From positions 5,546 to 69,545 of the forward strand of contig JBGPFE010000017.1 of assembly GCA_041483135.1 (NCBI GenBank): a DNA stretch of 64,000 nt, read 5' to 3'. Positions within the stretch are counted from its first letter, which is position 1; each line of letters begins with the position of its first letter. Source of the stretch: Gammaproteobacteria bacterium (lineage in GTDB: Bacteria; Pseudomonadota; Gammaproteobacteria; Burkholderiales; SG8-41). Below are positions 1-64,000 of this stretch, one piece after another. The notes under the pieces were generated by a model. That model was given only the letters and a program-made list of their open reading frames with translations, ran no database searches and had not been told where the DNA came from. The position numbers and the translations under genes are program-made.

Positions 1-102
1 CGCTATCAGACCGGTGACGAAATGGCGCAGGCAATCAAGGCATGCATGGCAAGCGGCGGCGATGCCGCAGCGAAGCCGGATGTCGTTGATATCGGACTGT
101 AG
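1..102 (+). CDS. 3' end of an unidentified CDS running off the left edge
   Basis: Frame +1 is open from base 1 to TAG at 100-102 (..RYQTGDEMAQAIKACMASGGDAAAKPDVVDIGL*). Only 33 codons, so the product cannot be identified. Confidence 0.3.
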   Translation, partial: RYQTGDEMAQAIKACMASGGDAAAKPDVVDIGL

Positions 103-107
103 CGATC

Positions 108-935
108 ATGATGGCGAATCTCGGCACCGTGCTCGAAATCGCGACCGCCACCGATCCCGGCATGGTGCGCTCACACAACGAGGACAGCATCACCGCCAAT
201 GCTGAAATCGGTTTGGCGGTGCTCGCCGACGGCATGGGCGGCTACAACGCCGGCGAAGTCGCGAGCGGCATCGCGGTGGCGATGCTGACGACTGAAATGA
301 AGCAGGCGCTCGAGACGCGCGAGCCGCACGAAATCGACGGCGGCGGTGAGCCGCTGGCGGTCAAGCTGGTCAGGGAGAATTCGGCCAAGGCCAACGCCGC
401 AATCTTTCAGACTGCCAAGAGCCAGCCGCAGTATGCGGGCATGGGCACCACCCTGGTGGCGGTATTGTTTTTCGATAACCGCATGACGGTAGGCCACGTC
501 GGCGATTCACGTCTATACCGTCTGCGCCAGGACAAATTCGAGCAGATTACGCGCGACCACTCGCTGTTGCAGGAACAAATCGACAGCGGCATGATAACGA
601 AGGAGCAGGCACGCTACTCCCAGAACAAAAATCTGGTGACACGGGCGGTGGGCATCGACCCCGAAGTGGAAACAGAAGTCCACACTTACGATGTCGCGCC
701 AGGTGACATTTACCTGCTATGCTCGGACGGATTGAGCGACATGGTCATGGATGGAGACATACACTCTACATTGGATACGCTGCAATCGAACTTGCCGCTG
801 GCGGCGAAGCAACTGGTGCAACTCGCCAACGATAGCGGCGGACGTGACAACATTTCGGTGATTTTGGTGCGGGTGCTCGAGGATTTTGCGGTGCCGACGG
901 GATGGTTTGCCAAATTCAAGGCTTGGTTTAGATAA
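108..935 (+). CDS. PP2C-family Ser/Thr protein phosphatase
   Basis: PP2C motifs in the translation: RSHNEDS, ADGMGGYNAGEVAS, GTTLVAVLF, VGDSRLYR, LCSDGLSD, GGRDNISVILV. Confidence 0.9.
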   Translation: MMANLGTVLEIATATDPGMVRSHNEDSITANAEIGLAVLADGMGGYNAGEVASGIAVAMLTTEMKQALETREPHEIDGGGEPLAVKLVRENSAKANAAIFQTAKSQPQYAGMGTTLVAVLFFDNRMTVGHVGDSRLYRLRQDKFEQITRDHSLLQEQIDSGMITKEQARYSQNKNLVTRAVGIDPEVETEVHTYDVAPGDIYLLCSDGLSDMVMDGDIHSTLDTLQSNLPLAAKQLVQLANDSGGRDNISVILVRVLEDFAVPTGWFAKFKAWFR

Positions 936-956
936 TACGGTTACAGGGATACTGCC

Positions 957-1688
957 ATGGCGAAGTTGATTATGAGTCTGGACAACGCGGTGATCAGAGA
1001 GGTTCCGCTCGATAAGGAGCGCGTCACCATCGGTCGCAAAGCGCACAATGACATCCAGATCGACAATCTGGCCGTCAGCGGCGAGCATGCGTTGATCGTG
1101 ACGATACTGAACGATTCGTTCATGGAGGACCTCGGCAGTACCAATGGCACCCTGGTCAACGGCAATCCGGTCAAAAAGCACATACTGCAGAACAACGACG
1201 TGATCGAGATCGGCAAGTACAAGCTCAAATACGTGAGCGAAGCACCAGGCGGACAAGCATCGGTCGCCGATTTCGAGAAGACCATGGTCTTGCGCGCGCC
1301 GATGGCCAAGGCGGCGATGGAGGCCGCGCCCGCCGGCTTCGGCGATACGCAGGTCAGTCCCGCGGCAACCACGCAAAGCCAGCCGCCGCATGTGGCGGCG
1401 GCCACCGCCAAGCAGCCGGAAAAAATGGCGGCGATCCAGATATTGACCGGGCCCTCGGCGGGCAAGGAACTGGAGCTCACCAAGAATCTCACCACGCTCG
1501 GCAAACCCGGCGTGCAGGTGGCGGTGATCACGCGCCGGCCGCACGGTTATTTCATTACCCACGTCGAAGGCGCCAGTTTTCCGGTCATCAATGGCAAAGC
1601 ACTCGATGCCCAGGCGCACCAGCTCAACGATCACGACGTGATCGAGCTCGCGGGCGTGAAGATGGAGTTCTTCTTCAAGAACGGCTAG
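957..1688 (+). CDS. FHA-domain protein (N-terminal FHA plus a second C-terminal FHA-like domain)
   Basis: VTIGRKAHNDIQIDNLAVSGEHALI...GSTNGTLVNGNPV is a canonical FHA core. The C-terminus (LTTLGKPGVQVAVI...VINGKAL...DVIELAGVKMEF) repeats the pattern. Lies 21 bp after the PP2C gene. Confidence 0.85.
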   Translation: MAKLIMSLDNAVIREVPLDKERVTIGRKAHNDIQIDNLAVSGEHALIVTILNDSFMEDLGSTNGTLVNGNPVKKHILQNNDVIEIGKYKLKYVSEAPGGQASVADFEKTMVLRAPMAKAAMEAAPAGFGDTQVSPAATTQSQPPHVAAATAKQPEKMAAIQILTGPSAGKELELTKNLTTLGKPGVQVAVITRRPHGYFITHVEGASFPVINGKALDAQAHQLNDHDVIELAGVKMEFFFKNG

Positions 1689-1859
1689 GCCGCAATGCCC
1701 TGCCGGGCAGAAGCTGGCGCCCATATCCCAACTTAAATCATTGATAAAAACTATTTTATGGCCAGCGTTACTCGGCGATCCCGGCGCTGGTCACGCTTGC
1801 CAAGCTGCTTCAGCGAGCGGTCATAGCGTGGTCGCGCCTAACGGCGGCTGCGCGGTGTT

Positions 1860-1875
1860 TGGCACAGGACTTGCT
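1860..1875 (+). promoter_or_regulatory. Candidate sigma-54 (-24/-12) promoter for the cyclase-phosphodiesterase operon
   Basis: TGGCACAGGACTTGCT fits TGGCAC-N5-TTGCW exactly. It ends about 63 nt upstream of the TTG start at 1938, inside an otherwise unexplained 249-bp gap. An AT-rich stretch lies upstream at about 1730-1760. Confidence 0.6.
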
Positions 1876-1937
1876 GCATTGCGGGCGGAGGCCGACTGCG
1901 GCTGTGCGCAACAGCCGACTGCACCACAGGAGGCGGT

Positions 1938-4193
1938 TTGAAAAAACACATCGTTCGCATCGGCTTGGGCCTGGTCTTGGTGCTGGCGTTTCTCGCGCAC
2001 GCCGCAAAATGGGGAATTGGCAGCTGGACCTTCCAGCTGCCGCTGGTAAACCGGCTTGAGGCCGTCGTCTACGATACGCGGCTCGCGCTGACGATGCCGC
2101 GCACCGTCGACCCGAGTATCGTTATCCTCGATATCGACGAAAAAAGCCTCGCCGAGAAGGAGAAAGGCGGCGAGGGCCGCTGGCCGTGGCCGCGCGACCG
2201 CCTGGCGCTGCTGCTCGACAAGCTGTTCGACCATTACAAGATTGCGATCATCGGCTTCGACATTGTGTTCGCCGAGCGCGACGAAAGCTCGGGACTCAAG
2301 GTGCTGCAGCAACTCGCGCAAAAAGAGCTGAAGGACGTTGCGGGGTTTCAGGCGACTCTCAAACAACTGCAGCCGCAGCTCGAGTACGACCAGATTTTCG
2401 CCGAACACATGCGTAACCGGGCGGTGGTACTCGGCTACACGTTCACTCGCTTCGAGGGCGAAGGCAGCAAGAAAGGAGTGTTGCCGGCGCCGGTACTGCC
2501 GGCCGGCACGTTCGGCGGCAAGAACATCGACTTCGCGTCATTCCCCGGCTACACCGCGAACCTGCCCGAACTGCAGAAAAACGCAGCGAGCGCCGGGCAC
2601 TTCAGCCTGGATCCCGATCCCGACGGCATCCTGCGGCGCGTGCCGATGCTCGCCGAGTTTGGCGGCGCCTATTACGAACCGTTGTCGCTCGCGATCGTGC
2701 GCATGCTAATCGGCAGTCCGAATATCGTGCCGGGCTACCCGTCGGACAAGATCTGGTCGCGCAATTACTCGGGTCTCGAATGGCTCGAAGTCGGGCCGCT
2801 GCGCATCCCGGTCGATGAAAGGGTGAACGCGCTGATCCCCTACCGCGGTAAGCAGAAGAGCTTCAGTTATATTTCGGCGATCGATGTGATGAATGAGCGC
2901 GTCGATCCCGCGCAGCTCCAGGGCAAGATCTTGCTGGTCGGCACCACGGCGCCGGGCCTGCTCGACTTGCGCGCGACACCGGTCGAAGAGGTCTATCCGG
3001 GGGTGGAAATCCACGCCAACATGATCGCCGGCATGCGCGACGGCAATATCAAGCAGAAGCCGCCTTATGTGGTGGGCGCGGAATTCATGTCGCTGCTGCT
3101 GGCGGGGCTGGCCATGGCATTGCTGCTGCCGCTGCTCAATCCGCTCAAATCGTTGCTGGTAACGGTGGCGGTGCTGGTTGCTGTGCTGTTCACCAATTTG
3201 ATCGTGTTCCATTTCGGCAATCTGGTGCTGCCGCTGGCGTCGGGGTTGCTGTTGATCGCGCTCTTGTTCGCGCTCAACATGACTTACGGCTATTTCGTCG
3301 AAACCCGCGGCAAGCGCCAGATCACGGGGCTCTTCGGGCAGTATGTGCCGCCGGAACTCGTCGATGAAATGGCGAAGAACCCGGAAAGCTTCTCGATGGA
3401 AGGCGAATCCCGCGAGATGACGGTGTTGTTCAGCGACGTGCGCGGCTTCACCACCATTTCCGAGGGCCTCGACCCGAAGCAGCTGTCGCAGTTGATGAAC
3501 GAGTTCCTGACGCCGCTGACCGAGATCATCTACAAGCACCGCGGCACCATCGACAAGTACATGGGCGACTGCATCATGGCGTTCTGGGGCGCGCCGCTGT
3601 CCGATCCCAACCATGCGAGGAATGGAATTCTTGCCGGCCTCGAAATGCACGAAACGCTGAAACGGCTGCTGCCCGAGTTCAAGGCGCGCGGCTGGCCGGA
3701 GATCCGCATTGGCGTTGGCCTTAACACCGGCCGCATGAGCGTCGGCAACATGGGATCCCGCATCCGCCTCGCCTACACGGTGATGGGCGACGCCGTCAAT
3801 CTCGCCTCGCGACTGGAAGGCATCACAAAGGAATACGGCGCTGCTATCATAGTCGGCGAGGGCACCAAGAACGCGGTGCCCGATTTCGTGTTCCGCGAGA
3901 TCGACCGGGTGCGGGTGAAGGGCAAAGACGAGGCGGTCGCGATTTACGAGCCGTTCGGGTTGCAGGGGCAGGTCGAGAAAGCGAAACTCGACGAAATCAA
4001 GCTGTATGTCCAGTTTTTGCGGTTGTATCGCGCGCAGGACTGGGACCAGGCGGAGTTGCAGTTATTTAATTTGCAGAAGCAGGCGCCCGGCAGCGTGCTC
4101 TACAGCCACACGTTCGTGGAGCGGATCTCTTATCTGCGCGCCAATCCGCCCGGCAAGAGCTGGGACGGGGCGTTTACGTTCAAGACGAAATAA
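1938..4193 (+). CDS. CHASE2 sensor / class III adenylate cyclase (membrane-bound)
   Basis: TTG start preceded by AGGAGG (1928-1933). N-terminal signal/TM segment, long periplasmic CHASE2-like region, then a cluster of TM helices (res ~385-470). Cyclase core MTVLFSDVRGFTTISE, DKYMGDCIMAFWGAP, GVGLNTGRMSVGNMGS, YTVMGDAVNLASRLEG. By-eye alignment gives a Lys/Thr substrate pair, as in class IIIb adenylate cyclases. Confidence 0.9.
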   Translation: MKKHIVRIGLGLVLVLAFLAHAAKWGIGSWTFQLPLVNRLEAVVYDTRLALTMPRTVDPSIVILDIDEKSLAEKEKGGEGRWPWPRDRLALLLDKLFDHYKIAIIGFDIVFAERDESSGLKVLQQLAQKELKDVAGFQATLKQLQPQLEYDQIFAEHMRNRAVVLGYTFTRFEGEGSKKGVLPAPVLPAGTFGGKNIDFASFPGYTANLPELQKNAASAGHFSLDPDPDGILRRVPMLAEFGGAYYEPLSLAIVRMLIGSPNIVPGYPSDKIWSRNYSGLEWLEVGPLRIPVDERVNALIPYRGKQKSFSYISAIDVMNERVDPAQLQGKILLVGTTAPGLLDLRATPVEEVYPGVEIHANMIAGMRDGNIKQKPPYVVGAEFMSLLLAGLAMALLLPLLNPLKSLLVTVAVLVAVLFTNLIVFHFGNLVLPLASGLLLIALLFALNMTYGYFVETRGKRQITGLFGQYVPPELVDEMAKNPESFSMEGESREMTVLFSDVRGFTTISEGLDPKQLSQLMNEFLTPLTEIIYKHRGTIDKYMGDCIMAFWGAPLSDPNHARNGILAGLEMHETLKRLLPEFKARGWPEIRIGVGLNTGRMSVGNMGSRIRLAYTVMGDAVNLASRLEGITKEYGAAIIVGEGTKNAVPDFVFREIDRVRVKGKDEAVAIYEPFGLQGQVEKAKLDEIKLYVQFLRLYRAQDWDQAELQLFNLQKQAPGSVLYSHTFVERISYLRANPPGKSWDGAFTFKTK

Positions 4194-4195
4194 CG

Positions 4196-4969
4196 ATGGC
4201 ATCGATGAAACTGAGGATACTCGGCTGCAGCGGCGGCATCGGCGGCGACCTGCGCACCACCTCGATGCTGCTTGACCACGACGTCCTGATCGATGCCGGC
4301 ACCGGGGTCGGAGACTTGAGCATCGAGGAGCTTTCCCGTATCGATCACGTGTTTCTTACGCACTCGCATCTCGATCACGTGACGTCGATCCCGTTTCTGG
4401 TGGACACCGTGGGCTGGATGCGCGACAAGCCGATTACCGTGCATGCCATCGAGCCTACGCTCGAAATACTGCGCCAGCACCTTTTCAACTGGAAACTGTG
4501 GCCCGATTTCACGCAGATACCGGATGCGCAAAAACCGTTTTTGCGTTATCAGGCCGTCACGCTGGGCAAGACTGCGGAGGTTAACGGCCGCAAGTTGACG
4601 CCGTTGCCCGCCAACCACGTCGTGCCGGCAATCGGCTACCGTCTCGACTCGGGTCGCGCCAGCCTTGTGTTCACGGGCGACACCACCACCAACGATCCGC
4701 TGTGGCATGAGGTCAATAAGATCGACAATTTGCGCTATCTGATCATCGAGACCGCGTTTTGCAACAAGGAAAAGGACCTTGCCATCGCGTCCAAGCATTT
4801 GTGCCCGAGCATGCTCGCCGAGGAGCTCGTGAAACTCAAGCGCAAGGCCGAGGTCTATATAACGCATTTGAAGCCGGGAGAGATCGAGGTAACGATGCAG
4901 GAGATTCAGGAATGCGCGGGCGCCTGGAAGCCGCGCATGCTCGAAAACAACCAGGTTTTCGAACTGTAG
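4196..4969 (+). CDS. Class-II-like 3',5'-cyclic-nucleotide phosphodiesterase (metallo-beta-lactamase fold)
   Basis: MKLRILGCSGGIGG... and THSHLDHVTSIPFLVD resemble the class II cAMP-PDE signature HxHLDH. Start lies 2 bp after the cyclase stop. Confidence 0.75.
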   Translation: MASMKLRILGCSGGIGGDLRTTSMLLDHDVLIDAGTGVGDLSIEELSRIDHVFLTHSHLDHVTSIPFLVDTVGWMRDKPITVHAIEPTLEILRQHLFNWKLWPDFTQIPDAQKPFLRYQAVTLGKTAEVNGRKLTPLPANHVVPAIGYRLDSGRASLVFTGDTTTNDPLWHEVNKIDNLRYLIIETAFCNKEKDLAIASKHLCPSMLAEELVKLKRKAEVYITHLKPGEIEVTMQEIQECAGAWKPRMLENNQVFEL

Positions 4970-5041
4970 ACGGATAGCAGATTGGATTGGGATTTTCCCT
5001 GCAAATTTTGGTATGAGTGCTAGATGAGAGGTTGAGTCGCC

Positions 5042-7429
5042 ATGAGTACCGTACTCGAGAACAAACCCGTAGCGCAGGATAACCTTGCCGAGAAGCTGAA
5101 TTTCTCCAAGGGCCTGCAGTCGGTCGCCAACAAGATCCACGCGACCAGCAATATTGACGAGATCATGCTCGAATTGAGCCAGGAAATCTGCGGCCTGTTC
5201 AACGCCGACCGGCTCACGCTGTATCTCGTCAGCGAGGACAAGACCTCGATTATTTCGAAAGTCAAAACGGGCCTCAACTCGTTCAAGGATCTGAAGCTGC
5301 CGATCGCCGAACAGAGCATCGCCGGCTTCGTCGCGGTAAACAAGAAAATGATCAACATCCGCGACGTCTACGACGAGAAAGAACTCAAGTCCTACAGCCC
5401 GCAGCTCAATTTCCTGAAACAGGTCGACAACAAGACCGGCTATCGCACCAAGCAGATGCTGGTGGCGCCGGTGGTCGACGCGCAGAGCAAGGAACTGATC
5501 GGCGTGGTGCAAATCATCAACTCCAAGACCGGCCAGTCGTTCCCGCCGGTGATGGAGGAAGGGGCAACGCATCTGTGCGAAACGCTGGCGATCGCATTCC
5601 GCCAGCGCCAGAAGCCGGTGTCCATGGTCAAGGGGAAATACGACCATCTGGTTTCGAACGCGGTGATCTCCGCCGAGGAACTCGAGTTGGCGACGCGCTC
5701 GGCGCGGCGCAAGAACCTCGATATCGAAACCGTCCTGATCGACGAGTTCCAGGTCAAGTTGAGTTCGATCGGCGAGGCGCTCGCGGCCTACTTCGACGTG
5801 CCCTACGAGCCGCACAAGGCGGACCGGGTGAAGCCGATTGACCTGATGAAAAACATGAGCCGTGAATTCGTCGAAAGCAGCATGTGGGTGCCGATTGATG
5901 ACACAAAAGAGGGCATCATCGTGCTGACCACCGATCCGGAAAAAATCCGCGGCTCCAAGGTCGTCAATAACGTCTATCCGAAAAGCAAGATCGTCTACAA
6001 GGTGTGCTGCACCCGCGAGTTCGGCGCGACGCTTGATCTGTTTTTCGGCAGCGCTGCCGGCGGTACGCAGGGCATGGTGGACGACGGCACCAATATCGGC
6101 GATCTGCTTTCAGGCATGGATGACGAGGGCGCTGTCGAGGAAAATGAGGACGTCGAATCGGCAGCCGCGGACAACGAGGTCGTTAAGCTCGTCAACAAAG
6201 TCATCGTCGATGCCTACAAGCAAGGCGCATCGGATATCCACATCGAGCCTTATCCGGGCAAGGGAAAAACTGAAATCCGGTTCCGCAAGGACGGCTCGCT
6301 GGAGAATTACATTTCGGTGCCGGCGGCCTACCGCAGCGCGATTGCGGCGCGCCTGAAAATCATGTGCGATCTCGACATCTCGGAGCGGCGCAAGCCGCAG
6401 GACGGCAAGATCAAGTTCAAGAAGTACGGCCCGCTCGACATCGAGCTGCGGGTGGCAACGATCCCGTCGCAGGGCGGCGTCGAGGACATCGTGATGCGGA
6501 TTCTCGCCGCTGGCGAACCGATTCCGATCGACAAGCTCGGGCTGTCGAAGTACAACCTCGAGCAGTGCAAGGCCACGGTCTCGAAGCCGTACGGACTTTT
6601 TTTCGTGTGCGGGCCGACCGGTTCCGGCAAGACGACGACTCTGCATTCGGTGCTCGGCTATCTCAACACGCCGGACACGAAAATCTGGACCGCGGAAGAC
6701 CCGGTTGAAATCACGCAGCGGGGGCTGCGCCAGGTGCAGATGAACCCGAAAGCGGGGTTGACGTTCGCCATCGCGATGAAAGCCTTCCTGCGCGCCGACC
6801 CGGACATCATCATGGTCGGTGAGATGCGCGACAAGGAAACGGTGGGCACCGGCATTGAAGCGTCACTGACCGGCCACCTGGTGTTTGCCACGTTGCACAC
6901 CAACTCGGCGCCGGAATCGATCATCCGCCTGCTCGATATGGGCATGGACCCGTTCAACTTTGCCGACGCGCTGCTCGGCATCCTGGCGCAGCGCCTGACT
7001 AAACGCCTGTGCGGCAAATGCAAGAAGCCGCACGTTGCGACGAAGGAGGAACTGCGTGCGCTGCTGGATGAGTATTCGCTCGAAATGGTGCATACCGAAA
7101 CCTGGAAGAAAGACATGAAGGCCGCCAAGGAAAAGCAGTTCCAGGAATGGGTCAAGGAATTCGGCAATGAGAAAGGCGAGATCACGTTGTATGAACACGC
7201 CGGCTGCGAAGTGTGCCGCGACTCTGGCTATAAAGGCCGGGTTGGCTTGCACGAATTACTGATCGGCACTGACGCGATCAAGAAGAACATCCAGGAGCAC
7301 GCGCGTGTCGCCGAAATGTTCGCGACCGCGCTCGAGACCGGGATGCGCACGCTGAAGCAGGACGGCATCGAGAAAGTGCTGATGGGCACTACCGACATTC
7401 ACCAGGTGCGTGCAGTCTGTATCAAATAA
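5042..7429 (+). CDS. GspE/PilB-family secretion ATPase with N-terminal GAF domain
   Basis: GAF-like N-terminus (res ~30-190), then a T2SSE_N-like region. ATPase core has Walker A GPTGSGKTTTLHS, MVGEMRD, a His box ATLHTN, and a tetracysteine motif CGKC...CEVC followed by GYKGRVGLHELL. Confidence 0.9.
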   Translation: MSTVLENKPVAQDNLAEKLNFSKGLQSVANKIHATSNIDEIMLELSQEICGLFNADRLTLYLVSEDKTSIISKVKTGLNSFKDLKLPIAEQSIAGFVAVNKKMINIRDVYDEKELKSYSPQLNFLKQVDNKTGYRTKQMLVAPVVDAQSKELIGVVQIINSKTGQSFPPVMEEGATHLCETLAIAFRQRQKPVSMVKGKYDHLVSNAVISAEELELATRSARRKNLDIETVLIDEFQVKLSSIGEALAAYFDVPYEPHKADRVKPIDLMKNMSREFVESSMWVPIDDTKEGIIVLTTDPEKIRGSKVVNNVYPKSKIVYKVCCTREFGATLDLFFGSAAGGTQGMVDDGTNIGDLLSGMDDEGAVEENEDVESAAADNEVVKLVNKVIVDAYKQGASDIHIEPYPGKGKTEIRFRKDGSLENYISVPAAYRSAIAARLKIMCDLDISERRKPQDGKIKFKKYGPLDIELRVATIPSQGGVEDIVMRILAAGEPIPIDKLGLSKYNLEQCKATVSKPYGLFFVCGPTGSGKTTTLHSVLGYLNTPDTKIWTAEDPVEITQRGLRQVQMNPKAGLTFAIAMKAFLRADPDIIMVGEMRDKETVGTGIEASLTGHLVFATLHTNSAPESIIRLLDMGMDPFNFADALLGILAQRLTKRLCGKCKKPHVATKEELRALLDEYSLEMVHTETWKKDMKAAKEKQFQEWVKEFGNEKGEITLYEHAGCEVCRDSGYKGRVGLHELLIGTDAIKKNIQEHARVAEMFATALETGMRTLKQDGIEKVLMGTTDIHQVRAVCIK

Positions 7430-7440
7430 CGCCCGTCGCC

Positions 7441-9099
7441 ATGAATCAAATGCAGCGCTTGCCAGATCCCGCCAATCCGATCGAGCGCCTGGAGCAGCTC
7501 AACCAGATCGGGGTCGCGCTTTCGAAAGAAACCGACATCAACCGGTTGCTTGAAGCAATCCTGCTGGCTGCGCAGAAAATCACGCGCGCGGACGGCGGGA
7601 CGCTCTACCGCATGACCGAGGAGCGCACGCTGAAATTCGAGATCATGCGCAACGACACGCTCAACATCGCGATGGGCGGCACCACCGGCGTCGAGATCCC
7701 GTTCCACCCGATACACCTGTTCGACCAGGACGGCAAACCGATCAACACGATGGTGGTGGCGTACGCGGTGCACAACGACAAGTCGGTCAATATCGCGGAC
7801 GCCTACACCCAGGAGGGGTTCGACTTCTCGGGCACCAAGAACTTCGACAAGAAAACCGGCTATCGCTCGCAGTCGTTCCTGACGGTGCCGATGAAGAACC
7901 ACGAAAACGAGATCATCGGCGTGCTGCAGCTGTTGAACGCCAAGGATCCCGCGACGGGTACGGTGATTGCGTTCTCGTCCGAGGACCAGCGGCTTGCCGA
8001 ATCGCTCGCCTCGCAGGCCGCGATCGCGCTCACCAACCGGCTGCTGATCAATCACCTCGAAAACCTGTTCGAGTCGTTCATCAATCTGATCAACGCAGCA
8101 ATCGACGACAAGTCGCCGTACACCGCCGGGCACTGCGAGCGCGTGCCGCTGCTGACCATGATGCTGGCGGAGGCGGTCGACAACGTCCGGGTCGGCCCGC
8201 TCAAGAGCTTCAAGATGTCGGACAAAGACCGCTACGAGCTCAAGATCGCGGGACTTCTGCACGATTGCGGCAAGGTGACGACGCCGGTGCACGTAGTCGA
8301 CAAGGCGACCAAGCTGGAGACGATATTCGACCGCATCCATCTGATTGATACGCGCTTCGAGGTCATCAAGCGCGATGCCGAGATCGCGCTGCTCAAGGCC
8401 AGGCTGGACGCGTTGGAGAAGGACGACAAACAGGCACTGCGCAAGATCGATCGTGACTTCGAGCTGTGCGTGCGCGAGATCAATCAAGACCGCGAATTCC
8501 TGCGCTTCTGCAACGTCGGCGGCGAGGCGATGAAGCCGGAGGACCAGGAGCGGGTGAAGCAGATCTCGGCCAAATACCGCTGGCGCGACGTCGAGGGTAA
8601 CCCGGTTGATTTTCTGACCGGCGATGAGGCCGAGAACCTGACAATCCGCGCCGGCACGCTGACCGCGGCGGAGCGCCAGATCATCAATCATCACATCGAA
8701 GTCACGATCCAGATGCTCGAGGCCCTGCCGTGGCCGAGGCACTTGAAGAAAGTGCCTGAATACGCAGGCGGGCATCACGAGCGCATGGATGGCAAGGGCT
8801 ATCCTCGCGGCCTCACGCGCGAGCAGATGTCGGTGCAGGCGCGGTGCATGGGGATCGCCGATATCTTCGAAGCGCTCACCGCCAAGGACAGGCCCTACAA
8901 GAAGGGCAAGACGCTGTCGGAATCGCTTTCCATCCTCGGCAAGTTCAAGCTGGGCGGGCACATCGACCCGGATCTGTTCGACGTGTTCATGTGGGAAAAG
9001 GTTTACCTCAATTACGCACAGCAGCACATGGACGCGCATCAAGTCGACGAAATCAACCTGTCCAAGATACCAGGCTACGTCCCGCCACCGCCGCAGTAA
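7441..9099 (+). CDS. GAF-domain HD-GYP phosphohydrolase (putative cyclic-dinucleotide phosphodiesterase)
   Basis: N-terminal GAF, then HD-GYP signatures LLHDCGKVTTP and GGHHERMDGKGYPRGL. Lies 11 bp after the ATPase gene. Confidence 0.9.
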   Translation: MNQMQRLPDPANPIERLEQLNQIGVALSKETDINRLLEAILLAAQKITRADGGTLYRMTEERTLKFEIMRNDTLNIAMGGTTGVEIPFHPIHLFDQDGKPINTMVVAYAVHNDKSVNIADAYTQEGFDFSGTKNFDKKTGYRSQSFLTVPMKNHENEIIGVLQLLNAKDPATGTVIAFSSEDQRLAESLASQAAIALTNRLLINHLENLFESFINLINAAIDDKSPYTAGHCERVPLLTMMLAEAVDNVRVGPLKSFKMSDKDRYELKIAGLLHDCGKVTTPVHVVDKATKLETIFDRIHLIDTRFEVIKRDAEIALLKARLDALEKDDKQALRKIDRDFELCVREINQDREFLRFCNVGGEAMKPEDQERVKQISAKYRWRDVEGNPVDFLTGDEAENLTIRAGTLTAAERQIINHHIEVTIQMLEALPWPRHLKKVPEYAGGHHERMDGKGYPRGLTREQMSVQARCMGIADIFEALTAKDRPYKKGKTLSESLSILGKFKLGGHIDPDLFDVFMWEKVYLNYAQQHMDAHQVDEINLSKIPGYVPPPPQ

Positions 9100-9120
9100 A
9101 GGCGCACGGGCCCCGCTGGA

Positions 9121-9435
9121 TTACTTGCGGGTAATGTAGACGACGAGGCCTTCGGTCGCGATCTCGACGAATTTCTCGCTATAACCCATTTCCTGCAATT
9201 CCCAGCGGAAAGTGTTGCTGAGGCGGGCTTTCTTGTAGACGCCGAGTTTGTGCTGCCGCTTGAACTCGATGGCGCGGCTGAAGGTGTCCTCGAGGATATT
9301 GGTCAATCGCTTTTGCGAAACCTTGCGCTCGCTGCCTTTATCCAGCGCCGGCGGATAGCGCTTGGCGAGTTCCTGCGCCAGGCCCTTGGCGAACGCATCG
9401 ACATCCTTGCCCGAAACTGATCCGAATAAGCCCAT
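9121..9435 (-). CDS. Hypothetical small basic protein (104 aa)
   Basis: Clean ORF with host-like codon usage, last gene of a minus-strand three-gene unit. No recognisable motif. Confidence 0.55.
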   Translation of the reverse strand: MGLFGSVSGKDVDAFAKGLAQELAKRYPPALDKGSERKVSQKRLTNILEDTFSRAIEFKRQHKLGVYKKARLSNTFRWELQEMGYSEKFVEIATEGLVVYITRK

Positions 9436-9461
9436 GGTTTCGCTCCTGTTAGATAATTATT

Positions 9462-10277
9462 TCATTCCTGATTGCCGCCGAACAGCCGTTTCAGCATTCT
9501 GATACCGACACCTGCAGTCTGTGTCAACGGCTCGTGCTTTGGTTCGATCGCGCGGATATCGTAGAGCATCACGTCGCGTTGCACGTTCTGGTCGCCAATT
9601 GCCTCGACCCCGTGAAACGAATGATCGTTCTTGATGAAAGCGAACAGCGAATTCGGCTTGTATTCCATTGTTTTGACCTTCTGAAACTGCTGATGCGGAT
9701 AATGTGGGCCGCCCTGACAGCGAAAAGCGGGGTCGCGCGGCACATAGATCGACGTGCCGAGGTGCTTGCGGGTATCATCATCGGGGCAATAAAACAGCAT
9801 CGACAGCAGGCGGTGCGGCGCATCGGTATGCGGGCCGATGCTGTAATTGGTCAGATCGCGCACGACGAGCGCATCCACTTCGAAGCTGTAACGATGGTGA
9901 AACAGGTCGCCAAACCTCTGCTTCACATAAAGCTCGAATTTATCGATCATCGCCGTCAGAAAGCGCTCGGTGTGCAACCAGCTTGCGAATTCGGTCCAGA
10001 ATGCACGGCGGTCCGGGGTCAATTTGTCGATGCCGGCCGGGGTGAACGGCAGCACGAAGCGCTCCGGATATGCGCCTTTGGGAACACGTCCGGTGTCGGC
10101 GAGACTGATTAAGGCCGAGGGATCCGGCCAGTTCGCGCGCAGCGCGGCATAGAAATCGTCGGGAAACACATTTTCCACGTAGATATGCGCGTACGGATAC
10201 TCGCGCATCGGCGCATTTGCGATCTGGTACAGGACGTACTCTTCAACGGCGGAAGACATGGTTTGCGACACCGGCAA
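9462..10277 (-). CDS. 2OG-Fe(II) oxygenase-like protein
   Basis: Possible HxD...H facial triad (SIGPHTDAPH ... DHSFHGVEAI). The N-terminal YPYAHIYVENVFPDDFY resembles cupin-type dioxygenases found in glycan-modification loci. Confidence 0.55.
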   Translation of the reverse strand: MPVSQTMSSAVEEYVLYQIANAPMREYPYAHIYVENVFPDDFYAALRANWPDPSALISLADTGRVPKGAYPERFVLPFTPAGIDKLTPDRRAFWTEFASWLHTERFLTAMIDKFELYVKQRFGDLFHHRYSFEVDALVVRDLTNYSIGPHTDAPHRLLSMLFYCPDDDTRKHLGTSIYVPRDPAFRCQGGPHYPHQQFQKVKTMEYKPNSLFAFIKNDHSFHGVEAIGDQNVQRDVMLYDIRAIEPKHEPLTQTAGVGIRMLKRLFGGNQE

Positions 10278-11073
10278 ACGCGCCCTCGGTGCGAACCGAG
10301 CGTTTCACCTGATCCTGTGAATAGCTGAATCCGAGTTTTCCCATATCCAAAATCAAGGCCCGGTGTTCCTTCAGGTTGGTATTGATTTCGATCAGCACCG
10401 ATTTTACCTTAGGATCGGCCAGCACGCTGCGGCAGCCCGCCAGCACCTTGTGCTCGAGGCCGTCGACATCGATCTTGATGTGGTCCGGTACCGGTACGAT
10501 GCCGGCGCCGACCAGATGATCAAGCGTCGTCGCGATGCATCCTTGCGCAATCGCGGACGGGCGCGGTTGGAGCTTAAAATCGAGTTCCTCGCCGAAGGTG
10601 TGAATCGACCCGCCGGTTACAAACTCACTGAGATACAGGAGCGAGAATCGGGTCTCGTCGGATAAAGCGGCGCAATAGCCGACAACTCGCTTGGAAAGCT
10701 TGTTCCGGACGATATTCTGATAGAGTATCGCGTAGTTTTGCGATTCAGGCTCAAAGGCATAAACGCGCGCTGCGCGCGTCATTGCGGCCCAGATCGTATA
10801 CATCCCGACGTTGGCGCCGATGTCGATCAGCACCTCGTCCGGTTTGAATCCGGCAATCCATTCAATCGTATCCGGTTCTTTGGTAAAAAAAGTATCGACG
10901 CGCCAGCGTGTTGCATAATTCGGCGTGGCAAACGCGATCTCGACGTCGTTGTGCCTGATGATCGCCGAATGAATTTCCGATTCCGGGGCCGCTGCCGGCT
11001 TGGCTTGCGCGCGATTAGCAGGCACCTCAGCGTGCCGGCGAAATGGCCACAACAAGATCCGGAAGATATTCAC
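10243..11073 (-). CDS. FkbM-family methyltransferase
   Basis: LIDIGANVGMYT, VYAFEPESQNYAIL, IKIDVDGLEHKVLAG are FkbM-type motifs. GTG start; 3' end overlaps the downstream oxygenase-like gene. Confidence 0.85.
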   Translation of the reverse strand: MNIFRILLWPFRRHAEVPANRAQAKPAAAPESEIHSAIIRHNDVEIAFATPNYATRWRVDTFFTKEPDTIEWIAGFKPDEVLIDIGANVGMYTIWAAMTRAARVYAFEPESQNYAILYQNIVRNKLSKRVVGYCAALSDETRFSLLYLSEFVTGGSIHTFGEELDFKLQPRPSAIAQGCIATTLDHLVGAGIVPVPDHIKIDVDGLEHKVLAGCRSVLADPKVKSVLIEINTNLKEHRALILDMGKLGFSYSQDQVKRSVRTEGAFAGVANHVFRR

Positions 11074-11253
11074 TGGAACGATCCGGCGGTGAGGGGATGC
11101 GGGTGGCGCGCAGCGCGGGTATTCCGCCGCGCAGCAGCGAGGTTTTCTTAAAAAAATGAATCGGTTACATTATCATGTTGGAACGATTACCGAGTCAATA
11201 GCACGCGGCTTCCTGTAATATGCAGCTGCCAACCGTATGCCTGCGCCTACATT

Positions 11254-12999
11254 GTGATGCTTAGCAATTTGTTGTTGCGCATCTTCGGGCGCGCGGCCCG
11301 CGTCAAGGCGGCTGGCCGCCAGGCCGTCGACGAATGTCTGCAGCAGGGATATCGCAGCCAGCAGGCGGGAGAGCAGGCGGCGGCTGAGCGCTGCTACCGG
11401 CGTGCGCTCGAACTCGATCCCGGCAATGTCGACGCGCATTATCTGCTCGGGGCCCTGCTCGGTCAGACTGGTAATCTCGCCCGAGCGGCAGCACACCTCG
11501 ATCAGGCGCTCGCCCTCAAATCCGATTTCGCCGACGCGCACGCCGCACGCGGCAACGTGTTGCTGCTGCTGGACCATCGGCAAGCTGCGGCCGCGAGCTA
11601 TGAGCGGGCGCTCCGCCTTGATCCCGGCCACGCCGCGGCGCATTTCAATCTGGGGTTGATTCAGCAGGGCGCCGGCGAACACGCTGAGGCGCTGGGGCAT
11701 TTTGAGCGTGCCTATGCGCTGGCGCCGGACCTTCCCGATCTGCTGAAAAACCTGACGCTGCTGCAAATCGAGTTCGAACGCTTCGACGCAGCCGAGTCCG
11801 CGCTGCAACGGGTGCTGGAGCAGGAGCCGCAACACTATGATGCGTTAAAGTGCCTGGGACTCACGCTGCAGAAAATGCACCGCCCGGAGCGGGCGCTTCA
11901 ATACTACCTCAGGGCAAGCGCGCTTGACGGCGCTGACGCAGAACTGCTCAATAACCTGGGCATCGTGCTGCAGGATCTCGGGCGGCTCGATGAGGCAATT
12001 GCAAGCTACGATGCGGCCATCGCGCTCAAGCCCGATTTCGCGCTGGCGATATGGCACCGTTCGCTGGCATATCTGCTGCAACACAATTTCACACGCGGCT
12101 GGCCCGACTACGAGTTGCGGTTGATCAGCGCCGAGCAGCCACGGCGCCCGATCCAGTTTCCGCGCTGGGATGGGACCGCGCTGGCCGGCAGAAAGATACT
12201 CGTGTTCGCGGAACAGGGTTTGGGCGACGAAATCATGTTTGCGTCGTGTCTGCCGCAGGTAATCGCCGCGAGCGCACACTGTGTGATCGAGTGCTCGGCC
12301 AAGCTCGAGACGATATTCCGGCGCTCGTTTCCCGCCGCCACCGTTTACACGGCGAGCGCGGATCGGACGCTGCCGCAGAGCGTGCGCGACGCGGGTATCG
12401 ACGTCCAGCTCCCGATCGGGAGCCTGCCGCTGCACCTGAGGAGGAGTCGCGCAGACTTCCCCCGACATGAGGGTTATCTCAAGGCCGACACCGTACGGGT
12501 CGCCGATTGGCAGGCACGGCTCGCAGCGCTGGGACCAGGCCTGAAGGTGGGCGTTTCCTGGTGCGGGGGCACGGCCAGGTCACGCCGTCCGGTGCGCTCT
12601 ATCCCGCTGGCGCAATGGCTGCCGATTATGCAGGTCGGGAACGCGCACTTCATCGACCTGCAGTACACTGACTGTCGCGCTGAAATTGATGCGTTGCGGG
12701 CCGCAACCGGGGTGCGCGTCCACAGCTGGGAAGAGGCGCGCGCTGATTATGAGCATACGGCTGCCCTGGTTGCGGCGCTCGACCTCGTCATCGGCGTGTG
12801 CACAGCGGTGATTCATCTCGGCGGCGCGCTGGGCAGACCGGTCTGGGTGATGGCCCCGTTCAGCCCGGAATGGCGCTACGGAATTGCTGGCGAAACCATG
12901 CCTTGGTATCCTTCCGTGCGCGTGTTCCGGCAGCCGGTATATGGCGCCTGGGATGCGGTGATCAACGCAGTGGCACAATCCCTGCGAGGGATGGCTTAA
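11254..12999 (+). CDS. TPR-repeat protein with C-terminal GT9-like (heptosyltransferase-fold) glycosyltransferase domain, paralog 1
   Basis: N-terminal TPRs (ALELDPGNVDAHYLLG.., ALRLDPGHAAAHFNLG..). C-terminal domain has ILVFAEQGLGDEIMFASCLP (compare the LGD..P motif of GT9 enzymes), VGVSWCGG and MPWYPSVRVFRQ. Confidence 0.8.
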   Translation: MMLSNLLLRIFGRAARVKAAGRQAVDECLQQGYRSQQAGEQAAAERCYRRALELDPGNVDAHYLLGALLGQTGNLARAAAHLDQALALKSDFADAHAARGNVLLLLDHRQAAAASYERALRLDPGHAAAHFNLGLIQQGAGEHAEALGHFERAYALAPDLPDLLKNLTLLQIEFERFDAAESALQRVLEQEPQHYDALKCLGLTLQKMHRPERALQYYLRASALDGADAELLNNLGIVLQDLGRLDEAIASYDAAIALKPDFALAIWHRSLAYLLQHNFTRGWPDYELRLISAEQPRRPIQFPRWDGTALAGRKILVFAEQGLGDEIMFASCLPQVIAASAHCVIECSAKLETIFRRSFPAATVYTASADRTLPQSVRDAGIDVQLPIGSLPLHLRRSRADFPRHEGYLKADTVRVADWQARLAALGPGLKVGVSWCGGTARSRRPVRSIPLAQWLPIMQVGNAHFIDLQYTDCRAEIDALRAATGVRVHSWEEARADYEHTAALVAALDLVIGVCTAVIHLGGALGRPVWVMAPFSPEWRYGIAGETMPWYPSVRVFRQPVYGAWDAVINAVAQSLRGMA

Positions 13000-13050
13000 G
13001 CCCGGTCAACCCGCATATGCAGAGCGGTACTCACGTCAGCAGAGGCGGTT

Positions 13051-13701
13051 ATGAATTACAGTCGCGCAAACCCGAGCAGTCGATATCTCGATTTGCAAGC
13101 CATGTATCGACAGATGCACCAGCAAGGCGAGCAATTTCTCGGCACACCTCCGGAGAAGACTTTTCCCGGCTTCAGTCTCGACGCCCAGGTCGGGCGGATC
13201 AAGGATCTGGTCGCCCGCACCGGCGCGCAGACCATACTGGACTATGGTTGCGGCAAAGGCCTGCAATATCAGCCGCGGCCGATCAGTGATGGCAGCGGCG
13301 TGCAATGGCCGGGCGTGCTCGATTACTGGGATATCGACGAGGTGGTTTGCTACGATCCATGCTACGGGCCGTACAGCCAGCTGCCGCAGGGCAAGTTCGA
13401 CGGCGTGATTTCGACCGATGTGCTCGAGCACTGTCCCGAGCCGGACGTGCCGTGGATCATCGACGAGATTTTCGGTTACGCGACACGCTTCGCATTCGCC
13501 AACGTTGCCTGTTACCCGGCGCGCAAAAGGCTGCCCAACGGGGAGAATGCCCACTGCACGATCAAGCCGGTCGAATGGTGGCGGGACCTGGTGCGCGATA
13601 TTGCGTCACGCTATCCGGGAGTGGAATGGGAATTCTGGGTTCAGTTCCAGGCCGATACGGCGCAGGGCAAGCAGTATATCGAGCAGAAGATCAGCGGGTG
13701 A
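13051..13701 (+). CDS. Class I SAM-dependent methyltransferase (216 aa, paralog A)
   Basis: Motif I ILDYGCGKGLQY and VISTDVLEHC. Same length and collinear with the ORF at 21995-22645. Confidence 0.7.
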   Translation: MNYSRANPSSRYLDLQAMYRQMHQQGEQFLGTPPEKTFPGFSLDAQVGRIKDLVARTGAQTILDYGCGKGLQYQPRPISDGSGVQWPGVLDYWDIDEVVCYDPCYGPYSQLPQGKFDGVISTDVLEHCPEPDVPWIIDEIFGYATRFAFANVACYPARKRLPNGENAHCTIKPVEWWRDLVRDIASRYPGVEWEFWVQFQADTAQGKQYIEQKISG

Positions 13702-13795
13702 GCGCGCCGGTGCGTCTATACGCATGCCGCCCGCATGGGCGCAGTCCGGGACTTTATGATGTCGGCCGGCCGTATTAAAGAGTTACGGGCGCCTT

Positions 13796-14380
13796 ATGCA
13801 GAATTCAAAGCAAAAACTTCATCTCGGTTGCGGCAGAACCATCCTCGAGGGCTGGATCAACGTTGACTCTAGGCAGCTGCCCGGCGTCGATGTCGTGGCC
13901 GATTTCGATGATTGCCGAAACACGCCACTGCCGTTCGCAGACAACAGCGTAGACGAGTTCCTGGCCAGCCATCTGATCGAGCATCTGGCGCAGCCGCTGC
14001 CTTTCATGCAGGAGCTGTATCGCATTGCGCGCGCCGACGCGGTAGCGGTATTCAGGCTGCCGTACGGATCGAGCGACGAGGCGTACGAGGACCCGACCCA
14101 TGTCCGCCAGTATTTTCTCAATTCGTTCGGGTATTTTTCACAGCCGCATTACTGGCGCGCCGATTACGGTTATCGGGGCGACTGGGAAACTGAGACGATA
14201 ACACTGCGGGTGGATGCCGAAAAACACCCTGGAAAAACGTCGGAGCAGATCATGCAGGAAGTGCACACGCTGCGTAACGTGGTGCGCGAGATGGTCGTGG
14301 AGTTGCGGGCGATCAAGCCGCCGCGCGCGCCCAAAGCGGAGCTGCAAAAAGGCTGCCGCATCAACATCAAGCTCGTCTGA
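13796..14380 (+). CDS. Class I SAM-dependent methyltransferase (Methyltransf_11-like)
   Basis: KLHLGCGRTILEGWINVD and DNSVDEFLASHLIEHL. Stop overlaps the next start (TGATG). Confidence 0.75.
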   Translation: MQNSKQKLHLGCGRTILEGWINVDSRQLPGVDVVADFDDCRNTPLPFADNSVDEFLASHLIEHLAQPLPFMQELYRIARADAVAVFRLPYGSSDEAYEDPTHVRQYFLNSFGYFSQPHYWRADYGYRGDWETETITLRVDAEKHPGKTSEQIMQEVHTLRNVVREMVVELRAIKPPRAPKAELQKGCRINIKLV

Positions 14381-16239
14381 TGTCGTTGTCCTCGCATATG
14401 CTGGCCAGCTTATTCAAGCACCTGCTCAAACCGGGCGCCGCCCGCCGCCCGCCGGCCGAGCCGGTCGCCAACCGGCTGCTCGCCGCCGTGCGGCTGCAGC
14501 GGGGCGGCGAGCTCGCGCAGGCGGAAGCGATCTATCGCGCGATACTCGAACTTGATCCCGAAAATATCGATGTCCTGCATCTGCTCGGCAATAATCTGTT
14601 GCTGCAGCGCAGACCCGATGAGGCGATCGCGCTGCTGCAGCGGGTGATCGCGGCCCAGCCTGATTGCGCGGAGGCTTTTTACAATCTCGGCGGCGCGTTT
14701 CGCGCAGGCGCTGATCTTGACAACGCGCTGCTCAATTACCGCAAAGCGGTCGAGCTGCGGCCCGAATTCGTCGAGGCCCTCAGCGGCCTTGCCGGCATAT
14801 TAAAAGCCGTGGGCAGTTACGATGAAGCCGAAACGTGCTATCGCAGGGCGCTTGCACTCAATCCCGATTTCGCGGAGGCACACTATAACTTCGGCAATCT
14901 GCTTCATCTCATGGGCCGGGTGGATGACGCGATTGCAAGCTACCGCCGCGCCATTGCGATCAAGCCGGATTTCGTGACGGCGCACAGCAATCTGATTTAC
15001 GCGCTCAACTTTCATCCGGGTTACGAACCGCGCACGGTATTTGAGGCGCATCTCGAGTGGGCGCGCCGGCACGCCGAGCCGCTTACGCGATTGGCGGCGC
15101 CGCATCGCAACACCCCGCTCGCAGAGCGACGCCTGCGCGTGGGCTATGTTTCTCCGAATTTCAGGGACCATGCGGCGGCTTATTTTTTCGAGCCGGTGCT
15201 GGTCCATCACGACCCGCAGCTGTTCGAGATCGTCTGTTATTCGGACGTGGCGCGGCCGGATGCGCTTACGCAGCGGCTGCGGCAATATCAGGCGGAATGG
15301 CGCGATTGCACGCATCTCGACGATCGGGCGCTCGCGGAGCTGGTGCGCCGGGATGCGATCGACATTCTGGTCGATCTGACCGGGCATACCGAGAATAACC
15401 GGCTGCTGGTGTTCGCGCGCAAACCGGCGCCCGTGCAGGTGACCTGGAATGGCTACGCCAACACCACCGGCATGTCGGCGATCGGCTACCGGGTCAGCGA
15501 CGCCTACGCCGATCCGCCGGGCACGACCGAGCACTTGCATACTGAGCGCCTGGTGCGGTTGCCCGGCATCTATATGGCTTTCCGCCCCCCGGGCGACAGT
15601 CCGCCGGTGGGTGAGTTGCCGTGCGAGCGGACGGGCTATGTGACTTTCGCGTCGTTCAATGCGCTGGCCAAGATCACGCCACACGTGGTCGCTCTGTGGG
15701 CGCGCATTCTGAGCGCGGTTCCCGCTGCGCGGCTGATGATGGCGACAGTCCCGATGGGCAGCGCCCGAGAGCGTGTTGCGCAGATGTTCGCCGAACAGGG
15801 CGTGGATACCGCGCGACTTGAATTGCACGGCAGATTACCGTTCCAGGAATTTCTCGCTCTACACCAGCGCGCGGACATCGCCCTCGACCCGTTTCCGTTT
15901 CACGGCACCACCACAACCTGTCATACTTTATGGATGGGGATCCCGGTGATAACGCGCGCGGGCGCGAGCCACGTGTCCCGGGTCGGGGTGAGCATGCTGT
16001 CCAATCTCGGACTTGCGCGCCTGATTGCGCAATCTGACGACGAATACGTGGAAATCGCCAGGTCGCTCGCGGCGGATCTGCCGGGACTCAACAGCCTGCG
16101 CAGGAGCTTGCGTAATCGTTTGCTGGGCGCCCCGAACACCGATGGCCTGAGGCTCACGCGCCACCTTGAGTGCGCTTATCGCGATATGTGGCGCGCCTGG
16201 TGCCGCACGCAGAACGTCGACGTTGCAGGGCAGACATGA
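14380..16239 (+). CDS. TPR-repeat protein with C-terminal GT41/SPINDLY-like (O-GlcNAc-transferase-type) domain, paralog 1
   Basis: TPRs, then RVGYVSPNFRDHAAAYFFEPVL, ILVDLTGHT, PAPVQVTWNGY..TTG, YVTFASFN, LDPFPFHGTTTTCHTLWMGIPVIT. Confidence 0.8.
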   Translation: MSLSSHMLASLFKHLLKPGAARRPPAEPVANRLLAAVRLQRGGELAQAEAIYRAILELDPENIDVLHLLGNNLLLQRRPDEAIALLQRVIAAQPDCAEAFYNLGGAFRAGADLDNALLNYRKAVELRPEFVEALSGLAGILKAVGSYDEAETCYRRALALNPDFAEAHYNFGNLLHLMGRVDDAIASYRRAIAIKPDFVTAHSNLIYALNFHPGYEPRTVFEAHLEWARRHAEPLTRLAAPHRNTPLAERRLRVGYVSPNFRDHAAAYFFEPVLVHHDPQLFEIVCYSDVARPDALTQRLRQYQAEWRDCTHLDDRALAELVRRDAIDILVDLTGHTENNRLLVFARKPAPVQVTWNGYANTTGMSAIGYRVSDAYADPPGTTEHLHTERLVRLPGIYMAFRPPGDSPPVGELPCERTGYVTFASFNALAKITPHVVALWARILSAVPAARLMMATVPMGSARERVAQMFAEQGVDTARLELHGRLPFQEFLALHQRADIALDPFPFHGTTTTCHTLWMGIPVITRAGASHVSRVGVSMLSNLGLARLIAQSDDEYVEIARSLAADLPGLNSLRRSLRNRLLGAPNTDGLRLTRHLECAYRDMWRAWCRTQNVDVAGQT

Positions 16240-16916
16240 TGATCAGGGTTTTCATCGGCTACGATACCAGAGAAGCAGTCGCATTCAGCGTGCTCGCCTA
16301 CAGCATCCACGCGCGCGCGTCGGCGCCGGTCGCGATCACGCCGGTGATGTTGAGCGAGCTGACAAGCGTACTCACGCGCGCGCGCCATCCGCTGCAGTCC
16401 ACGGATTTTTCATTTTCACGTTTTCTGACGCCTTTTCTCTCGGATTACGCCGGCTGGTCCATCTTCATGGATTGCGACATGCTGGTGCTCGACGACATCG
16501 CCAAGCTCTACGCGTTGCGCGACGACCGTTTTGCCGTCATGGCGGTCAAACACGACCACGTGCCCAAGGAAAACAGGAAATTCCTGGACCAGCCGCAGAC
16601 CGCCTACCAGAAGAAGAACTGGTCGAGCGTGATGCTGTTCAACAACGCCAAATGCCGTGCGCTGACGCCTGAATACGTGAATACGGCATCGGGGCTCGAG
16701 CTGCATCAATTCAAGTGGCTCGCCAATGACGACTTGATCGGCGAGATACCCGGCCGCTGGAATCATCTGGTCGGCTACAATCCGCCGCGCCGGGACGTTT
16801 CTCTGGTGCATTACACGCTGGGCGGCCCGTACTTCAACGAGTATCGCGATTGCGAGTATGCCGACGAGTGGCGCCGCGAGCAGCAGGCGATGCTGCGCGT
16901 TGATCAGCGCAAGTGA
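16236..16916 (+). CDS. GT8-like glycosyltransferase
   Basis: ATGA overlap with the upstream stop. RVFIGYD..EAVAF, FSRFLTPFL, DxD-type MDCDMLVLDD, HYTLGGPYF. Confidence 0.65.
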   Translation: MMIRVFIGYDTREAVAFSVLAYSIHARASAPVAITPVMLSELTSVLTRARHPLQSTDFSFSRFLTPFLSDYAGWSIFMDCDMLVLDDIAKLYALRDDRFAVMAVKHDHVPKENRKFLDQPQTAYQKKNWSSVMLFNNAKCRALTPEYVNTASGLELHQFKWLANDDLIGEIPGRWNHLVGYNPPRRDVSLVHYTLGGPYFNEYRDCEYADEWRREQQAMLRVDQRK

Positions 16917-16970
16917 TTTGATGCCGCAAGCGGCACGCCGCGGGCGGGGCGCGGGCGGCTGACCGGAACC

Positions 16971-18551
16971 ATGTTCAGTCAATTCAGCCAACGCTTGCGG
17001 TCATTGTTCGGCGGGCGCAGCGAGCCCATCGTACCCGGTGCTGCGCCGGCGGCGGGCGCGCATGCGGGAATTCAGCCCGACGAAGTGCAAGCGCTGGTTG
17101 AGCAGGCGGCGCGACACTATGCGCAGGGTGAGACCGAGGATGCACGCGATTGTTACGAGACTGCGCTTGCCCATGCGCCGAATTGCATACCGGCGCTTGC
17201 CGGCCTGGCCGCGCTGCTGCGCGATGCGGGCGCTGCGGATGAAGCGCTCGAGTACATTCAGCACGCGCTGCGGATCGCGCCGCACGATGCGACGATGTGC
17301 TTCGAATCAGCGCTCACGCTCAATCGTTGCGGCGATACCCAGGGAGCGCTAGCGGCATACCAACAGGCGCTCGAGCTGAAGCCCCGTTACGCTGCCGCCA
17401 ATGTCAACCTGGGGTTGATTTACCTGACCCAGCTCGGAGACCCGTTGCACGCCGAGCGGTTTTTCGAACGAGCGATTGAAATCGACCCCGGCGCGGTAGC
17501 GGCACAGGCCAATCTCGGCCTCGCGTTGCAGGAGCAAGGCCGGACTGACGCGGCGCTCGCCCACTACGAGCGGCTGATCACGGCCCATCCGGCGGTTAAC
17601 GAGTATCGCTGGAACCGGGGCATCGCGCTGCTCAGCCGCGGCGATTACGCGCGCGGCTGGGAGGATTACGAGTTGCGCAACGCGCGCGGCACGGGTGCGC
17701 CGCCGCGCTTATTTCCCTATCCGGTGTGGCACGGGGAAGCGCTTGCCGGCTCAACACTGCTGGTTTATGGCGAGCAGGGAATCGGTGATGAGATCATGTT
17801 TGCTTCCTGCGTGCCGGACCTGTTGGCGCGCGGCACACCGTGCGTGATCGAGTGCGATCAGCGACTCGCAACGCTTTTCGAGCGTTCGTTCCCGGCTGCG
17901 CGAGTGCACGGCGCCGCGCGCGACGGCGACCGCAGCTGGCTTACGCGGCACACCGATGTACGGGTGCAGATTGCGATCGGCAGCCTGCCGCGCTTGCTGC
18001 GACGGGACGAATCCCAATTTCCGCGGCATGGGGGCTATCTGTGCGCCGACCCCGGGCGCGTAGCACAATGGCGCGCGCGTCTTGCCGCCGAAGCCGGCGG
18101 ACGCAGCGTCGGGATCTCCTGGCGCGGCGGTACCGTGAAAACCCGACGCGACCAGCGCGCGATTCCGCTTTCGCAGTTGACGCCATTGTTCGACGTGCCC
18201 CGGCTTGCCTGGGTCAACCTGCAGCGCGGCGGCGGTCAGGAGCTGGCGGCGCTGGCCGCCCTGCGCCGCGTGAAAGTGCTGTCTTATGATGATGCGTTGG
18301 ACGATATGGATGACACCGCGGCATTGATCCAGGCGCTCGAGTGCGTTGTCACGGCCGACAATACGGTCGCCCACCTTGCCGGCGCGCTGGGCCGGCGGGT
18401 TCTGCTTATGCTCCCCTGGCACGCCGACTGGCGTTGGCTGGATGAGCGGTCGACCAGTCCGTGGTATCCGTCCGTCGCGCTCTATCGGCAGCAGCAAACG
18501 GACGACTGGGCGTCGGTGATTGCGCGGGTCGCAGCGGAACTGCAATCCTGA
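16971..18551 (+). CDS. TPR + GT9-like glycosyltransferase, paralog 2
   Basis: TPRs, then LLVYGEQGIGDEIMFASCVPDL, VGISWRGG, SPWYPSVALYRQ. Confidence 0.8.
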   Translation: MFSQFSQRLRSLFGGRSEPIVPGAAPAAGAHAGIQPDEVQALVEQAARHYAQGETEDARDCYETALAHAPNCIPALAGLAALLRDAGAADEALEYIQHALRIAPHDATMCFESALTLNRCGDTQGALAAYQQALELKPRYAAANVNLGLIYLTQLGDPLHAERFFERAIEIDPGAVAAQANLGLALQEQGRTDAALAHYERLITAHPAVNEYRWNRGIALLSRGDYARGWEDYELRNARGTGAPPRLFPYPVWHGEALAGSTLLVYGEQGIGDEIMFASCVPDLLARGTPCVIECDQRLATLFERSFPAARVHGAARDGDRSWLTRHTDVRVQIAIGSLPRLLRRDESQFPRHGGYLCADPGRVAQWRARLAAEAGGRSVGISWRGGTVKTRRDQRAIPLSQLTPLFDVPRLAWVNLQRGGGQELAALAALRRVKVLSYDDALDDMDDTAALIQALECVVTADNTVAHLAGALGRRVLLMLPWHADWRWLDERSTSPWYPSVALYRQQQTDDWASVIARVAAELQS

Positions 18552-18603
18552 TAGGGATCAGGCAGCGGTAACCCCGGAATCGCATTCTGGAAAGGCTGGT
18601 CTT

Positions 18604-20331
18604 GTGCTTAAGCGGCTATTCAAGAATTTGATCCGGCGATCGGCCGCTGCCACGCAAGGCTTGACCGGCGGACCGACGGGCAGCGCAAAGCTGGAACAGG
18701 CTATAGCCAGCTATCAGAAGCGCGATTTTGCCGCGGCAGGAAAGTTTTGCAACGCCATCATCAGCAGCGATCCCGGCAATGATGGCGCGCACAACCTGCT
18801 CGGTGCAATCGCCCTTGAGCAGCGCAATAGCGTGGCGGCAATCGCCCACTTCGAGCAGGCTATATCGCTTGATCCGGACCGGGAGGATTACCACTGCAAC
18901 TGCGGCGAAGCTTATCGAAGGGCGGGCAGGCTAAGCAAGGTGATAGATTGCTGCGAAACGGCGCTGCGCATAAATCCCGGCTTCGACGTGGCGTGGTACA
19001 ACTTGGCGACCGCACAAGCCAGCCTCGGGAAATTGCGCGAGGCCATCATCGCCCTTCGCAAGGCTCTCGAATTGAAGCCTGATGCCGAGGTTCATTCCAC
19101 GCTGTTGTATATGATGAGCTGTTGTCCGGGTATCGACGCACAAGAAGTGCTGGCCGAGCATCGCCGCTGGGGAAGCCTGTATGCAAATAATCTGGCCTGC
19201 CAAGCGTACCAGCACCGTGACCGGGGTGACCCCGAAAAAGTATTGCGCATCGGTTACGTTGCAGGGGTAATCGCCGGCTGCTTCATGGAACCTGTCATCG
19301 CTCATCGCGACCGCAAACATTTTCAGGTCTTTTTCTACAATAACAGCGCTGGCGCGTCGATGGATGACGGCGCGCGGCGTCTCCGGAATTTGGCCGATGG
19401 ATGGCGCCAGATCGAAAATATGCCGGATGCCGAAGCGGCCGCAACGATACGGCAGGACAATATAGATATTTTAGTGGACCTGGCCGGCCATTCGCGAGGC
19501 TACCGCCTGCCGGTTTTTGCTTATAAGCCGGCACCGGTCCAGGTAACCTACCTGGGATATTTAAACACTACCGGGGTGCGATCGATCGACTATCGCATCA
19601 CTGACCGCTATGCCGACCCCCCGGGTGTGGCAGATGCCTATCATGTGGAGCGTTTGATTCGCTTGCCACATAGTCAGTGGTGCTATCGCCCTCCCGCGGA
19701 GATGCCGACACCAAGCCCGCTGCCCGCGCAGGCGCGTGGATATATTACTTTCGGTTCTTTCAATAATTTTCACAAGATTAACGATGAAGTGCGCAAGCTC
19801 TGGGCAAGGTTGCTTGTTGAAGTGCCGGGTTCGAGGCTGTTGGTTCTGGGCGTACCCAAAGGCGAATGCGCAGACAGGCTGCGCGAGGATTTTAAAAGGC
19901 AAGGGGTTTCAGCGGAGCGCCTGGTGATTTGCGGCCAGTTGAATTACCTCGAGTACCTGCGCATGTATCAGGAGGCCGATATTGCGCTCGATCCCTTCCC
20001 GTTTAACGGGGGCACTACTACGTGCGAAGCGCTGTGGATGGGAGTGCCAGTGATCACGCTGGCGGGTCAATATGGATTGGCACGCTCCGGCGTCAGCTTG
20101 TTGTCGGTCGTAGGCTTGAACGGGTTGATAGCCGAAACCCCTGACGGCTATATTGCGGCCGCAACGCAGTTGGCTGCCGATCTGCAGCAGCTCAACGGGT
20201 TGCGCGTGACATTGCGCGAACGCATGGGTAAATCCCCGCTGATGGATGCTCCTGGATTCACGCATTCGCTGGAAATCGCGTACCGTGATATATGGCATGC
20301 CTGGTGCGCGCAGGAGAGAGTATCGTCCTAG
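18604..20331 (+). CDS. TPR + GT41/SPINDLY-like glycosyltransferase, paralog 2
   Basis: LRIGYVAG.IAGCFMEPVI, ILVDLAGHS, PAPVQVTYLGYLNTTG, YITFGSFN, LDPFPFNGGTTTCEALWMGVPVIT. Start is uncertain (GTG 18604 used; an in-frame ATG at 18520 overlaps the upstream gene). Codons are visibly more AT-rich than in paralog 1. Confidence 0.75.
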   Translation: MLKRLFKNLIRRSAAATQGLTGGPTGSAKLEQAIASYQKRDFAAAGKFCNAIISSDPGNDGAHNLLGAIALEQRNSVAAIAHFEQAISLDPDREDYHCNCGEAYRRAGRLSKVIDCCETALRINPGFDVAWYNLATAQASLGKLREAIIALRKALELKPDAEVHSTLLYMMSCCPGIDAQEVLAEHRRWGSLYANNLACQAYQHRDRGDPEKVLRIGYVAGVIAGCFMEPVIAHRDRKHFQVFFYNNSAGASMDDGARRLRNLADGWRQIENMPDAEAAATIRQDNIDILVDLAGHSRGYRLPVFAYKPAPVQVTYLGYLNTTGVRSIDYRITDRYADPPGVADAYHVERLIRLPHSQWCYRPPAEMPTPSPLPAQARGYITFGSFNNFHKINDEVRKLWARLLVEVPGSRLLVLGVPKGECADRLREDFKRQGVSAERLVICGQLNYLEYLRMYQEADIALDPFPFNGGTTTCEALWMGVPVITLAGQYGLARSGVSLLSVVGLNGLIAETPDGYIAAATQLAADLQQLNGLRVTLRERMGKSPLMDAPGFTHSLEIAYRDIWHAWCAQERVSS

Positions 20332-20573
20332 AGCATTTGTTTAGAATCGGGCGGACCCTTACTGGCAAGAGTTCCCGGATGTGCCTTGATTGGGAGGCCG
20401 TGTAACGGACGAATGCGGATTTGCCTGTAACGCGCGTACCCGCAGCTTGATAATGCATAAATGTGACCAAGCGGGATTGGTGAGACAATTGACAGGATCC
20501 CGATTCCCGTAAAGCAATAAATGCCCCGAAATATTTGCGACCCGGTGCGTCGCTTGCCAGGCGTTCAGATCAG

Positions 20574-21896
20574 ATGAAATGCGCGGTAGTCACGCCGATC
20601 GGGCCCGGGCATGAATTGTTTGCTTTGGACGCGGCGGAATCGGTAAAAAAGGCCTGCGCGAACTCGCTGGGCCAGTTCGACAGCATTGCATTCATCGAAG
20701 TCGACGATACGCGCGGCGAGCTGGGACGCTCGGCTGCGCGCAACCGGGGCATTCAACTGGCCAATGAAGCCGGCGCCGATTGGATATTTTTTCTTGACGC
20801 CGACGACGTGCTCGACCCGAACGCATTCGCTAATGTGACCCCATACCTAAACCGCCACGATGCGGTATGGGGCGCGATTTACGAACTCACCGAAGACGAG
20901 CAGGGCGGCGTCATCCGCCCCGACCAGTTGATGGAGATCTCGAGCCTCACGCAATTACTCGGCAACGATCCCTGGATCACGCTGCAGATCGGGCATTTCG
21001 TGAAAACGGATATTGCGCTGGCGGTGCAATTTAACCCGCAGATGGATTCCGGAGAGGATTTCGACTACTACCTGCGGATGTGGTCGCGGTACAATTGCAT
21101 CAAAATACCGCTGCCGTTCTTTTATAACCGGCGCAATACGCATGCCGAAGGGCCCCGCGCAACGACCGATCGCGAATGGCGGACCGCGGTCCAGCGCATG
21201 ATTTGCGAGAAATGCATAGCAACGGATTTTCATGCGGATTTCGAGTATCACGACGAACCATTCCGCTTTTACGTTTTCAATCCATTCGATGTGATCCAGC
21301 GGTATTATCTGAAAGGGCGGTTTTTCGAGCTGGAAGAACTGACTTATCTCGAGACCTGGATCGCGCCGGACGCAAATATCGTTGAAGTCGGTGCCTATGT
21401 CGGCAACCACGTGGTTTACTATTCGCGGTTCATGCGGCCGCGCAGTATCACGGTGCTTGAGCCCAATCCTGAGACGATCGGTCTTTTGCGCCGCAATCTC
21501 GAGGCTAACGCGGTATCCAACGCCGATCTGTCGTGGTTGGGAATTGCGGCGGGAGACGTCGAGGCGTATTACGAACTGGTATGCGATAGTATCGGCAATC
21601 GCGGCGCCGCGCGTCTCGTGCGCGCTCCGGCCGGGGAGGTCAAATCTGCGCCTCTCGATGCTTTGGTCAAGCACCGGGTCGATTTCATTAAAATCGACGT
21701 TGAAGGCATGGAGCTCGGGGTTCTCGCCGGCGCGCAACGCATCATCGCCGAGTCGCGGCCGAAAATCATGATTGAGGTATTCAGGGATCACGTCCCGGAG
21801 TTCGGGCAATGGCTGGATCGCAACAAGTACCGTGTCGCGCGCGCATTTGAATACGTGGGCGCTGTAAACTTCATGGTCGAGCCGGCCAATGGGTGA
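20574..21896 (+). CDS. Bifunctional GT2 glycosyltransferase / FkbM methyltransferase fusion
   Basis: N-terminus MKCAVVTPIGPGHE...RSAARNRG...IFFLDADDVL matches GT2 with DxD. C-terminus VGAYVGNHVVY, VLEPNPETIGLL, FIKIDVEGMELGVLAG matches FkbM. Confidence 0.8.
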   Translation: MKCAVVTPIGPGHELFALDAAESVKKACANSLGQFDSIAFIEVDDTRGELGRSAARNRGIQLANEAGADWIFFLDADDVLDPNAFANVTPYLNRHDAVWGAIYELTEDEQGGVIRPDQLMEISSLTQLLGNDPWITLQIGHFVKTDIALAVQFNPQMDSGEDFDYYLRMWSRYNCIKIPLPFFYNRRNTHAEGPRATTDREWRTAVQRMICEKCIATDFHADFEYHDEPFRFYVFNPFDVIQRYYLKGRFFELEELTYLETWIAPDANIVEVGAYVGNHVVYYSRFMRPRSITVLEPNPETIGLLRRNLEANAVSNADLSWLGIAAGDVEAYYELVCDSIGNRGAARLVRAPAGEVKSAPLDALVKHRVDFIKIDVEGMELGVLAGAQRIIAESRPKIMIEVFRDHVPEFGQWLDRNKYRVARAFEYVGAVNFMVEPANG

Positions 21897-21994
21897 TGCG
21901 GGTAGCGGGAGGCGAAGCGTGGCAAGGATTTTGTACGGGGTTGCGCACGGCTGGAGCCTAGAGTTGTTGATAGGGTGGACCAGGATCGATTCGA

Positions 21995-22645
21995 ATGAGC
22001 TATAGCCGCGACCATCCGAGCGCGAAGTATCAAAGCATGATCGCGCTATATCGTGAACTGCATGCCAAGGGCGAGCGCAGGCTCGGCCTGCCGCCGGAGG
22101 CGACCTACCCCGGCGTGAGTCTGCTGCCGCATATCGGGCACATCAAGGATTTGATCGTGCGCACCGGTGCCAGGACCATCCTCGACTACGGTTGCGGCAA
22201 AGGCCTCCAATACGAGCCGCAGAAAATCGCGGTCCCGGGGGAAGGCGAATGGGACGGCGTCATCGAGTACTGGGACGTTGACGAAGTGCGATGTTACGAC
22301 CCGTGTTATGAGCCTTACAGCAAATTGCCCGAAGGCAAATTCGACGGCGTGGTCTCGACCGACGTGCTCGAGCATTGCATCGAAGATGACATACCGTGGA
22401 TTATCGCCGAAATGTTTTCATATGCTGATCGCTTCGTGTTCGCGAACGTCGCGTGCTATCCGGCCCTCACAACGTTGCCGAACGGTGAAAACGCGCATTG
22501 CACGGTGCGCCCGATCGGCTGGTGGCAGGAAATATTTGCTGCGGCGAGCAGAATCCATCCGCAGGTCCTCTGGAAACTGTACGTCGAGGAACACGCGCAT
22601 AGCGGGCACGGTGACAGCGAAACCGGGCGCATCGCCGAGAGCTGA
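21995..22645 (+). CDS. Class I SAM-dependent methyltransferase (216 aa, paralog B)
   Basis: ILDYGCGKGLQY, VVSTDVLEHC. Collinear with 13051-13701, including CYDPCYxPY and ANVACYPA...NGENAHCT. Confidence 0.7.
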   Translation: MSYSRDHPSAKYQSMIALYRELHAKGERRLGLPPEATYPGVSLLPHIGHIKDLIVRTGARTILDYGCGKGLQYEPQKIAVPGEGEWDGVIEYWDVDEVRCYDPCYEPYSKLPEGKFDGVVSTDVLEHCIEDDIPWIIAEMFSYADRFVFANVACYPALTTLPNGENAHCTVRPIGWWQEIFAAASRIHPQVLWKLYVEEHAHSGHGDSETGRIAES

Positions 22646-22661
22646 AGGCAGGCCGGTTGCC

Positions 22662-24446
22662 ATGGGTTTCCGTGACATCCTCAGACGCTGGCGCGAGCGC
22701 CCCGCAGCCGCCCGGGCAACACCGGACGCGGGCGTCGCCGCCGCAGATGCAACGGCGGCCGCGGAATTAAATCAACAGGGGATGCTGCTGCGGCAACGCG
22801 CGCAGTATGCGGAAGCGGAGCGCAGCCTGATGCGTGCCGTCGAGCTCAAGCATGATTTCGCCGAAGCGCACTTGAATCTGGGGCTGACCTATCTGGACCA
22901 GGGCCATCTTGAAGACGCTGCGGACTGCTTTCAGCTTGCGGCTCATTTTGCACCGGGTCTCGTCGCGGCGCATATCGAGCTGGGCGCGGTGCTTGTGAAG
23001 CTCGGGCGTCTCGACGCGGCAGAGACCGCGTACCGTCAGGCGCTCGCGATCAATCCGGATTACGGCGAAACCTGGTTGCGCCTCGCCGATGTGCTCAAGG
23101 CGCGCGGCGATCTGGACGCTGCGATCGATGGTTACCGCGCCGCGGTTGCCCGCGATCCGGCATTGGCCGACGCGCATTGCCAGCTCGGTTATGCGCTTTA
23201 TAAGGCGGGACGATATAACGAGTCGCGCCCGTGTTTCGACGCTGCGCTCATGCTGCGCCCGGATTTTGCCGAAGCTCATCATAACCTGGGTTTGCTGCTA
23301 CTCGAGACCGGCTACCCGGCTGAGGCGCTGCGCAGCTTCGAGCGAGCGCTCGCGATACACCCTGACGCTGCAGAAATCCGTGCCTGCGTTGCGCACGCGC
23401 TGCGCGACCTCGGGCGCCTGGATGAAGCGCTGATGCATTACGAGGCAGCGCTCGCGCGGCAACCGGGATTCGCCGACGCTGTGATCAATCGCAGCTATGC
23501 GTTGCTGCTGCGCGAGGACTACGCCGCCGGTTGGGCTGAATACGAGCGCCGCTTCGATATCGGCGCGATGCCGCCGCGCGGCTTTCCGTTCGCGCCGTGG
23601 CGGGGCGAGCCGCTCGCCGGCAAGCGCATCCTGGTTTACGCCGAGCAGGGGCTGGGTGACGAAATCATGTTTGCCTCGTGCCTGCCCGATCTGTTGCGGG
23701 TCGCCGGGCACTGCGTAATCGAGTGCAACACGCGGCTCGCAAAGCTGTTCCGACGCTCATTTCCCCGCGCTCATGTACATGGTGCGGGCAAAGATGACGA
23801 CCAGGGGTGGGTCACGGAGTTGCCGCCGCTGGACTGCCAGGTCGCGATCGGGTCGCTTCCATCGTACTTTCGGCGCTCACCCACCGATTTTCCACCGCAC
23901 CGTGGCTATCTCGCAGCCGACGCGGCGCGAGTCGGCCACTGGCGCCGCGAGCTTGCCGCCGGTTCCGCGCTGCGGGTGGGCATTGCATGGCGCGGCGGCT
24001 CGCTGCGCTCACGGCAGTTCACGCGTTCGATCGCATTGCCGCAGTGGCTGCCATTGTTGCGGCAGCGCGGAGCGGCGTTTTACGCGCTGCAATATGGCGA
24101 TACCGCGGCAGAACTCGCGCAGATGCATGCTCAACACGGTGTATCCGTCCGCCATCTCGGAAACGCGAGCGACGATCTCGACGAACTCGCGGCAATCATC
24201 AGTGCGCTCGATCTCGTGGTCAGCGTCGACAACACGATCGCTCATCTCGCGGGTGCCCTGGGACAAACGGTGTGGACGCTGCTGCCGTTCAGCACCGAGT
24301 GGCGCTATCCGCGCAGCGGGGAGGCCATGCCCTGGTACCCTTCCGCACGCCTGTTCAGACAAATTCAACCGCTTGACTGGATGCCGGTGATGGAGCGCGC
24401 AGTCCATGCATTGCAAACGGATTTCGCGGCGTGCTCGATCGCTTGA
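22662..24446 (+). CDS. TPR + GT9-like glycosyltransferase, paralog 3
   Basis: Start trimmed to ATG 22662 (MGFRDILRRW), because the longer ORF from 22167 overlaps the methyltransferase gene. ILVYAEQGLGDEIMFASCLPDL, VGIAWRGG, MPWYPSARLFRQ. Confidence 0.8.
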   Translation: MGFRDILRRWRERPAAARATPDAGVAAADATAAAELNQQGMLLRQRAQYAEAERSLMRAVELKHDFAEAHLNLGLTYLDQGHLEDAADCFQLAAHFAPGLVAAHIELGAVLVKLGRLDAAETAYRQALAINPDYGETWLRLADVLKARGDLDAAIDGYRAAVARDPALADAHCQLGYALYKAGRYNESRPCFDAALMLRPDFAEAHHNLGLLLLETGYPAEALRSFERALAIHPDAAEIRACVAHALRDLGRLDEALMHYEAALARQPGFADAVINRSYALLLREDYAAGWAEYERRFDIGAMPPRGFPFAPWRGEPLAGKRILVYAEQGLGDEIMFASCLPDLLRVAGHCVIECNTRLAKLFRRSFPRAHVHGAGKDDDQGWVTELPPLDCQVAIGSLPSYFRRSPTDFPPHRGYLAADAARVGHWRRELAAGSALRVGIAWRGGSLRSRQFTRSIALPQWLPLLRQRGAAFYALQYGDTAAELAQMHAQHGVSVRHLGNASDDLDELAAIISALDLVVSVDNTIAHLAGALGQTVWTLLPFSTEWRYPRSGEAMPWYPSARLFRQIQPLDWMPVMERAVHALQTDFAACSIA

Positions 24447-26116
24447 TGCGCTGGTTAAGCCCGGCCCCGGCGCGGGACCCCACGACTGCGGGGGTCGAAG
24501 TGCCGGCGCCGGCGCATGCAGCGGCGGCTATTGCAGCCTATTCGCGAGGCGTCGAATATTTCCGGCGCGGCGAGTTCGAGCTGGCGGCGCAGGCCTTCAA
24601 GCAGGCGCTCGAGCTCAAGCACAACCTGGCGGAGGCGCATTTTTATCTCGGCCTGATATCCCGCAAGCAGTCACAGCTCGAAGACGCGAGTGACCGCCTG
24701 TTGCTGGCAACGGCTTTCAAGCCGGATTTCGCAGAGGCCTGGTTTTATCTTGGCGTCGTCGACCTCGGTTGCAAGCGATACGATGCGGCGCGCCGCAATT
24801 TCGAAACCGCCCTGCGGCTCAAGCCGGATTACGCCGAGGCGCACAACAGCTATGCGAAACTGTGCGAGGAGCTGGAACAAATCGGCGACGCTATTGCCCA
24901 TATCAGAACGGCGCTGCAGCTCAAGCCCGACTTCGCGCTCGCTTATTGCAATCTGGCCCGCCTCACGCTGCGTGACTCGCTCGATGCCGATGCCGCGCTG
25001 CATTACGCGAGAACCGCGGTCAGCTTGCGGCCGCAGCTTGCTGAAGCACACAGTTGCCTCGCGCAGATCCTGCAATTCCAGTGCCGCTGCGAAGAAGCCG
25101 TCGCGGAATGCGGGATCGCGCTGGAGCTCGATCCCGCAGCCTCTCACACGCGCATGATCCGGGCGCTTGCCGCGCTGATGCTCGGGGATTTTGCGGCGGG
25201 CTGGCGCGACTACGAGGAACGCAAAAAAGTTTACCCCATCTATGCGGTCAGGAAATTCCCTTACCCGGAGTGGAACGGCACTCCGCTGTCGGGCCGGCGG
25301 CTGCTGGTCTACCATGAGCAGGGCCTCGGCGACGAAATCATGTTTGCCTCATGCCTGCCCGATTTGCTGGCGCTGGGCGGGCACTGCATCGTCGAGTGCT
25401 CGTCCAAACTCGAGCCGTTGTTTCGGCGCTCCTTTCCGGCGGCGACAGTCATCGCTGCCGATCAAACATCTCCCGACATGTCGTACCTGAACGCGCTGCC
25501 GCGCTGCGACTGGCAGGTAGCGGCGGGTTCCCTGCCCCGATATTTTCGGCGACACCGGGACGACTTTCCCCGTTCCGCGGGTTATCTGGTCGCCGCTGCC
25601 GACCGGATAGACCACTGGCGCGCGCGGTTGCAGCGGCTGGGCCCGGCGTCTAAAGTGGGTTTGTCGTGGCGCGGCGGTGCTCTGCATACCAACCAGCCGA
25701 ATCGCTCAATTGACCTGGAACGATTGGCGCCGCTGCTGAAAATGCCGGGTTGCGAATTTGTCAGCCTGCAATACGGCGATTGCCGTGCCGAACTCGATGG
25801 CCTGCATGAGCGACTGGGCGTGCGCGTGCAACATTGGGCGGAGGCGATCGAAGACTATGCCGAGACGGCAGCGTTGGTGAGTGCGCTCGATCTGATAATA
25901 ACCGTCGACACTTCGGCCGCCCATTTGAGCGGCGCACTGGGCCGGCCGACCTGGGTGTTGGTGCCGGCGAACGCGGAATGGCGCTACATGGTGACGGGCG
26001 ACCGTATGCCGTGGTATCCGACGATGCGTTTGTTCCGTCGCGCCCACGGCGCCGGCTGGGAGCCGGTGATCGAACGCGTAGCAGCCGAACTTGCCGGCAT
26101 TGCGCGCCGAACGTGA
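24431..26116 (+). CDS. TPR + GT9-like glycosyltransferase, paralog 4
   Basis: LLVYHEQGLGDEIMFASCLPDL, VGLSWRGG, MPWYPTMRLFRR. Overlaps the upstream paralog by 16 bp. Confidence 0.8.
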   Translation: MLDRLMRWLSPAPARDPTTAGVEVPAPAHAAAAIAAYSRGVEYFRRGEFELAAQAFKQALELKHNLAEAHFYLGLISRKQSQLEDASDRLLLATAFKPDFAEAWFYLGVVDLGCKRYDAARRNFETALRLKPDYAEAHNSYAKLCEELEQIGDAIAHIRTALQLKPDFALAYCNLARLTLRDSLDADAALHYARTAVSLRPQLAEAHSCLAQILQFQCRCEEAVAECGIALELDPAASHTRMIRALAALMLGDFAAGWRDYEERKKVYPIYAVRKFPYPEWNGTPLSGRRLLVYHEQGLGDEIMFASCLPDLLALGGHCIVECSSKLEPLFRRSFPAATVIAADQTSPDMSYLNALPRCDWQVAAGSLPRYFRRHRDDFPRSAGYLVAAADRIDHWRARLQRLGPASKVGLSWRGGALHTNQPNRSIDLERLAPLLKMPGCEFVSLQYGDCRAELDGLHERLGVRVQHWAEAIEDYAETAALVSALDLIITVDTSAAHLSGALGRPTWVLVPANAEWRYMVTGDRMPWYPTMRLFRRAHGAGWEPVIERVAAELAGIARRT

Positions 26117-26155
26117 GGGTGCGTTGGTGAATCCATTGGCGCAAGGGGCCGCGGC

Positions 26156-27760
26156 ATGAGCCTCGGCGAGTGGCTCACGGCGCTGCTGCGTCGCGTTGGC
26201 GCGGGCCGACAGCCTGCTCCGGCTGCCGTCGAGGCGTTGCCGGTATTGCTGCCGGACGAAGAAAAAGACCGCACCGCGAGCGCCGCTTTTGATGCGGGTA
26301 AAGCGGCGTTCCGGGCCAAAGACTATGCCACGGCGATCGATTGCTTCAAAACGGTGATCGAGCTGCGGTACGACGATGCGGATGCCCACAATTATCTTGG
26401 CCTAAGCCATCTTGAGCAGGGCGCCCATGAAGACGCCGCCGACTGTTTTTTGCTCGCGATCCATTACCGCCCGCAGTTTCCGCAAGCGTTCTATAACATG
26501 GCGCTGGCCGCGCACCGGCGCGGGGATCTTGCGCAAGCTGTTACCTGCCTCGAACAGGCAATCAGTCTGAAACCGGATTTTGCCGGCGCCTACAGCACCC
26601 TTGGCTACTTACTGAGCCACCAACTCGGTGACTTTGCACGCGGCGCCGAGCACATCAGGACGGCGTTGCGGCTGAGCCCGACCGATCCCGATGTGCTTTG
26701 CAACTACGGCATGGTGCTCACGCAGGAAGGACGGCCGGAGGAAGCGCTCGCGATTTGCGACCAGCTTCTTGCCGCCCATCCGGATATGCACGAGGCGCGC
26801 CTGAACCGCGCGCTGGCCGCGCTCAAGCTGGGTCGTTTTGCCGAGGCGTGGCCCGATTACGAGGCGCGCAAGCTTGCGCGCGGCAATTACATGCCCCGCG
26901 CGCTGCCGCTTCCAGAGTGGCGGGGGCAGCTGCTGCGCGACAAAAAGCTGCTGGTTTATGCCGAACAGGGTCTCGGCGACCAGATCATGTTCGCTTCCTG
27001 CCTGCCCGACTTGCTGCCGCAGGTTGGCGGTTGCGTGGTGGAGTGCACGCCGCCGCTGGTGCCGATTTTCAGGCGCTCCTTCCCGACCGCGCGGATAGAG
27101 TCCCAGGCGCAAGGTGATGCCAGACTGGCCAGCCTGGTGCAATCCGCGCGCTTTGATTATCAAGTTGCGATCGGCAGCCTGGCCGGATATTTCCGCAGGG
27201 ACCGGGCCGAGTTTCCGCTGCACGCGGGCTACCTGCATGCGGATGCTGCGCGGGTTGCTTACTGGCAAGATCGCCTGAGCGCATTGGGCCCGGGCCTGAA
27301 AGTCGGAATCTCGTGGTTCGGCGGGGCAGCCTCAACCCGTCGCGATACCCGCTCGATGCACTTGCAGGATTGGCTGCCGCTGCTGGCGCAACCCGCGTGT
27401 TGTTTTGTCAGCGTGCAATACGGCAAAGTGAATAGTGAGCTGGCAACGTTGTCACGCGCGCACCGGGTTAAAATTCACGCATGGGGTGAAGCAATTGACG
27501 ACTACGACGAAACGGCGGCGCTGGTGACGGCGCTCGATCTGGTGATCTCGGTTCAAACTGCGATCGTGCATCTGGCGGGGGCGCTCGGCAAACCCGCCTG
27601 GGTCATGCTGCCGGCGGCGTCCGAATGGCGTTATCTGGAGCGCGGCGATACGATGCCATGGTATCCGAGCGTGCGTCTGCTGCGCCAGCCGCGACTCGGC
27701 GACTGGCAACCGGTCATCGCACGCGTCGCGCAGGACCTCGCACAATACGCAAGGCGCTAA
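26156..27760 (+). CDS. TPR + GT9-like glycosyltransferase, paralog 5
   Basis: LLVYAEQGLGDQIMFASCLPDL, VGISWFGG, MPWYPSVRLLRQ. Confidence 0.8.
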   Translation: MSLGEWLTALLRRVGAGRQPAPAAVEALPVLLPDEEKDRTASAAFDAGKAAFRAKDYATAIDCFKTVIELRYDDADAHNYLGLSHLEQGAHEDAADCFLLAIHYRPQFPQAFYNMALAAHRRGDLAQAVTCLEQAISLKPDFAGAYSTLGYLLSHQLGDFARGAEHIRTALRLSPTDPDVLCNYGMVLTQEGRPEEALAICDQLLAAHPDMHEARLNRALAALKLGRFAEAWPDYEARKLARGNYMPRALPLPEWRGQLLRDKKLLVYAEQGLGDQIMFASCLPDLLPQVGGCVVECTPPLVPIFRRSFPTARIESQAQGDARLASLVQSARFDYQVAIGSLAGYFRRDRAEFPLHAGYLHADAARVAYWQDRLSALGPGLKVGISWFGGAASTRRDTRSMHLQDWLPLLAQPACCFVSVQYGKVNSELATLSRAHRVKIHAWGEAIDDYDETAALVTALDLVISVQTAIVHLAGALGKPAWVMLPAASEWRYLERGDTMPWYPSVRLLRQPRLGDWQPVIARVAQDLAQYARR

Positions 27761-27762
27761 GC

Positions 27763-29322
27763 GTGCTCTGGACAGTCATAAAGCGCATCACCCGCGAAGC
27801 ATTGCGCGCCCCGGATGGAGACTTGCGTGATGGCGCGTTAAAAGCGGGTATCGCATGTTTGAATGCCGGTAAGCTTGATGACGCGCGACGGCATTTCAGT
27901 GAGGCGCTTGCCGCGGCGCCCGGGAATTTCGATGCATTATTCCATCTGGGGTTGACCGAAGCGCGTAGCGGGCACCTGGATGCCGCGCAGCAGTTGCTGG
28001 AAGCGGCGCGCGCGCGGCGTGACGACGCGGGCGTGCACAACGCGCTCGGCAATATCCATCGCTTGCGCGGGCAGTTGGATGCGGCGGTGGCGGGCTACCG
28101 ACGGGCATTAGAATTGGACGGCGAGCATATCGCCGCTCTCGTGAATCTCGGTCTCTCGTTGCGCGATCAGGGTGATCCTGAACAGGCGCTGCCCATTCTC
28201 GAGCACGCGCTGCGGCTTGCGCCTGATCATGTTGACGCGCTATTCAACACGGCGCTTGCATCGATCGATACCGGCGCGAGCGAAGCCGCCTACGTCCTGC
28301 TCGGACGGGTGCTCGAGCTCGATGCAGATCATGCCGAAGCTCACACGCAGCGCGGATTTCTGCTTCTCAGGCGCGGCGATTTCGCCGCAGGGTGGCGCGA
28401 ATATGCGTGGCGTATGCGCGCCCCTGACTGGGGCGCCCAAGCGCAATACTCGTATCCGCATTGGCAGGGTGAGTCATTGTCCGGGAAAAGCGTGTTGGTG
28501 AGGGCGGAGCAGGGATTAGGCGATCAGATCATGTTCGCGTCATGTCTGCCGGAGGTGCTGTCTCAAGCGCGGCATACTGTTATCGAATGTGACCCGCGGC
28601 TTGCCGGATTGTTCGCGCGATCCTTCCCTGCCGCCGCAGTTTACCGCTATCGCGTGAGCGGCGAGCCCGACTGGCTGCCGGAACAGGCACCGGATTTCCA
28701 GGTCCATGGCGGCAGCCTGCCGGGCGTTCTGCGTAATCGCACCGCAGACTTTCCGCGTCACAGGGGTTACCTCGTGCCCGATCCTGCGCGCGTTGCCGCA
28801 TGGCGTGCACGGCTTGCCGCACTCGGCCCCGGACTCAATATCGGCATCGCCTGGCGCGGCGGCACACCGCGCACGCGCCAGGCGGCGCGCTCGCTTACGC
28901 TCGATACGCTGTTGCCTATCCTGTCGCTGCCGCAAGCGAATTTCGTATCGCTGCAATACGATCCGAGCAGCGATGAGATCACAACTCAACGCGTGCGCCA
29001 CGGCGTCACGATCCACGAATGGCCGCAGAAAATTGCCGATATGGACGAAACGGCGGCGTTGGTCGCGAGCCTGGATCTCGTGATCACGGTGTGCACGACG
29101 GTTGCCCATATGAGCGGCGCGCTTGCTAAAACAGCATGGGTTATGGTACCTGTGGTCGCGGAATGGCGTTATCTCGAGCGCGGCGTGACGATACCGTGGT
29201 ATCCGGCGCTGCGTCTGTTCCGCCAGCAGCGGCGCGGTGAGTGGAGCGACGTGATAGCGGCAGTGCACGCGGAGCTGCAAGATTGGGCCGGCACGCCCGG
29301 CGCCAGGACGCGAGACGCGTAG
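27763..29322 (+). CDS. TPR + GT9-like glycosyltransferase, paralog 6
   Basis: GTG start 2 bp after the upstream stop (VLWTVIKRITRE). VLVRAEQGLGDQIMFASCLPEV, IGIAWRGG, IPWYPALRLFRQ. Confidence 0.75.
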   Translation: MLWTVIKRITREALRAPDGDLRDGALKAGIACLNAGKLDDARRHFSEALAAAPGNFDALFHLGLTEARSGHLDAAQQLLEAARARRDDAGVHNALGNIHRLRGQLDAAVAGYRRALELDGEHIAALVNLGLSLRDQGDPEQALPILEHALRLAPDHVDALFNTALASIDTGASEAAYVLLGRVLELDADHAEAHTQRGFLLLRRGDFAAGWREYAWRMRAPDWGAQAQYSYPHWQGESLSGKSVLVRAEQGLGDQIMFASCLPEVLSQARHTVIECDPRLAGLFARSFPAAAVYRYRVSGEPDWLPEQAPDFQVHGGSLPGVLRNRTADFPRHRGYLVPDPARVAAWRARLAALGPGLNIGIAWRGGTPRTRQAARSLTLDTLLPILSLPQANFVSLQYDPSSDEITTQRVRHGVTIHEWPQKIADMDETAALVASLDLVITVCTTVAHMSGALAKTAWVMVPVVAEWRYLERGVTIPWYPALRLFRQQRRGEWSDVIAAVHAELQDWAGTPGARTRDA

Positions 29323-29368
29323 TGATCAGGTCAGGCATTCGCGTGCCGATTCATGTACGAGGGGGCAC

Positions 29369-30142
29369 ATGCTGAAAAGTCTGCTGCAGCAGGTATGGAA
29401 TAGTATGCGCGGGGCGGGCGCGGCTGGTCCGGCGCCGGGCGCGAATGTGCAGCAGACTCCCCGCGAGGCGCAGGAAGCGTTACTTGCGTTGCTGCGCGCA
29501 CCGATGCCGCATCCCAAGCGTATCGACTATGAGATGGTCGCATGGCTGCTGGCGTCGTCGAGCTCGGCGGAGTATCTGATACAGCGAATGATGAGCGCGG
29601 AAAACTTCGTGCATGCCGGCCCGCTGCTCGATTTTGCTCTTGAGCGGTGCACGCTGGACGGCTTGATCATGGAGTTCGGCGTTTTTCGAGGCGCGTCGCT
29701 GCGCGCGATCGCACGACGCGTTACGCAGGAGGTCCACGGTTTCGATTCGTTCGAAGGCCTGCCGCGGGACTGGACTTATTTCCAGAAGCAGGGAAGATTT
29801 TCGCTGCAAGGACAGGCGCCACAATTCGAGGAAGCCAACATCCGCGTGCATCAAGGATGGTTCGACCAGACGTTGCCGCCATTTTTAGCGCAGCATCCGG
29901 GGCCGGCGCGTTTTATTCATATCGATTGCGACATTTACGCCTCTACTCGCACGGTGCTGGAGTTGCTCAAACCGCGCATCGTCAGCGGCACGGTGATCGT
30001 ATTCGACGAATATCTAAATTATCCGGGATGGCAACAACACGAGTACAGGGCGTTCCAGGAGTTTGTGGCACAGGCCGGGATAGCCTATCGCTACATCGGC
30101 TTTGCTTCTTCGGACTACGCGGTGGCGGTCCAAGTGGCATGA
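29369..30142 (+). CDS. TylF/MycF-type (macrocin-O-methyltransferase-like) SAM methyltransferase
   Basis: MEFGVFRGASLRAIA, FDSFEGLP, IHIDCDIYASTRTVLE. Confidence 0.8.
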   Translation: MLKSLLQQVWNSMRGAGAAGPAPGANVQQTPREAQEALLALLRAPMPHPKRIDYEMVAWLLASSSSAEYLIQRMMSAENFVHAGPLLDFALERCTLDGLIMEFGVFRGASLRAIARRVTQEVHGFDSFEGLPRDWTYFQKQGRFSLQGQAPQFEEANIRVHQGWFDQTLPPFLAQHPGPARFIHIDCDIYASTRTVLELLKPRIVSGTVIVFDEYLNYPGWQQHEYRAFQEFVAQAGIAYRYIGFASSDYAVAVQVA

Positions 30143-30342
30143 GTTGCGGATCACTGCCCGGCAGGTTACTGCACCTGACGCTAAACGTCAGGATTGGTCG
30201 CTTTATAGCAGGCCAGGCGATATTGCGGCGCAGCAACGCCACCGTGTCCTTTTCACATTGTGGCAAATAGTCCGGGTATCTCGTCGAGCAAGGTTAAATG
30301 GGTGATTTGCCGCAGGATGGAAAGCGCGTTAGAGCGTAAAGC

Positions 30343-30355
30343 GGCACACAGTGCC
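30343..30355. promoter_or_regulatory. Palindrome GGCAC-N3-GTGCC, possible enhancer-binding-protein site upstream of pilin gene 1
   Basis: Perfect 5-bp inverted arms (ggcacacagtgcc) about 100 bp upstream of the sigma-54 element at 30446. The distance fits a bEBP upstream activating sequence. Confidence 0.3.
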
Positions 30356-30445
30356 TGCGCCGGGTCGTTTTCAAGCCGGTGTGGCGAGTCGCATTTGTGC
30401 ATCCTGGCTATTGATAAATAAGGAGAAAACCGGGTTTCTTAAGAA

Positions 30446-30461
30446 TGGTATGGAACTTGCT
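30446..30461 (+). promoter_or_regulatory. Candidate sigma-54 promoter of pilin gene 1
   Basis: TGGTATGGAACTTGCT has GG-N10-GC spacing and fits TGGYAY-N5-TTGCW. It ends about 65 nt upstream of ATG 30527. Confidence 0.6.
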
Positions 30462-30526
30462 GCAGGTCTATGTGCAAGTTCTAAAATTGCTGTTTTTGGC
30501 GCTTGTAACTTCTTAAGGAGATTTTC

Positions 30527-30946
30527 ATGAAGCGTATACAACGGGGTTTCACCCTGATTGAATTGATGATCGTGGTGGCGATCATCGGTATTCTGGCGGC
30601 GGTCGCGCTGCCGGCGTATCAGGACTACACCATCCGTGCGAAGGTGACAGAGCTAGTGCTGGCGGCGAGTGGCTTCAAAACCACGATTGCCGAGAAATCG
30701 CAGTCCGACGGCACGCTGGCAAGTGCCGGTGTTGGCTTGACGGTAACAAGCGGCGGTCGAATCATTACTGGCAGCGTAACTACCGCAGGTTTGATTACCG
30801 TCATCGGTTCGTCTACGACGCTCGGCACCGACGTGACGATCATACTGACGCCGTCGATCAACCCCGGTGGACGTATCGCGTGGCAATGCGGAACCGGCAA
30901 TACCACATCGACGTTCAAGTATGTGCCGGCCGAATGCCGTCACTGA
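30527..30946 (+). CDS. Type IVa pilin (major-pilin type), copy 1
   Basis: Class III signal peptide MKRIQRG|[27 protein letters not shown] (G-1, F+1, E+5). C-terminal Cys pair WQCG...PAECRH. AAGGAG ribosome-binding site at 30515-30520. Confidence 0.95.
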
Positions 30947-30990
30947 TACTTGGTTTGCGGGATCCGGTGCAGGCTGCCGGTTGAGACAGA

Positions 30991-31024
30991 CAGCCCCTCC
31001 TCGCGAGGGGCTGTTTGTTTTCTC
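30991..31024 (+). terminator. Rho-independent terminator after pilin gene 1
   Basis: CAGCCCCTC-ctcgc-GAGGGGCTG stem followed by TTTGTTTTCTC. Confidence 0.7.
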
Positions 31025-31059
31025 TTGCGTTGCATTGAGTAATTTTCAAACGATCAGGC

Positions 31060-31075
31060 TGGCACAGGCCTTGCA
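31060..31075 (+). promoter_or_regulatory. Candidate sigma-54 promoter of pilin gene 2
   Basis: TGGCACAGGCCTTGCA is a perfect TGGCAC-N5-TTGCA. It ends about 48 nt upstream of ATG 31124. Confidence 0.75.
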
Positions 31076-31123
31076 CTGACCATAATAACAACGAGTTTCT
31101 CAAACGGGGCGGGAGTGGTTGCA

Positions 31124-31543
31124 ATGAAAAGAGCGCTTAAAGGATTTACTCTCATCGAGTTGATGATCGTGGTCGCGATTATTGGCATCCTCGCGTCAGT
31201 CGCGTTACCTGTTTATACCGATTACACCATCCGCGGCAAGGTTTCAGAGCTGGTCATCGTGGCAGGCAATTTCCGCACGACTATCGCGGAAAAAACGGCT
31301 ACTGACGGGACCTTGGCGAGCGCGGGGCTCGGCCTTACCGTCACCTCCGGTGGTCGAGTTATTACCGGCAGCATTACTACCGCAGGCGTGGTAACTATCA
31401 TCGGTTCGGCAACGACGATCGGCACCGACGTGACGATCATATTGACGCCGTCTTTAAACGCCAACGGGCGTGTCGCGTGGCAATGTGGCACTGGCGCCAC
31501 TACATCGACCTATAAGTTTGTGCCTTCCGAATGCCGGCATTGA
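31124..31543 (+). CDS. Type IVa pilin, copy 2
   Basis: MKRALKG|[28 protein letters not shown]-terminal WQCG...PSECRH. Same mature length as copy 1. GGGAG ribosome-binding site 8 nt upstream. Confidence 0.95.
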
Positions 31544-31603
31544 GCCGGCGCGTAGCCGCGTATAAACGAATTCGGATTGGCGTCTGCCATTGCGCGAAGC
31601 CGG

Positions 31604-32503
31604 TCAGCCTGCGCGTTTCACGAACGCCTGATTGTATGGCGTCAGATTTAGTTTGAGGCCGTATTCGCGGCAAAACTCTTCCAGTGCCTGACGCGCGCCC
31701 GGCCAGTCGTAGTCGTCGCTCGCAATGATGCCGCCCGTCGCAAGACGGGGATAAAAGTATTCGAAGCTCTCGAGGGTTGGATCGTAGAGATCGACATCGA
31801 CGTGCACGAACCGGTATTTGCGCTCCGGCAGCCCCTGAAACGTCAGTGGAATCCAGCCCGGGTGGAACTCGATGTCCGGAAACTCGCCGAGATTGCGCTT
31901 GACCTGCTCCAAGCCCGCGGCGAACGCACCCTGGACGCACATAGACCTGACCTGCTTGGCGCGTTCGAATCCATCCGGAACCTCGTCTTCCAGCGTCGGT
32001 GCGCTCAAGCCCTGAAAGGAATCGAAAATGCGGTATCCAGCGCCGCGATATGCTGGATCGCGCTTGTGTAAATAACTGCACATCAAGTACGACGACAGTC
32101 CCTGGTAGCATCCGCATTCGGCAACGTCTCCGTCAACCGAATGCGTTTCCGCCAGCAGTTGAGTCAGTACACGGAACCTTGCCCGTCGCTGAACCGGCCA
32201 CGGCCGTGACGTAGTGGCGCGCAGCGCCTGGAGGTAAATCGGTTCATATTCGGCCTCGTCGTTATCCGGCTGCAGGGCGACGAAATCACTGAAAGCCGCA
32301 TACGACTCTTCGAACCGCCGCTGGCGGTACAGCATTTCCATCAGCTTTTCGTGGTACGCCGCCTCGGCGGGGAAAGATTGCACGAGCCGGCGGTAGATGA
32401 ATTCTGCCTGTTGGTAGTGTTTGTTTTTCTCGTGCCCGAGAGCGGTCTTGATCGCTTCGGCAACGGGCATTCCGTTCATTGGCTTGCAGCCCCCAAAGAG
32501 CAA
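31604..32503 (-). CDS. TPR-like N-terminus fused to TylF-type SAM methyltransferase
   Basis: DVAECGCYQGLSSYLM, FDSFQGLS, VHVDVDLYDPTLESFEYF. The N-terminal ~90 aa are helical-repeat-like. Start is uncertain (Met at 32503, 32479 or 32470). Confidence 0.75.
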   Translation of the reverse strand: MLFGGCKPMNGMPVAEAIKTALGHEKNKHYQQAEFIYRRLVQSFPAEAAYHEKLMEMLYRQRRFEESYAAFSDFVALQPDNDEAEYEPIYLQALRATTSRPWPVQRRARFRVLTQLLAETHSVDGDVAECGCYQGLSSYLMCSYLHKRDPAYRGAGYRIFDSFQGLSAPTLEDEVPDGFERAKQVRSMCVQGAFAAGLEQVKRNLGEFPDIEFHPGWIPLTFQGLPERKYRFVHVDVDLYDPTLESFEYFYPRLATGGIIASDDYDWPGARQALEEFCREYGLKLNLTPYNQAFVKRAG

Positions 32504-32619
32504 ATACTTTACGTGGATCAGGCGTTATTGGCTACTCATCGCGCTGCGCTTCAATGGGCAGCCGCCGAAACACCCCGCGACCCAGGAAGTCGCTGAAAAA
32601 CCCGTACGACCCGGCGAAT

Positions 32620-34332
32620 TCAGGCCATGCCCGGATTGCCGCCGACGCCGGAGAGCTGCGGCAGATTGAGCCGGGGCGGCCGCACGACCTTCTTGCTGCG
32701 AAGATAGGCGGCAACTACTTCCCACACCGGCTGCCCGGCGACGCCCTCCGCGACCGACGCCCAGCCGGCGACCTTGTATTTCTTGCCGGCCTCGATCGGC
32801 TTGCCATGCAACGTCATATTGCCGATGCGATGGCCGATGGTTAGGGTCGGATCGCAGGCGTATTGCATGCCGCCGACGCGTACCATGTCGCCGCCCTGCT
32901 GCTGGTAGGGATCGGGATTGAACAGATTGTCGCACACGTCTTCAAGTATGGCCTTGATCGTCTCGCCGGTCATTTCGGTGAGCGTGGTGGACGGATACGT
33001 GATTGCGGTCTGGTCCATCAGGTGCTCGAGCGTGATCGCCTGATCGGGCAGTATCGTCGTGCCCCAGCGGAAGCCAGGCGAAAACGCGATCTCGGCGCCT
33101 TTCACCTCCATCAGTGCGTCGAGGATCACCTGGTCGATAGTGCCGTTGAAATTGCCGCGCCGGTAAAGCAGGCCCTCGCTGACCGCGAGTTTTTCCGCCA
33201 GTTGCTTTTCGTAGGGCGCGCGCAGCGTGCGGATCAATTGCGCCATTTCGCGGTCGGGCTCGAGCAGGTTCGAAAATACCGGCAGCAGCCGGTACTGATA
33301 CCCGGCGACCCGTTTGTTTCTGACGTCGAGGTCGAGTACCGCGAGAAACTTGCCATTACAGCCGGCGTTGGTCACCAACGTTACGCCGGCGCGGTTCTTG
33401 ACGGGTACCGGATCGGGTATCGCATCGTGGGTGTGACCGCCCAGGATGACATCGATCCCGGTGACGCGACTTGCAATCTTGAGATCGACGTCCATCCCAT
33501 TGTGCGATAGCAGGACCACGGCGTGCGCGCCTTTGGCGGCCGCCGCGTCGACCGTTTTCTGCAGATTCTCTTCCTGGATGCCGAACGTCCAATCCGGCAC
33601 CAGATAGCGCGGGTTGGCGATCGGCGTATAGGGAAACGCCTGGCCGATGATTGCGACCGGAATGCCATTGATTTCGCGCATCACCCAAGCCGTGAAAACC
33701 GGGTCGCCGAAGTCGGCGGTTTGCACGTTCTGGGCCAGGAACTCGATACGGCCTTTCAGTTGCTTGTCGACGAGTTCCCTGACGCGCCCGGCGCCGAGCG
33801 TGAATTCCCAATGGCCGGTCATGATGTCGACGCCGAGGAGCCTCGCTGCCTGCACCATGTCTTCCCCCTTGGTCCACAGCGCGGTCGCCGAGCCCTGCCA
33901 GCTGTCGCCGCCGTCGAGCAGCAGCGCGCCAGGACGTTGCGCCCGTATTTTTTTTGCCAAAGTAGCGAGGTGCGCGAAGCCGCCGACTTTACCGAAGGTG
34001 CGTGCGGCAGGCACGTAATCGAGATGGGTGAACGCATGCGCAAGGCGCGTATTGGCGCTGATCTGGTAGTGCTTGAGCAGCGCTTCGCCGACTAGGTGCG
34101 GTGGCCGGCCCGTCATGTCGCCGACACCGAGGTTGACGCTGGGCTCGCGAAAGTAACTCGGCATCAGCTGCGCGTGACAGTCGGTGAAATGCATCAATGT
34201 CACGTTGTTGCCGAACTGATGCAGATCGTAAAAGTCGTTGATGGCGGCGGCGCGCGCCGTGCCGGCAAGCGGCAATCCTGCCGCGGTGGCGACCGCCAGC
34301 GTATGCAGGAATTCACGACGCGTCATCGACAT
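32620..34332 (-). CDS. soxB: SoxB thiosulfohydrolase (dimanganese, 5'-nucleotidase family)
   Basis: Tat signal MSMTRREFLHTLAVATAAG. FTDCHAQLMPSYFREPSVNLG, GGDSWQGS, GHWEF, LLSHNGMDVD, GGHTHD. Start chosen at the Met with an upstream GGAG. Confidence 0.9.
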   Translation of the reverse strand: MSMTRREFLHTLAVATAAGLPLAGTARAAAINDFYDLHQFGNNVTLMHFTDCHAQLMPSYFREPSVNLGVGDMTGRPPHLVGEALLKHYQISANTRLAHAFTHLDYVPAARTFGKVGGFAHLATLAKKIRAQRPGALLLDGGDSWQGSATALWTKGEDMVQAARLLGVDIMTGHWEFTLGAGRVRELVDKQLKGRIEFLAQNVQTADFGDPVFTAWVMREINGIPVAIIGQAFPYTPIANPRYLVPDWTFGIQEENLQKTVDAAAAKGAHAVVLLSHNGMDVDLKIASRVTGIDVILGGHTHDAIPDPVPVKNRAGVTLVTNAGCNGKFLAVLDLDVRNKRVAGYQYRLLPVFSNLLEPDREMAQLIRTLRAPYEKQLAEKLAVSEGLLYRRGNFNGTIDQVILDALMEVKGAEIAFSPGFRWGTTILPDQAITLEHLMDQTAITYPSTTLTEMTGETIKAILEDVCDNLFNPDPYQQQGGDMVRVGGMQYACDPTLTIGHRIGNMTLHGKPIEAGKKYKVAGWASVAEGVAGQPVWEVVAAYLRSKKVVRPPRLNLPQLSGVGGNPGMA

Positions 34333-34401
34333 CGGGCTCGCTCCAAAAAACGAGGCTTGGTCTACGCCAAGCATCGTGCCAGGCCTGCTGCGGGCCCGAG
34401 G

Positions 34402-35034
34402 TTATTTTTTGTTCACCGGCGACTGCGGATCGACCAGGTATGCAACGACGTGCGTGATCTGCTCTGGGGTAAGGTGTCCGCTTGCGCCCAAACGCGGCAT
34501 GTTCGAACACGGGAAGTGCGCCCACGAATTGTAAATTTTCTCATACGCGTATTTCACCATGGCCTCGGAGTTGCCGCGTTGCGCGCCGAAGTTCGTGAGG
34601 GCGGGCGCGAGGTTACCGACGTTCACCTCCTTCGGATCGAGCGCGTGACAGTTGGAACAGAGCGCGCCGTTTTCCTTGGCCTTCTCGAGCTTCCCGTCGC
34701 GGATGCGGCCGCCGACGCCGTTGTATGCGAGCTTTTCACCGACCTTCCAGTCGCCCATCAGCTTGCCGGAAGCCGGATACTTTATGGAAGCGCGCGCAAG
34801 CTTGACGACCTCCGCCGCTTCGGCCGCAGTTAGCTTGGCATCGCCGAGCTTGCTGCAGATTTTCTGCGACCGGTCCTGTGCTGTGCGCCTGGTGAGGCTT
34901 TCGGGCATCCCCGGGTAGGCCTCGGCGACCATTTTCTCGGCGTATTTTTGCGTTGTCGCCTGGTCGGGAAAGGTTGCGCAGCCTACCGCTACCGCCGCGG
35001 GAACGCATAGCAACACTAGTTTCATCCTGGTCAT
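34402..35034 (-). CDS. soxX: SoxX monoheme cytochrome c
   Basis: Lipoprotein-like signal MTRMKLVLLCVPAAVAVGC, one CxxCH (CSNCH), typical C-terminus FPCSNMPRLG. Lies between soxA and soxB. Confidence 0.8.
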   Translation of the reverse strand: MTRMKLVLLCVPAAVAVGCATFPDQATTQKYAEKMVAEAYPGMPESLTRRTAQDRSQKICSKLGDAKLTAAEAAEVVKLARASIKYPASGKLMGDWKVGEKLAYNGVGGRIRDGKLEKAKENGALCSNCHALDPKEVNVGNLAPALTNFGAQRGNSEAMVKYAYEKIYNSWAHFPCSNMPRLGASGHLTPEQITHVVAYLVDPQSPVNKK

Positions 35035-35048
35035 GTCCGTTCCTCCTC

Positions 35049-35855
35049 TCATCGCCGCACGCCGGGCACCCGGATTACAGCCCCGTTGCCTTGATAATTG
35101 AGGTAGGTGGTGAGAGCGATGCTCATGTCCGACACGTAACCAAGATCGGGTAACCGCATCTGCCAAACGCATTCATAGAGACGGCTCTGCATGGTGAGCA
35201 CTGTGCTCTTCGTGCCAAGGTACGCCGGCCAGCCGGAGACCACTGCCTGCATCTGCTTGGGATCCTTCATGTTGGGCAGATCCTGCAACCGGATGCGCTT
35301 GCCGTCGTCGCCGTGACAGGTAATGCAGGCGAAGTCGGTCGGGCCATTTCGGCGGTGGAAAATGTACTCGCCGGCCTTGTACATTTCACGCTCCTGGTGA
35401 TTGCTTAACCGGACGTCCATTTTCATGCCGTTCGATCTCGACGCGACGAACGTGGCCAACGCTTCCACTTCCGAGGTCCGGTCGAGCGTGCTGAAGCGGT
35501 TCCGGACGATCTCCTCGTGATTCAGGCCTTGGAGCTCGACCATGCAGGTCACAAGCCGTGATTCGACGTCCTGCACTTTGTCGGTGTCGGCGAAGAAGCG
35601 CGGCAATTGCGCGAACGCGCCTTCCAGCTTGCCGGGTCCGAGACCAAAGTCGCATTTTTCGAGCGAAGCGTTCTTGGGGCCGCGTTTCTGGTAGAAGAGC
35701 ATTTTCCCGCGGTCGACCCACAACTCGCCGGGATTGTCCTCGGCCAGCATCTGACGGCCGACCGCAAGCGGGTCGCCCGCGCTGCCTTGCGCGAACGCCA
35801 TCGCGCTCACGCAAGCCAGAGCGATCGCGGCAATGCTGCTGCGAATTTCAGACAT
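35049..35855 (-). CDS. soxA: SoxA cytochrome c
   Basis: Signal peptide, single CxxCH (CITCH), length and position consistent with SoxA. Confidence 0.8.
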   Translation of the reverse strand: MSEIRSSIAAIALACVSAMAFAQGSAGDPLAVGRQMLAEDNPGELWVDRGKMLFYQKRGPKNASLEKCDFGLGPGKLEGAFAQLPRFFADTDKVQDVESRLVTCMVELQGLNHEEIVRNRFSTLDRTSEVEALATFVASRSNGMKMDVRLSNHQEREMYKAGEYIFHRRNGPTDFACITCHGDDGKRIRLQDLPNMKDPKQMQAVVSGWPAYLGTKSTVLTMQSRLYECVWQMRLPDLGYVSDMSIALTTYLNYQGNGAVIRVPGVRR

Positions 35856-35908
35856 GATGACCTCCTCCAGTATTTTTTATAATTGGCGGCGCGCACTGGC
35901 CGCCGTGC

Positions 35909-36229
35909 TTACGACGGCGCCGCCACGACGGCTTCATCGGCGCGCTTGTCGCCTTTGTTGTCGGTCCAGGTGACGCTGATCTTGTCGCCGGTTTTGGCGC
36001 CTTGCACGCGCAGGCCCAGAAACGGATTGCGTGAAATGGCCTGACTCCATTGAGCGTCGAGCACGGTCTTGCCGTTGTGGGTGACCACTACGCTCTGGAT
36101 GAAGTGCATCGGTACGATTTCACCCTTGGGGTCCTTGCGCTGCCCGGTTTCCATCGGGTGCAGCATCAAAATGCGGATATCGGCTGCGTCGCCCTGCAGG
36201 GTGGCGCGGATTTTCATCGGGTCAGCCAT
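35909..36229 (-). CDS. soxZ: SoxZ sulfur-carrier partner
   Basis: Trimmed to MADPMKIRATLQGDAADIRILMLHPMETG. About 106 aa, directly after soxY. Confidence 0.85.
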   Translation of the reverse strand: MADPMKIRATLQGDAADIRILMLHPMETGQRKDPKGEIVPMHFIQSVVVTHNGKTVLDAQWSQAISRNPFLGLRVQGAKTGDKISVTWTDNKGDKRADEAVVAAPS

Positions 36230-36284
36230 TGGGTAGTTCCTTTCCTCGTTATCCTCTGGTCGCGGGGGTGTGGTCGATGCGGAA

Positions 36285-36752
36285 TCAGCCGCAGCCGCCG
36301 ATGGTGACCTTGACTTCCTTGGCGGCGGTGTAGAACCTGCCGTCGGCCTTGACGATGGCGCGCACGTTCGAGGTCTGGCCGATTTTAATCCGGATTGAGA
36401 CGTAACCTTCGCCGCCGTTCGCGACATCGAAGGTGGAAGTCAAAGGAAATGGGTTTTTCTCGGCGATGATCGAAATGCTCTGGGTGTTGGGGATTTTGCT
36501 GGTGACCGCAATCGGCACCACTGCACCGTTTTCGGCGATGTCCGGCGCCGTAATAACAATGTCCTTGCTTTCTGCCGGGTTGGCGGCACCGAGGCTTTTC
36601 AGCGCGTCGGCGACCGCTTTCGATTCGAACCCGGCCTTGTTCCAAGTCGCGGCGAGCGCTTCGCCGGTCTTGATCAGGCCGGCGCACAGCGCGAGCACAA
36701 CAGTGCCGGCGGCGCCCGACAATTTCAAAAAGTTTCTGCGCAATTGATTCAT
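36285..36752 (-). CDS. soxY: SoxY sulfur-carrier protein
   Basis: Tat-type signal MNQLRRNFLKLSGAAG and the diagnostic C-terminal VKVTIGGCG swinging-arm cysteine. Confidence 0.9.
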   Translation of the reverse strand: MNQLRRNFLKLSGAAGTVVLALCAGLIKTGEALAATWNKAGFESKAVADALKSLGAANPAESKDIVITAPDIAENGAVVPIAVTSKIPNTQSISIIAEKNPFPLTSTFDVANGGEGYVSIRIKIGQTSNVRAIVKADGRFYTAAKEVKVTIGGCG

Positions 36753-36822
36753 CGTTCCTCCTGATTGTTCGGGCGTCGACACTGTTCAGGCTTAAGCCCC
36801 GAATTTGCAGCGTGTCGCGTAA

Positions 36823-36838
36823 ATTAGCGAATGCTAAT
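36823..36838. promoter_or_regulatory. Inverted repeat ATTAGC-N4-GCTAAT upstream of soxY (possible operator)
   Basis: attagcgaatgctaat lies 70-85 bp upstream of the soxY start in the moaC-soxY gap. Confidence 0.2.
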
Positions 36839-36919
36839 GCTAGCCAAGTTTAGCCGGGCTGTCTATGGCCCTTCCGCGGGCAAACCGAGACGCCGTCACG
36901 CTATATAAATTCGGCGCCC

Positions 36920-37405
36920 TCAGGCACGTGGCTTGCGCACCCAGTGACCGGATTTACCGCCGTGTTTCTCGAGCAGGCAGATATTCTCGATGCGCATCCC
37001 GCGGTCAGCGGCTTTGCACATGTCGTAGATCGTGAGCAAGCCGGTCGCCACCGCGGTCAACGCTTCCATTTCGACGCCGGTGCGGCCGCGCGTTTCGGCG
37101 CTCGCGACGCACACGACCGCGTTACGCTTGCGGTCGACCGTGAAATCAACGCTGATGCGGGTGAGGCCCAGCGGGTGGGCAAGCGGGATCAGATCGGCCG
37201 TGCGCTTGGCGCCCTGGATCGCGGCGATGCGCGCAACACCCAGCACGTCGCCTTTTTTGGCGCCTCCCGCGGCGATCATGGCGAGCGTCGCACGCTGCAT
37301 CGCAATGCGGCCGCACGCACGCGCGATGCGGTGCGTTTCGTGCTTGGTTCCGACATCGACCATATGCGCCTGGCCGCGGCTATCGAAATGGGTGAGCTTT
37401 TTCAC
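36920..37405 (-). CDS. moaC: Cyclic pyranopterin monophosphate synthase MoaC
   Basis: [24 protein letters not shown]..., [30 protein letters not shown] start. Confidence 0.9.
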
Positions 37406-37477
37406 GGCTGTTCTCCGATCATTAAACGCAGACGGCGTGATTTAGGAACTTCAGCGTCTCCGGTTTATCATAGCATC

Positions 37478-38914
37478 GTGAAGCCGCTTAATCTGATATT
37501 TGCGCTGGTCCTGCTCGCCATCCCAGCAGCTATCGGCCAGGGGCTGCCCGACCTCGGCGACGTATCGCAAAGCGAAATGTCGCCGTTGCAGGAGCGCCGC
37601 ATCGGCGAGAGCGTCATGCGTGAAATCCGCGCCGATCCCAGCTATGCCGACGATCCGGAACTTACCGAGTATCTCAATTCTCTCGGCAACAAGTTGGTCG
37701 CTGCCAGCCCGGACTCGCGGCAGGAATTCAATTTTTTCCTGATCCGCGACCCGCAGGTCAATGCATTCGCCCTGCCGGGAGGGTTTATCGGGGTCAACTC
37801 CGGGTTGCTGCTGACCGCACAAAGCGAGTCCGAGCTGGCGGGCGTGCTGGCGCACGAAATTGGCCACGTGGTCCAGCGCCACTTTGCCCGCATGCTCGTG
37901 GCGCAGAAGGGATTCCAGCTCACTTCACTTGCTGCGCTCGCGATAGCGATACTCGCCGCGCGTTCCAACTCGGAGGTCTCGCAGGCGGCAATGGTGGGAG
38001 CACAGGCAAGTTATGTTCAATCTTCACTCAACTTCACGCGCGCGAATGAGCAGGAAGCTGATCGCGTCGGCTTTCAAATCCTCGAGAAATCGGGCTTCGA
38101 TCCCCAAGGAATGGCGGCATTTTTCGGGCGTATGCTGCGCGCAACGCGATTTTCCGACACCGCGGCACCCTCGTATCTGCGCACCCACCCGCTGACGACC
38201 GATCGGATCGCGGACATGGAAAACCGCGCCCAGAATTTGCCGTACCACCAGGTGCCCGACAGCATCGAATTCCAGCTGATGCGCGCCAAGCTCAAAGCCG
38301 CGCAGGACAGTCCACGGGAGGCCGTAGAATTTTTTGAGGAGAGCTTGAAAGAACGCAAATTCCTGAGCGAGGCGGCCAGCCGTTATGGCATGGTGTCGGC
38401 TTTAATCCGCGTCAAGGCGCACCCGCGAGCCTTGCAAGAGCTGCGCGCATTGCGCAAGCTGGTGCCCGCCAATCCTATCGTGGAGACGCTCGCTGCGCGA
38501 CTTTATGCCGCGGCGGATAACAATGTAACGGCACTGCAAACTTACCGGGACGCGCTCAGAAATTATCCCGGCTATCGCGCGCTGGTATACGACTATGCGG
38601 ATGCGCTGCTGCGCAGCCGCCAGCCCGAGGAAGCGCTCAAACTGGTCGAGAGCCGGATGCAATATACAACGTCTGATTACCGACTCTATCAGTTGCAGGC
38701 TAGATGCTACGCCGCGCTCGATAAGCACTTGCAGCAACACCGCGCGCTGGCGGAAGCGTTTTACCGGGTCGGCAACCTGCCGGCCGCGATCGAGCAACTG
38801 GTGCTGGCGCAGAAAAGCGGCGATGGCGATTTTTACCAGCAGTCGAGCGTCGATGCGCGCTTGCGCGAGTTGCGCTTGCTCGAGGAGGAGGCGCGGCGGG
38901 AAAGCCGCAGGTGA
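37478..38914 (+). CDS. bepA: M48-family periplasmic metalloprotease with C-terminal TPRs (BepA/YfgC-like)
   Basis: Trimmed to GTG 37478 (VKPLNLIFALVLLAIPAA signal), because the upstream part of the ORF is antisense to moaC. HEIGHVVQRH zinc motif, EADRVG, TPR-like C-terminus. Confidence 0.8.
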   Translation: MKPLNLIFALVLLAIPAAIGQGLPDLGDVSQSEMSPLQERRIGESVMREIRADPSYADDPELTEYLNSLGNKLVAASPDSRQEFNFFLIRDPQVNAFALPGGFIGVNSGLLLTAQSESELAGVLAHEIGHVVQRHFARMLVAQKGFQLTSLAALAIAILAARSNSEVSQAAMVGAQASYVQSSLNFTRANEQEADRVGFQILEKSGFDPQGMAAFFGRMLRATRFSDTAAPSYLRTHPLTTDRIADMENRAQNLPYHQVPDSIEFQLMRAKLKAAQDSPREAVEFFEESLKERKFLSEAASRYGMVSALIRVKAHPRALQELRALRKLVPANPIVETLAARLYAAADNNVTALQTYRDALRNYPGYRALVYDYADALLRSRQPEEALKLVESRMQYTTSDYRLYQLQARCYAALDKHLQQHRALAEAFYRVGNLPAAIEQLVLAQKSGDGDFYQQSSVDARLRELRLLEEEARRESRR

Positions 38915-38957
38915 TGTGCGTGTGTCCGCACATGGGCAACCCTTTTCCACGTGTTTC

Positions 38958-40313
38958 TTATGGTCCGAGCAGCGGCCTGACCAGCGTATAGGCGAGGCCG
39001 ACCGCGCCGCACGCGGCGATGACCGGAATGATCCCGATTTTGTAGCGCCACAACGCGGCGAACGCGGCGACGCCGATCAGCGCCGACAGCCATTCGAAAG
39101 CGCCGCCGAAGCCTTGCGGCCACAGCACATGATAGGCAAAGAACACCGCGAGATTGAGTATCACGCCGACCACCGCGGCGGTTATGCCGGTCAACGGCGC
39201 GGTGAACTTGAGATTTCCGTGCGTGGTTTCGATCAGTGGCGCGCCGAGGAAAATGAAAATAAAGCTTGGCAGGAAGGTGAAGTAGGTGACGACGACGGCA
39301 GCCACACAGCCGGCGAGAAGTGCGCTGTCGGGACCGAACAACTGCTTGGTCCAGCCGCCGACGAAGCCGATAAACGTCACTACCATGATGAGCGGGCCCG
39401 GCGTGGTTTCGCCGAGCGCCAGGCCGTCGATCATCTGCGTTGCGCTCAGCCACTGGTATTGCTCGACGCCGCCTTGATAGACGTAAGGCAGTACTGCATA
39501 AGCGCCGCCGAACGTGAGCAGTGCGGCCTTGGTGAAGAACCAGCCCATCTGCGTCAATGTGGCGTCCCAGCCATAAAGCGCAAACAATAACGCCATCACG
39601 CCGCCCCACAGCGCCAGACTTGCGACGCAGACACGGATGAGGCGCGGCCAGGTAAACAACGCATGCTGCGGGGTCGGAGTATTGTCGTCGATGATCGCGG
39701 CGCCGTAACTTCTGTCGGCAGCGCCGTGGCCGCCGCCGGTCGCAAATTTGGCGGGCGCGATGCGACCGCCAAGATAGCCGATCACGCCCGCGCCGAGCAC
39801 GATGTACGGAAACGGCGCCTTGAGAGCGAATATCGCGATGAACGCCGCCGCGGCTACCGACCACAGCACGGCATTTTTCAGCGCGCGCGAACCGATGCGG
39901 TAGGCGGCAAACACCACGATCGCGGTGACCGCCGGCTTGATGCCGTAGAGGATGCCGGCCACTGCCGGCACGTTGCCGTAAGCCATGTAGATCCACGACA
40001 GCGCGATCAGGATGAATAGCGATGGCAGGAAGAACAGCGTGCCGGCGATGATGCCACCCCAGGTGCGGTGCATCATCCAGCCGATATAGGTCGCGAGCTG
40101 GGTTGCTTCGGGCCCGGGCAGCACCATGCAGTAATTGAGCGCGTGCAGAAAGCGCCGTTCCGAAATCCAGCGTTTCTTCTCGACCAGGTCCTGATGCATG
40201 ATCGCGATCTGTCCGGTCGGGCCGCCAAAGCTGATGAAGCCGAGCTTGAGCCAGTACCGGAATGATTCGGCGGGGGTAACTGGCGGCGGCGCCGGGCTCA
40301 ATTCGAAGTCCAT
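38958..40313 (-). CDS. chrA: Chromate transporter ChrA (CHR family, duplicated)
   Basis: Trimmed to MDFELSP.. at 40313. FISFGGPTGQIAIMH and a second FGGAYAVLPYV repeat, polytopic membrane protein. Confidence 0.9.
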   Translation of the reverse strand: MDFELSPAPPPVTPAESFRYWLKLGFISFGGPTGQIAIMHQDLVEKKRWISERRFLHALNYCMVLPGPEATQLATYIGWMMHRTWGGIIAGTLFFLPSLFILIALSWIYMAYGNVPAVAGILYGIKPAVTAIVVFAAYRIGSRALKNAVLWSVAAAAFIAIFALKAPFPYIVLGAGVIGYLGGRIAPAKFATGGGHGAADRSYGAAIIDDNTPTPQHALFTWPRLIRVCVASLALWGGVMALLFALYGWDATLTQMGWFFTKAALLTFGGAYAVLPYVYQGGVEQYQWLSATQMIDGLALGETTPGPLIMVVTFIGFVGGWTKQLFGPDSALLAGCVAAVVVTYFTFLPSFIFIFLGAPLIETTHGNLKFTAPLTGITAAVVGVILNLAVFFAYHVLWPQGFGGAFEWLSALIGVAAFAALWRYKIGIIPVIAACGAVGLAYTLVRPLLGP

Positions 40314-40749
40314 GTATTTTTTCCTCGAGCGTAGTGTTATCGCGCCGCTGGGTTGAGGCCGGCTATGCAACTGCGTACCTGGATTTGAACGATCTGACAG
40401 GCCATTTGCAAATTGCGCCCATTCCCGCGGAAAAATCCCGTGGTAGTGCAGGGCTGGGGCGAAATGCCTTGAGTGAACCGGGCGTCTGCTTAAAGCCCGA
40501 TGTGGATTAAAGCCTATTACAGTTGCGCTGTCGACAACGTCATTGGCCCGCCGGGCAGGTCGATCGTTTACTCCCGCCACCCCATTTTGAGTTGCTTGGG
40601 CACCCGGATTAAGCGAGGTATAGGCCGGAGACGGTGGATGGGTGTGCCGCATAAGTCAGAAGCGGCGCAAACATCCGGCTTTATGGTATTGTATTTATTT
40701 GAATATCGGTCTCGCTCAAGGGCTCAGGCCGGGTTTGACGCCTTACGTC

Positions 40750-42045
40750 ATGAAAAAAATCGGTAAATATGAGGTCATCCGCGAACTCGGGAAGGGCGCG
40801 ACCAGCGCCGTCTTCGAGGCGCTCGACCCGTTCGTCAATCGCCATGTCGCGATCAAGGTGGTGTTTGCCGAGGCGCTCGGCGACAAGGAGCACGGCCGGC
40901 GCTACCGCAAGCTGTTCGTCACGGAAGCCTCGCTCGCCGGCAAGCTGTCGCACCCTCACATCGTCAGCATTTACGACGCGGTCGCCGACGACGAAGCGAG
41001 CTACATCGTGATGGAGTATGTCGATGGCACCACTCTCGAGCAATACTCGCGGCCCGAGCATCTGCTGCCGATCAACAAGGTGATCGAGATCGTTTTCAAG
41101 TGCACCAAAGCGCTCGACTACGCGGCCAAGCAGGGCGTGATCCACCGCGATATCAAGCCCGCCAACATCATGTTGTCGGGTGAGAACGATATCAAGATTA
41201 CCGATTTCGGCGCGGCCCAGACTTCAGCCACCGAAACCACCCAGATCACCGGCATCGGCTCGCCCGCCTACATGTCGCCCGAGCAGGTGAAGGAGCAGGC
41301 GCTCACCCACCAGACTGATATTTTTTCGCTCGGCGTGGTGCTGTACCAGATGCTCACCGGCAAGCTGCCGTTCCAGGCCAACAACAACTACAGCATGATC
41401 TATCAGATCATCAATGCCGAGGCGTCCGCGCCCAGCACCCTGCGTACTGAAGTGCCGCCGCAGCTCGATGCGATAGTCAAGCGCGCGCTACAGAAAAATA
41501 CCACCGAGCGCTATCAGACGTGGGAAGAAATTTCGCACGAACTGGTCGCCGTATTCGGCAACCTGCAGAAACCCGAGAAAAACATACCGGACAGCGAGAA
41601 GTTCAACGCGCTGCGCAAGCTGACGTTCTTCAAGAACTTCGCCGATGTCGAGTTGTGGGAGGTGCTGCGCGTCACCACCTGGAACAAGCATGGCCCGGGT
41701 CACGTTCTTATCAAGGAAGGCGATGTCGGCAAGTCGTTTTTCATTCTCGCCGCCGGCGAGGTCAAGATCACCAAGCAGGACAAGCTGCTCAACGTGCTGC
41801 GCGCCGGGGATTGCTTCGGCGAAATGGCGTATCTCGGCAAGAAGCAGTTTCAGCGCACCGCGAGCGTCATTTCCGCGACCGACATCACGGTGATCGAAAT
41901 CAAATCGGAGGCGCTGGCACAGGCCTCCGAGTTGTGCCGCCATAATTTCAACGGCGCGTTTCTCGAAATCCTGGTCGATCGCCTGTCGATGGCGAATACG
42001 CGGCTGTCGCAGCTGCTCGCCGACAAGAACATCAGCGTTTTCTAG
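40750..42045 (+). CDS. Ser/Thr protein kinase fused to a C-terminal cyclic-nucleotide-binding domain
   Basis: Kinase motifs GKGATSAV, AIKV, HRDIKPANIM, DFG, GSPAYMSPE. The cNMP-binding domain has FFKNFADVELWEVL and GDCFGEMAYLG...RTASVIS. Confidence 0.9.
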   Translation: MKKIGKYEVIRELGKGATSAVFEALDPFVNRHVAIKVVFAEALGDKEHGRRYRKLFVTEASLAGKLSHPHIVSIYDAVADDEASYIVMEYVDGTTLEQYSRPEHLLPINKVIEIVFKCTKALDYAAKQGVIHRDIKPANIMLSGENDIKITDFGAAQTSATETTQITGIGSPAYMSPEQVKEQALTHQTDIFSLGVVLYQMLTGKLPFQANNNYSMIYQIINAEASAPSTLRTEVPPQLDAIVKRALQKNTTERYQTWEEISHELVAVFGNLQKPEKNIPDSEKFNALRKLTFFKNFADVELWEVLRVTTWNKHGPGHVLIKEGDVGKSFFILAAGEVKITKQDKLLNVLRAGDCFGEMAYLGKKQFQRTASVISATDITVIEIKSEALAQASELCRHNFNGAFLEILVDRLSMANTRLSQLLADKNISVF

Positions 42046-42087
42046 CCCGGCTGCATTTCCGCTGTTTGCGCGCGCTCACTTGCCCGC

Positions 42088-42393
42088 TTATTTTCCCGTC
42101 GCGGGCGACGATGCGTAGTGGTCGAGCGTAACGCGGTCGCGCCAGAATTTCTCATCCAGCAGCGCCGCCGGCAGGCCGAGCCGGGCAGCGGGTTCGACCG
42201 GCGATTCTTTTGCCACTCTGAGCACCTCGTCGTAACCGATCCTGCGCAGCACCCCGGCCTCGCTCGTCATGCGTGCGACCATGAAGTTGTCATGGGCGCG
42301 GTACACATAGATCTGCGCCGGCAGCACCTTGCCGGCGGGGTTGCGCCAGCTGATGGTGTAGCGCGTGTCGGGTTTGAAATCCTGTTTTTCCAT
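42088..42393 (-). CDS. Hypothetical protein (101 aa)
   Basis: Clean ORF convergent with the kinase gene. No recognisable motif. Confidence 0.5.
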   Translation of the reverse strand: MEKQDFKPDTRYTISWRNPAGKVLPAQIYVYRAHDNFMVARMTSEAGVLRRIGYDEVLRVAKESPVEPAARLGLPAALLDEKFWRDRVTLDHYASSPATGK

Positions 42394-42660
42394 GGTTCAC
42401 GCTTCTATCGGTCGCACGCGCGACGACCGCGCATGCAGGGCCCATCCTAATCCAACTTCGCTACGCGCCGCCTTGCGCGCTACACAGTCGCGGCGGTGTG
42501 GTGCGCGGTCGGCGTGAAAGCCCCTAGCATAAATGTGGGAATTCGGCCGGCGCGCCGGCGCAGATTAGGCACTATAATCTTCATTCTTCACGGGGATTGC
42601 CGGTGCAGGCAGGCGGGCCGCCGCCAGCTGAGACAGCTCGATGCGGTGCGGCTTTCGTTC

Positions 42661-42689
42661 TTGCGCCGGTCGGCCAATGACCGTATATT
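42661..42689 (+). promoter_or_regulatory. Candidate sigma-70 promoter for tusA-hdr
   Basis: TTGCGC-N17-TATATT lies about 38 nt upstream of the tusA ATG. GAGGAG ribosome-binding site before the ATG. Confidence 0.3.
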
Positions 42690-42727
42690 AGAGTTTTATT
42701 CTAAACTGATTTTGCGAGGAGCGAAGG

Positions 42728-42955
42728 ATGAATTTCGACAAGGAACTCGATGCGCGGGGACTGAACTGCCCATTGCCGATCCTGCGCTGCAAGAAATCGC
42801 TGACCGACATGACGACCGGCCAGGTGCTCAAGATTCTCGCCACCGACCCAGGGTCGGTGAAGGACTTCCAGGCGTTCTCCAAGCAAACCGGCAACGAGCT
42901 GCTGTCCTCCGAAGCTGCCGACAAAGAATTCATTTTTTTCATGAAAAAGAAATAG
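42728..42955 (+). CDS. tusA: TusA/SirA-family sulfur-carrier protein
   Basis: LDARGLNCPLPILRCKK carries the CPxP active-site motif. 75 aa. Confidence 0.9.
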   Translation: MNFDKELDARGLNCPLPILRCKKSLTDMTTGQVLKILATDPGSVKDFQAFSKQTGNELLSSEAADKEFIFFMKKK

Positions 42956-42979
42956 CCGTCGCACGCGCCGGCACCGTCC

Positions 42980-43669
42980 ATGGCTACCCACGTCGAAATG
43001 CGCGAGATCTTCGAGGACATCAAGTCCGATCTGCGCTATGACCATGAGCTGAACGGCTGCCTGAATTGCGGTATCTGCACCGCAACTTGTCCCGCTGCGC
43101 ATTTCTACGACTTCAGCCCGCGCGAAATCGTGCAGCTGCTGTGGACCGAGAACGTCGAGCAGGTCTACGACGCGATGCAGGAGAAGATCTGGGCGTGTGC
43201 GCAGTGCATGACATGCGCCGCGCGCTGTCCATTCAAAAACTCCCCCGGCGGCCTGATTTCGATCATGCGCGAAGTCGCGATCAAGCACGGCATGCAATCG
43301 GCGAAAGACGTGCTGCGGCCGTTCGGGCGCGTGATGCTGAAGCTGATCACGACTGGCAACCAGCTGTCGCCCGACATGATTCAGCCCGATCACTTTCCCG
43401 ATTGGGGCCCCAATATCCAGAAGGTAGAAGGCAACCTTAAGACGTTGCGCAAAGCAATCCCGTTGCGCACGTTGCAGACCACGGATACCGCATGGGAAAC
43501 GTCGCTCAAAACGTCGGTCGAGATGTATACCATCTGGGAGATGACGGGGGTGCTGAAATCGCTCGAAATGATGGACGAGAATTTGTACGCCGTCATTGAA
43601 GATTTTATCGATGAGAAGCGCGAAGAGTACGAGGACCAACTCGCCGAACAGTCCGACAAAAGCGAGTGA
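42980..43669 (+). CDS. hdrC1: sHdrC1, heterodisulfide-reductase-like subunit C (2x[4Fe-4S] ferredoxin type)
   Basis: CLNCGICTATCP and CAQCMTCAARCP clusters. Position in the tusA-hdrC1B1A-hyp-hdrC2B2 order. Confidence 0.85.
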   Translation: MATHVEMREIFEDIKSDLRYDHELNGCLNCGICTATCPAAHFYDFSPREIVQLLWTENVEQVYDAMQEKIWACAQCMTCAARCPFKNSPGGLISIMREVAIKHGMQSAKDVLRPFGRVMLKLITTGNQLSPDMIQPDHFPDWGPNIQKVEGNLKTLRKAIPLRTLQTTDTAWETSLKTSVEMYTIWEMTGVLKSLEMMDENLYAVIEDFIDEKREEYEDQLAEQSDKSE

Positions 43670-43686
43670 GCACACGAGGAGCAGCC

Positions 43687-45030
43687 ATGACCATCAGTGA
43701 ACAGCATCCGAGCGACGGTTCCGGCATCGCCGGCCACGGCGCATTTTTCCAGCCGACCAAGCTTTCGCCTGAAGATGCGGCCAAAGCAACGGCGTGGGTC
43801 GAGAAGCATGTCGACCGCCGCACGCTCGGCCTGGCGGATCGGATGGACGACGTGCGCGATCACATGTGGCAGCTCGAAAAAGAGGGCGAGATCATCGTGC
43901 ACCGCGTGTCGGAGGCGCACCGCCCGGTCGACGTAAAGACGCTGTTCGGCTGGAACAAGAAAATCCCGACCCTGCAGCTATGGCACCACAAGTCGTGCGG
44001 CCAGTGCGGCAATATCCCCGGCTATCCGACGGCGCTGCTGTGGACGATGAACAAGCTCGGCCATGTGCCGGGCAGGGATTATCTCGATGAAACCGACCAG
44101 ACCTCATGCACGGCGTGGAATTACCACGGCTCGGGAGTCGGCAATCTCGAATCGCTGTCCGCGGTGTTCCTGCGCAACTTTCATCAGGCCTACGTGTCGG
44201 GCAAGCAGCACGGCCATGAGCTCGGACATTTCTTCCCGTTGGTGCATTGCGGCACTTCGTACGGCAACTACAAGGAAGTGCGCAAGTACCTGATCGAGTC
44301 GCCGCAACTGCGCGAACGCGTCAAGAAAATCCTCGCCAAGATCGGGCGGCTGGTCGACGGCAAGATCGTGATCCCGGAGGAGATCGTGCACTACTCGGAA
44401 TGGGTGCACGTGATGAGGAACCGCATCGCTTCCGAGCTGCAGAAGATCGACGTTTCTCACATCCGCACCACGGTGCATACGGCGTGCCACTACTACAAGA
44501 TGGTGCACGAGGACGCGATCTACGACGACACCGTGCTCGACGGTAACCGCACCGCGGTCGGCACCTCGATCGCGCAGGCGCTCGGCGCGCAGGTGATCGA
44601 CTATTCGACATGGTACGACTGCTGCGGCTTCGGCTTCCGCCATATCATCTCCGAGCGCGAGTTCACGCGCTCGTTCACAATGGACCGCAAGATCAAGGTC
44701 GCGCGCCAGGAAGCCAACGCCGACGTGATGCTGGGCATAGACACCGGCTGCATCACGACCATGGACAAGAACCAGTGGATCGGCAAGGCGCACGGCCAGA
44801 ATTACTCGATGCCGATCATGGCCGACATTCAGTTCGCCGCGCTCGCATGCGGCGCCGACCCGTTCAAGATCGTGCAGTTGCAATGGCATGCCAGCCCGTG
44901 CGAAGAGGTGGTCGAGAAAATGGGCGTTTCGTGGTTGGCAGCGAAGAAGAATTTCGAGGCCTATCTTAAGGAAGTCGAAGCGGGGCGGATTGAATATCTC
45001 TATGATCCTGCGCTCGCGATCAGCAAGTGA
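43687..45030 (+). CDS. hdrB1: sHdrB1, heterodisulfide-reductase-like subunit B (CCG domains)
   Basis: ATG with a GAGGAG ribosome-binding site. Cys-rich CCG-type motifs (..YDCCGFGF.., HTACHYY). Confidence 0.85.
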   Translation: MTISEQHPSDGSGIAGHGAFFQPTKLSPEDAAKATAWVEKHVDRRTLGLADRMDDVRDHMWQLEKEGEIIVHRVSEAHRPVDVKTLFGWNKKIPTLQLWHHKSCGQCGNIPGYPTALLWTMNKLGHVPGRDYLDETDQTSCTAWNYHGSGVGNLESLSAVFLRNFHQAYVSGKQHGHELGHFFPLVHCGTSYGNYKEVRKYLIESPQLRERVKKILAKIGRLVDGKIVIPEEIVHYSEWVHVMRNRIASELQKIDVSHIRTTVHTACHYYKMVHEDAIYDDTVLDGNRTAVGTSIAQALGAQVIDYSTWYDCCGFGFRHIISEREFTRSFTMDRKIKVARQEANADVMLGIDTGCITTMDKNQWIGKAHGQNYSMPIMADIQFAALACGADPFKIVQLQWHASPCEEVVEKMGVSWLAAKKNFEAYLKEVEAGRIEYLYDPALAISK

Positions 45031-45050
45031 CGTTTAACAACAGGTAAAGA

Positions 45051-45123
45051 GTGAAAGGTGAACGCGTGAAGGGTAATACCGCGCGCGTGAATTTCCCCTT
45101 CACCCTTCTCCTCTCATCCTTCA
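45051..45123 (+). repeat. Intergenic cluster of GTGAA / TTCAC pentamers with an 8-bp hairpin
   Basis: GTGAA occurs four times (gaGTGAAagGTGAAcgcGTGAAggg..gcGTGAAttt). These are followed by ccCTTCACccttctcctctcatcCTTCAC. GTGAAGGG (45066-45073) can pair with CCCTTCAC (45096-45103). Confidence 0.5.
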
Positions 45124-45133
45124 CGGAATTCAA

Positions 45134-46183
45134 ATGAATGACACGATTTTGATTGTCGGCGCAGGGCCGACGGGTCTGTCGGCCGCGGCCGGCCTCGCGT
45201 CGGTCGGCAAGAAGGTGGTGCTCATCGAGAAGGAGAACGTGCTCGGCGGCGCGCCGATACTGTCCGGTTACGCCAAGCTCGTGCCGTCGGGCGAATGGGC
45301 GAAGGACGCAATCGGCCGCATGGTGAAGCGCGTCACCGATAACCCGCTCGTCACCTTGCACAAAGCCGCCAAGGTCGCGAAACTCGAAGGTGAATTCGGC
45401 AATTTTACAGTTACGCTCGGCAACGGCCAGACTATCAGCGCCGGCGCGGTCGTCCTCGGCACCGGCTTCACGCATTTCGATTCTATCAACAAGCCAGAAT
45501 GGGGATTCGGCACCTACGAAGACGTAGTGACGACGACCCAGGTCGAGCAGATGGTGACTGCAGGCAAGATCAGCTGTCCCTCGGACGGCCGTGTTCCGGA
45601 GCGCGTGTGCATCCTGCTGTGCGTCGGGTCGCGCGACCGCCAGATCGGCCGCGAATGGTGCTCCAAGATTTGTTGCACGGTGTCGTGCAACCTCGCAATG
45701 GAGATCAAGGAGTTGTCGCCCAAGACCGATGTCTACATTTACTACATGGACATCCGCACCTTCGGCCTCTACGAAGACAAGTACTACTGGCGCTCGCAGG
45801 AGGAGTTTCGCACCAAATACGTCAAGGCGCGCATCGCCGAAGTCACGCAAGGTCCCGACAAGCGGTTGCTGGTCAAGGGCGAGGACACGCTGGTGAAGCG
45901 CCCGATCGTGATCCCGTTCGACCTCGTAGTGCATGCGATCGGCATGGACCCCAACACCGACAATCCCGAAATTGCCAAGGTGTTCGGCGTCGGCCTGGAG
46001 AAGCATGGTTTTCTCGACCGCGGCGAACACTATACGAGCAGCTTCGCAAGCACGCGCCGCGGTATTTACGTCGGTGGCTCCGCGCTAGGGCCCGAAGACA
46101 TCGATACTTGCGTCTCGCATGGCCTGGCGATGGCGATGCGCGCGGTCGGAGATTTGAACGCTGCAGCGCAGAAGGCGGCCTGA
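45134..46183 (+). CDS. hdrA: sHdrA, FAD-dependent heterodisulfide-reductase-like subunit A
   Basis: Dinucleotide fold ILIVGAGPTGLSAA, Cys cluster CVGSRD...CSKICCTVSC. 349 aa, the short sHdrA type. Confidence 0.85.
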   Translation: MNDTILIVGAGPTGLSAAAGLASVGKKVVLIEKENVLGGAPILSGYAKLVPSGEWAKDAIGRMVKRVTDNPLVTLHKAAKVAKLEGEFGNFTVTLGNGQTISAGAVVLGTGFTHFDSINKPEWGFGTYEDVVTTTQVEQMVTAGKISCPSDGRVPERVCILLCVGSRDRQIGREWCSKICCTVSCNLAMEIKELSPKTDVYIYYMDIRTFGLYEDKYYWRSQEEFRTKYVKARIAEVTQGPDKRLLVKGEDTLVKRPIVIPFDLVVHAIGMDPNTDNPEIAKVFGVGLEKHGFLDRGEHYTSSFASTRRGIYVGGSALGPEDIDTCVSHGLAMAMRAVGDLNAAAQKAA

Positions 46184-46220
46184 GCCGCGACTGCCGCTGT
46201 AAAAATAGCGCAACCGCCCC

Positions 46221-47093
46221 ATGCTGTGGTTCCGGAAACAAGTCCACGTGCAGATGCTGCCAGCGGCAGCCGATGTGATCGTGCCGCTGCAACTGCCGAT
46301 TGCGCTCGACAGCCAGATTTTCAAGCACCATTTCGGCCGGCTTGTCGCGCAATCCGACCCCGATGGCGGCGTCGCGGTGCTGATCGAACGGCTGCGGACC
46401 AAGCAAAACGCGGTATCAGCCGCCTTCGAGCGCGCGCTTGATGCGACGGATTTAAACGAGATTGAGTCGCTGCTCGATCATGTATTCAGTGCGCGGCGCC
46501 GGCTTTATCCGGCGCTGGAGGCCGTGGGAGCGGCGAAAGTGCGGGCGGCGCTGGCGCAGCTTGCGCGCGCGGGGTTACCGGTCGCGGAACGGCTGCAGGC
46601 GCTCGTTGATGCAATACCCGGCGCCGCCGGCATGGACCGCGCCAGCATCAAGGCCGCGAACAAATTGCGGCGCGCCGCATGGGATTTTGCCGCCGAGCTT
46701 TTGCACTTCGGCGATCTCGATAAATTTCCGCTCATGACGCGCTGGGTATGGGACCAATCGACGCAAAGCGGCGCATTGCGCGAGTTCATCCGCGGTAACG
46801 ACACGCTGAAGGAAATACCGCTGGTTAATACTCCAGAAATGTTCGAAGGCGCGCGCGTCTGGCTCGCCGATCAACTGCGTACCGAGGGCATTTACCGCGA
46901 CCTGCCGCTGTGGATCGACCTCGTGCTCGCCCAAGCCTATACGAATTATCTGCGTGCGGTGGCCGAGGGCGGTCTAGGCGGCGATTTCGGCCGCGGCACC
47001 ACGCCGCAGGAGCAACTCGCCAAGCTGCTCGGCATCGACCGCGCACGGCGCAGCGGCCTGAGCCGCGTCAAGAAGCATGCGCTCCCTGCGTAA
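46221..47093 (+). CDS. Protein of unknown function at the 'Hyp' position of sHdr loci
   Basis: Sits between hdrA and hdrC2, where sHdr loci carry an uncharacterised gene. No motif recognised; start uncertain. Confidence 0.6.
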   Translation: MLWFRKQVHVQMLPAAADVIVPLQLPIALDSQIFKHHFGRLVAQSDPDGGVAVLIERLRTKQNAVSAAFERALDATDLNEIESLLDHVFSARRRLYPALEAVGAAKVRAALAQLARAGLPVAERLQALVDAIPGAAGMDRASIKAANKLRRAAWDFAAELLHFGDLDKFPLMTRWVWDQSTQSGALREFIRGNDTLKEIPLVNTPEMFEGARVWLADQLRTEGIYRDLPLWIDLVLAQAYTNYLRAVAEGGLGGDFGRGTTPQEQLAKLLGIDRARRSGLSRVKKHALPA

Positions 47094-47108
47094 CCACAAG
47101 GCCTGACG

Positions 47109-47879
47109 ATGGCGATACACGAGAAATCCCTGATCGCTCCCGAAGATCTGATGACCGCCGACAAGCTGGTGATGGACGGCGTCGACGTGTCGGGGCACTG
47201 GAACACGATGATCAAGCCGCGCTATGTCAGCGACTACGATCCGGATTTCTGCAAAGTGATACAAAGTTACGGCGGCGGCGAGAACGTGCACCGCTGCTGG
47301 CAATGCGGCTCGTGCACCAACTCGTGCACGGTGTACGCGATCAACACCGATTTCAATCCGCGCTACTGGATTTACCTGGTCAATCTCGGCCTCCAGGCCG
47401 AGCTGCTCAAAGACAAGGACATCATCTGGCAATGCGTGTCGTGCAACAAATGCACCAATATCTGCCCGAAGGACGTGCGTCCCGAAGGCGTGATGAAAGC
47501 GCTGCAGCACTGGCTCGAGGACGAGGGGCACGTGCCCAAATCAAGCTCGACCAAGTTCGATGAGGAGTTCACGCGCCAGTGCTTCGAGCGCGGCCGCATC
47601 GAGGATACCGAAGTCATCATGAATTTCTTCAAACAGACGGGAGAGGACATCGTCGAACTCGTCAAGAAAGGCTGGCTGGGCATCATGATCGTGCGCATGA
47701 ACAACCTGCCTTTGCTGCGTGCTGGCCGTATCGGCGCCTTCCTTGCGCGGCTGCCGATTCTGGGGCCGCTCAAAATGGGCTGGGCAATGCTCGTCAAGCC
47801 GCGCACCAAATCGTGGGGGCGCACCGGCGAAGTGCTGCGCCAGTACGTCGAAGAGCAGAAGAGGTTGCATCATGGCTAA
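47109..47879 (+). CDS. hdrC2: sHdrC2
   Basis: CWQCGSCTNSC and CVSCNKCTNICP ferredoxin-type clusters. Confidence 0.85.
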   Translation: MAIHEKSLIAPEDLMTADKLVMDGVDVSGHWNTMIKPRYVSDYDPDFCKVIQSYGGGENVHRCWQCGSCTNSCTVYAINTDFNPRYWIYLVNLGLQAELLKDKDIIWQCVSCNKCTNICPKDVRPEGVMKALQHWLEDEGHVPKSSSTKFDEEFTRQCFERGRIEDTEVIMNFFKQTGEDIVELVKKGWLGIMIVRMNNLPLLRAGRIGAFLARLPILGPLKMGWAMLVKPRTKSWGRTGEVLRQYVEEQKRLHHG

Positions 47880-48783
47880 GGTCGCTTATTACCCGGGCTG
47901 CGCGCTCGAAGGCTCGGGCGGGCCGTACGACCGCTCGACGCGCGCGCTGGTCGACGCGCTCGACCTGGAAATGGTCAATCTGCAGGACTGGAACTGCTGC
48001 GGCGCGATGGAGGTGAAAAACATACACCCGATGCTGCAAACGTACATGTCGGCGCGCAACATGGCGATCGCATCCGAGAAAATGGGTTTCGACACCGTGA
48101 TGGCCCCATGCAACGGCTGCTACCACAATCTCAAGAAGGCCGAATACGAATGCGCGACCTCGGCCGAGACCATGCAAACGGTGCAGGAACTGGCGACGAA
48201 AGCCGGCGACCCGGTTTACAAAGGCGACGTGCGCACCATCCATCTGCTCGAATGGCTGATGGAAGATATCGGCGCCGACGGCATCAAGCAGCGCCTCAAC
48301 AAAAGCCTGAACGGAATCAAAATCGCCAACTACTACGGCTGCATGTACACGCGGCCGCGCCAGATTTTCCCGGAAAAAGACCAGGGTCCGGGCTCGGAGT
48401 CCTCGCACAAGCCGCATTTCATGGACGATCTGCTCGCCGCGGCGGGCGCGGTCAACGTCGATTTTCCATTGAAAACCGCATGCTGCGGCGGTGCTCACAC
48501 GCTGTCCGATTCGGACACCTCGACGCAGCTGGTGTTGAACCTGCTGCAGGCGGCGGAGGAAGCGGGCGCCGAAGTGGTCGCGACCGAATGCCCGACCTGC
48601 CACTCCGGGCTCGAGATGCACCAGATACGCGCCGAAACCCGCTTCGGCATCAAGACCGGAGTGAAGATACTTTATTTCACGCAATTGCTGGGGCTCGCGC
48701 TTGGACTGTCGGCGCGCAAGCTCGCTATCCACGAGAACATCAGCGACTCACTCGATTTTTTGCACGAAAAGGGCGTCATCTGA
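47872..48783 (+). CDS. hdrB2: sHdrB2 (CCG domains)
   Basis: Trimmed to MAKVAYYPGCALEGS, with an 8-bp overlap with hdrC2. NCCGA, TACCGGAH, CPTCH. Confidence 0.85.
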   Translation: MAKVAYYPGCALEGSGGPYDRSTRALVDALDLEMVNLQDWNCCGAMEVKNIHPMLQTYMSARNMAIASEKMGFDTVMAPCNGCYHNLKKAEYECATSAETMQTVQELATKAGDPVYKGDVRTIHLLEWLMEDIGADGIKQRLNKSLNGIKIANYYGCMYTRPRQIFPEKDQGPGSESSHKPHFMDDLLAAAGAVNVDFPLKTACCGGAHTLSDSDTSTQLVLNLLQAAEEAGAEVVATECPTCHSGLEMHQIRAETRFGIKTGVKILYFTQLLGLALGLSARKLAIHENISDSLDFLHEKGVI

Positions 48784-48861
48784 GAGCGGGAGGCGAAAGC
48801 TTGACATCGGCTATACTCATATTCAGCAATGCGCTGGTCTTCTGATTGGGAGTGACGCGAG

Positions 48862-49308
48862 ATGGCAACAGTGAAAGGCTGCAATTTTCCGGATGATCTG
48901 TATTACAACGTCGAGAACAATGTATGGGCGCGGCGCGAGGGCGACGGCAGCGTCGTGATCGGCATGACCGCTTACGCCGCGGCGCTCGCCGGGCAGATCG
49001 TGTCGTGCACGCCGAAGAAAGTCGGCAGGGGCATCGAGCTCAACAAGTCGGCGGTCACGGTCGAATCGGGCAAGTGGGTGGGGCCGGTCAAGAGCCCGGT
49101 CGCCGGCGAAGTGGTCGCTGTCAACGACGCGCTTGCGGCCACACCCGCGACCATCAACGCCGATCCCTACGGCTCGGGGTGGATGGTGAAGCTCAAGCCC
49201 AGCAATTGGGACGCCGACTCGGCCGCGCTCGTCACCGGCGCCGCGGCGGGCGGCGCGTTTGAAGCGAAAATGAATGCCGAAGGCTTTGGCGGCTGCCAGC
49301 CCGCCTAG
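48862..49308 (+). CDS. lbpA: Lipoate-binding protein LbpA (GcvH-like)
   Basis: GcvH-like fold motifs GMTAYAA, lipoyl-lysine context VESGKWVGPVKSPVAGEVVAVN, GWMVKL. Confidence 0.85.
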   Translation: MATVKGCNFPDDLYYNVENNVWARREGDGSVVIGMTAYAAALAGQIVSCTPKKVGRGIELNKSAVTVESGKWVGPVKSPVAGEVVAVNDALAATPATINADPYGSGWMVKLKPSNWDADSAALVTGAAAGGAFEAKMNAEGFGGCQPA

Positions 49309-49344
49309 CCGGCGCGGGGGTTATCCACGTCGGGAACAAGCCTG

Positions 49345-49875
49345 ATGAACGCGCTGATCAAGTCTTTTACGCTGGCGATCGCCCTCTCGCTCACGGCCGG
49401 TTTTACGCAGGCGAAAGCGCCGGATGGCTGGCCGTTCATCGATTACAACGAGGCGGTGCGAGTCGCGAAACAGACCGGCAAACCGCTGTTCGTCTATTTC
49501 GGCTTCCCGACCTGCCCGTATTGCGAATACGCGAACAAGCACACGTTTTCTTCCGACGCGCTGCGCAAGCTCTATGCCGACCATTACGTGCTCGGGTATT
49601 TTGATATTCGCGGCAATCCTGGCGATGTGATTACGCTGCCGGGCGGCGAGAAGCTGACGCGGGCGGAGGCCGTCAAACTGCTGAGGGCGGCCCCGGTCCC
49701 GGCGTGGATGTTCGTAGGCCCGGACGGCAGGCAATTATTGATGCGTCGCGGCTCGCGCACCCCGGTCGAAGCTTTCATGCAGTTCGACCTCTACGTTGCG
49801 AGCGGCGCATACAAGCGCGGATCGTTCGAGGAATTTCTCCTGCAGCGCGGCTTAAGCGAGGCCAAGGCGGAATAA
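49345..49875 (+). CDS. Secreted thioredoxin-fold protein (CxxC)
   Basis: Signal peptide MNALIKSFTLAIALSLTAGFTQA|KA. VYFGFPTCPYCEY is a thioredoxin-like CPYC motif. Confidence 0.7.
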   Translation: MNALIKSFTLAIALSLTAGFTQAKAPDGWPFIDYNEAVRVAKQTGKPLFVYFGFPTCPYCEYANKHTFSSDALRKLYADHYVLGYFDIRGNPGDVITLPGGEKLTRAEAVKLLRAAPVPAWMFVGPDGRQLLMRRGSRTPVEAFMQFDLYVASGAYKRGSFEEFLLQRGLSEAKAE

Positions 49876-49896
49876 CCGTCGGTCGCCCTGACGCCC

Positions 49897-51042
49897 ATGC
49901 CCATGACCGACTGGACCGGAATCGCGCGACAGATTGAGCCGCTCGACGGCGTCGAGCTCGACGCCGAGCTTGCCGCCGTGATGCAGCGCCGCCATGCCGC
50001 ATTGCGCGGCAGGCTCGCGGACCGCATCAATTTCTACACGCCTACTTTCAAGGCCTACGCCACGTCCGAGCTTGCGGGCTGCGGCAAGAACGCATGGCCC
50101 GCGGTGTCGATCACCGGCGGCGATTGCGAATTGCAGTGCGACCATTGCAAGGCGAAGATCCTCGAGCCGATGATCCCGGCGCGCACGCCTGATGAATTGT
50201 GGCGTGTCGCAAACCGTGAAATCGAGCGTGGGGCGCGCGGCATGCTGCTCTCGGGCGGCTCCAACCAGCGCGATGAAGTCGAATATGACCCGTTTTACCC
50301 GACCATCCGTCGCGTCAAGCACACATTTCCGGCGTTCAAGATCGCGCTGCACACCGCGCTGGTCAACCGCGATATTGCGCTGCGCATGGAAGACGCCGGC
50401 ATCGACGCTGCGATGATGGACGTGATCGGCGCGCAGGACACGATCTCGCAGGTCTATCATCTGCGCCGAAGTGTCGGCGATTTCGAGCGCTCGCTCGAAT
50501 GCCTCGTCGCGACTTCGCTCAAAGTCGTGCCACACATCGTGATCGGGCTGCATTACGGCAGGCTGCTCGGCGAATGGCGCGCGCTCGAGATCGTCGCGCG
50601 TCACCGGCCCGCGGCACTGGTGCTGGTAGTAGTGATGCCGATTTATGCGACAGCGCAGCGGCCGTTTGCAACGCCCGACCCGCGGCAAGTCGGACGGTTT
50701 TTTCTCGATGCGCGCGCCGCCTTGCCTGACACGCCTTTATTGCTCGGTTGCGCGCGTCCGGCCGGCACGGCCAAGGCGCAGATCGATGCTTATGCGGTGA
50801 TGGCGGGGCTGAACGGCATTGCGCACCCCGCCGACGGCATGGTCGAACTCGCGGCACGGCTCGGGCGCGAAGTGCGCGTGACCCCGGCGTGCTGCTCGAT
50901 TGCGCTCGGCGAAGAAGTGCTGGCGCTCGATGGCGCGGACACCGGCATTGCTGTCGACGTACTACGGGTCATCGAAAGCGAACGCGGCAAGCGCCGGCCG
51001 CAGGCGCGGCGCGTGCGCATCCCGGTGGTGGCGCGCGCCTAG
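49897..51042 (+). CDS. Radical-SAM protein, LipS1/LipS2-type lipoyl synthase component
   Basis: CELQCDHC is a CX3CX2C motif. Located in the lbpA/lplA cluster. Which LipS type it is cannot be decided by eye. Confidence 0.75.
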   Translation: MPMTDWTGIARQIEPLDGVELDAELAAVMQRRHAALRGRLADRINFYTPTFKAYATSELAGCGKNAWPAVSITGGDCELQCDHCKAKILEPMIPARTPDELWRVANREIERGARGMLLSGGSNQRDEVEYDPFYPTIRRVKHTFPAFKIALHTALVNRDIALRMEDAGIDAAMMDVIGAQDTISQVYHLRRSVGDFERSLECLVATSLKVVPHIVIGLHYGRLLGEWRALEIVARHRPAALVLVVVMPIYATAQRPFATPDPRQVGRFFLDARAALPDTPLLLGCARPAGTAKAQIDAYAVMAGLNGIAHPADGMVELAARLGREVRVTPACCSIALGEEVLALDGADTGIAVDVLRVIESERGKRRPQARRVRIPVVARA

Positions 51043-51077
51043 CGCCGGCAGGCATCCGGGACGGACGAAGGCGATCC

Positions 51078-52154
51078 ATGAGAGAAATGTGGCGAGTGAT
51101 CGATACCGGGCTGCGCCCCGCGGCGCAGAACATCGCATTGAACCGCGCGTTGCTCGAAGCACGGCAAGCGGAGGAAATTCCGAGCACGCTGCGCTTCCTG
51201 CGCTTTGCGCCGAGCGCGCTGCTCGGCTATCACCAGAGCGCCGAGCAGGAGCTCAACCTCGACTATTGCAAGGCGCACGCCATCGCGATCCAGCGCCGCA
51301 TCACCGGCGGCGGCGCGATTTACTTCGACGAGACGCAGCTCGGCTGGGAGTTGTATCTCCACAAGCGCGACGTCGGTACTTCCGACATGCAGGCGATCGC
51401 CAGGCGCATCTGCCATGCGGCGGCCACCGCGATCAGCGCGCTCGGCGTGGACGCGCGTTTCCGGCCGCGCAACGACATCGAGGTCGACGGCAGGAAAATC
51501 TCCGGCACCGGCGGCGCGTTCGACGGCGACGCGCTGCTCTATCAGGGCACGCTGCTGATTGATTTCGACGTCGAAAAAATGTTGCGCGTGTTGCGCATCC
51601 CGGCCGAGAAGCTAGCGGACAAAGCGATCGCGTCGGCGCGCGAGCGCGTCGCCAATCTCAAGGACCTGCTCGGGGGGCGCCCGGATCCCGCGCTCATCAA
51701 GCGCAACCTCGGCGAGGCGTTCGAGAGCGAGTTCGGCGTCGAATTCCACGACGGCGATCTCTCGCTGACCGAGCATGCGCGCTATCAGACTGCGCTCGCC
51801 GAGATCGATACGCCAGACTGGGTCAATCTGGTGCGACGGCCGGCATCCGACATGCCGATTTACGAGGCGGTGCAGAAATTCGCCGGCGGCATGCTGCGCG
51901 CGAGCCTGACTTACGACCGTCTCGCGCACCGCGTCAAGCAGGTGTGGTTTATGGGCGACATTTTCGTCAGCCCGCGCCGCACCATCGCCGATCTCGAGGC
52001 GGCGCTGCGCGACACCTCGGTCGAGCGGCTCGAGCACAACGTGCGCGCGTTCTTTGCCGGGCGCCCGGTGGATATGCTGGCGCTGACGCCGGACGATTTC
52101 ATTGCGGTGATGCGGCTCGCCGCCAAGCAGCCGATCGTCGCCTCGAGTTCATGA
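51078..52154 (+). CDS. Lipoate-protein ligase, sLpl(AB)/LplA type
   Basis: Trimmed to MREMWRVIDTGLRPAAQNIALNRALLEA. LRFLRF, RRITGGGAIYFD, GRKISGTGGAF are LplA/BPL_LplA_LipB motifs. Confidence 0.85.
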   Translation: MREMWRVIDTGLRPAAQNIALNRALLEARQAEEIPSTLRFLRFAPSALLGYHQSAEQELNLDYCKAHAIAIQRRITGGGAIYFDETQLGWELYLHKRDVGTSDMQAIARRICHAAATAISALGVDARFRPRNDIEVDGRKISGTGGAFDGDALLYQGTLLIDFDVEKMLRVLRIPAEKLADKAIASARERVANLKDLLGGRPDPALIKRNLGEAFESEFGVEFHDGDLSLTEHARYQTALAEIDTPDWVNLVRRPASDMPIYEAVQKFAGGMLRASLTYDRLAHRVKQVWFMGDIFVSPRRTIADLEAALRDTSVERLEHNVRAFFAGRPVDMLALTPDDFIAVMRLAAKQPIVASSS

Positions 52155-53227
52155 CCATGCCTGGCGTCGATGTACTGGTGATTGGCCTGGGGCCGGCGGG
52201 GTCAGTGGCGGCCAAGGCGGCCGCAGCGCGCGGCCTCCGGGTGCTCGCCGTTGACCGCAAGAAAATCATCGGCGAGCCGGTGCAATGCGCTGAATTCATC
52301 CCGCTGCCGCTCGCGCGTCATGCCCAGGACGCCGGCGTATTGCAGCAGCGCATTGCCGGCATGACCAGCGTATTGCCTTCGGGTGCGGTCACGGCGTCGC
52401 CGTTTCCGGGGTTGATGGTCAATCGCGCGCAATTCGACCGCTCGCTCGCGTATGAGGCGCAGCGCGCCGGCGCCGAGGTGATGCTTGCCAGCGTCTTGCG
52501 CGGCGTCGATGCGGCGGTGAACGTTGCGCGCGTTGCGACGCCGGCAGGGGAAACCGATATTCACTATCGGGTGCTGATCGCCGCCGACGGGCCGCACTCC
52601 GGTGTCGCACGCGAACTCGGCCTGGCGCCGCTCGCGACCATCAACACCCGGCAGTACGCGGTGACGCTCACGCAGCGGTACCACGACACCGATATCTGGT
52701 TGTCGGATGAGTATCCAGGCGGCTACGCGTGGTTGTTCCCGAAAGGCGCGCACGCCAACCTCGGGCTCGGCATCGACCCGCGCATCGACCGCGACCTGAA
52801 AACGCCGCTCGATGCGTTGCATCAGCAGCTGGTTGCCGTGGGGCGCGTCGACGGTGAAATCCTGTCTCGCACCGGCGGTGCGATCCCGGTCGGTGGCATG
52901 CGCGAGCGGTTGACAGCCGGCCACGTGATGTTCGTCGGCGATGCAGCAGGCCTCACGCATCCGATCACCGGCGCCGGGATTGCCGCCGCGGTGATTTCGG
53001 GCGAGCGCGCCGGGCAGGCGGCGGCGAGCAGCCTGTGCGACGGCAATGTCGCCGCATTGCGCGAATTCGAAGACGACATGCGCGATCAGTTCGAAGCGCC
53101 GCTTGCGCGAGCCGTCGCGCGCAGGCGCGAGCTCAATCGCATCTGGCATACGCCGGCCGCGCGCGCAGATGCGCCGCACCGGCGCGGCTGGATCGCGTTC
53201 CCCGATTACTTTAAGGAGGCGGCATGA
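52151..53227 (+). CDS. Geranylgeranyl-reductase-family FAD oxidoreductase (LipT-like)
   Basis: ATGA overlap with the ligase stop. DVLVIGLGPAGSVAA, FVGDAAGLTHPITGAGI. Confidence 0.8.
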   Translation: MTMPGVDVLVIGLGPAGSVAAKAAAARGLRVLAVDRKKIIGEPVQCAEFIPLPLARHAQDAGVLQQRIAGMTSVLPSGAVTASPFPGLMVNRAQFDRSLAYEAQRAGAEVMLASVLRGVDAAVNVARVATPAGETDIHYRVLIAADGPHSGVARELGLAPLATINTRQYAVTLTQRYHDTDIWLSDEYPGGYAWLFPKGAHANLGLGIDPRIDRDLKTPLDALHQQLVAVGRVDGEILSRTGGAIPVGGMRERLTAGHVMFVGDAAGLTHPITGAGIAAAVISGERAGQAAASSLCDGNVAALREFEDDMRDQFEAPLARAVARRRELNRIWHTPAARADAPHRRGWIAFPDYFKEAA

Positions 53228-53291
53228 GGCGACCCGTGATCCTCGAGCGGACAAGACATGTCGCCCATCCCGCGAGGTCGGAGGTGCCGAC

Positions 53292-54419
53292 ATGACTTTA
53301 ACGGTTGAATCCCGGCCCATCCGTATTTACCGTCCCGACTACCACGTCCGGACGCCCGAGATGCGGTCGCCCGGGTATGTGCAGATGAGTACTGCGGCGG
53401 CGATCACGCTGGGGCTCGTGCCAGGCCGGATGCACCGCACCGCGTGCACGCATTGCCTGAACCTGCTGGTGACTTATCCCGAGGGCTGCCGCGCCAACTG
53501 CGCATATTGCGGCCTGGCGCGCCATCGCGAGGAGGCGCGCGATTATGCCGACCGCAATTTCATTCGTGTCGACTGGCCGACCGCGCGTTACGACGACGTG
53601 CTCGCGCGAGTCAGGGCCGGCGCCGACCAGGGCCAGTTCCAGCGCATGTGCATTTCGATGATTACGCACCCGAGCTCGAATGACGACACTTTTGTGCTGC
53701 TTGAGCGATGGGTGCGCGAGGTGCCGCAGGTGCCGGTGTCGATCCTGTCGAACCCGACCACGCTTGAGCGCGACGACCTCGCGCGTATGCATCGGATGGG
53801 CGCCGACATCTTCACGGTCGCGCTCGATGCGGTGACTCCAGAAATCTTCGAGCGCACGCGCGGCAAGGGCGTCGACAGCCCGCATAAATACGAAAAATAC
53901 TGGCAGGCGATCGCATGGGCGGCGGAGATCTTCGGGCCGGATAAATTCGGCGCCCACCTGATCTGCGGCATGGGCGAGACCGAGCGCGAGATCCTCGAGG
54001 TCGCGCAGAGAATCCGCGATCTGGGCGGCCACAACCACATGTTCGCGTTCTTTCCCGAGCGCGGCTCGCTGATGGAAGACTGGCCCGCGGCCGGCCGCGG
54101 GCAGTGGCGGCGCGTGCAGCTCGCGCGTTACATCATCGATTACGCCGGCGGCCACATGCGGGATATGTCGTTCGACGATGAGGGGCGCGTGATCGATTTC
54201 GGCGTGCCGGAACGCGAGCTCGCAGCCATCATTGATTCCGGCAAGCCATTCCGCACTTCGGGCTGTCCGGGTAAGGCTGACGACGTGTCGGCGTGCAACC
54301 GGCCGTACGGCGATTCGAGTCCGACCGATATCCTGTCGTTCCCGTTTGCGCTGGCGCGGCGCGATGTCGCGCGCGTCCGCCGCCAGCTTGCCGGCGCAGA
54401 TATAAAAGCAGGTTTGTAA
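53292..54419 (+). CDS. Radical-SAM protein, second LipS1/LipS2-type component
   Basis: CRANCAYCGL is a CX3CX2C motif. Trimmed to MTLTVESRPIRIY. Confidence 0.75.
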   Translation: MTLTVESRPIRIYRPDYHVRTPEMRSPGYVQMSTAAAITLGLVPGRMHRTACTHCLNLLVTYPEGCRANCAYCGLARHREEARDYADRNFIRVDWPTARYDDVLARVRAGADQGQFQRMCISMITHPSSNDDTFVLLERWVREVPQVPVSILSNPTTLERDDLARMHRMGADIFTVALDAVTPEIFERTRGKGVDSPHKYEKYWQAIAWAAEIFGPDKFGAHLICGMGETEREILEVAQRIRDLGGHNHMFAFFPERGSLMEDWPAAGRGQWRRVQLARYIIDYAGGHMRDMSFDDEGRVIDFGVPERELAAIIDSGKPFRTSGCPGKADDVSACNRPYGDSSPTDILSFPFALARRDVARVRRQLAGADIKAGL

Positions 54420-54500
54420 GCGCATATATGTGCAGATGAACATGGATTTACCGCGCATTGAAACCGGCGTAAATCGGCGTTCATCGGCGGTTTCGCTGTC

Positions 54501-54899
54501 ATGAAAGAAATCAAGCTTACGGATGTCGGCCAGCTCAAGAATGAGCTCGCGAAGTATAAAAAGGGCAAAAAGCTCGATATCCGGCTGTTCAATCAGGTCG
54601 CGCGCCTGGCGTGGCTCGGCAAGATCGTGTTGTCGCCGCTTGATCCCGGGAACCCGGAGTGCAAGGCGTATTTGCTCCACTTGCAGCCGCTCGAGGGCTT
54701 GCAGCGCGAGATCGTCACGCTCGACGAGGATCTCAACGGCATGCCGTTCGCCTCGCAAATTCATGTTCTCGACGCCGAGCAGGGCGACCGCCTTGCCGGG
54801 ATCTTCCGGGCCGGCATGCAGCACCGCGTGCGCGAGCTTGAGACGCTCAATGGGCGTGAGTTCTATCTCGAAAACTTTTTTGAGCCCGGCGAGCGCTAA
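54501..54899 (+). CDS. Hypothetical protein (132 aa)
   Basis: ORF with host-like codon usage directly after the lipoate-assembly genes. No motif recognised. Confidence 0.45.
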   Translation: MKEIKLTDVGQLKNELAKYKKGKKLDIRLFNQVARLAWLGKIVLSPLDPGNPECKAYLLHLQPLEGLQREIVTLDEDLNGMPFASQIHVLDAEQGDRLAGIFRAGMQHRVRELETLNGREFYLENFFEPGER

Positions 54900-54976
54900 G
54901 GCGGCGGAACAGCTGCGTCATTGCTGCAGCGACGGACAGAGGATCGCCGGCAGGCTCACGGCCGGCGTCGAATGCC

Positions 54977-55366
54977 ATGGCACACCCCTCCCTTGATTCG
55001 AGGCTGCAACGCCGCTGCATCGTGATGACCGACGATGCGGCGCTGCGCTCGCGGCTCGCGGCCGCGTTGCCGCCGGACTGGCGGCTGACGGCGACCGACG
55101 ACCTTGGCGCGCTCGGCGGATTCGCGGAGGTGCTCCAGCACCGCTTCATCGTGCTCGACCTCGACAGCCGGGCGTTCGACCCGCTGGATGTCATCCGTTC
55201 GGTTCGCAGCGAGCTGATGCTGAATGTGCCGATCTTTTGTTTTGGCGGCGCGCCCCCGGCGCGCGACGCGGCGCGGCTCGCGCGCGCGGACCGCTTTTTC
55301 GAGCGCGACGAGATAGTTGCGCGGCTCGGCGATTTTTGCGGGCAGTTCGGGTGGGGCGGAGGCTGA
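54977..55366 (+). CDS. Hypothetical protein, possibly a degenerate receiver (CheY-like) domain
   Basis: CIVMTDD...RFIVLDLD...VPIFCFGG resembles the beta1/beta3/beta4 strands of a receiver domain. Competing antisense ORFs exist, so coding status is uncertain. Confidence 0.35.
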   Translation: MAHPSLDSRLQRRCIVMTDDAALRSRLAAALPPDWRLTATDDLGALGGFAEVLQHRFIVLDLDSRAFDPLDVIRSVRSELMLNVPIFCFGGAPPARDAARLARADRFFERDEIVARLGDFCGQFGWGGG

Positions 55367-55403
55367 ATTGCGCCGCCTGCTGCGGGCGGGCTGACGCGGG
55401 CGA

Positions 55404-56651
55404 CTATTCCTGGATGATGCCGAGCCGGATGTAAATCGGGCGTATATTGGCGCGCAGCCGCGGCAGTTGGCGCCACAGAACGATACCGCCGATGACGCAG
55501 CATGCGCCACCGACAAACAGCGTGTGCTCCGCGCCGATCGCGGCGGCGAGCGCACCCGCGGCAAGGCTGCCAACAGGTGAGACACCAAGGAATGCGACGG
55601 TGAACAGGCTCATGATGCGGCCGCGCATCTCATCGTCGACGATGGTTTGGAAGATGGTGCTGATCGCTTGAACGGCCATGATGATGCCGAGTCCGGTGAG
55701 CGCAATCATCACCATCGACAGCCAGAGCAGCTGCGAGTAGGCGAACAGCATCAGCGTAGCGCCGGTCAGCAGCATTCCGCCCAGCACCAGGCGCGTGAGT
55801 CCCCGCACTTCGCGGCGCGATGCGAGATAGACCGGCGCGAGCACGCTGCCGAATCCCGCGGCGCCCATCAGGAACCCGAGCGTGTGCGCGCCGCCACCGA
55901 AGATTTCCTTGGCGAAAATCGGCAGCAGCGTCTGGTACGGCGTTGCCATGAAACTGATCAACGCCATCATCGGCAGCAGCAGGCGGATCGGCACCAGGTC
56001 CCAAGCGTAGCGGATGCCCTCGGCGAGCCCGCGCAAGAGGGATGCTTTGCCCGGTGTCCGCACGTTCGGGGCGACGTTCATCTGCACGATCGCGATGATG
56101 ACGGCGATCTTGCTGACCCCGTTCACGAGAAAGCAGAACGCCTCGCTGAAATAAACCAGCAACATGCCGGCGATGGTGGGACCGATCATGCGCCCCGTGT
56201 TCTGCATGAAGCCGTTGAAAGCGATTGCCGCGGGCAGGTCCTCCTTCGATGGCACCATCTGCGGCACGAAGGTCTGGCGCAGCGGCGTGTCGAACGCCAT
56301 GATTACGCCGAGTGCTGCTGCCATCGCGATGATGTGCCAGACCTGGATCAATCCGGTATAGGTGAGCAGCGCAAGCGCGAGCGCCTGCGCCATCGCCAGC
56401 GCTTGCGTCGCCATCAGCAGCTTGCGGCGGTCGTAGCGGTCGGCCCAGATGCCGCCGAGCGGCGCCAGCAGCAGGATCGGGATTTGTCCCGCGAACGCGG
56501 CGAGGCCGAGCAGGAAGGCGGAGCCCGTCATGCGGTAAACCAGCCAGGCCATCGCGATTTGCTGTATCCAGGTCCCGATCAGCGACAGCGACTGGCCGTA
56601 GAAAAATAGCCGGAAATTGCGGTGCCGGAAGGCGCGCAGCGTATGTATCAC
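55404..56651 (-). CDS. MFS transporter (EntS/MFS_3-like)
   Basis: About 12 predicted TM segments. N-terminal FRHRNFRLFFYGQSLSLIGTW and GGIWADRYDRRKL are typical of this MFS subfamily. Confidence 0.85.
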   Translation of the reverse strand: MIHTLRAFRHRNFRLFFYGQSLSLIGTWIQQIAMAWLVYRMTGSAFLLGLAAFAGQIPILLLAPLGGIWADRYDRRKLLMATQALAMAQALALALLTYTGLIQVWHIIAMAAALGVIMAFDTPLRQTFVPQMVPSKEDLPAAIAFNGFMQNTGRMIGPTIAGMLLVYFSEAFCFLVNGVSKIAVIIAIVQMNVAPNVRTPGKASLLRGLAEGIRYAWDLVPIRLLLPMMALISFMATPYQTLLPIFAKEIFGGGAHTLGFLMGAAGFGSVLAPVYLASRREVRGLTRLVLGGMLLTGATLMLFAYSQLLWLSMVMIALTGLGIIMAVQAISTIFQTIVDDEMRGRIMSLFTVAFLGVSPVGSLAAGALAAAIGAEHTLFVGGACCVIGGIVLWRQLPRLRANIRPIYIRLGIIQE

Positions 56652-56658
56652 CGCACGC

Positions 56659-59550
56659 TCACCCGATTTTGGCGAGTTGTGCGCGCAGTTTGTCGAGTGT
56701 CGCCCGGAACCGGGCGAGACGGCTACGCTCCTGCTCGACGACCTGGCCCGGCGCGCGCTCGACGAAGCTCGGATTGGCGAGCTTGGCCTCGGCTTTCGCG
56801 ATCTCGCCTTCGAGGCGCTCCTGCTCCTTGCCGAGCCGCCTGCGCTCCGCTGCGGCGTCGATCTCGATTCTCAGCATCAAACGGTAGTCGCCGGCGATCG
56901 ACACCGGCGCATCCGCCTGCGGCAGCTCGCCGTCGACTATCGTGACTTCCGACAGCCGTGCGAGAGGCATCAGATAGGGCGTGAACACGGCCAGCGTCGC
57001 GTGATCGCCGTGCGCGAGCAGCGGCACTTTCTGCTGCGGCCCGAGGTTCATTTCGCCGCGTAGCGTGCGGCACGCGTTGGTAAGCTGCTTTAGCAGCGCG
57101 ACGTGCTTTTCAGCGGCCTCATCGATTTTTTCCGGTTGCGACCTCGGGTAGGACGCAAGCATGATCGAATCACCAATCTTGCCGGCGAGCGGCGCGACCG
57201 TTTGCCACAGCTCCTCGGTGATGAACGGAATGATCGGATGCGCCAGGCGCAGCGTCGCTTCGAGCACGCGCACGAGCGTGCGGCGCGTCGCACGTTGTTG
57301 CGCCTCGCCCCCGCTGGCGAGCTGCACTTTGGCGAGCTCGACGTACCAATCGCAGTACTCATCCCACACGAATTCATAGACCGCACGCGCAGCGTTGTCG
57401 AAACGGTATTCTGCGAAGCTTTTTTCGACCTCAACCTCGGCGCGTTGCAGCCGGCTGACGATCCATTGGTCGACGAAGGACGGTTCGACCGGTAACGACT
57501 CGTCGAGTCCGGTGTCCTTGCCGTCGCAATTCATCAGCACGAAGCGCGCCGCGTTCCACAGCTTGTTGCAGAAATTGCGGTAGCCTTCGCAGCGGTTCAA
57601 GTCGAAGTTAAGCGTGCGCGCGAAGCTCGCGAGCGAGGCGAAGGTAAAGCGCAGCGCGTCCGCCCCGAACGCCGGAATGCCGCCCGGGTAATTCTTGCGC
57701 ACGTATTTCTCGATCTTGTCTTTGTGTTCTGCGCGCAACAGGCCGACCGTCGATTTTGCAAGGAGATCATCGAGCGAGATGCCGTCGATCAGGTCGAGGG
57801 GATCGAGCGTGTTGCCTTTGGACTTCGACATCTTCTCGCCCTCGGCGTCGCGCACCAGGGCGTTGATGTACACGTGATGGAAAGGCACCTTGCCGGTGAA
57901 GTGTAGGCTTGCCATGATCATGCGCGCGACCCAGAAGAAGATGATGTCGAAGCCGGTCACCAGCACCGACGACGGCAGGAAGGTCTCGAGGTCTTTGGTC
58001 TGCTCCGGCCAGCCGAGCGAGGTGAACGGCACCAGCGCGGACGAGAACCACGTATCGAGCACGTCGTCGTCGCGCTTCAGCGCGCCGGTATAGCCTTTGG
58101 CGGCGGCCTGCCGCTTCGCCTCTTCCTCGCTGCGCGCAACGTAAATGTTGCCCGCGCCATCGTACCACGCCGGGATCTGATGGCCCCACCACAGCTGGCG
58201 CGAGATGCACCAGTCCTGAATGTTTTCGAGCCATTGGTTGTAGGTCGCGGTCCAGTGCTCAGGAAAGAATTTCACCCGGCCATCGGCAACCGCTTCGAGG
58301 CCCGCTTTGGCCAGACCGTCCATTTTCACGAACCACTGGTCGGTCAGCATCGGCTCGACGATCGCACCGGTGCGGCTAGAGCGCGGCACCCTCAGCTTGT
58401 ACGGTTTCTCCGAGACCAGCAGTCCTTGCTCTTGCAGGTCCGCAACTATGCGCTTGCGTGCTTCGAAGCGGTCAAGTCCCCAGTAATCTTTTGGGATGCC
58501 TATGTCTATTGCACGCGGCTGAGTTCCTCTTGGGCCAATCAGTCCCCCAGGTTCCCTCGGGGCTACGTACTTTTCCCATTGGGCGCCCGCAGCCGGTATC
58601 GAGTTGTCGATAATTTTGGCGTCCAATGTAAAGATTGAAAAGGCCGCCCGCAGCTTATCGCGGTGTCGTTCCCAAACCTTATAGTCGTTGAAGTCATGAG
58701 CCGGCGTGATCTTGACGCAGCCGGTGCCGAACTCGCGGTCGACGTAGCTGTCGGCGATGACCGGGATGGTGCGGCCGGTGAGCGGTAGTTCGACCTGAGC
58801 GCCGACCAGGTGCTGGTAGCGCCAGTCCTCGGGATTGACCGCTACGGCGACGTCGCCGAGCATGGTTTCGGGGCGCGTGGTCGCAACCGTGATTGCGCCC
58901 GCGCCGCCCGCCACCGGGTAGCGGATTTCCCAGATCTTGCCGTCTTCTTCCTCGCTGTCGACTTCGAGGTCGGACACCGCGGTGCCGAGCTCCGGGTCCC
59001 AGTTGACGAGCCGCTTGCCGCGGTAGATCAGGCCTTCTTCGTGCAGCCGCACGAACACTTCGACGACGGCGCGCGACATTTTCGCGTCCATCGTGAAGTA
59101 ACCGCTGTGCTGGCCCTCGGTGTCCGCATAATCCCAGTTGCCCGACGCACCGAGCCGCCGCATCTGGCGCGTAATGGTCGAGCCGGACTGCTCTTTCCAT
59201 TCCCACACGCGCTTGACGAACGCGTCGCGCCCGAGGTCGTGCCGCGTCTTGCCCACGGTCTCGAGCTGGCGTTCGACCACGATCTGGGTCGCGATGCCGG
59301 CGTGATCGGTGCCGATCACCCAGTTCACGTTTTCGCCGCGCATGCGGTGGTAACGGATCAGCGCGTCCATCAGCGTCTGCTGGAACGCGTGCCCCATGTG
59401 CAGCGTGCCGGTAACGTTGGGCGGCGGCAGCTGGATGCAGTAGGCGGGTTGTACCGGATCGCCGGAGTGGATGAAGTAGCCGCGCTGTTCCCATTCGGGA
59501 TACCAGCGGCTTTCTATGGCATGGGGTTCGAAGCTCTTGGCGAGTTCCAT
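56659..59550 (-). CDS. valS: Valine-tRNA ligase (canonical-length core; the ORF continues in frame upstream to 60174)
   Basis: Canonical N-terminus [30 protein letters not shown] (HIGH-type) motif, KMSKS. 963 codons from ATG 59550. Confidence 0.9.
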
Positions 59551-60174
59551 ATTTGCTGCGGGCGGCGCGGAAAAACCGGGCATTATACCGGAGCCCACTG
59601 TCGCATCAGCCGCTTTGCCGGGCTGCGTTTCGACGGTGAGGCGCAGGTTTTTGAGCTGGGTCTGCAGCGTCTCTTCGAGCGAGGCCCGCACCATGGCGTT
59701 GATGTTCGCTTTGAGATCGGCGCCGACCTTGTGCAGCATCTGATCGAGCGCGCCGGCCACGTCGGGCATGAGGCGGTTTTGCAGCGCCACCGCGATCTGG
59801 CTGTCGAGATCCTGCTTGAGTTTCTGGTAAACACTGTGCTCGAGGGTCTGTGCCTGTGTGCGCGAGGGGGCCTCTGCGCTCGGCGCTGCCGCCGCCGTCG
59901 GCGCCTGATCGGCGGACGGTTTTGCTTCAGCAACTGCGGCAGCCACCGACGCGGACGTGACCGGCTGCGCAGTCGCAGGGTCGGCAACGATGTCGGTCAG
60001 CGTCGGGATCGCGCTCGGATCGGCACCGCCGGCAACCGCCTCGGTCAGAGTCGGGATCGCGTTCGGGTCGGCGGCCGGTCTTGCAGTGCTACGGTGCTTG
60101 CTGAGCAGTGCATCGGCGCGGCCGAGCACATCCTCATCGTCCGACCAGTTGTTATTGCCTGCGGTGGCCATCAA
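59551..60174 (-). other. In-frame 208-codon extension upstream of valS (fused or unterminated small gene, or a true N-terminal extension)
   Basis: No stop codon between the TTG/ATG at 60174/60171 and the canonical valS start. Encodes an acidic/Ala-Pro-rich region with duplicated AIPTLT(E/D) motifs and then a helical segment. Begins 12 bp after the holC stop. Confidence 0.5.
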
Positions 60175-60186
60175 CGGCGCCGCATG

Positions 60187-60615
60187 CTACTGCGCGGCCT
60201 TGCTCAGATCGTGGTTCTGGATTTCGTAGCCGCGGTCGCGGTAGAACTTGTAGCGCTCGCGTGCCCGCCGCCGGTCTTCCTCGTCGAGGCTGACGATTTC
60301 GATCAGGCGCTGGAAACGGCTGAAAAACGGCGGCCATTCGTCGCGCAGGTTGAGCAGCACCTCGTCGTGCAGCAGATTGGCTCCGTCGTGATCGACGATC
60401 ACCGGCGTGACCGCGGCGAGCCGGTCAGAAGGTGCGCAGTGCGGAATAAAGCCGATCGCCGGCGTGGCCCACAGCAGGCGGCTGAATTTCTGGCTCGCTT
60501 CGGGACCGGGGCAGAACGCGAGCACGCGCAAGCCGCGCGAGAATGCCTTGGCGCTCAACGCGCACGCAGTGTGCAGTTTATTCTCGACGTGAAAATAAAA
60601 GTCGATCTGGGTCAT
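60187..60615 (-). CDS. holC: DNA polymerase III chi subunit
   Basis: MTQIDFYFHV.., 142 aa, in the conserved pepA-holC-valS position. Confidence 0.85.
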   Translation of the reverse strand: MTQIDFYFHVENKLHTACALSAKAFSRGLRVLAFCPGPEASQKFSRLLWATPAIGFIPHCAPSDRLAAVTPVIVDHDGANLLHDEVLLNLRDEWPPFFSRFQRLIEIVSLDEEDRRRARERYKFYRDRGYEIQNHDLSKAAQ

Positions 60616-62105
60616 TTCATGCCAGCGCGATTGATCAGGAATTGGGCCAACAGCGGCACCGGCCGGCCGGTTGCGCCTTTATCCTTGCCCGACTTCCATG
60701 CCGTGCCCGCGATGTCGAGGTGCGCCCATTTGAATTTTTTAGTGAAGCGCGCGAGGTAGCACGCTGCGGTGACGGCTCCCGCCGGACGCCCGCCGATGTT
60801 CGCGAAATCGGCGAAGTTGCTCTTGAGCTGTTCCTGGTAATCGTCGTAGAGCGGCAGTTGCCACACGCGATCGTATGCCGTGTCACCCGCGGCGAGCAGT
60901 TCCTTGGCAAGCGCGTCGTCGTTCGTGAACATGCCGCTCACGACGTGTCCGAGCGCGATCACGCACGCGCCGGTCAGCGTCGCGATATCGATCACCGTCT
61001 GCGGCTTGAAGCGTTCCGCGTAGCTCAGCGCATCGCACAGGATCAGCCGCCCCTCGGCGTCGGTATTGAGGATTTCGACGGTCTGGCCCGACATCGTGGT
61101 GACGATGTCGCCGGGTTTGGTGGCGGAGCCGCCCGGCATGTTCTCGGTGGTCGGGATGATGCCGACGATGTTGAGCGGCAGCTTCATTTCGGCGGCCGCC
61201 TTCAAGGTGCCGAGGACGCTCGCTGCGCCGCACATGTCGAATTTCATCTCGTCCATTTCGGGAGCCGGCTTCAAGGAAATGCCGCCGGTATCGAAGGTGA
61301 CGCCCTTGCCGACCAGTACCACCGGCTTGCGGTCTTTCGCGCCGGCGCGGTACTCGAGCGTAATCAGCTTCGGCGGCTCGCGGCTTCCGCGCGCGACCGA
61401 CAGCAACGCGCCCATGCCGAGCTTTTCCATGTCGCTGCGCTCGAGCACCTGTACTTTCATGCGGTAATGCCTCGCGAGTTCACGCGCCTGCCCCGCGAGA
61501 TAGGCCGGGGTGCAGACGTTGGCGGGCAGGTTGCCGAGATCCTTGGCGAGGCTCATGCCGTGCGCGACGGCGAGCCCCCGTTCCAGACCCAAACCGGCGC
61601 GCCGCAGCGCCGATTTGTCGCCGACACCGAGCGTGAGCCTGCGCAGCGCGGGCTGCGCGTCATCGTGCCGGCTTTTCATGCGGTCGAAACGGTAGCCGGC
61701 TTCGCGCGCCACCGTGACTGCTTGCGCGACCCGCCAGGCGATGTCGCGCTTCACCGCGCCGATTTCGGTCAGATGCAGCGTGGCTTCCACGGCGCCGGTC
61801 GCGTTCAACGTCCGGAGCGCCGCAGCCACCGCCTCGCGGTACTGCTTGTCACGGAAATCGGCCTCGCGGCCGAGACCCACCAGCAGCACGCGCTCGGAAG
61901 CGACGTTGGGCACACCGTGCAGCAACAGCGTGGATCCAAGCTTGCCCTGCATGTCACCGCCTTTGAGGATGCCGGTGAGGTAGCCCTTGGCGGCGCGATC
62001 GAGCGCCGTACCCGCCGCGCTCAACTTGCGCGGCTCGAATACGCCGATCACGCTGCAGCCGCCGCCGGCCCGCTCCGGGCCGCCGCTTTTTATGCTAAAT
62101 TCCAC
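60612..62105 (-). CDS. pepA: Leucyl aminopeptidase (M17)
   Basis: VGKGVTFDTGGISLKP, NTDAEGRLILCDAL, ATLTGA. Confidence 0.95.
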   Translation of the reverse strand: MEFSIKSGGPERAGGGCSVIGVFEPRKLSAAGTALDRAAKGYLTGILKGGDMQGKLGSTLLLHGVPNVASERVLLVGLGREADFRDKQYREAVAAALRTLNATGAVEATLHLTEIGAVKRDIAWRVAQAVTVAREAGYRFDRMKSRHDDAQPALRRLTLGVGDKSALRRAGLGLERGLAVAHGMSLAKDLGNLPANVCTPAYLAGQARELARHYRMKVQVLERSDMEKLGMGALLSVARGSREPPKLITLEYRAGAKDRKPVVLVGKGVTFDTGGISLKPAPEMDEMKFDMCGAASVLGTLKAAAEMKLPLNIVGIIPTTENMPGGSATKPGDIVTTMSGQTVEILNTDAEGRLILCDALSYAERFKPQTVIDIATLTGACVIALGHVVSGMFTNDDALAKELLAAGDTAYDRVWQLPLYDDYQEQLKSNFADFANIGGRPAGAVTAACYLARFTKKFKWAHLDIAGTAWKSGKDKGATGRPVPLLAQFLINRAGMK

Positions 62106-62184
62106 AACGCTCTCCTGAACGGTGATGGTTGCCAGAAACCACTGATTATCTTCGCTATCCCGGCAAAAATCAAAGCGCGTCCGA

Positions 62185-63267
62185 GTGAAAATTTTTCATA
62201 ATTCGTTGGTGCGTGAATGCGCCGGCACGGCGATGGCGACATTGGTCGTGCTGCTCGGGATCACGGTGGCGACCCAACTGGTGCGCTTTCTCGGCCTTGC
62301 CGCCGGCGGTTCCATCACTTTCACCGGCGTCTTCGCGCTGCTCGCTTTCACTTCCTTCAATTATCTGCCGGTGCTGCTGTCGCTGACGCTGTTCATCGCT
62401 GTGTTGATGACGCTCTCGCGCAGTTACCGCGATTCGGAAATGATTGTCTGGTTCAGCTCCGGCGTGAGCCTGACCGGCTGGATCCGGCCGGTGCTGTCGT
62501 TTGCCGTGCCGATCGTAATTCTGATCGCGTTGTTGAGCCTGTTGGTGTCGCCGTGGGCGATCACCAAGAGCGAGGAATTCCGGAGCTATATGGACAACCG
62601 CGACGATGTGTCGCAGGTGACGCCTGGCGTGTTCCGCGAGTCGAAGCAGAACGAGCGTATGTTTTTCGTCGAGCACGTGAACGAGGGCGAAAACATGGTC
62701 GCCAACGTTTTCGTGAGTTCGACCCAACACCAGAAAACCGGAGTGATGGTGGCAAACCGCGGGTTCCTGCAAATCGTCGACAACGGAGATCGTTTCCTGG
62801 TGCTGCTGAATGGCCGGCGTTACGAAGGCATACCCGGTACGACCGAATACAAGATCAGCGAGTTCGAGCGCTATGCGATGCGCATTGACGCGCGTGAAGC
62901 CAAGGCGTCGACGCCATCCGCGAAATCGCTGCCGACGCTGGCGCTGCTGCGCGATCCCAACCCTCTCAATCTGGGCGAGCTGGCGTGGCGCATCGGCTTG
63001 CCGTTGTCCGCCCTGATCCTGGCGTTGCTCGCCATCCCGCTGTCTTTCGTCAACCCGCGCGCCGGCCGTTCGCTGAATCTGGTGATGGCGATCCTGGTCT
63101 ACATGATCTACAACAACGTGCTCAGCATCGCGCAGGCCTGGATCGCCCAGCAGCGCATCGGTCTGCCGGCCGGTCTGCTGGGCGTGCATGCGGTGATGCT
63201 GGGGCTGCTGCTCGCGCTTTTTTTCCGGCGCCTGACGCTGTTCTCGATCTTCCGGTACCTCAAATGA
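62185..63267 (+). CDS. lptF: LPS export ABC permease LptF
   Basis: YjgP/YjgQ-type 6-TM permease, divergent from pepA, followed by lptG with an ATGA overlap. Confidence 0.85.
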   Translation: MKIFHNSLVRECAGTAMATLVVLLGITVATQLVRFLGLAAGGSITFTGVFALLAFTSFNYLPVLLSLTLFIAVLMTLSRSYRDSEMIVWFSSGVSLTGWIRPVLSFAVPIVILIALLSLLVSPWAITKSEEFRSYMDNRDDVSQVTPGVFRESKQNERMFFVEHVNEGENMVANVFVSSTQHQKTGVMVANRGFLQIVDNGDRFLVLLNGRRYEGIPGTTEYKISEFERYAMRIDAREAKASTPSAKSLPTLALLRDPNPLNLGELAWRIGLPLSALILALLAIPLSFVNPRAGRSLNLVMAILVYMIYNNVLSIAQAWIAQQRIGLPAGLLGVHAVMLGLLLALFFRRLTLFSIFRYLK

Positions 63268-64000
63268 AGATTATCAAGCGCTATCTGTCGGCGGAGATCA
63301 CCGCTTCCACGCTGCTGGTGTTCACGGCGTTGTTGATGCTGTTTGCGTTCCTCGATTTGATTCACGAGTTGGGGGAGTTGGGTAAAGGCACCTACCGGCT
63401 GCTCCACATCATGGCGTATGTGCTGTTGAGCCTACCCGGCCATGCCTATGAATTGTTTCCGATCGCCGCCCTGATCGGTACGTTGTTCGCGCTCGCGCAG
63501 CTGGTCGCAAATTCCGAATACACTGTGATGCGCGTCTCGGGCGTATCGATTTCGCGCATGGCGTTGACGCTGGTCGAGGTCGGGCTGCTGTTTTCGGTGC
63601 TGACGTTTGTCACCGGCGAGCTCGTCGCGCCACCCGCCGAGCAGTTTGCGCAGCAGTTGCGTGCCAGGGCCATCACCGGCGTGATCGCCCAGGAATTTCG
63701 TTCAGGCCTGTGGGTCAAGGACGAGCGCAACTTCGTCAACGTCTCGCAGGTGCTGCCGGATTCGGTGCTGGTGGGAGTCAAAATCTACGAATTCGACAGC
63801 GAGCATCGGTTGCGCAGGATCAGCCTGGCCCAGCGTGGCGAATATCTGAAAAATAACTTGTGGCGGCTGCGCGAAGTGGTGCAGACCAACTTCGAGGGCG
63901 ACAAAACGTCGGTTAGCCGCATCGCCGAAGCCACCTGGCGCTCGGTGCTCGAGCCTAACCTGCTCAGCGTGCTGCTGGTGGCGCCCGAGCAGATGTCGGC
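63264..64000 (+). CDS. lptG: LPS export ABC permease LptG (partial, runs off the right edge)
   Basis: MKIIKRYLSAEITASTLLVFTALLMLFAFLDLIHELGELGKGTY is the typical LptG N-terminus. Open to the window end. Confidence 0.85.
   Translation, partial: MKIIKRYLSAEITASTLLVFTALLMLFAFLDLIHELGELGKGTYRLLHIMAYVLLSLPGHAYELFPIAALIGTLFALAQLVANSEYTVMRVSGVSISRMALTLVEVGLLFSVLTFVTGELVAPPAEQFAQQLRARAITGVIAQEFRSGLWVKDERNFVNVSQVLPDSVLVGVKIYEFDSEHRLRRISLAQRGEYLKNNLWRLREVVQTNFEGDKTSVSRIAEATWRSVLEPNLLSVLLVAPEQMS

Follow-up and report, generated by a model that had tools for sequence, protein, structure and literature searches.

In the H1 type VI secretion system of Pseudomonas aeruginosa, the membrane Ser/Thr kinase PpkA, the PP2C phosphatase PppA and the FHA adaptor Fha1 form a threonine-phosphorylation pathway; their genes accompany that of the secretion-machine ATPase, and the three proteins provide post-translational control. 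The ATPases MshE of V. cholerae and PilB of M. xanthus are gated by c-di-GMP via an MshEN domain (PMC5013675, PMC4624772). Type IV pili of P. aeruginosa are controlled by cAMP through CyaB, CpdA, Vfr and Pil-Chp, with cAMP acting on transcription through Vfr (PMC11656802). Recognition of cAMP by a GAF domain is known from the Anabaena cyclase CyaB2, whose GAFb contacts the nucleotide by R291, T293, I308 and D356 (PMC4411481), and a cAMP-activated GAF-HD-GYP enzyme is also known, namely, the c-di-GMP phosphodiesterase Tlr0485 of Thermosynechococcus.

The stretch of DNA analysed here (64,000 nucleotides, referred to as the window) contains a cluster of genes with likeness to each of these systems (Table 1). 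A first-pass annotation of the sequence had listed six co-oriented genes on the + strand, and both the coordinates and the profile matches agree with the domains it assigned and with the gaps of 21, 249, 2, 72 and 11 bp between the six complete ORFs from the PP2C to the HD-GYP gene. However, the cluster comprises seven genes, and their spacing resembles that of an operon. Its first gene, coding for a CHASE2-Ser/Thr protein kinase, is truncated at the start of the window, with the stop codon 5 bp before the PP2C gene, and had been overlooked; the C-terminus of the kinase is identical on contigs L001-L004. The kinase completes the phospho-threonine module, of which the phosphatase and the FHA reader had been recognized. 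We found no paper describing the combination of kinase/PP2C/FHA, cyclase/phosphodiesterase, GAF-ATPase and HD-GYP protein, in line with the earlier statement that it cannot be placed in any described system. The observation as such is real, while its interpretation is borne out in part only, the pilin context, the ligand of the GAF domains, the convergence of c-di-GMP on the ATPase and the kinase being the points that required revision. In our estimate, there is an even chance that the major type IVa pilin locus harbours, in these seven genes, a signalling operon with the ATPase as its hub. Judged by sequence and comparative genomics, the catalytic motifs are intact in all enzymes of the cluster, and the substrate residues of the cyclase are of the adenylate type.

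Table 1. Genes and motifs of the signalling cluster and of the pilin region in the window
Feature	Position	Strand	Profile match or remark
CHASE2 + Ser/Thr protein kinase, 857 aa, 3' end (33 codons + stop)	1..102	+	Pkinase E 4.8e-56, CHASE2 E 9e-52
PP2C Ser/Thr phosphatase (Stp1/IreP type), 275 aa	108..935	+	PP2C_2 E 4e-15; NF033484 253.7 bits (cutoff 230)
FHA adaptor protein, 243 aa	957..1688	+	FHA E 2.8e-21
Perfect sigma-54 -24/-12 consensus TGGCACAGGACTTGCT	1860..1875	+	62 nt upstream of the cyclase start codon, inside the 249-bp gap
CHASE2-sensor transmembrane class IIIb adenylate cyclase, 751 aa	1938..4193	+	CHASE2 E 3e-56, Guanylate_cyc E 4.5e-21
Metallo-beta-lactamase-fold protein, predicted class II-type cyclic-nucleotide phosphodiesterase, 257 aa	4196..4969	+	PDEase_II (PF02112) 51.9 bits (cutoff 23.7)
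GAF + MshEN-like (T2SSE_N) + PilB/GspE-type ATPase, 795 aa	5042..7429	+	T2SSE (PF00437) E 1.4e-112
GAF + HD-GYP phosphodiesterase (PmGH-type), predicted, 552 aa	7441..9099	+	HD_5 E 4e-40
TPR, GT41, GT9-like, FkbM, TylF methyltransferase gene run	11254..30142	+	Between signalling cluster and pilin genes
Sigma-54-like motif	30446-30462		Before pilin gene 1
Type IVa major pilin gene 1, 139 aa	30527..30946	+	Pilin E 1.6e-11, N_methyl E 1e-10
Perfect sigma-54 consensus	31060-31075		Before pilin gene 2
Type IVa major pilin gene 2, 139 aa	31124..31543	+	Pilin E 2e-9

M. xanthus PilB is the best solved match of the ATPase (E 1.5e-107), and its best solved relatives are PilB proteins. Membership in the PilB/GspE (T2SSE) superfamily is indicated by the complete set of nucleotide motifs, i.e., Walker A (GPTGSGKTTT), Asp box (AEDPVE), Walker B (DPDIIMVGEMRD) and His box (TLHTN), together with a tetracysteine zinc site. 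Walker A, Walker B and the His box are present in 76 of 77 orthologs, and the zinc-site residues C657, C660, C722 and C725 are invariant in the family. In 22 related loci (30 genes), which represent several families, pilin genes are located directly downstream of this part of the cluster, adjoining the ATPase gene where the HD-GYP gene is absent and the HD-GYP gene where it is present. The gene run that precedes the pilin genes in the window is probably a pilin-modification island; relatives instead have a PglL/Wzy_C oligosaccharyltransferase gene after the pilins, and at one locus (L005) a single TPR gene separates the pilin from the HD-GYP gene. The designation of the ATPase as an “orphan” was therefore overstated, and its synteny with major type IVa pilin genes, here as well as in the related loci, is indicative of type IV pili and not of an unknown secretion role.

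As noted previously, no platform protein, prepilin peptidase or secretin accompanies the ATPase in the window. Genes for PilC, PilD, the secretin PilQ and PilT were not found in the 64 kb or in the 10 kb past either end; the related loci likewise lack pilC, pilD and secretin genes. Of the gene set of a type IVa pilus system (pilin, PilB, PilC, PilD, PilMNOPQ and PilT), the window provides two pilin genes and the gene of a PilB-like ATPase. It nevertheless is conceivable, albeit unlikely, that the GAF-ATPase is the only and ordinary PilB of the organism, equipped with an extra sensor domain, with pilC and pilD located elsewhere and the neighbouring genes acting as general regulators of piliation. 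The position next to a pilin gene, which resembles that of Pseudomonas pilB next to pilA, would be in keeping with this explanation, as would the PilB proteins among the best solved matches and the intact ATPase motifs and zinc site. However, the protein scored 484.3 bits against the PilB equivalog TIGR02538 (cutoff 675.65), its top-scoring family, and 440.3 bits against the GspE equivalog TIGR02533 (cutoff 630.25), and thus stays below equivalog level in both cases. Moreover, it contains motifs specific to its family, e.g., WTAEDPVEITQ, the two Cys pairs are separated by an insertion, and neither pilC nor pilD is ever found next to its gene.

We consider it improbable that the ATPase drives no pilus and instead serves in signalling or as a scaffold under nucleotide gating, or powers an unrecognised export process, the adjacency to pilin genes reflecting inherited gene order. 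Distant members of the family (43-48% identity; Desulfobacterales, Nitrospira, Planctomycetota) have neither partner genes nor a pilin gene in their surroundings, and those of Nitrospira (dxr-rseP-proS-ATPase-mltC) and Desulfobacterales (RR-ABCF-ATPase-tetR) are solitary among housekeeping genes. The lack of a platform gene nearby would also fit, and a signalling role has been reported for M. xanthus PilB (PMC5544727). At many loci, sucCD is found upstream and an M48-TPR gene downstream of the cluster, and on the evidence of such neighbours part of its synteny is inherited chromosomal context. Nevertheless, the pilin adjacency outlasts rearrangements across several families, and the catalytic motifs of the ATPase are strictly conserved.

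If the ATPase is the hub of a signalling operon, the question arises as to which messenger it receives. Like MshE and M. xanthus PilB, it combines a hexameric motor of the PilB/GspE family with a predicted N-terminal second-messenger input and the T2SSE_N fold. Its MshEN-like domain matches Pfam MshEN with an E value of 1.8e-7, which is a match at the fold level only. The two tandem 24-residue motifs RLGxx(L/V/I)(L/V/I)xxG(L/V/I)(L/V/I)xxxxLxxxLxxQ of c-di-GMP-binding MshEN domains, or the relaxed form given by the same authors (PMC5013675), were found neither in the ATPase nor in 150 full-length homologs. On this criterion, the domain has lost the c-di-GMP motif, and because even its relaxed form is absent, c-di-GMP is not expected to converge on the ATPase via the MshEN-like domain, contrary to the multi-messenger convergence proposed in the first-pass annotation. 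The window ATPase further differs from MshE and PilB in having a cNMP-type GAF domain added in front; the predicted messenger therefore is cAMP rather than c-di-GMP.

The best solved match of the ATPase GAF is the cAMP-binding GAF of Anabaena CyaB2 (1ykd; E 2e-30). The contact residues R291, T293, I308 and D356 of CyaB2 GAFb correspond to R57, T59, V74 and D129, so that the Arg, Thr, hydrophobic and Asp contacts are all kept, and an NKFDE-like motif (N.K...F....EE) is present as well. T59 and D129 are invariant in the ATPase family, R57 is at least 90% conserved, and 63 of 71 orthologs share the RxT motif. Both homology and contact residues thus are those of a cNMP-type GAF domain. In contrast to CyaB2, the ATPase has a single GAF and not a tandem pair, and the output is a secretion-type ATPase instead of a cyclase. 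Since isolated CyaB2 GAFb binds cGMP too (PMC4411481), the residue match is no proof of cAMP specificity.

The GAF domain of the HD-GYP protein shares 30% identity with that of the ATPase (E 5e-11), and by homology both belong to the cNMP-binding branch, as had been anticipated. The block TGYR[TS]..L..P....IGV.Q..N, which led to the proposal that the two domains sense the same ligand, is indeed common to both proteins; it is not distinctive, however, because it is a general signature of cNMP-type GAF domains that also occurs in PDE5, PDE2, CyaB2 and PmGH. Whereas Thr and Asp are kept in the HD-GYP GAF, 33 of 34 orthologs have Gly or Ala in place of the equivalent of CyaB2 R291, which reads adenine N1, and the proposal of a common ligand therefore is not supported. 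The signatures LLHDCGK and HHERMDGKGYP, located behind the N-terminal GAF, are those of a PmGH-type GAF-HD-GYP protein, and the HD and HHERMDGKGYP motifs are conserved in 32 of 34 orthologs. With PmGH (4mcw; E 6e-30) as best solved match and the 3'3'-cGAMP phosphodiesterase 5z7c as second-best, the protein is predicted to hydrolyze c-di-GMP or a related dinucleotide. Its architecture is that of PmGH and of Tlr0485, the latter being a precedent for cAMP-to-c-di-GMP crosstalk, but it differs by an insertion of about 100 aa within the HD-GYP domain and by the missing Arg of its GAF.

With respect to the phospho-threonine arm, the N-terminal domain of the adaptor (residues 23-86) is a canonical FHA domain, possessing the conserved Gly-Arg, Ser-x-x-His and Asn-Gly loops (TIGRK...SGEHA...STNGT); a match to the T6SS TagH model (E 1.3e-10) was obtained as well. 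The C-terminal half aligns with it in hhalign (95.7% probability, E 1e-8), but GK replaces GR (Arg to Lys) and the SxxH loop is lacking. The protein had been termed a double-FHA reader, which applies to the N-terminal domain, whereas the degenerate C-terminal domain is FHA-like by fold only. The linker is variable except for a DFEKTMV threonine motif (T109), which occurs in 23 of 33 orthologs. As in the H1 type VI secretion system, kinase, PP2C and FHA adaptor genes are found alongside that of a secretion-type ATPase; in contrast to that system, the window lacks T6SS genes, the ATPase is of the PilB/GspE type and not ClpV, and the adaptor has the second, degenerate domain.

The closest solved structures of the cyclase are Cya2/IlaC and P. 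aeruginosa CyaB (E 9.6e-35 for CyaB). Its motifs FSDVRGFT, GTIDKYMGD and YTVMGDAVNLASR provide the residues that define class III (IIIb) adenylate cyclases, i.e., two metal-binding Asp, substrate-selecting Lys and Thr, and transition-state Asn and Arg. The adenylate-type Lys (GTIDKYMGD) and Thr (YTVMGD), which uphold the original assignment, are conserved in 30 and 34 of 34 orthologs, respectively; the Lys falls on the Glu-to-Lys position at which the sequence of Cya2 (2w01) departs from its phytochrome-fused cyclase sequence (6fht). The 257-aa metallo-beta-lactamase-fold protein encoded downstream contains the HxHxDH metal motif (HSHLDH) and is a predicted class II-type cyclic-nucleotide phosphodiesterase. 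Its match to PF02112 is above the gathering cutoff but covers only residues 48-112. A profile of the orthologs retrieved yeast cAMP phosphodiesterase PDE1 (4ojv) at the top (E 7.6e-13, residues 46-214), closely followed by RNase Z (E 1e-11); a FNxxIWPDF motif is common to the family and yeast PDE1, and occurs together with HxHxDH in 40 of 43 orthologs. The annotation on record is Apyc1 family; the score against NF041851 is 41 bits (cutoff 400). In P. aeruginosa, type IV pili likewise have a functional link to a class IIIb adenylate cyclase and a phosphodiesterase. However, the receptor domain here is fused to the motor itself, as opposed to the transcriptional route via Vfr, the cyclase carries a CHASE2 sensor, and the predicted phosphodiesterase, unlike CpdA, would be of class II (MBL fold). 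This arrangement suggests that cAMP might directly control pilus extension.

The order kinase-PP2C-FHA-cyclase-PDE-ATPase(-HD-GYP) recurs across Betaproteobacteria, and the partners are co-conserved around the ATPase, as the initial proposal would have it. In the 44 loci of Betaproteobacteria that extend at least 8.5 kb upstream, FHA, PP2C and PDE genes are each present in 35, the cyclase gene in 31 and the kinase gene in 28, and the HD-GYP gene was found in 32 of 52 loci scored. A cNMP_binding + rhodanese gene is inserted just before the ATPase gene in 14 loci. The cyclase/PDE pair is dropped in L037 and L076 (kinase-PP2C-FHA-ATPase), kinase and cyclase are dropped in L010, L014, L030, L032 and L035, and L012, L018 and L060 have PDE-ATPase. 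Because these variants keep the ATPase while losing either partner set, it is the common node.

That two independent modules, kinase/PP2C/FHA envelope signalling and cAMP/c-di-GMP metabolism, merely abut without a common target is very unlikely. The 249-bp gap between the FHA and cyclase genes, which contains the sigma-54 motif, and loci with only one module would be consistent with such independence, but either module alone is still attached to the ATPase (L037, L076; L012, L018, L060), and in most relatives the gap measures only 18-120 bp and is devoid of the motif. A perfect sigma-54 consensus was matched twice in the 64 kb, compared to 0.07 matches expected, and the one in the gap may be an internal promoter candidate; as it is absent from 38 of 38 related loci, it is either lineage-specific or a chance match. 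A Pycsar-type cyclic-nucleotide anti-phage defence island, with cyclase, Apyc1-like nuclease and effectors, is scarcely credible. The cyclase domain is recognized by PycC models (best E 6e-31) and the kinase domain by PD-T4-6 models (PADLOC), and the phosphodiesterase shares its fold family with the phage Apyc1 protein, but these matches are general and at the domain level. A Pycsar effector is missing, and PADLOC gave no defence-family match for the ATPase, HD-GYP, FHA or PDE protein. The CHASE2 sensors point to environmental sensing. The cluster is vertically conserved (60-85% identity across families) and its chromosomal surroundings are stable, which sets it apart from mobile defence islands.

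Taking the cluster as a signalling operon centred on the ATPase, we infer each functional step of a dual-input module, in which threonine phosphorylation and cAMP together would gate both a type IV pilus motor of the PilB type and an enzyme hydrolyzing c-di-GMP; this model may equally well prove right or wrong. Two envelope-facing CHASE2 receptors would set two cytoplasmic states. Kinase and PP2C phosphatase would adjust threonine phosphorylation, possibly of T109 in the adaptor linker or of the ATPase, to be read by the FHA/FHA-like adaptor, and the cyclase and the class II phosphodiesterase would set the local cAMP level. Binding of cAMP to the GAF domain of the ATPase would switch the hexameric motor, which would drive type IV pilus extension via a platform (PilC) encoded elsewhere, and the GAF-HD-GYP enzyme would contribute to this response by lowering the level of c-di-GMP or of a related dinucleotide. 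If true, the direct second-messenger input of a PilB-like motor would have shifted from MshEN/c-di-GMP to GAF/cAMP.

The six plus-strand ORFs listed in the first-pass annotation were all recovered, separated by gaps of 21, 249, 2, 72 and 11 bp, and comparison with Pfam and NCBIfam bore out the domain make-up proposed for their products. The PP2C phosphatase is of the Stp1 type (NF033484, 253.7 bits vs a cutoff of 230). Four contigs identical to the window (L001–L004, from metagenomes and one MAG) revealed that the window begins within a gene, its first bases being the final 33 codons of an 857-aa protein composed of a CHASE2 domain and a Ser/Thr kinase, with the stop codon 5 bp ahead of the PP2C gene. 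The cluster comprises seven genes and two CHASE2 receptors, and with the kinase found at the window edge its phospho-threonine module is complete, consisting of kinase, phosphatase and reader. The CHASE2 domains of kinase and cyclase share 25% identity (E 4e-17), too little to indicate a common signal. In a consensus scan of positions 1–11500, terminator-like sites occurred at chance level, with none inside the intergenic gaps, while the promoter scan of the same region was uninformative; in an Rfam scan, neither the cluster nor the pilin genes had a riboswitch nearby.

Positions and predicted products of the features discussed in the text
Feature	Position	Strand	Description
Kinase (3' end)	1–102	+	CHASE2 + Ser/Thr kinase
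PP2C	108–935	+	PP2C phosphatase
FHA	957–1688	+	FHA adaptor protein
Sigma-54 motif	1860–1875		perfect match, FHA–cyclase gap
Cyclase	1938–4193	+	CHASE2 + class III cyclase
PDE	4196–4969	+	metallo-beta-lactamase fold, matches class II cAMP phosphodiesterases
ATPase	5042–7429	+	GAF + MshEN-like + T2SSE, 795 aa
HD-GYP	7441–9099	+	GAF + HD-GYP, 552 aa
HD-GYP insertion	8350–8625	+	residues ~304–395
Small ORF	9121–9435	-	104 aa, no Pfam match, convergent with HD-GYP gene
TPR/GT genes	9462–11073	-	TPR, glycosyltransferase and methyltransferase stretch
TPR/GT genes	11254–30142	+	same stretch
Sigma-54 type element	30446–30462	+	directly upstream of pilin
Pilin	30527–30946	+	first of tandem pair
Sigma-54 type element	31060–31075	+	directly upstream of pilin
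Pilin	31124–31543	+	second of tandem pair
Sulfur-oxidation genes	34402–36782	-	see text
Chromate transporter	38958–40652		ORF as called
chrB-b RNA	40448–40500	-	RF03086
Second kinase	40642–42045	+	Ser/Thr kinase + CAP-type domain, 467 aa
Sulfur-oxidation genes	42980–54419	+	see text

The ATPase belongs to a large family of high conservation: its best 120 database matches are 78–100% identical, and 252 clusters (50% identity) match its N-terminal region at E < 1e-30. Eighty loci, obtained by scanning one genome per species, were searched with the seven cluster proteins. Among the 44 betaproteobacterial loci with an ATPase at least 50% identical and at least 8.5 kb of upstream sequence, FHA, PP2C and PDE genes were each found in 35, the cyclase gene in 31 and the kinase gene in 28; the HD-GYP gene was present in 32 of the 52 loci having enough downstream sequence. 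The survey of gene order suggested in the first-pass annotation hence showed that the order recurs and that the partners are co-conserved with the ATPase in Betaproteobacteria. Thirteen distant loci (Desulfobacterales, Nitrospira, Planctomycetota, Syntrophales) contained none of the partner genes. Distant GAF-fused PilB-like ATPases (L054–L084, 43–48% identity) occur singly among housekeeping genes, with the partners absent, and the Nitrospira homologs carry Asp at the position equivalent to R291 of the Anabaena cyclase CyaB2. A protein search of a plasmid collection returned just ordinary PilB/GspE homologs of about 35% identity.

The ATPase has the complete set of motor motifs as well as the tetracysteine zinc site, all of them conserved in its family. 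The best matches among solved structures are PilB proteins (E 1.5e-107 for PilB of M. xanthus), and the protein falls below the NCBIfam equivalog cutoffs of both PilB and GspE. As an alternative to the model given below, it may be the sole PilB of the organism, with a sensor added. The 24-residue c-di-GMP motif of MshEN domains, in the strict or the relaxed form of the published pattern (PMC5013675), had no match in the MshEN-like domain of the ATPase or in 150 full-length homologs, and binding of c-di-GMP via this domain was rejected because the motif is absent even in its relaxed form. The top match of the ATPase GAF domain is to the cAMP-binding GAF domains of CyaB2 (E 2e-30), in which R291 and T293 form hydrogen bonds to adenine, with I308 stacked against the base and D356 reaching it via water (PMC4411481). 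These residues align with R57, T59, V74 and D129 of the ATPase; T59 and D129 are invariant in the family alignment, R57 is at least 90% conserved, and the RxT motif occurs in 63 of 71 full-length orthologs. The match of the CyaB2 contacts is the strongest sequence argument that the ligand is a cyclic nucleotide, probably cAMP. As CyaB2's GAFb domain, when isolated, binds cGMP as well (PMC4411481), the match of contact residues is no proof of specificity for cAMP.

The GAF domains of the ATPase and the HD-GYP protein are 30% identical (E 5e-11) and both contain the block which had been described as distinctive and taken to suggest that they sense the same ligand. However, alignments with PDE5, PDE2A, CyaB2 and PmGH (4mcw), a GAF-HD-GYP protein of known structure, showed that all four have the pattern D..TGYR[TS]..L..P......IGV.Q..N too; judging from these alignments, it marks the cNMP-type branch of GAF domains and no special kinship of the two. 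The nearest references differ, being CyaB2 for the ATPase domain and PmGH and PDE5 for that of the HD-GYP protein. The latter has AD[G/A]GTLY in 33 of 34 orthologs, so that the adenine-reading Arg is consistently missing. With a generic block and this Arg lacking in one partner, the sequences do not demonstrate a shared ligand. A common ligand is possible, because a cAMP-activated GAF-HD-GYP enzyme, Tlr0485 of Thermosynechococcus, is known.

In a neighbour survey, for which all ORFs of the 80 loci were clustered, the most recurrent neighbour apart from the seven cluster genes was a type IVa pilin (30 genes), with all but two of these genes on the ATPase strand. Where the HD-GYP gene is absent, the pilin gene directly follows the ATPase gene (e.g. 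+67 bp in locus L036, +115 bp in L065, +127 bp in L024, +157 bp in L038); where it is present, the pilin gene directly follows the HD-GYP gene (L006, L007, L023, L027, L048, L056, L074). In several loci, the gene of a PglL/Wzy_C pilin oligosaccharyltransferase comes next. The ATPase, initially regarded as an orphan, is thus not context-free, as type IVa pilin genes adjoin its gene or the HD-GYP gene in 22 loci and two tandem pilin genes are encoded in the window. Alternatively, the protein may be an ATPase that works in signalling and has nothing to do with pili, in favour of which stands the solitary state of the distant homologs; against this, the adjacency to pilins survives rearrangement.

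In the window, three genes on the minus strand and a stretch of about 19 kb lie between the cluster and the pilin genes. The stretch codes for TPR proteins that are either fused to GT41 and GT9-like glycosyltransferases or encoded next to them, and for FkbM and TylF methyltransferases; the pilins beyond are Ser/Thr-rich. It is probably an inserted pilin-modification island, perhaps representing a pilin glycosylation/methylation system other than that of the relatives, where the pilins are followed by a PglL-type oligosaccharyltransferase. Genes of PilC, PilD, a secretin or PilT were found neither in the window nor in about 4.7 kb upstream (formyltransferase, CoA transferase) or in 10 kb on the downstream side (lptFG and ilvBHC among other genes), in agreement with the first-pass statement that no platform protein, prepilin peptidase or secretin accompanies the ATPase; with no pil genes in these flanks, the refuting case named there, a normal PilB whose complete pil operon adjoins the window, does not apply either. 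Sigma-54 type -24/-12 elements precede both pilin genes, the downstream one being a perfect TGGCACN5TTGCW, of which the window contains two against 0.07 expected. The other perfect match, before the cyclase gene, was absent from 38 of 38 related loci and was no longer taken to tie the cluster to the pilin promoters.

All seven genes, in the same order, are present in Nitrosomonadales, Gallionellaceae, Propionivibrio, Sulfuritalea, Chitinimonas viridis and many Burkholderiales MAGs. A variant in Comamonadaceae is devoid of the HD-GYP gene, some loci comprise PP2C-FHA-PDE-ATPase and others kinase-PP2C-FHA-ATPase, and in Oxalobacteraceae the cyclase and HD-GYP genes are divergent from the ATPase gene. 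The ATPase is the sole constant partner among the variants, and the catalytic motifs of the cluster enzymes are kept throughout the relatives. The possibility that two unrelated modules merely lie side by side is disfavoured, because either module alone is still attached to the ATPase in some loci. A reading as an anti-phage defence island was rejected after comparison of the cluster proteins with defence families. In 14 loci (e.g. 8937–10004 of locus L019), a gene absent from the window, coding for a cNMP_binding + rhodanese protein of about 355 aa, lies directly before the ATPase gene and after the PDE gene; its product would add another cyclic-nucleotide receptor to the module. Carriers include Nitrosomonas, Nitrotoga, Gallionella, Sulfuritalea, Rhodoferax, relatives of Thauera, Massilia and Duganella; among cultured strains, C. 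viridis CECT 7703 has the full set, with variant sets in Curvibacter sp. CHRR-16, Pseudothauera rhizosphaerae and Duganella sacchari.

The substrate positions of the cyclase are occupied by Lys (in GTIDKYMGD) and Thr (in YTVMGD), a pair typical of class IIIb adenylate cyclases and conserved in 30 (Lys) and 34 (Thr) of 34 orthologs. Among solved structures, it is nearest to Synechocystis Cya2/IlaC and to CyaB of P. aeruginosa; the Lys position is Glu in the Cya2 sequence (2w01) and Lys in the phytochrome-fused cyclase sequence (6fht). The metallo-beta-lactamase protein contains the HxHxDH site, and a profile of ten orthologs gave the yeast cAMP phosphodiesterase PDE1 as top match (E 7.6e-13), with the motif FNxxIWPDF common to both and RNase Z-type nucleases close behind; it is likely, though not proven, to be a class II cyclic-nucleotide phosphodiesterase. 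In the FHA protein, a single canonical FHA domain is followed by a C-terminal half homologous to it (hhalign 95.7%, E 1e-8), in which Lys replaces the phosphate-binding Arg and the SxxH loop is missing. The otherwise variable linker contains DFEKTMV at residues 105–111 in 23 of 33 orthologs, and KTM[VI] in 27 of 33; T109, with a hydrophobic residue at +3, is a plausible candidate for a phosphorylation or self-binding site. The HD and HHERMDGKGYP motifs of the HD-GYP protein, whose top solved match is PmGH, are intact, and between the HD and GYP halves lies an insertion of about 100 aa with a predicted helical structure; GAF-linked HD-GYP proteins with a like insertion were recently reported (PMC12943098).

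Homologs (50–83% identity) of the 104-aa protein encoded next to the HD-GYP gene occupy the same position in seven of the nine related loci carrying one and lie elsewhere in two; the protein could be part of the system. About 31 kb from the cluster, the second Ser/Thr kinase (Pkinase, E 2.7e-57) with its C-terminal cyclic-nucleotide-binding domain (cNMP_binding, E 3e-17) is a further direct link between a kinase and cyclic nucleotides in the same organism. The chrB-b cis-regulatory RNA (37.5 bits, gathering score 36.5) falls inside the 5' end of the chromate transporter ORF, suggesting that the start codon is probably further downstream. The sulfur-oxidation set encodes SoxY, SoxA/TsdA-type cytochromes, heterodisulfide-reductase-like CCG/4Fe-4S proteins, a GcvH-like lipoate-binding protein, an LplA-type ligase and radical SAM enzymes; the source organism is probably a sulfur-oxidising betaproteobacterium.

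From comparative genomics, we infer a working model of the cluster. Kinase and PP2C phosphatase would set a phospho-threonine mark, which the FHA adaptor would read, and cyclase and PDE would set the level of cAMP. Gated by cAMP via its GAF domain, the ATPase would power type IV pilus extension, with the platform encoded elsewhere, and the HD-GYP enzyme would lower c-di-GMP in parallel. We tentatively suggest, at rather less than even confidence, that Betaproteobacteria, nitrifiers and oxidisers of iron and sulfur among them, control pilus extension post-translationally by a dedicated local cAMP circuit of CHASE2 cyclase and class II PDE acting on a GAF-PilB-type motor, AND-gated with a type VI secretion-like CHASE2 kinase/PP2C/FHA switch, while a sister GAF-HD-GYP protein resets c-di-GMP.

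To our knowledge, direct second-messenger control of pilus or secretion motors so far involves c-di-GMP only, via MshEN or PilZ/FimX, and cAMP acts on pili through transcription only (Vfr/CRP). Among the closest analogies are the c-di-GMP-gated MshE/PilB for motor control and, for the kinase/PP2C/FHA set, PpkA/PppA/Fha1, the type VI secretion phosphorylation pathway; further ones are the control of pili by cAMP via Vfr (PMC11656802) and Tlr0485. The component families are all known; new are the fusion of GAF domain and motor and the dedicated, conserved set of partners. The first-pass annotation could place the combination in no described system, and we found no description in the full-text literature searched, the coverage of which was incomplete, so that an earlier one is possible; in a 2024 review on how PilB is regulated, GAF fusions are not mentioned.

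Through a PilB-type motor with its own cAMP-type GAF domain, cyclase, phosphodiesterase and kinase/phosphatase/FHA set, control at the level of the motor would gain a second messenger as well as a phospho-switch. If the model is true, this would be the first pilus or secretion motor to receive cAMP directly and the first type IV pilus ATPase to be gated by FHA/threonine phosphorylation. With several carriers in culture, the model can be tested directly. The Betaproteobacteria in which the module is widespread are of environmental importance, and surface attachment and the formation of flocs and biofilms matter in them.

Follow-up and report, generated by a model that had tools for sequence, protein, structure and literature searches.

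Organization of the locus

Within the window, by which we mean the whole 64,000-nucleotide stretch analyzed, positions 9121–32503 form a 23-kb block of genes for soluble sugar- and methyl-adding enzymes, immediately followed by two genes for type IV pilins (Table 1). ORF calls and Pfam searches bore out the inventory given in an earlier note on this DNA: six fusions of TPR to a GT9-like domain (hereafter T9), two TPR + GT41 fusions, one GT8 relative, one GT2–FkbM fusion, six further methyltransferases, a weak relative of 2OG-Fe(II) oxygenases, and two type IVa pilins. That note had also described the enzymes as soluble and the island as devoid of lipid-carrier and nucleotide-sugar machinery. 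In agreement, TM-grade hydrophobic segments were found among the island proteins in the pilins only, and no nucleotide-sugar, priming, flippase, or oligosaccharyltransferase genes were detected in the island or in the flanking ORFs scanned, those outside ~45–49 kb.

Table 1. Coordinates and assignments of features in the island
Feature	Position in window	Strand	Assignment and basis
o104	9121..9435	-	104-residue soluble protein, predicted four-helix bundle; partner of first T9 gene
G3	9462..10277	-	Weak 2OG-Fe(II) oxygenase relative; optional cassette with FkbM gene
G4	10243..11073	-	FkbM-family methyltransferase; PF05050, E 3e-12
G5	11254..12999	+	TPR + GT9-like; core T9; TPR by Pfam, C-terminal domain paralogous to the modeled one
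G6	13051..13701	+	216-residue class-I methyltransferase-like; sub-threshold Methyltransf_23/25/11 matches
G7	13796..14380	+	Class-I methyltransferase; PF08241, 29.5 bits, above cut-off
G8	14380..16239	+	TPR + GT41 (SPINDLY/OGT-type) protein glycosyltransferase; PF13844, E 6e-48
G9	16236..16916	+	GT8-related glycosyltransferase, DxD motif; PF01501, E 5e-4, sub-threshold
G10	16971..18551	+	TPR + GT9-like glycosyltransferase; Pfam and paralogue comparison
G11	18520..20331	+	TPR + GT41; PF13844, E 5e-46; likelier start GTG at 18604
G12	20574..21896	+	GT2 + FkbM fusion; PF00535, PF05050; start from identical public contig
G13	21995..22645	+	216-residue paralogue of G6
G14	22662..24446	+	TPR + GT9-like; PF01075, 23.0 bits, just over cut-off of 22
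G15	24446..26116	+	TPR + GT9-like; alternative start GTG at 24431
G16	26156..27760	+	TPR + GT9-like; source of modeled C-terminal domain
G17	27763..29322	+	TPR + GT9-like glycosyltransferase; paralogue comparison
G18	29369..30142	+	TylF-type O-methyltransferase; PF05711, PF13578
sigma-54-like -24/-12 element	30446..30460	+	TGGTAT-N5-TTGC, two mismatches; upstream of pilA1
pilA1	30527..30946	+	Type IVa pilin; PF07963, PF00114, NCBIfam
Terminator-like hairpin	30997..31010		3' of pilA1
Perfect sigma-54 consensus	31060..31074	+	TGGCAC-N5-TTGC; ~50 bp upstream of pilA2
pilA2	31124..31543	+	Type IVa pilin, 77% identical to pilA1
G21	31604..32503	-	TylF-type O-methyltransferase, short TPR-like N-terminus; PF05711, E 7e-20

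The TPR + GT41 proteins G8 and G11 are clear SPINDLY/OGT homologues by sequence, matching SPINDLY (E 4e-145) and Thermobaculum OGT (5djs, 1e-115) in the PDB. Characterized GT41 members glycosylate proteins directly, and the earlier placement of G8 and G11 in a family of direct protein glycosylation thus holds. The GTG start is the likelier one for G11 because of its N-terminal peptide (see below) and the end of G10. G9 shares 39% identity (E 1e-52) with a protein of the flagellar locus L083 that has a PF01501 match on record. The GT2 + FkbM, FkbM, and two TylF proteins named earlier gave clear assignments, whereas of the three proposed class-I methyltransferases only G7 passed the Pfam threshold; the paralogues G6 and G13 fell below it, both carrying an ILDYGCGKG motif. 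The called start of G21, ending at 32479, gives 291 aa.

G3 itself matched nothing at standard thresholds and had no PDB sequence match. Its orthologues gave weak PF13640 matches in 9 of 14 cases (best E 4e-4), and H150-x-D152, H222, and R234 are invariant among them (HxD...H...R). The first gene of the interval, o104, had been passed over in the earlier note. It has over 800 homologues, the best 120 of them at least 80% identical, and none with a Pfam or NCBIfam match; its AlphaFold2 model (pLDDT 87.7) found no Foldseek match in the PDB (best E 0.5).

Both pilins have a globular part with 30% Ser+Thr (45–46% Ser+Thr+Gly), and pilA1 shows G-1/F+1/E+5 and a C-terminal Cys pair. Ser/Thr richness is not a distinguishing trait, the pilins of related loci containing 14–24% Ser+Thr and belonging to three different subtypes. 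Apart from the sigma-54 site of pilA2, the window has only one other perfect match. The element upstream of pilA1 is only suggestive, since at two mismatches the pattern turns up at least as often in shuffled sequence as in the window.

The T9 family and its N-terminal peptide

The six T9 paralogues have in common a C-terminal domain of ~310 residues, 47–52% identical among them. PF01075 matched four of the six (E 5e-5 to 5e-3), one alone exceeding the gathering score, and gave no match at E ≤ 0.01 in G16 or G17; a profile of the T9 domain retrieved no glycosyltransferase from among PDB sequences. The domain is therefore only marginally GT9 by sequence. Its predicted structure is more informative: the top Foldseek matches of the AlphaFold2 model of the G16 domain (pLDDT 93.6) were WaaF (1psw, E 4e-7, TM 0.62), the GT9 protein 3tov, WaaC, and TibC, the last a heptosyltransferase of proteins. 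On this confident model of one domain, the T9 catalytic domain is predicted to be a GT9-like GT-B fold, so that the earlier claim of a GT9 fold stood up in the model while the profile check remained marginal.

All six paralogues keep an EQGxGD motif and other invariant residues. Their C-terminal domains have ~70 invariant positions and are more conserved than the TPR part; the invariant motifs include an N-terminal GxGD and a C-terminal H-x-x-G-A-L-G, both typical of GT9. The family comprises 26,180 clusters at E < 1e-30. At JGI, many homologues carry the names "Flp pilus assembly protein TadD" or "PilF", which reflect the TPR part alone.

The eight TPR-glycosyltransferases, the TylF protein G18, and the FkbM protein G4 share a short N-terminal peptide, cationic and amphipathic, with a hydrophobic moment of 0.57–0.97 against a control mean of ~0.42 (Mann–Whitney p = 3.6e-5). 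It is conserved among G16 orthologues and was seen at a Methylococcus pilin locus in two of three T9 genes examined and in the GT41 gene; two flagellin-locus T9 proteins lack it. The peptide may anchor the enzymes at the membrane or on a shared scaffold. An amphipathic helix at the N-terminus would be just as compatible with action on lipid-anchored acceptors.

Conservation of the linkage with pilins

To compare gene neighborhoods, we used 76 related genome loci retrieved with the G5 domain, mostly from related Burkholderiales MAGs. These loci are therefore not independent, and part of the T9–pilin association could be inherited synteny. The conserved core consists of o104 and a T9 gene of the G5 type. 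The most constant partner is o104 (52/76 loci), and wherever it occurs the T9 gene next to it is of this type. Downstream of the core lie extra T9, GT41, GT8, GT2, and methyltransferase genes that vary with lineage (G9 is present in 42, G6 in 27, and G3 in 23 of the 76 loci), and the locus ends with one to three major-pilin genes that are separately promoted. Upstream, a GAF-MshEN-T2SSE ATPase gene occurs in 37/76 and an HD-GYP gene in 40/76 loci.

Close homologues keep company with pilins, so that the comparison across genomes proposed in the earlier note does not refute its reading: a pilin lies within 10 kb at 43 of the 76 loci and a flagellin at none. Where at least 5 kb of downstream sequence was available, a pilin was present in 27 of 34 loci and absent in seven. 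The gap from the end of the T9 gene to the pilin start has a median of 309 bp, and T9 genes adjoin pilins of three different subtypes. The arrangement recurs in dozens of beta- and gammaproteobacterial genomes, gene order being kept in betaproteobacterial MAGs and, among gammaproteobacteria, in Methylococcus and Methylocaldum. The Methylococcus locus holds o104, T9, and pilin genes together without the ATPase and HD-GYP genes. Nucleotide-sugar genes occur at some related loci (FdtA, DegT, and an acetyltransferase in Methylococcus). In cultured Methylococcus capsulatus, the locus pilin clusters with the Bath "Fimbrial protein", the annotation of MCA1510, the major pilin detected in culture supernatant (PMC4257694); this match by annotation name suggests that the two are the same protein.

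More distant T9 genes adjoin flagellins at L083, which has five T9 domains and the same GT8 partner, and at two Azospirillum loci; others lie beside an FHA/TpsA-type adhesin in Pseudanabaena and an autotransporter in Thalassospira. The T9 family elsewhere is thus associated with exported filament or adhesin proteins, and flagellins and secreted adhesins are proteins glycosylated directly in the cytoplasm. The T9 contexts in several cultured bacteria were uninformative.

A proposed cytoplasmic route of prepilin modification

The presence of the island beside pilin genes in dozens of genomes suggests that the pilus protein is decorated inside the cell and not by way of the usual membrane carrier. 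We give a probability of roughly 0.55 to direct, TPR-guided cytoplasmic O-glycosylation and methylation of the prepilin, with the pilin as candidate acceptor. On the cytoplasmic side of the inner membrane, the T9 and GT41 proteins would use their TPR arrays to recognize either one another or prepilin that is not yet folded or not yet translocated. Their GT-B domains would draw on housekeeping nucleotide-sugar pools and attach the sugars directly to Ser/Thr in the globular part of the pilin. Extension of these sugars would fall to the GT8 and GT2 enzymes and their O-methylation to the FkbM, TylF, and class-I methyltransferases, and the oxygenase-like G3 may hydroxylate a residue or sugar. The modified prepilin would then be inserted by Sec and assembled into the pilus.

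Several points weigh against this scheme. Once inserted, the pilin has its globular domain in the periplasm, and prepilins are generally thought to be SRP-targeted, so that the time for cytoplasmic modification would be short; ten transferases might also build a glycan too large to pass through Sec. Relatives of GT9, GT8, and GT2 usually act on lipid-anchored acceptors.

The proposed route resembles the cytoplasmic, pre-export glycosylation of HMW1 by the GT41 enzyme HMW1C, of TibA and AIDA-I by TibC and AAH (GT9-like fold), and of flagellins by FlmG (TPR + GT-B). In FlmG, the TPR binds the acceptor and the GT-B domain sets the donor (PMC7591256; bioRxiv 10.1101/2022.03.25.485807). A further precedent is the cyanobacterial Ogt, a TPR + GT41 protein whose gene is a neighbor of pilA; it is presumed cytoplasmic and is required for PilA glycosylation (PMC9306852). 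The earlier note had set the route apart from all known lipid-linked pilin routes; its novelty is partly pre-empted by Ogt–PilA, and the route is not wholly unprecedented.

Alternative explanations

An unlikely alternative is that soluble enzymes, held at the membrane by their amphipathic N-terminal helices, build a methylated oligosaccharide on undecaprenyl pyrophosphate for en bloc periplasmic transfer to pilin by a PglL/TfpO-type enzyme, with the priming transferase, flippase, and oligosaccharyltransferase encoded elsewhere. Candidate periplasmic transferases at eight related loci, placed either adjacent to the pilin or between it and the T9 genes, leave such a route some probability: a PglL (PglL_A + Wzy_C + Wzy_C_2) lies between T9 genes and pilins in L039 and L049, in L045, L064, L071, and L078 the pilin gene is immediately followed by one for a Wzy_C (TfpO-like) protein, and a candidate TfpW-like protein (eight TM segments + TPR) occurs in L014 and L018. 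The amphipathic peptides fit this picture too, as do the nearest structures of the T9 domain, LPS heptosyltransferases acting on a lipid-anchored acceptor, and the genes of Pgl-type systems are often dispersed over the chromosome or other parts of a genome. However, ~35 of the 43 pilin-bearing loci have no nearby oligosaccharyltransferase candidate, and neither a priming transferase nor Wzx nor an ABC exporter could be identified among the multi-TM ORFs of the 76 loci, a few of which had no Pfam match, or in the scanned parts of the window. Moreover, every characterized GT41 enzyme glycosylates proteins, we know of no TPR-glycosyltransferase fusion in lipid-linked assembly, and the same T9 + GT8 module occurs in the flagellin locus L083, where glycosylation cannot take a periplasmic route.

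It is also rather improbable that the pilin is a neighbor and not the substrate, the array occupying a hypervariable hot spot by pilA and modifying flagellin or adhesins encoded elsewhere, or cytoplasmic or pilus-machinery proteins by O-GlcNAc-like regulation. The distant T9 genes flanking flagellins and adhesins point that way, as do the seven loci without a pilin and the persistence of o104 and G5-type T9 beside pilins with their own dedicated periplasmic transferases; the upstream synteny with the ATPase and HD-GYP genes could hint at a regulatory target. Yet Methylococcus retains o104, T9, and pilin without those genes, none of the 76 loci has a flagellin within 10 kb, and a T9–pilin spacing of ~300 bp is typical in both proteobacterial classes and with all three pilin subtypes. 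Cyanobacterial Ogt shows the same adjacency to pilA with a demonstrated effect on PilA (PMC9306852).

Finally, that T9 proteins are inactive, degenerate GT-B folds serving as TPR scaffolds or pilus-assembly factors is very improbable: their GT9 similarity is sub-threshold, the TadD/PilF names would fit, and a position that is presumably the Asp of the GT9 "DTG" motif varies among paralogues (D, Q, or C), but those names derive from the TPR part, which the catalytic domain outconserves with its invariant GxGD and H-x-x-G-A-L-G motifs, the family is very large, and T9 genes co-occur with GT8, GT41, methyltransferase, and sugar-synthesis genes.

Gene content and layout of the island

The earlier note had described a run of TPR-glycosyltransferase fusions and methyltransferases between an HD-GYP gene and soxB, and our ORF listing and Pfam scans confirmed that inventory for positions 9121-32503, adding one gene absent from the earlier account, which encodes the small soluble protein o104. 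Gene starts were fixed from calls on public metagenome-assembled contigs identical to the window (GCA_041491195.1 and JGI 3300052992). After the FkbM methyltransferase gene G4 (island genes are numbered G3-G21 in window order), a same-strand array extends over 19 kb with gaps that are mostly below 100 bp or overlaps, the exception being one of 242 bp before G12. Using T9 for a fusion of a TPR array with a GT9-like domain, the order in this array is T9 (G5), a 216-residue methyltransferase-like protein (G6), a methyltransferase (G7), TPR-GT41 (G8), a GT8-like protein (G9), T9 (G10), TPR-GT41 (G11), a GT2-FkbM fusion (G12), a paralog of G6 (G13), T9 (G14-G17), and a TylF methyltransferase (G18).

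Positions of features in and around the island (nucleotides of the window)
Feature	Position	Strand	Remark
Signaling block	108-9099		upstream of the island; PP2C phosphatase, FHA protein, CHASE2-nucleotide cyclase, class-II-type cNMP phosphodiesterase, 795-residue GAF-MshEN-T2SSE ATPase, GAF-HD-GYP protein
GAF-HD-GYP gene	7441-9099		one flank of the island
o104	9121-9435	minus	104 residues
G3	9462-10277	minus	
G4	10243-11073	minus	FkbM methyltransferase
Start of gene with amphipathic N terminus	11073	minus	
Starts of genes with amphipathic N termini	11254, 14380, 16971, 18604, 22662, 24431, 26156, 27763, 29369		
Sigma-54-type element	30446-30460		upstream of pilA1
pilA1	30527-30946		downstream of G18
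Terminator-like hairpin	30997-31010		between pilA1 and pilA2
Sigma-54-type -24/-12 element	31060-31074		upstream of pilA2
pilA2	31124-31543		downstream of pilA1
G21 (TylF)	31604-32503		convergent with the pilins
soxB	32620-34374		other flank of the island
sox genes	32620-36782		directly after the island; soxB, cytochrome c gene, soxA-type, soxZ, soxY

The products of pilA1 and pilA2 matched PF07963, PF00114, and TIGR02532. They show the class III signal peptide of type IVa pilins (RGFTLIELM, with G-1, F+1, and E+5), the hydrophobic alpha1-N segment, and the disulfide loop, visible as a C...C pair near the C terminus. The element upstream of pilA2 is a perfect match, of which the 64-kb window has only one other; that upstream of pilA1 has two mismatches, and shuffled sequence yields matches of this quality at least as often. 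Sigma-54-type elements of their own and an intervening hairpin are as expected of highly expressed major pilins.

By hydropathy analysis, the pilins are the only island proteins with a TM-grade segment. A TM search of the island returned no multi-TM oligosaccharyltransferase (Wzy_C or GT-C), and tblastn with PglL, Wzy_C, and TfpW-like queries had no match in the window, which upholds for the window the claim that no oligosaccharyltransferase of the PglL/PilO/TfpW type is encoded. The flanking ORFs, scanned outside about 45-49 kb, encode signaling proteins, sox proteins, and housekeeping functions, with no glycan-export or nucleotide-sugar functions among them.

An integration hot spot at a tRNA gene, such as the one known for Pseudomonas pilA, was rejected because the window has no tRNA gene. 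GC content dips to 0.567 at 20001-22000 and to 0.555 at 30001-32000, the rest of the island lying at about 0.60-0.64. The first dip falls on the GT2-FkbM gene and the second on the pilin genes, a hint that those segments were exchanged more recently.

Two glycosyltransferase folds joined to TPR arrays

By sequence, G8 and G11 belong unambiguously to GT41 (OGT/SPINDLY/NGT). Both scored far above the PF13844 cut-off of 25 bits (163.8 bits for G8 and 157.4 bits for G11, E 1e-46 to 1e-48), with a TPR array matching multiple TPR families (E < 1e-20) N-terminal to the GT41 domain. A search of PDB sequences, run for G8 only, returned SPINDLY (E 4e-145), the bacterial OGT 5djs (1e-115), XcOGT (1e-42), and human OGT. 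The TPR-GT41 assignment of the earlier note is thus borne out for both proteins. G8 also weakly matches the NCBIfam NGT model (E 5.5e-9).

Common to the six T9 proteins is a C-terminal domain of about 310 residues, some 70 of them invariant, for which neither Pfam nor NCBIfam has a dedicated model. PF01075 exceeded its gathering score in G14 alone (23.0 bits versus 22); three others reached 16.5-18.3 bits, G16 and G17 gave no match at E <= 0.01, and the matches span just 30-50 residues. The NCBIfam heptosyltransferase I model, whose cut-off is 185 bits, gave 16-18 bits. A T9 profile run against PDB sequences found no glycosyltransferase, only spurious matches (CHMP1B, E 0.04), and classification from sequence alone was for this reason dropped for structure prediction. 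The AlphaFold2 model of the domain, built from a 57-sequence alignment, had a pLDDT of 93.6 and a pTM of 0.92. In Foldseek, ranks 1-10 were taken by WaaF, the GT9 protein 3tov, WaaC, and TibC (E 4e-7 to 4e-5, TM 0.5-0.62), at only 10-16% identity to WaaC, WaaF, and TibC. The label GT9-like given in the earlier note therefore stands, as "GT9-like GT-B fold"; membership of GT9 is not established, the PF01075 matches being marginal.

At the position of "DTG", which we take to be a GT9 motif, the residue is D, Q, or C depending on the paralog, from which we infer that T9 paralogs may differ in donor use. The domain has only two invariant cysteines and no trace of the iron-finger Cys cluster of TibC. 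The plant NDH-PSI supercomplex subunits 9grx_1 and 7wff_a are also among the structural neighbors (Foldseek, TM 0.53-0.57) and presumably have a GT9-like fold.

Accessory proteins and a common N-terminal property

The GT8-like G9 fell short of the PF01501 cut-off (20.0 versus 24.3 bits), but a D-C-D motif is visible and the protein is 39% identical to one with a recorded PF01501 (GT8) match. In G3, an HxD...H facial triad and an Arg are invariant among orthologs, of which 9/14 matched PF13640 weakly (best E 4e-4, all under the gathering score). Comparison of G9 and of G3 with PDB sequences gave nothing informative. o104 is a predicted four-helix bundle with no match in Pfam, NCBIfam, or, by Foldseek, the PDB. 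It has more than 800 homologs, the best 120 of which are all at least 80% identical, far more conserved than the surrounding enzymes, a level of identity that points to strong constraint.

Ten enzymes spanning four different catalytic folds (FkbM G4, TylF G18, and all eight TPR-glycosyltransferases) have at their N terminus a peptide of some 12-15 residues that is cationic and amphipathic and leads into an Ala/Pro/Gly-rich linker. The hydrophobic moment of the peptide is 0.57-0.97, whereas 22 control proteins average about 0.42 (p = 3.6e-5). Orthologs of G16 keep the peptide (MSILxWLxxLLPR), while the linker varies. A position-specific matrix built from these orthologs found G16 alone in the window; a shared sequence motif was therefore rejected, and what the paralog N termini share is physicochemical character. 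A Tat or Sec signal peptide was also rejected, there being no hydrophobic core, charges inside the candidate h-region, and no twin-Arg conserved in orthologs. At the Methylococcus pilin locus described below, two of the three T9 proteins examined and the GT41 protein carry the peptide (3/4 enzymes); it is absent from two T9 proteins of flagellin loci. The peptide may be a membrane or scaffold tether, or a docking signal.

The island core is conserved beside type IVa pilin genes

We fetched 76 distinct loci from species-representative genomes by way of the T9 domain alignment, using the G5 domain, and mapped the window proteins onto them. Within ±10 kb these loci, mostly related Burkholderiales MAGs whose counts are not independent, hold o104 in 52/76, pilin in 43/76, a GT8-like gene in 42/76, HD-GYP in 40/76, the GAF-MshEN-T2SSE ATPase in 37/76, GT41 in 25/76, and flagellin in 0/76. 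Many loci end at contig edges; where 5 kb or more follow the last T9 gene (34 loci), a pilin gene is present in 27, and the median distance from T9 end to pilin start is 309 bp. For these close homologs, flagellin was thus rejected as the local target, and the choice between pilins and flagellins, which the earlier note had left to related genomes, falls to pilins.

The usual order is ATPase, HD-GYP, a divergent o104, one to six T9 genes with GT8, methyltransferase, and GT41 genes among them, up to three pilins (at least one), and then often a convergent GT41. The T9 gene adjoining o104 is always of the G5 type, and the other paralog types vary by locus; the island therefore consists of a conserved core and a variable region, a pattern typical of surface-glycan loci. 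The pilins next to T9 genes belong to three different type IVa subtypes.

The arrangement extends to the Gammaproteobacteria, where the order o104-T9-GT8-T9-T9-pilin-GT41, without ATPase and HD-GYP, occurs in Methylococcus capsulatus Texas, Methylococcus sp. Mc7, and MAGs labeled Methylococcus sp. and Methylococcaceae; a Methylocaldum MAG has the o104-T9-GT8-T9 start and reaches a contig edge before any pilin. In Mc7, the pilin/GT41 side holds genes for a GT2, a DegT-type aminotransferase, an FdtA isomerase, and an acetyltransferase (L081:14264-17430). The last three are hallmarks of dTDP-3-acetamido-sugar synthesis, and their presence suggests a dTDP-3-acetamido-3,6-dideoxyhexose donor in this lineage; the window has none of these genes. 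A pilin annotated "Fimbrial protein", MCA1510, is the major pilin in Methylococcus capsulatus culture supernatant (PMC4257694). The pilin adjoining the Methylococcus locus clusters with the Bath "Fimbrial protein" at >=90% identity and, by cluster and annotation name, is a candidate for MCA1510.

T9 proteins elsewhere adjoin flagellin and adhesin genes

A search of the full library with the T9 profile returned 44,697 clusters at 50% identity (E <= 1e-3), 26,180 of them at E <= 1e-30. Names such as TadD, PilF, and "TPR repeat protein" mirror only the TPR part of these proteins. Many are giant fusions, 1,000-3,100 residues long and built of two to six TPR+T9 units in tandem (examples at L083, L085, and L088); for two T9-T9 fusions, the setting is in each case a pilin locus resembling that of the window. 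In the MAG locus L083, a 2291-residue four-domain protein and a single-domain T9 are encoded between a flagellin gene and fliD/fliS, together with the same GT8 as in the island and a neighboring TPR gene with a weak GT41-like match. A giant T9 gene follows flagellin and flbT in Azospirillum ramasamyi, in a cluster with pseI, and in Azospirillum lipoferum a T9 gene abuts fliS, fliD, and two flagellin genes. Two further contexts echo the HMW1C-HMW1 and TibC-TibA arrangements: in Pseudanabaena, T9 comes directly after an FHA/TpsA-type adhesin gene (L092:8614-9906), and in Thalassospira it lies near an autotransporter and a TPR-sulfotransferase (L094:8740-9903). Contexts in Ralstonia, Burkholderia thailandensis, and Granulicella were uninformative. 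Across the sampled contexts, the recurring neighbors are exported filament or adhesin proteins. To our knowledge, flagellins can be glycosylated in the cytoplasm only, which makes the T9 genes beside flagellins the strongest argument that T9 acts directly on proteins. A literature search on GT9, TPR, and flagellin found no paper.

Comparison with known glycosylation systems

Among known systems, cyanobacterial Ogt-PilA comes nearest to the island in function, FlmG in architecture, and GT9 and TibC in fold. In Synechococcus elongatus and Nostoc punctiforme, Ogt/OgtA is a soluble TPR-GT41 protein encoded beside pilin genes that acts on PilA (PMC9306852). The island likewise has two TPR-GT41 genes, and in several related loci GT41 is convergent with the pilin. 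However, GT41 is in the minority in the island, where the conserved and dominant enzyme is the GT9-like T9 in up to six copies; the island adds o104, GT8, GT2, and many methyltransferases, and its hosts are proteobacteria.

FlmG binds the filament subunit through its TPR, and its GT-B domain determines the donor (PMC7591256; bioRxiv 10.1101/2022.03.25.485807). T9 proteins, likened to FlmG of Caulobacter and Brevundimonas by description and gene context, have the same architecture, being soluble proteins of about 520-600 residues in which an N-terminal TPR is joined to a GT-B domain of some 300 residues at the C terminus, and their distant members share its flagellin setting (flbT and pseI in Azospirillum, fliD and fliS elsewhere). 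In contrast, the filament neighbor of the island is a type IV pilin with a periplasmic globular domain, and the island has no nonulosonic-acid genes.

WaaC, WaaF, TibC, and AAH, the best structural matches of the T9 domain, have the GxGD and H-x-x-A-A-x-G motifs in common with it. The BAHT-type enzymes TibC and AAH glycosylate Sec-exported surface proteins in the cytoplasm; they are dodecameric, with an iron-finger Cys cluster and no TPR. T9 differs in its TPR, its two invariant cysteines, its mostly sub-threshold PF01075 scores, and its low identity, leaving TibC as a structural neighbor only. Lipid A-Kdo is an unlikely acceptor for T9.

Stepwise cytoplasmic glycosylation before Sec-type export also occurs in the HMW1C/NGT and streptococcal serine-rich-repeat adhesin pathways (GtfA/B plus GT8), in which GT41 initiates and GT8 enzymes extend. 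On the island side, G8 has the weak NGT match noted above. Those pathways, however, rely on one to a few enzymes, which lack TPR (HMW1C has an all-alpha domain in its place), and their substrates are large adhesins, not a 14-kDa pilin.

We know of only the PglL, TfpO, and TfpW types for pilin glycosylation in proteobacteria, all periplasmic. PglL and TfpO transfer the glycan en bloc from a lipid carrier, and TfpW is a further periplasmic type. Strain-variable accessory genes beside pilA are common to these systems and the island, and eight related loci do hold genes of these types. The window, in contrast, has no Wzy_C or GT-C membrane protein, and all island enzymes are soluble. Since the multi-TM oligosaccharyltransferase that defines such systems was looked for in the window and not found, the island is not a PglL/TfpO/TfpW system.

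Proposed direct glycosylation of pilin in the cytoplasm and its alternatives

With a probability that we put at roughly 0.55, the island carries out direct glycosylation and methylation of pilin in the cytoplasm. The earlier note had proposed this reading, and the analysis bears it out in part. Gene content, solubility, folds, the synteny of T9 and o104 with pilins, and the placing of the wider family beside exported filament or adhesin genes all support it, while direct glycosylation of the prepilin itself is argued by analogy. In such a pathway, the TPR would select the acceptor and the GT-B domain the donor, as in FlmG. The prepilin would receive its sugars in the cytoplasm, ahead of Sec insertion, as with HMW1C/HMW1, TibC/TibA, and cyanobacterial Ogt/PilA. 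The GT8 and GT2 enzymes would extend the sugars, and the FkbM, TylF, and class-I methyltransferases would O-methylate them.

A more detailed version is tentative, and we consider it rather doubtful as a whole. Here, a membrane-tethered cytoplasmic line would glycosylate the major pilin in beta- and gammaproteobacteria including Methylococcus capsulatus, T9 and GT41 enzymes building methylated glycans on the prepilin before Sec, with o104 as adaptor or holdase and the N-terminal peptide as docking signal. T9 would then be a very large, uncurated family (26,000 clusters or more) of O-glycosyltransferases acting on surface proteins, and exchange of TPR modules would redirect its members among pilins, flagellins, and secreted adhesins.

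Lipid-linked assembly with an oligosaccharyltransferase encoded elsewhere is unlikely, although related loci lend it some substance. We scanned and then identified their multi-TM ORFs, a few of which had no Pfam match. A PglL-type oligosaccharyltransferase lies between the T9 genes and the pilin in L039 and L049, a Wzy_C protein (TfpO-like) immediately after the pilin in L045, L064, L071, and L078, and a TPR protein with eight TM segments, taken to be TfpW-like, beyond the pilins in L014 and L018. Five loci (L014, L016, L017, L018, and L037) encode a membrane protein of about 1015 residues with 8-10 TM segments and a spermine/spermidine-synthase-like domain, which in loci with PilE-like pilins sits between a single T9 gene and the pilins (for example, L017:10992-14036); in L017, a PAP2-domain membrane protein takes the place of the eight-TM TPR protein. 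Tethering by the amphipathic peptide, which fits a membrane-embedded substrate, would suit a lipid-linked acceptor equally well. Against lipid-linked assembly, neither a flippase nor a priming transferase was among the multi-TM ORFs identified at related loci, none was found in the scanned parts of the window, and T9 genes stand beside flagellins, whose glycosylation is cytoplasmic. Most T9-pilin loci have no oligosaccharyltransferase in cis.

That the pilin is merely a neighbor and not the substrate is less likely again, given the closeness of pilin to T9 genes and the lack of flagellin at all 76 loci. That the T9 proteins are inactive is highly improbable.

If direct cytoplasmic glycosylation holds, proteobacteria would have a second, cytoplasmic route to pilin glycosylation, extending the single cyanobacterial Ogt precedent, and one would have to ask how a glycosylated prepilin passes Sec. 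T9 is among the larger uncharacterized glycosyltransferase-like families, found repeatedly beside pilins, flagellins, and adhesins, and assigning its function would re-annotate tens of thousands of entries now named for their TPR, TadD, or PilF likeness. Enzymes with a modular TPR for the acceptor and GT-B domain for the donor would also be attractive for glyco-engineering. Methylococcus capsulatus is cultured and its major pilin is detectable in the supernatant, so a direct test is feasible.

Sulfur oxidation and signaling genes at the flanks

The sox genes directly after the island indicate that the lineage is probably a sulfur-oxidizing betaproteobacterium. soxB is syntenic with the island in 19/76 loci, and the adjacency looks like plain synteny. 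On the other side, two related loci (L086 and L087) keep the signaling block, apart from its FHA gene, in synteny with the island. Neither pilC nor pilD follows the gene for the GAF-MshEN-T2SSE ATPase, which may be a second-messenger-gated pilus motor.

What the first reader, a model, noticed from the sequence alone, without database searches (positions are those of the whole stretch)
22662..29322. Four back-to-back TPR+GT9-like paralogs (six in the island) with a conserved catalytic half, divergent TPR halves and a shared short basic N-terminal peptide
Genes 22662-24446, 24431-26116, 26156-27760 and 27763-29322 are contiguous, with junctions of -16, +39 and +2 bp. They are paralogous to 11254-12999 and 16971-18551.
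All six share near-invariant strings in the C-terminal ~300 aa:
- (I/L/V)LV(F/Y/R)xEQG(L/I)GD(E/Q)IMFASC(L/V)P;
- (V/I)G(V/I/L)(S/A)W(R/C/F)GG;
- (M/S/I)PWYP(S/T/A)xR(L/V)(F/Y/L)R.
The N-terminal TPR halves differ in length and sequence.
All eight TPR-GT proteins, including the two GT41-type ones, also open with a similar basic amphipathic peptide:
- LLLRIFGRAARV
- FSQRLRSLFGGR
- FRDILRRWRERP
- LDRLMRWLSPAP
- WLTALLRRVGAG
- WTVIKRITREAL
- LFKHLLKPGAARR
- LKRLFKNLIRRS
This pattern suggests one catalytic chemistry retargeted by diversified recognition domains, plus a common docking or localisation tag. Such a paralog battery is unusual and I cannot link it to a characterised function.
Basis: seen in the sequence. 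Interest (0 to 1): 0.6.

Follow-up and report, generated by a model that had tools for sequence, protein, structure and literature searches.

The report
Pilin-linked battery of tagged TPR glycosyltransferases
Six old, non-redundant enzymes that join a protein-binding TPR arm to a heptosyltransferase-like sugar-transfer domain sit with helper enzymes just upstream of two pilus-subunit genes, and most of them begin with the same short membrane-type helix, which points to an untested way of sugar-coating pilins from inside the cell.

Summary
Six co-oriented paralogs (four contiguous at 22662-29322) share a C-terminal domain. AlphaFold models it as a GT-B fold, and its best solved matches are GT9 enzymes (WaaF, WaaC, TibC). 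The TPR halves are more divergent (32% identity against 49%).

The battery is not unusual. The domain family has about 42,000 clusters at 50% identity, all 18 same-genus genomes carry 2-9 copies, and fused multi-module proteins exist. The six copies are ancient orthogroups kept in order across relatives. TPR and GT halves are under equal purifying selection (dN/dS 0.22 and 0.19). A residue aligned with the WaaC "VDT" Asp differs by orthogroup (D, Q or C), so "one chemistry" is doubtful.

The genome has no flagellin gene. In 10 of the 15 closest species, a type IVa pilin gene lies directly downstream.

The N-terminal peptide is real. It is an amphipathic basic helix, conserved in orthologs, and also present on two methyltransferases that lack TPR. 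It is specific to the pilin-linked clade. Some copies resemble the SecA N-terminus, and other paralogs in this genome start with a SEC-C motif instead.

Best reading: a cytoplasmic, membrane-tethered pilin glycosylation and methylation system. This is untested.

The parts
9462..10277 (-). 2OG-Fe(II)-oxygenase-like protein (HxD...H), partner of the FkbM methyltransferase.
   Evidence: Weak Pfam PF13640 hit. It is 47% identical to a paralog that sits next to an FkbM gene in a second island on contig C64.
10243..11073 (-). FkbM-family methyltransferase that opens with the amphipathic tag MNIFRILLWPFRR followed by an Ala/Pro linker.
   Evidence: PF05050. N-terminus and hydrophobic moment 0.73.
11254..12999 (+). 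TPR + GT9-like paralog (orthogroup P5). Tag (V)MLSNLLLRIFGRAARV. Signature VCT.
13051..13701 (+). 216-aa methyltransferase-like protein (copy a). No tag.
13796..14380 (+). Class I methyltransferase. No tag.
   Evidence: PF08241..
14380..16239 (+). TPR + GT41 (OGT/SPY-like) enzyme a. Tag MLASLFKHLLKPGAARR starts at residue 7.
   Evidence: PF13844, E = 6e-48..
16170..16916 (+). GT8-like GT-A enzyme. The true start is probably near 16236 (MMIRVF).
   Evidence: Weak PF01501 hit..
16971..18551 (+). TPR + GT9-like paralog (orthogroup P6). Tag FSQRLRSLFGGR. Signature ADN (VDN in its orthologs).
18604..20331 (+). TPR + GT41 enzyme b (the ORF is open from 18520). Tag (V)LKRLFKNLIRRS.
   Evidence: PF13844, E = 5e-46..
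20535..21896 (+). GT2 + FkbM methyltransferase fusion.
   Evidence: PF00535 and PF05050.
21995..22645 (+). 216-aa methyltransferase-like protein (copy b).
   Evidence: An ortholog is present in L088.
22662..24446 (+). TPR + GT9-like paralog P1. Tag MGFRDILRRWRERP. The GT domain runs about 23481-24443. Signature VDN.
   Evidence: (PF01075, 23.6 bits against a cut-off of 22).
24431..26116 (+). TPR + GT9-like paralog P2. Tag (V)LDRLMRWLSPAP. The GT domain runs about 25151-26113. Signature VDT.
26156..27760 (+). TPR + GT9-like paralog P3. Tag MSLGEWLTALLRRVGAG. The GT domain runs 26798-27757. Signature VQT. Both structure models were made from this protein.
27763..29322 (+). TPR + GT9-like paralog P4. 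Tag (V)LWTVIKRITREAL. The GT domain runs about 28342-29319. Signature VCT.
29369..30142 (+). TylF-type O-methyltransferase with no TPR domain but the same tag, MLKSLLQQVWNSMRGAGAAGPAP.
   Evidence: PF05711 and PF13578. The tag is kept in the orthologs of L004, L005, L006 and L088.
30527..30946 (+). Type IVa pilin A, rich in Ser/Thr. Proposed acceptor.
   Evidence: PF07963 and PF00114..
31115..31543 (+). Type IVa pilin B, a tandem paralog.
31604..32503 (-). TylF-type methyltransferase with a short TPR N-terminus, convergent on the pilin genes.
   Evidence: A gene in the same position is found in L005 and L006.

Best explanation
The island at about 9.4-32.5 kb is a cytoplasmic protein-modification system that is functionally coupled to the two pilin genes at its downstream end.

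**The enzymes.** Each of the six paralogs is a soluble two-lobed enzyme. A TPR superhelix most likely binds the protein acceptor, or a partner enzyme. It feeds a GT-B domain of the heptosyltransferase (GT9) type that transfers a sugar from a nucleotide sugar. The six are old orthogroups, each with its own conserved TPR arm and its own active-site variant (D, Q or C at the position of the WaaC 'VDT' Asp). They most likely do six different jobs, such as different sites, different sugars or successive steps, rather than one job on different targets.

**The helpers.** Two TPR-GT41 enzymes, a GT8-like enzyme, a GT2-FkbM fusion, several methyltransferases and a 2OG-oxygenase-like protein would extend and methylate the glycan.

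**The tag.** Ten of the island's enzymes begin with a short basic amphipathic helix followed by a flexible Ala/Pro/Gly linker. The most likely role is an in-plane membrane anchor, or a docking helix, that gathers the enzymes at the inner face of the cytoplasmic membrane, where pilin is inserted and stored.

**Shown here:** the fold, the paralogy, the conservation, the synteny with pilins, the properties of the tag and the absence of flagellin.

**Inferred:** the acceptor (pilin), the donor sugars, the membrane binding and the order of action.
For: **Fold.**
- The full-length model has pLDDT 91 and shows a TPR region followed by two Rossmann halves.
- The domain-only model has pLDDT 89. Its best PDB matches are WaaF 1psw (E = 3e-8, TM 0.60), the GT9 enzyme 3tov, WaaC and the protein heptosyltransferase TibC.
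- hhalign aligns the family's signature 'SV[D/Q/C][T/N]xxxHLAGALG' onto WaaC 'SVDTGLSHLTAAL'.

**Old, non-redundant paralogs.**
- Each window paralog groups with its own orthologs from five other islands, with strong support.
- Gene order is conserved.
- dN/dS is 0.22 for the TPR half and 0.19 for the GT half.
- The signature residue is specific to the orthogroup.

**Coupling to pilin.**
- A co-oriented type IVa pilin gene lies within about 60-1000 bp after the last TPR-GT gene in 10 of the 15 closest species, including two Methylococcus.
- The same is seen in L002, L005, L006 and L088, although the outer flanks differ.

**Other routes and acceptors.**
- The genome is 98.5% complete and has no flagellin gene.
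- No OTase, flippase or initiating transferase was found in the island. Wzy_C hits occur only on contigs C35 and C6.

**Precedents.**
- The cytoplasmic TPR-GT41 enzyme Ogt, encoded beside pilA, is required for PilA glycosylation in Synechococcus elongatus (PMC9306852).
- In FlmG, the TPR domain binds the acceptor and the GT-B domain sets the donor.

**Tag.**
- Amphipathicity is significantly above background, p = 1e-5.
- It is conserved in orthologs and present on methyltransferases that lack TPR.
- AlphaFold predicts a helix at residues 3-14, followed by a low-confidence (most likely disordered) stretch at 13-30.
- It is absent from the clade that is not linked to pilins, whose median moment of 0.43 is close to the background median of 0.42, against 0.54 in the pilin clade (p = 8e-8).
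Against: - No direct evidence shows that these pilins are glycosylated.
- The globular domain of a type IV pilin lies in the periplasm after Sec/SRP insertion, so a cytoplasmic enzyme has no obvious access to it. The same paradox is unsolved for cyanobacterial Ogt.
- One syntenic island, L001, shows no pilin gene after the battery.
- Other copies in this genome (contigs C44, C10, C64, C65) are not next to pilins.
- Known GT9 enzymes mostly act on lipid-anchored acceptors.
- Pfam GT9 reaches its cut-off in only one of the six paralogs.
- A PDB sequence search with the domain profile finds nothing.
Confidence: 0.5

Rival explanations
1. The enzymes are peripheral membrane glycosyltransferases that build a glycan on a lipid carrier, as GT9 enzymes do on the LPS core. 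The glycan is then flipped and transferred en bloc to pilin Ser/Thr in the periplasm by a PglL/TfpO-type O-oligosaccharyltransferase encoded elsewhere. In this reading the TPR arms hold the enzymes together rather than binding pilin.
For: - Characterised GT9 enzymes such as WaaC and WaaF act on lipid-anchored acceptors (matches).
- An amphipathic N-terminal helix fits membrane-surface enzymes.
- Two Wzy_C-domain proteins exist in the genome.
- The pilin has an invariant Ser in an 'ASAGV' stretch. From memory, this resembles the surroundings of Neisseria PilE Ser63, a periplasmic glycosylation site.
- This route removes the topology problem.
Against: - No initiating phosphoglycosyltransferase, flippase or OTase was found by Pfam in this island, and the precomputed Pfam tables of five syntenic islands list none.
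- As far as I know, TPR fusions are not a feature of lipid-linked glycan assembly. Characterised TPR-GT enzymes (OGT, SPY, FlmG, cyanobacterial Ogt) act on proteins.
- All characterised GT41 enzymes modify proteins, and two GT41 enzymes lie in the island.
- Distant family members sit directly beside flagellin genes, and flagellin is glycosylated in the cytoplasm.
Confidence: 0.2
2. The acceptors are proteins other than the pilins, for example cytoplasmic parts of the pilus machine or unrelated secreted proteins. In this reading the adjacency to pilin genes reflects co-regulation or a shared variable 'pilin island' site.
For: - The island lies between a PilB-like ATPase operon and the pilin genes, a place where accessory genes are known to accumulate in other bacteria (from memory).
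- About seven further family copies in this genome are not beside pilins.
- L001 lacks pilins after its battery.
Against: - The pairing of TPR-GT and pilin genes recurs across two proteobacterial classes with different outer flanks. This is hard to explain by insertion-site preference alone.
- No other candidate acceptor gene is conserved within the islands.
Confidence: 0.15
3. The enzymes modify LPS or an exopolysaccharide, as ordinary heptosyltransferases do.
For: - Best fold matches are to WaaF and WaaC.
- There are weak TIGR02193 heptosyltransferase I hits.
Against: - Sequence identity to the matched GT9 structures is only 9-15%.
- The enzymes carry N-terminal TPR arms.
- No LPS-core, Wzx/Wzy or export genes lie in the island.
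- The conserved neighbours are pilin or flagellin genes.
Confidence: 0.05
4. The shared N-terminal peptide is an artefact of mis-called start codons or of composition.
For: - Four of the eight starts (five if 11254 rather than the ATG at 11257 is taken) are GTG, and several ORFs extend further upstream.
- A sequence profile does not link the paralogs' peptides to one another.
Against: - Orthologs in L088 begin with the same peptides, some at an ATG.
- By eye, about 85 of 102 independently called homologs have the tag.
- The hydrophobic-moment test gives p = 1e-5 for the window and p = 1e-11 for the homologs.
Confidence: 0.03

Closest known systems
FlmG flagellin O-glycosyltransferase (Caulobacter crescentus, Brevundimonas subvibrioides; PMC7591256, bioRxiv 10.1101/2022.03.25.485807)
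   Same: [quoted passage not shown]
- It acts in the cytoplasm on the subunit of a surface filament.
- The TPR domain binds the acceptor and the GT-B domain sets the donor.
- Distant members of the present family lie directly beside flagellin genes.
   Different: - This genome has no flagellin, and the neighbours are pilins.
- There are six paralogs plus two GT41 enzymes, instead of one enzyme.
- No pseudaminic or legionaminic acid genes lie in the island.
- Sequence homology to FlmG was not tested here, because no FlmG sequence was at hand.
Cyanobacterial Ogt (TPR-GT41) acting on PilA (Synechococcus elongatus PCC 7942; PMC9306852)
   Same: - A cytoplasmic TPR glycosyltransferase encoded beside tandem pilA genes and required for pilin glycosylation.
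- The window also has two TPR-GT41 genes beside tandem pilins.
   Different: - Here the dominant enzymes carry a GT9-like catalytic domain, not GT41.
- There are eight TPR-GT enzymes plus methyltransferases.
- The enzymes carry an N-terminal amphipathic tag, whereas the Ogt authors found no secretion signal in Ogt.
Bacterial autotransporter heptosyltransferases TibC/AAH (PDB 4rap, 4rb4)
   Same: - A GT9-like GT-B fold.
- From memory, these enzymes glycosylate Ser residues of a Sec-exported surface protein in the cytoplasm before export.
   Different: - TibC has no TPR arm and, as named in its PDB entries, forms an iron-containing dodecamer.
- No autotransporter lies in this island.
- Sequence identity is only about 12%.
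LPS heptosyltransferases WaaC and WaaF (GT9; PDB 2h1h, 1psw)
   Same: - These are the best fold matches.
- The C-terminal 'HLAxALG' nucleotide-sugar signature is shared.
   Different: - They act on a lipid acceptor, have no TPR arm and show 13-15% identity.
- The signature Asp is replaced by Q or C in half of the paralogs.
SecA terminal elements: the N-terminal amphipathic helix and the C-terminal SEC-C metal-binding domain (PMC6620043; 10.1101/613315; 10.1101/2021.03.26.437172)
   Same: - Four of the eight window tags score in the top 1% of genome N-termini against this genome's own SecA segment LLKKIFGSRNDR.
- The homologs P0106, P0116, P0111 and P0125 read MLK(V/M)LKRIFGSR or close variants of it.
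- Three other TPR-GT genes of this genome begin with a SEC-C motif (Pfam-confirmed for two).
   Different: - The other four window tags are not SecA-like in sequence.
- The likeness may simply reflect a generic basic amphipathic helix.
- No functional data exist.

Membership tests
GT9 (heptosyltransferase family, Pfam PF01075) | GT-B fold with two Rossmann-like halves. | tested here: met
   AlphaFold2 model of the domain alone, pLDDT 88.9. Foldseek best hits are WaaF, a Veillonella GT9 enzyme, WaaC and TibC, with probability 1.0 and TM up to 0.60.
GT9 (heptosyltransferase family, Pfam PF01075) | Sequence match to the family model above its curated cut-off. | tested here: inconclusive
   PF01075 scores 23.6 bits in P0001 against a cut-off of 22. 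It scores 18.3 bits in P0002 and 16.5 bits in P0006, and gives no hit in the other three paralogs. A PDB sequence search with the domain profile finds no GT9 chain.
GT9 (heptosyltransferase family, Pfam PF01075) | C-terminal D(T/S)G...HLxAALxxP donor-binding signature. | tested here: inconclusive
   hhalign aligns the region to WaaC and WaaF (E = 1.4e-4, probability 53%). HLAGALG is kept. The Asp is D in three paralogs, Q in one and C in two.
GT9 (heptosyltransferase family, Pfam PF01075) | ADP-heptose as donor. | not testable with these tools
   This needs an enzyme assay.
FlmG-class flagellin O-glycosyltransferases | [quoted passage not shown] | tested here: met
   FlmG is described as 596 aa with TPR and GT-B domains.
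FlmG-class flagellin O-glycosyltransferases | Sequence homology of the catalytic domain to FlmG. | not tested
A homolog search from a flagellin-linked member returned no protein named FlmG.
FlmG-class flagellin O-glycosyltransferases | Flagellin as acceptor, with a flagellin gene present or adjacent. | tested here: not met
   PF00669 gives no hit in the 98.5%-complete genome. Distant family members in five other phyla or classes are adjacent to flagellin genes.
Cyanobacterial Ogt-PilA type system | A TPR-GT41 enzyme encoded beside pilin genes. | tested here: met
   Two PF13844 proteins at 14380-16239 and 18604-20331, and two pilins at 30527-31543.
Cyanobacterial Ogt-PilA type system | Pilin glycosylation depends on the enzyme. 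| not testable with these tools
   This needs genetics and mass spectrometry.
En bloc O-glycosylation (PglL/TfpO type) | A Wzy_C oligosaccharyltransferase, a flippase and an initiating transferase in or near the locus. | tested here: not met
   None was found by Pfam in the island. Wzy_C hits occur only on contigs C35 and C6. The role of those two proteins is unknown.
TibC/AAH protein heptosyltransferases (BAHT) | An adjacent autotransporter substrate and an iron-binding dodecamer. | tested here: not met
   No autotransporter gene lies in the island. The oligomeric state was not tested. The fold match has TM of about 0.5.
SecA-like terminal tags | SEC-C motif (PF02810) above its cut-off. | tested here: not met
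   It is absent from the eight window proteins (their N-termini were read). It is present at residues 5-22 and 15-32 of two TPR-GT proteins on contig C65, and in a third copy cut by the end of C64.

The most novel reading that the evidence does not exclude
**The reading.** The N-terminal tags imitate the two terminal elements of SecA. One is the basic amphipathic N-terminal helix, found on the pilin-linked enzymes. The other is the SEC-C metal-binding domain, found on other paralogs in this genome and on scattered homologs. In published work, the SecA helix binds the membrane, and the metal-binding domain binds SecB and ribosomes (abstracts listed).

**What it would mean.** The tags would bring TPR-glycosyltransferases and methyltransferases to the site where nascent pilin leaves the ribosome and enters the membrane. 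Pilin would then be glycosylated co-translationally, before its globular domain crosses the membrane. This would resolve the topology paradox of cytoplasmic pilin glycosylation, which also applies to cyanobacterial Ogt.

**Support so far.**
- The amphipathic tag is restricted to the pilin-linked clade.
- Some homologs carry near-exact SecA-like strings.
Probability: 0.12. Interest if true: 0.85.

Novelty: new variant of a known kind. Interest (0 to 1): 0.6.

Why it matters
**Pilin glycosylation.** Type IV pilin glycosylation is textbook periplasmic chemistry, with PglL, TfpO or TfpW acting on lipid-linked glycans. A conserved array of cytoplasmic enzymes carrying protein-binding arms sits beside pilin genes in sulfur oxidisers, methanotrophs and many uncultured Burkholderiales. 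This would be a separate route, so far supported by experiment only for one GT41 enzyme in cyanobacteria.

**An unstudied family.** The catalytic family is very large, at about 42,000 clusters at 50% identity. I could identify no characterised member, unless FlmG belongs to it.

**A testable tag.** The N-terminal tag is short. It marks enzymes with four different catalytic folds in the island and separates the pilin-linked clade from the rest of the family. It offers a direct experimental handle on where and how the modification happens.

**Surface properties.** Pilus surface chemistry affects adhesion, phage attachment and DNA uptake, and it may affect electron transfer in environmental bacteria.

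Tried and rejected
- **PDB sequence searches.** The search with the full-length profile returned only TPR proteins. The search with the C-domain profile returned nothing meaningful. Only fold comparison of a domain-only model was informative.
- **Profile of the tag.** A profile HMM of the N-terminal peptide, built from P0003 orthologs, found only P0003 in the six-frame genome. I therefore dropped the idea that the paralogs share a sequence motif and tested physical properties instead.
- **FlmG membership.** A homolog search from a flagellin-linked Nisaea member gave no named FlmG, and the FlmG papers give no family assignment beyond "GT-B". This remains open.
- **PilM docking.** I asked whether the tag imitates the PilN N-terminus. 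The genome's own PilN starts MIRINLLPHREIRR. Only the "LLPR" of the P0003 orthogroup is faintly similar, so I did not pursue it.
- **SEC-C as a general tag.** SEC-C was found on only 1 of 182 family members in the fetched loci and on about 5 of 120 in the second homolog list. It is real but rare.
- **Literature.** Searches for a described TPR-GT9 pilin system found none.

Full report
**1. The observation**

The four contiguous ORFs (22662-24446, 24431-26116, 26156-27760, 27763-29322) and the two further paralogs (11254-12999, 16971-18551) are open and co-oriented. Their junctions are -16, +39 and +2 bp.

A six-way alignment shows 40-44% identity to the first paralog over the whole proteins. 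The only deviation is SPWYPSVALYR in 16971-18551.

Split by domain, mean pairwise identity is 32.5% in the TPR half and 49% in the C-terminal half. Pfam sees many TPR families in all six. GT9 (PF01075) reaches its cut-off only in P0001 (23.6 against 22 bits) and falls below it, or is absent, in the others.

**2. Fold of the C-terminal half**

- A PDB sequence search with the C-domain profile gave nothing useful.
- A full-length AlphaFold2 model of the 26156 protein has pLDDT 91. It shows a short N-terminal helix (residues 3-14), a low-confidence stretch (13-30), a run of TPR-type helix pairs (twelve helices in all) and two alpha/beta halves.
- As a whole it resembles SPINDLY and OGT, that is, the TPR plus GT-B architecture.
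- A model of the domain alone has pLDDT 88.9. It matches GT9 structures best: WaaF 1psw (E = 3e-8, TM 0.60), a Veillonella GT9 enzyme, WaaC, and the protein heptosyltransferase TibC.
- hhalign against E. coli WaaC and WaaF gives a weak local match (E = 1.4e-4) restricted to the C-terminal signature. The family's 'SV[D/Q/C][T/N]xxxHLAGALG' lies on WaaC 'SVDTGLSHLTAAL'.

"GT9-like" is right at the level of fold and weak at the level of sequence.

**3. Are the six copies one chemistry on different arms?**

A maximum-likelihood tree was built from the C-domains of the window, of the rest of the genome and of five syntenic islands. It places each window paralog with its own orthologs at high support. 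No two window copies are nearest relatives. The duplications are old, and gene order is kept.

I compared the four contiguous genes with a close relative, L088 (60-88% amino-acid identity, fully collinear). Pooled dN/dS values are:

| Segment | dN/dS |
|---|---|
| TPR half | 0.22 |
| GT half | 0.19 |
| Tag | 0.39 |
| Linker | 0.51 |

The TPR arms are thus different between paralogs but conserved within each orthogroup.

The residue aligned with the Asp of the WaaC 'VDT' signature is also orthogroup-specific:

| Paralog or orthogroup | Residues at that position |
|---|---|
| 22662 and 16971 groups | DN |
| 24431 | DT |
| 26156 group | QT |
| 11254 group and 27763 | CT |

From memory, this Asp contacts the heptose in WaaC. 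The N-terminal EQG(L/I)GD motif is invariant. This argues for six distinct jobs, not one reaction retargeted.

**4. How common is it?**

- The genome holds about 13 copies of the domain.
- All 18 genomes of the same genus hold 2-9 copies, mostly clustered. Seven of 12 other families of the same order hold at least one.
They span Beta-, Gamma- and Alphaproteobacteria, Planctomycetota, Acidobacteriota, Nitrospirota and others.
- Of the 79 fetched loci, 37 hold two or more copies and 8 hold four or more.
- A full HMMER search of 1.84 billion cluster representatives found 42,199 with E <= 1e-10. Many are giant proteins with 3-6 copies of the domain.
- Where a source names these proteins, NCBI calls them [quoted passage not shown] or simply "tetratricopeptide repeat protein".

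A paralog battery of this kind is therefore ordinary in frequency. I found no experimental work on the family.

**5. Context and likely acceptor**

The island, from about 9.4 to 32.5 kb, contains the following genes:
- a 2OG-oxygenase-like gene and an FkbM methyltransferase on the minus strand;
- six TPR-GT9-like genes;
- two TPR-GT41 genes;
- a GT8-like gene;
- a GT2-FkbM fusion;
- three small methyltransferase-like genes;
- a TylF methyltransferase;
- two tandem type IVa pilin genes rich in Ser/Thr (30527-30946 and 31115-31543);
- a convergent TPR-TylF methyltransferase.

Upstream lies a signalling operon that includes a PilB-like ATPase, and sox genes lie downstream.

Several findings bear on the acceptor.
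- The genome is 98.5% complete and has no flagellin gene. The acceptor known for FlmG is therefore excluded.
- In relatives the battery is followed directly by one or two pilin genes, even where the outer flanks differ. This is seen in L002, L005, L006 and L088.
- Ten of the 15 closest species in the genome scan show the same arrangement, including two Methylococcus. Several of the other five loci are cut short by contig ends.
- The pilins are 67-78% identical across four islands and keep several invariant Ser/Thr positions.
- Distant family members (33-42% identity) have no pilin nearby, but five of them lie within a few kilobases of flagellin genes, four of them within 1 kb.
- No oligosaccharyltransferase, flippase or initiating transferase is present in the island. 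Wzy_C proteins occur only on two other contigs.

Published precedents fit this picture. Synechococcus elongatus Ogt is a cytoplasmic TPR-GT41 enzyme encoded beside pilA, and it is required for PilA glycosylation (PMC9306852). In FlmG the TPR domain binds flagellin and the GT-B domain sets the donor.

**6. The N-terminal peptide**

- All eight quoted peptides are present.
- Ortholog N-termini in L088 begin with the same peptides, which supports the chosen starts.
- By eye, about 85 of 102 database homologs show M-x-[ILW]-x-x-[WRK]-[LI]-x-x-[LF]-[LR], followed by a linker rich in Gly, Ala and Pro.
- The eight peptides are far more amphipathic than 3816 background N-termini (p = 1e-5). The homologs are too (p = 1e-11).
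- The tag does not depend on the TPR domain or on the catalytic fold.
  - The TylF methyltransferase at 29369 carries it (MLKSLLQQVWNSMRGAGAAGPAP), and its orthologs in four islands keep it.
  - The FkbM methyltransferase at 10243-11073 carries it as well.
- The tag is specific to the pilin-linked clade. In 104 homologs of a flagellin-linked alphaproteobacterial member, the N-termini are polybasic and hydrophilic, carry SEC-C, or are absent. Their median hydrophobic moment is 0.43, close to the background median of 0.42, against 0.54 in the pilin clade (p = 8e-8).

**7. Likeness to SecA (a lead, not a finding)**

- This genome's SecA begins MISGLLKKIFGSRNDRLL.
- Scored against LLKKIFGSRNDR, four of the eight window tags fall in the top 1% of genome N-termini (16971: 0.05%; 18604: 0.3%; 11254 and 26156: 0.8%). 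The other four do not.
- Four homologs read MLK(V/M)LKRIFGSR or close variants. They score far above the 99.9th percentile of the background (35-42 against 19).
- Three other TPR-GT genes of this genome, on contigs C65 and C64, begin with a SEC-C motif, which is the metal-binding domain at the C-terminus of SecA. One is GT41, one is GT9-like and one is cut by a contig end. Pfam confirms the motif in the first two.
- SEC-C also occurs in about 5 of 120 distant homologs.
- By their abstracts, published work shows that the SecA metal-binding domain binds SecB and ribosomes (10.1101/613315; PMC6620043). The papers listed deal with the N-terminal helix and its binding to acidic membranes (10.1101/2021.03.26.437172; PMC7809386).

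The likeness could be no more than a generic basic amphipathic helix.

**8. Conclusion**

The best-supported reading is a cytoplasmic, probably membrane-tethered, multi-enzyme system that glycosylates and methylates a protein, most likely the adjacent pilins. It is built from old non-redundant TPR-GT paralogs. It works like FlmG and cyanobacterial Ogt.

Membership of GT9 is supported by fold only, and membership of the FlmG family was not tested.

The main rival is assembly of a lipid-linked glycan followed by periplasmic transfer. It solves the topology problem but lacks its defining genes in all the islands examined.

Earlier notes of this scan describe the same kind of island in other genomes and reach a similar reading. 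They are unverified and I did not use them as evidence. One of them reports the tag on enzymes with different catalytic domains, and I confirmed that here independently.

Noticed in passing
Genome contigs C65 (L086:14649-16880 minus, L086:1521-3563 minus) and C64 (L087:17609-17662): Three further TPR-glycosyltransferase genes begin with a SEC-C motif, which is the metal-binding domain found at the C-terminus of SecA. One is GT9-like, one is GT41 and one is cut by a contig end. Of the five SEC-C motifs in this genome, three are on such enzymes.
   Followed up: partly
window 9462-10277 (-) with 10243-11073 (-); L087:15115-16627: A gene pair occurs in both glycosylation islands of the genome. It joins an FkbM methyltransferase to a protein of about 260 aa with an HxD...H pattern (2OG-oxygenase-like). 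The oxygenase-like proteins are 47% identical. The real gene at 9.5-10.3 kb is on the minus strand, not the plus-strand ORF 9534-10112.
   Followed up: partly
Representative library hits P0248-P0397; L017:12405-15755, L018:5656-8694: Many proteins carry 2-6 complete copies of the GT9-like domain in one polypeptide of up to 3140 aa. What is a tandem gene battery here exists elsewhere as a fused multi-headed enzyme.
   Followed up: no
Loci L023, L026, L059, L066, L074: Distant family members lie within a few kilobases (four of the five within 1 kb) of flagellin genes in Chromatiaceae, Poribacteria, Acidobacteriota, Planctomycetota and Nisaea. L059 shows four flagellin-like ORFs in a row.
   Followed up: partly
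Homologs P0128-P0247: The alphaproteobacterial clade of the family has a different N-terminal extension. It is strongly polybasic and hydrophilic, for example MTRAERRRQMKQR and MSRKKTKKNKKKKKNKEK.
   Followed up: no
window 18000-22000 and 30000-32000: G+C falls to 0.555-0.60 over the second GT41 gene, the GT2-FkbM fusion and the pilin genes, against 0.62-0.64 in the rest of the island.
   Followed up: no
window 30527-31543: Both pilins, and their orthologs in three other islands, keep an invariant Ser in the stretch A/S-S-A/S-G (mature position about 59). From memory, this resembles the surroundings of the glycosylated Ser63 of Neisseria PilE.
   Followed up: no
window 13051-13701 and 21995-22645; L002:2595-3272, L005:3300-3995 and 5614-6306, L006:904-1554, 1702-2379 and 4171-4812: Small proteins of 213-231 aa with no Pfam hit, or only sub-threshold ones, recur next to TPR-GT genes in the islands examined. 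They appear to be a conserved partner family.
   Followed up: no
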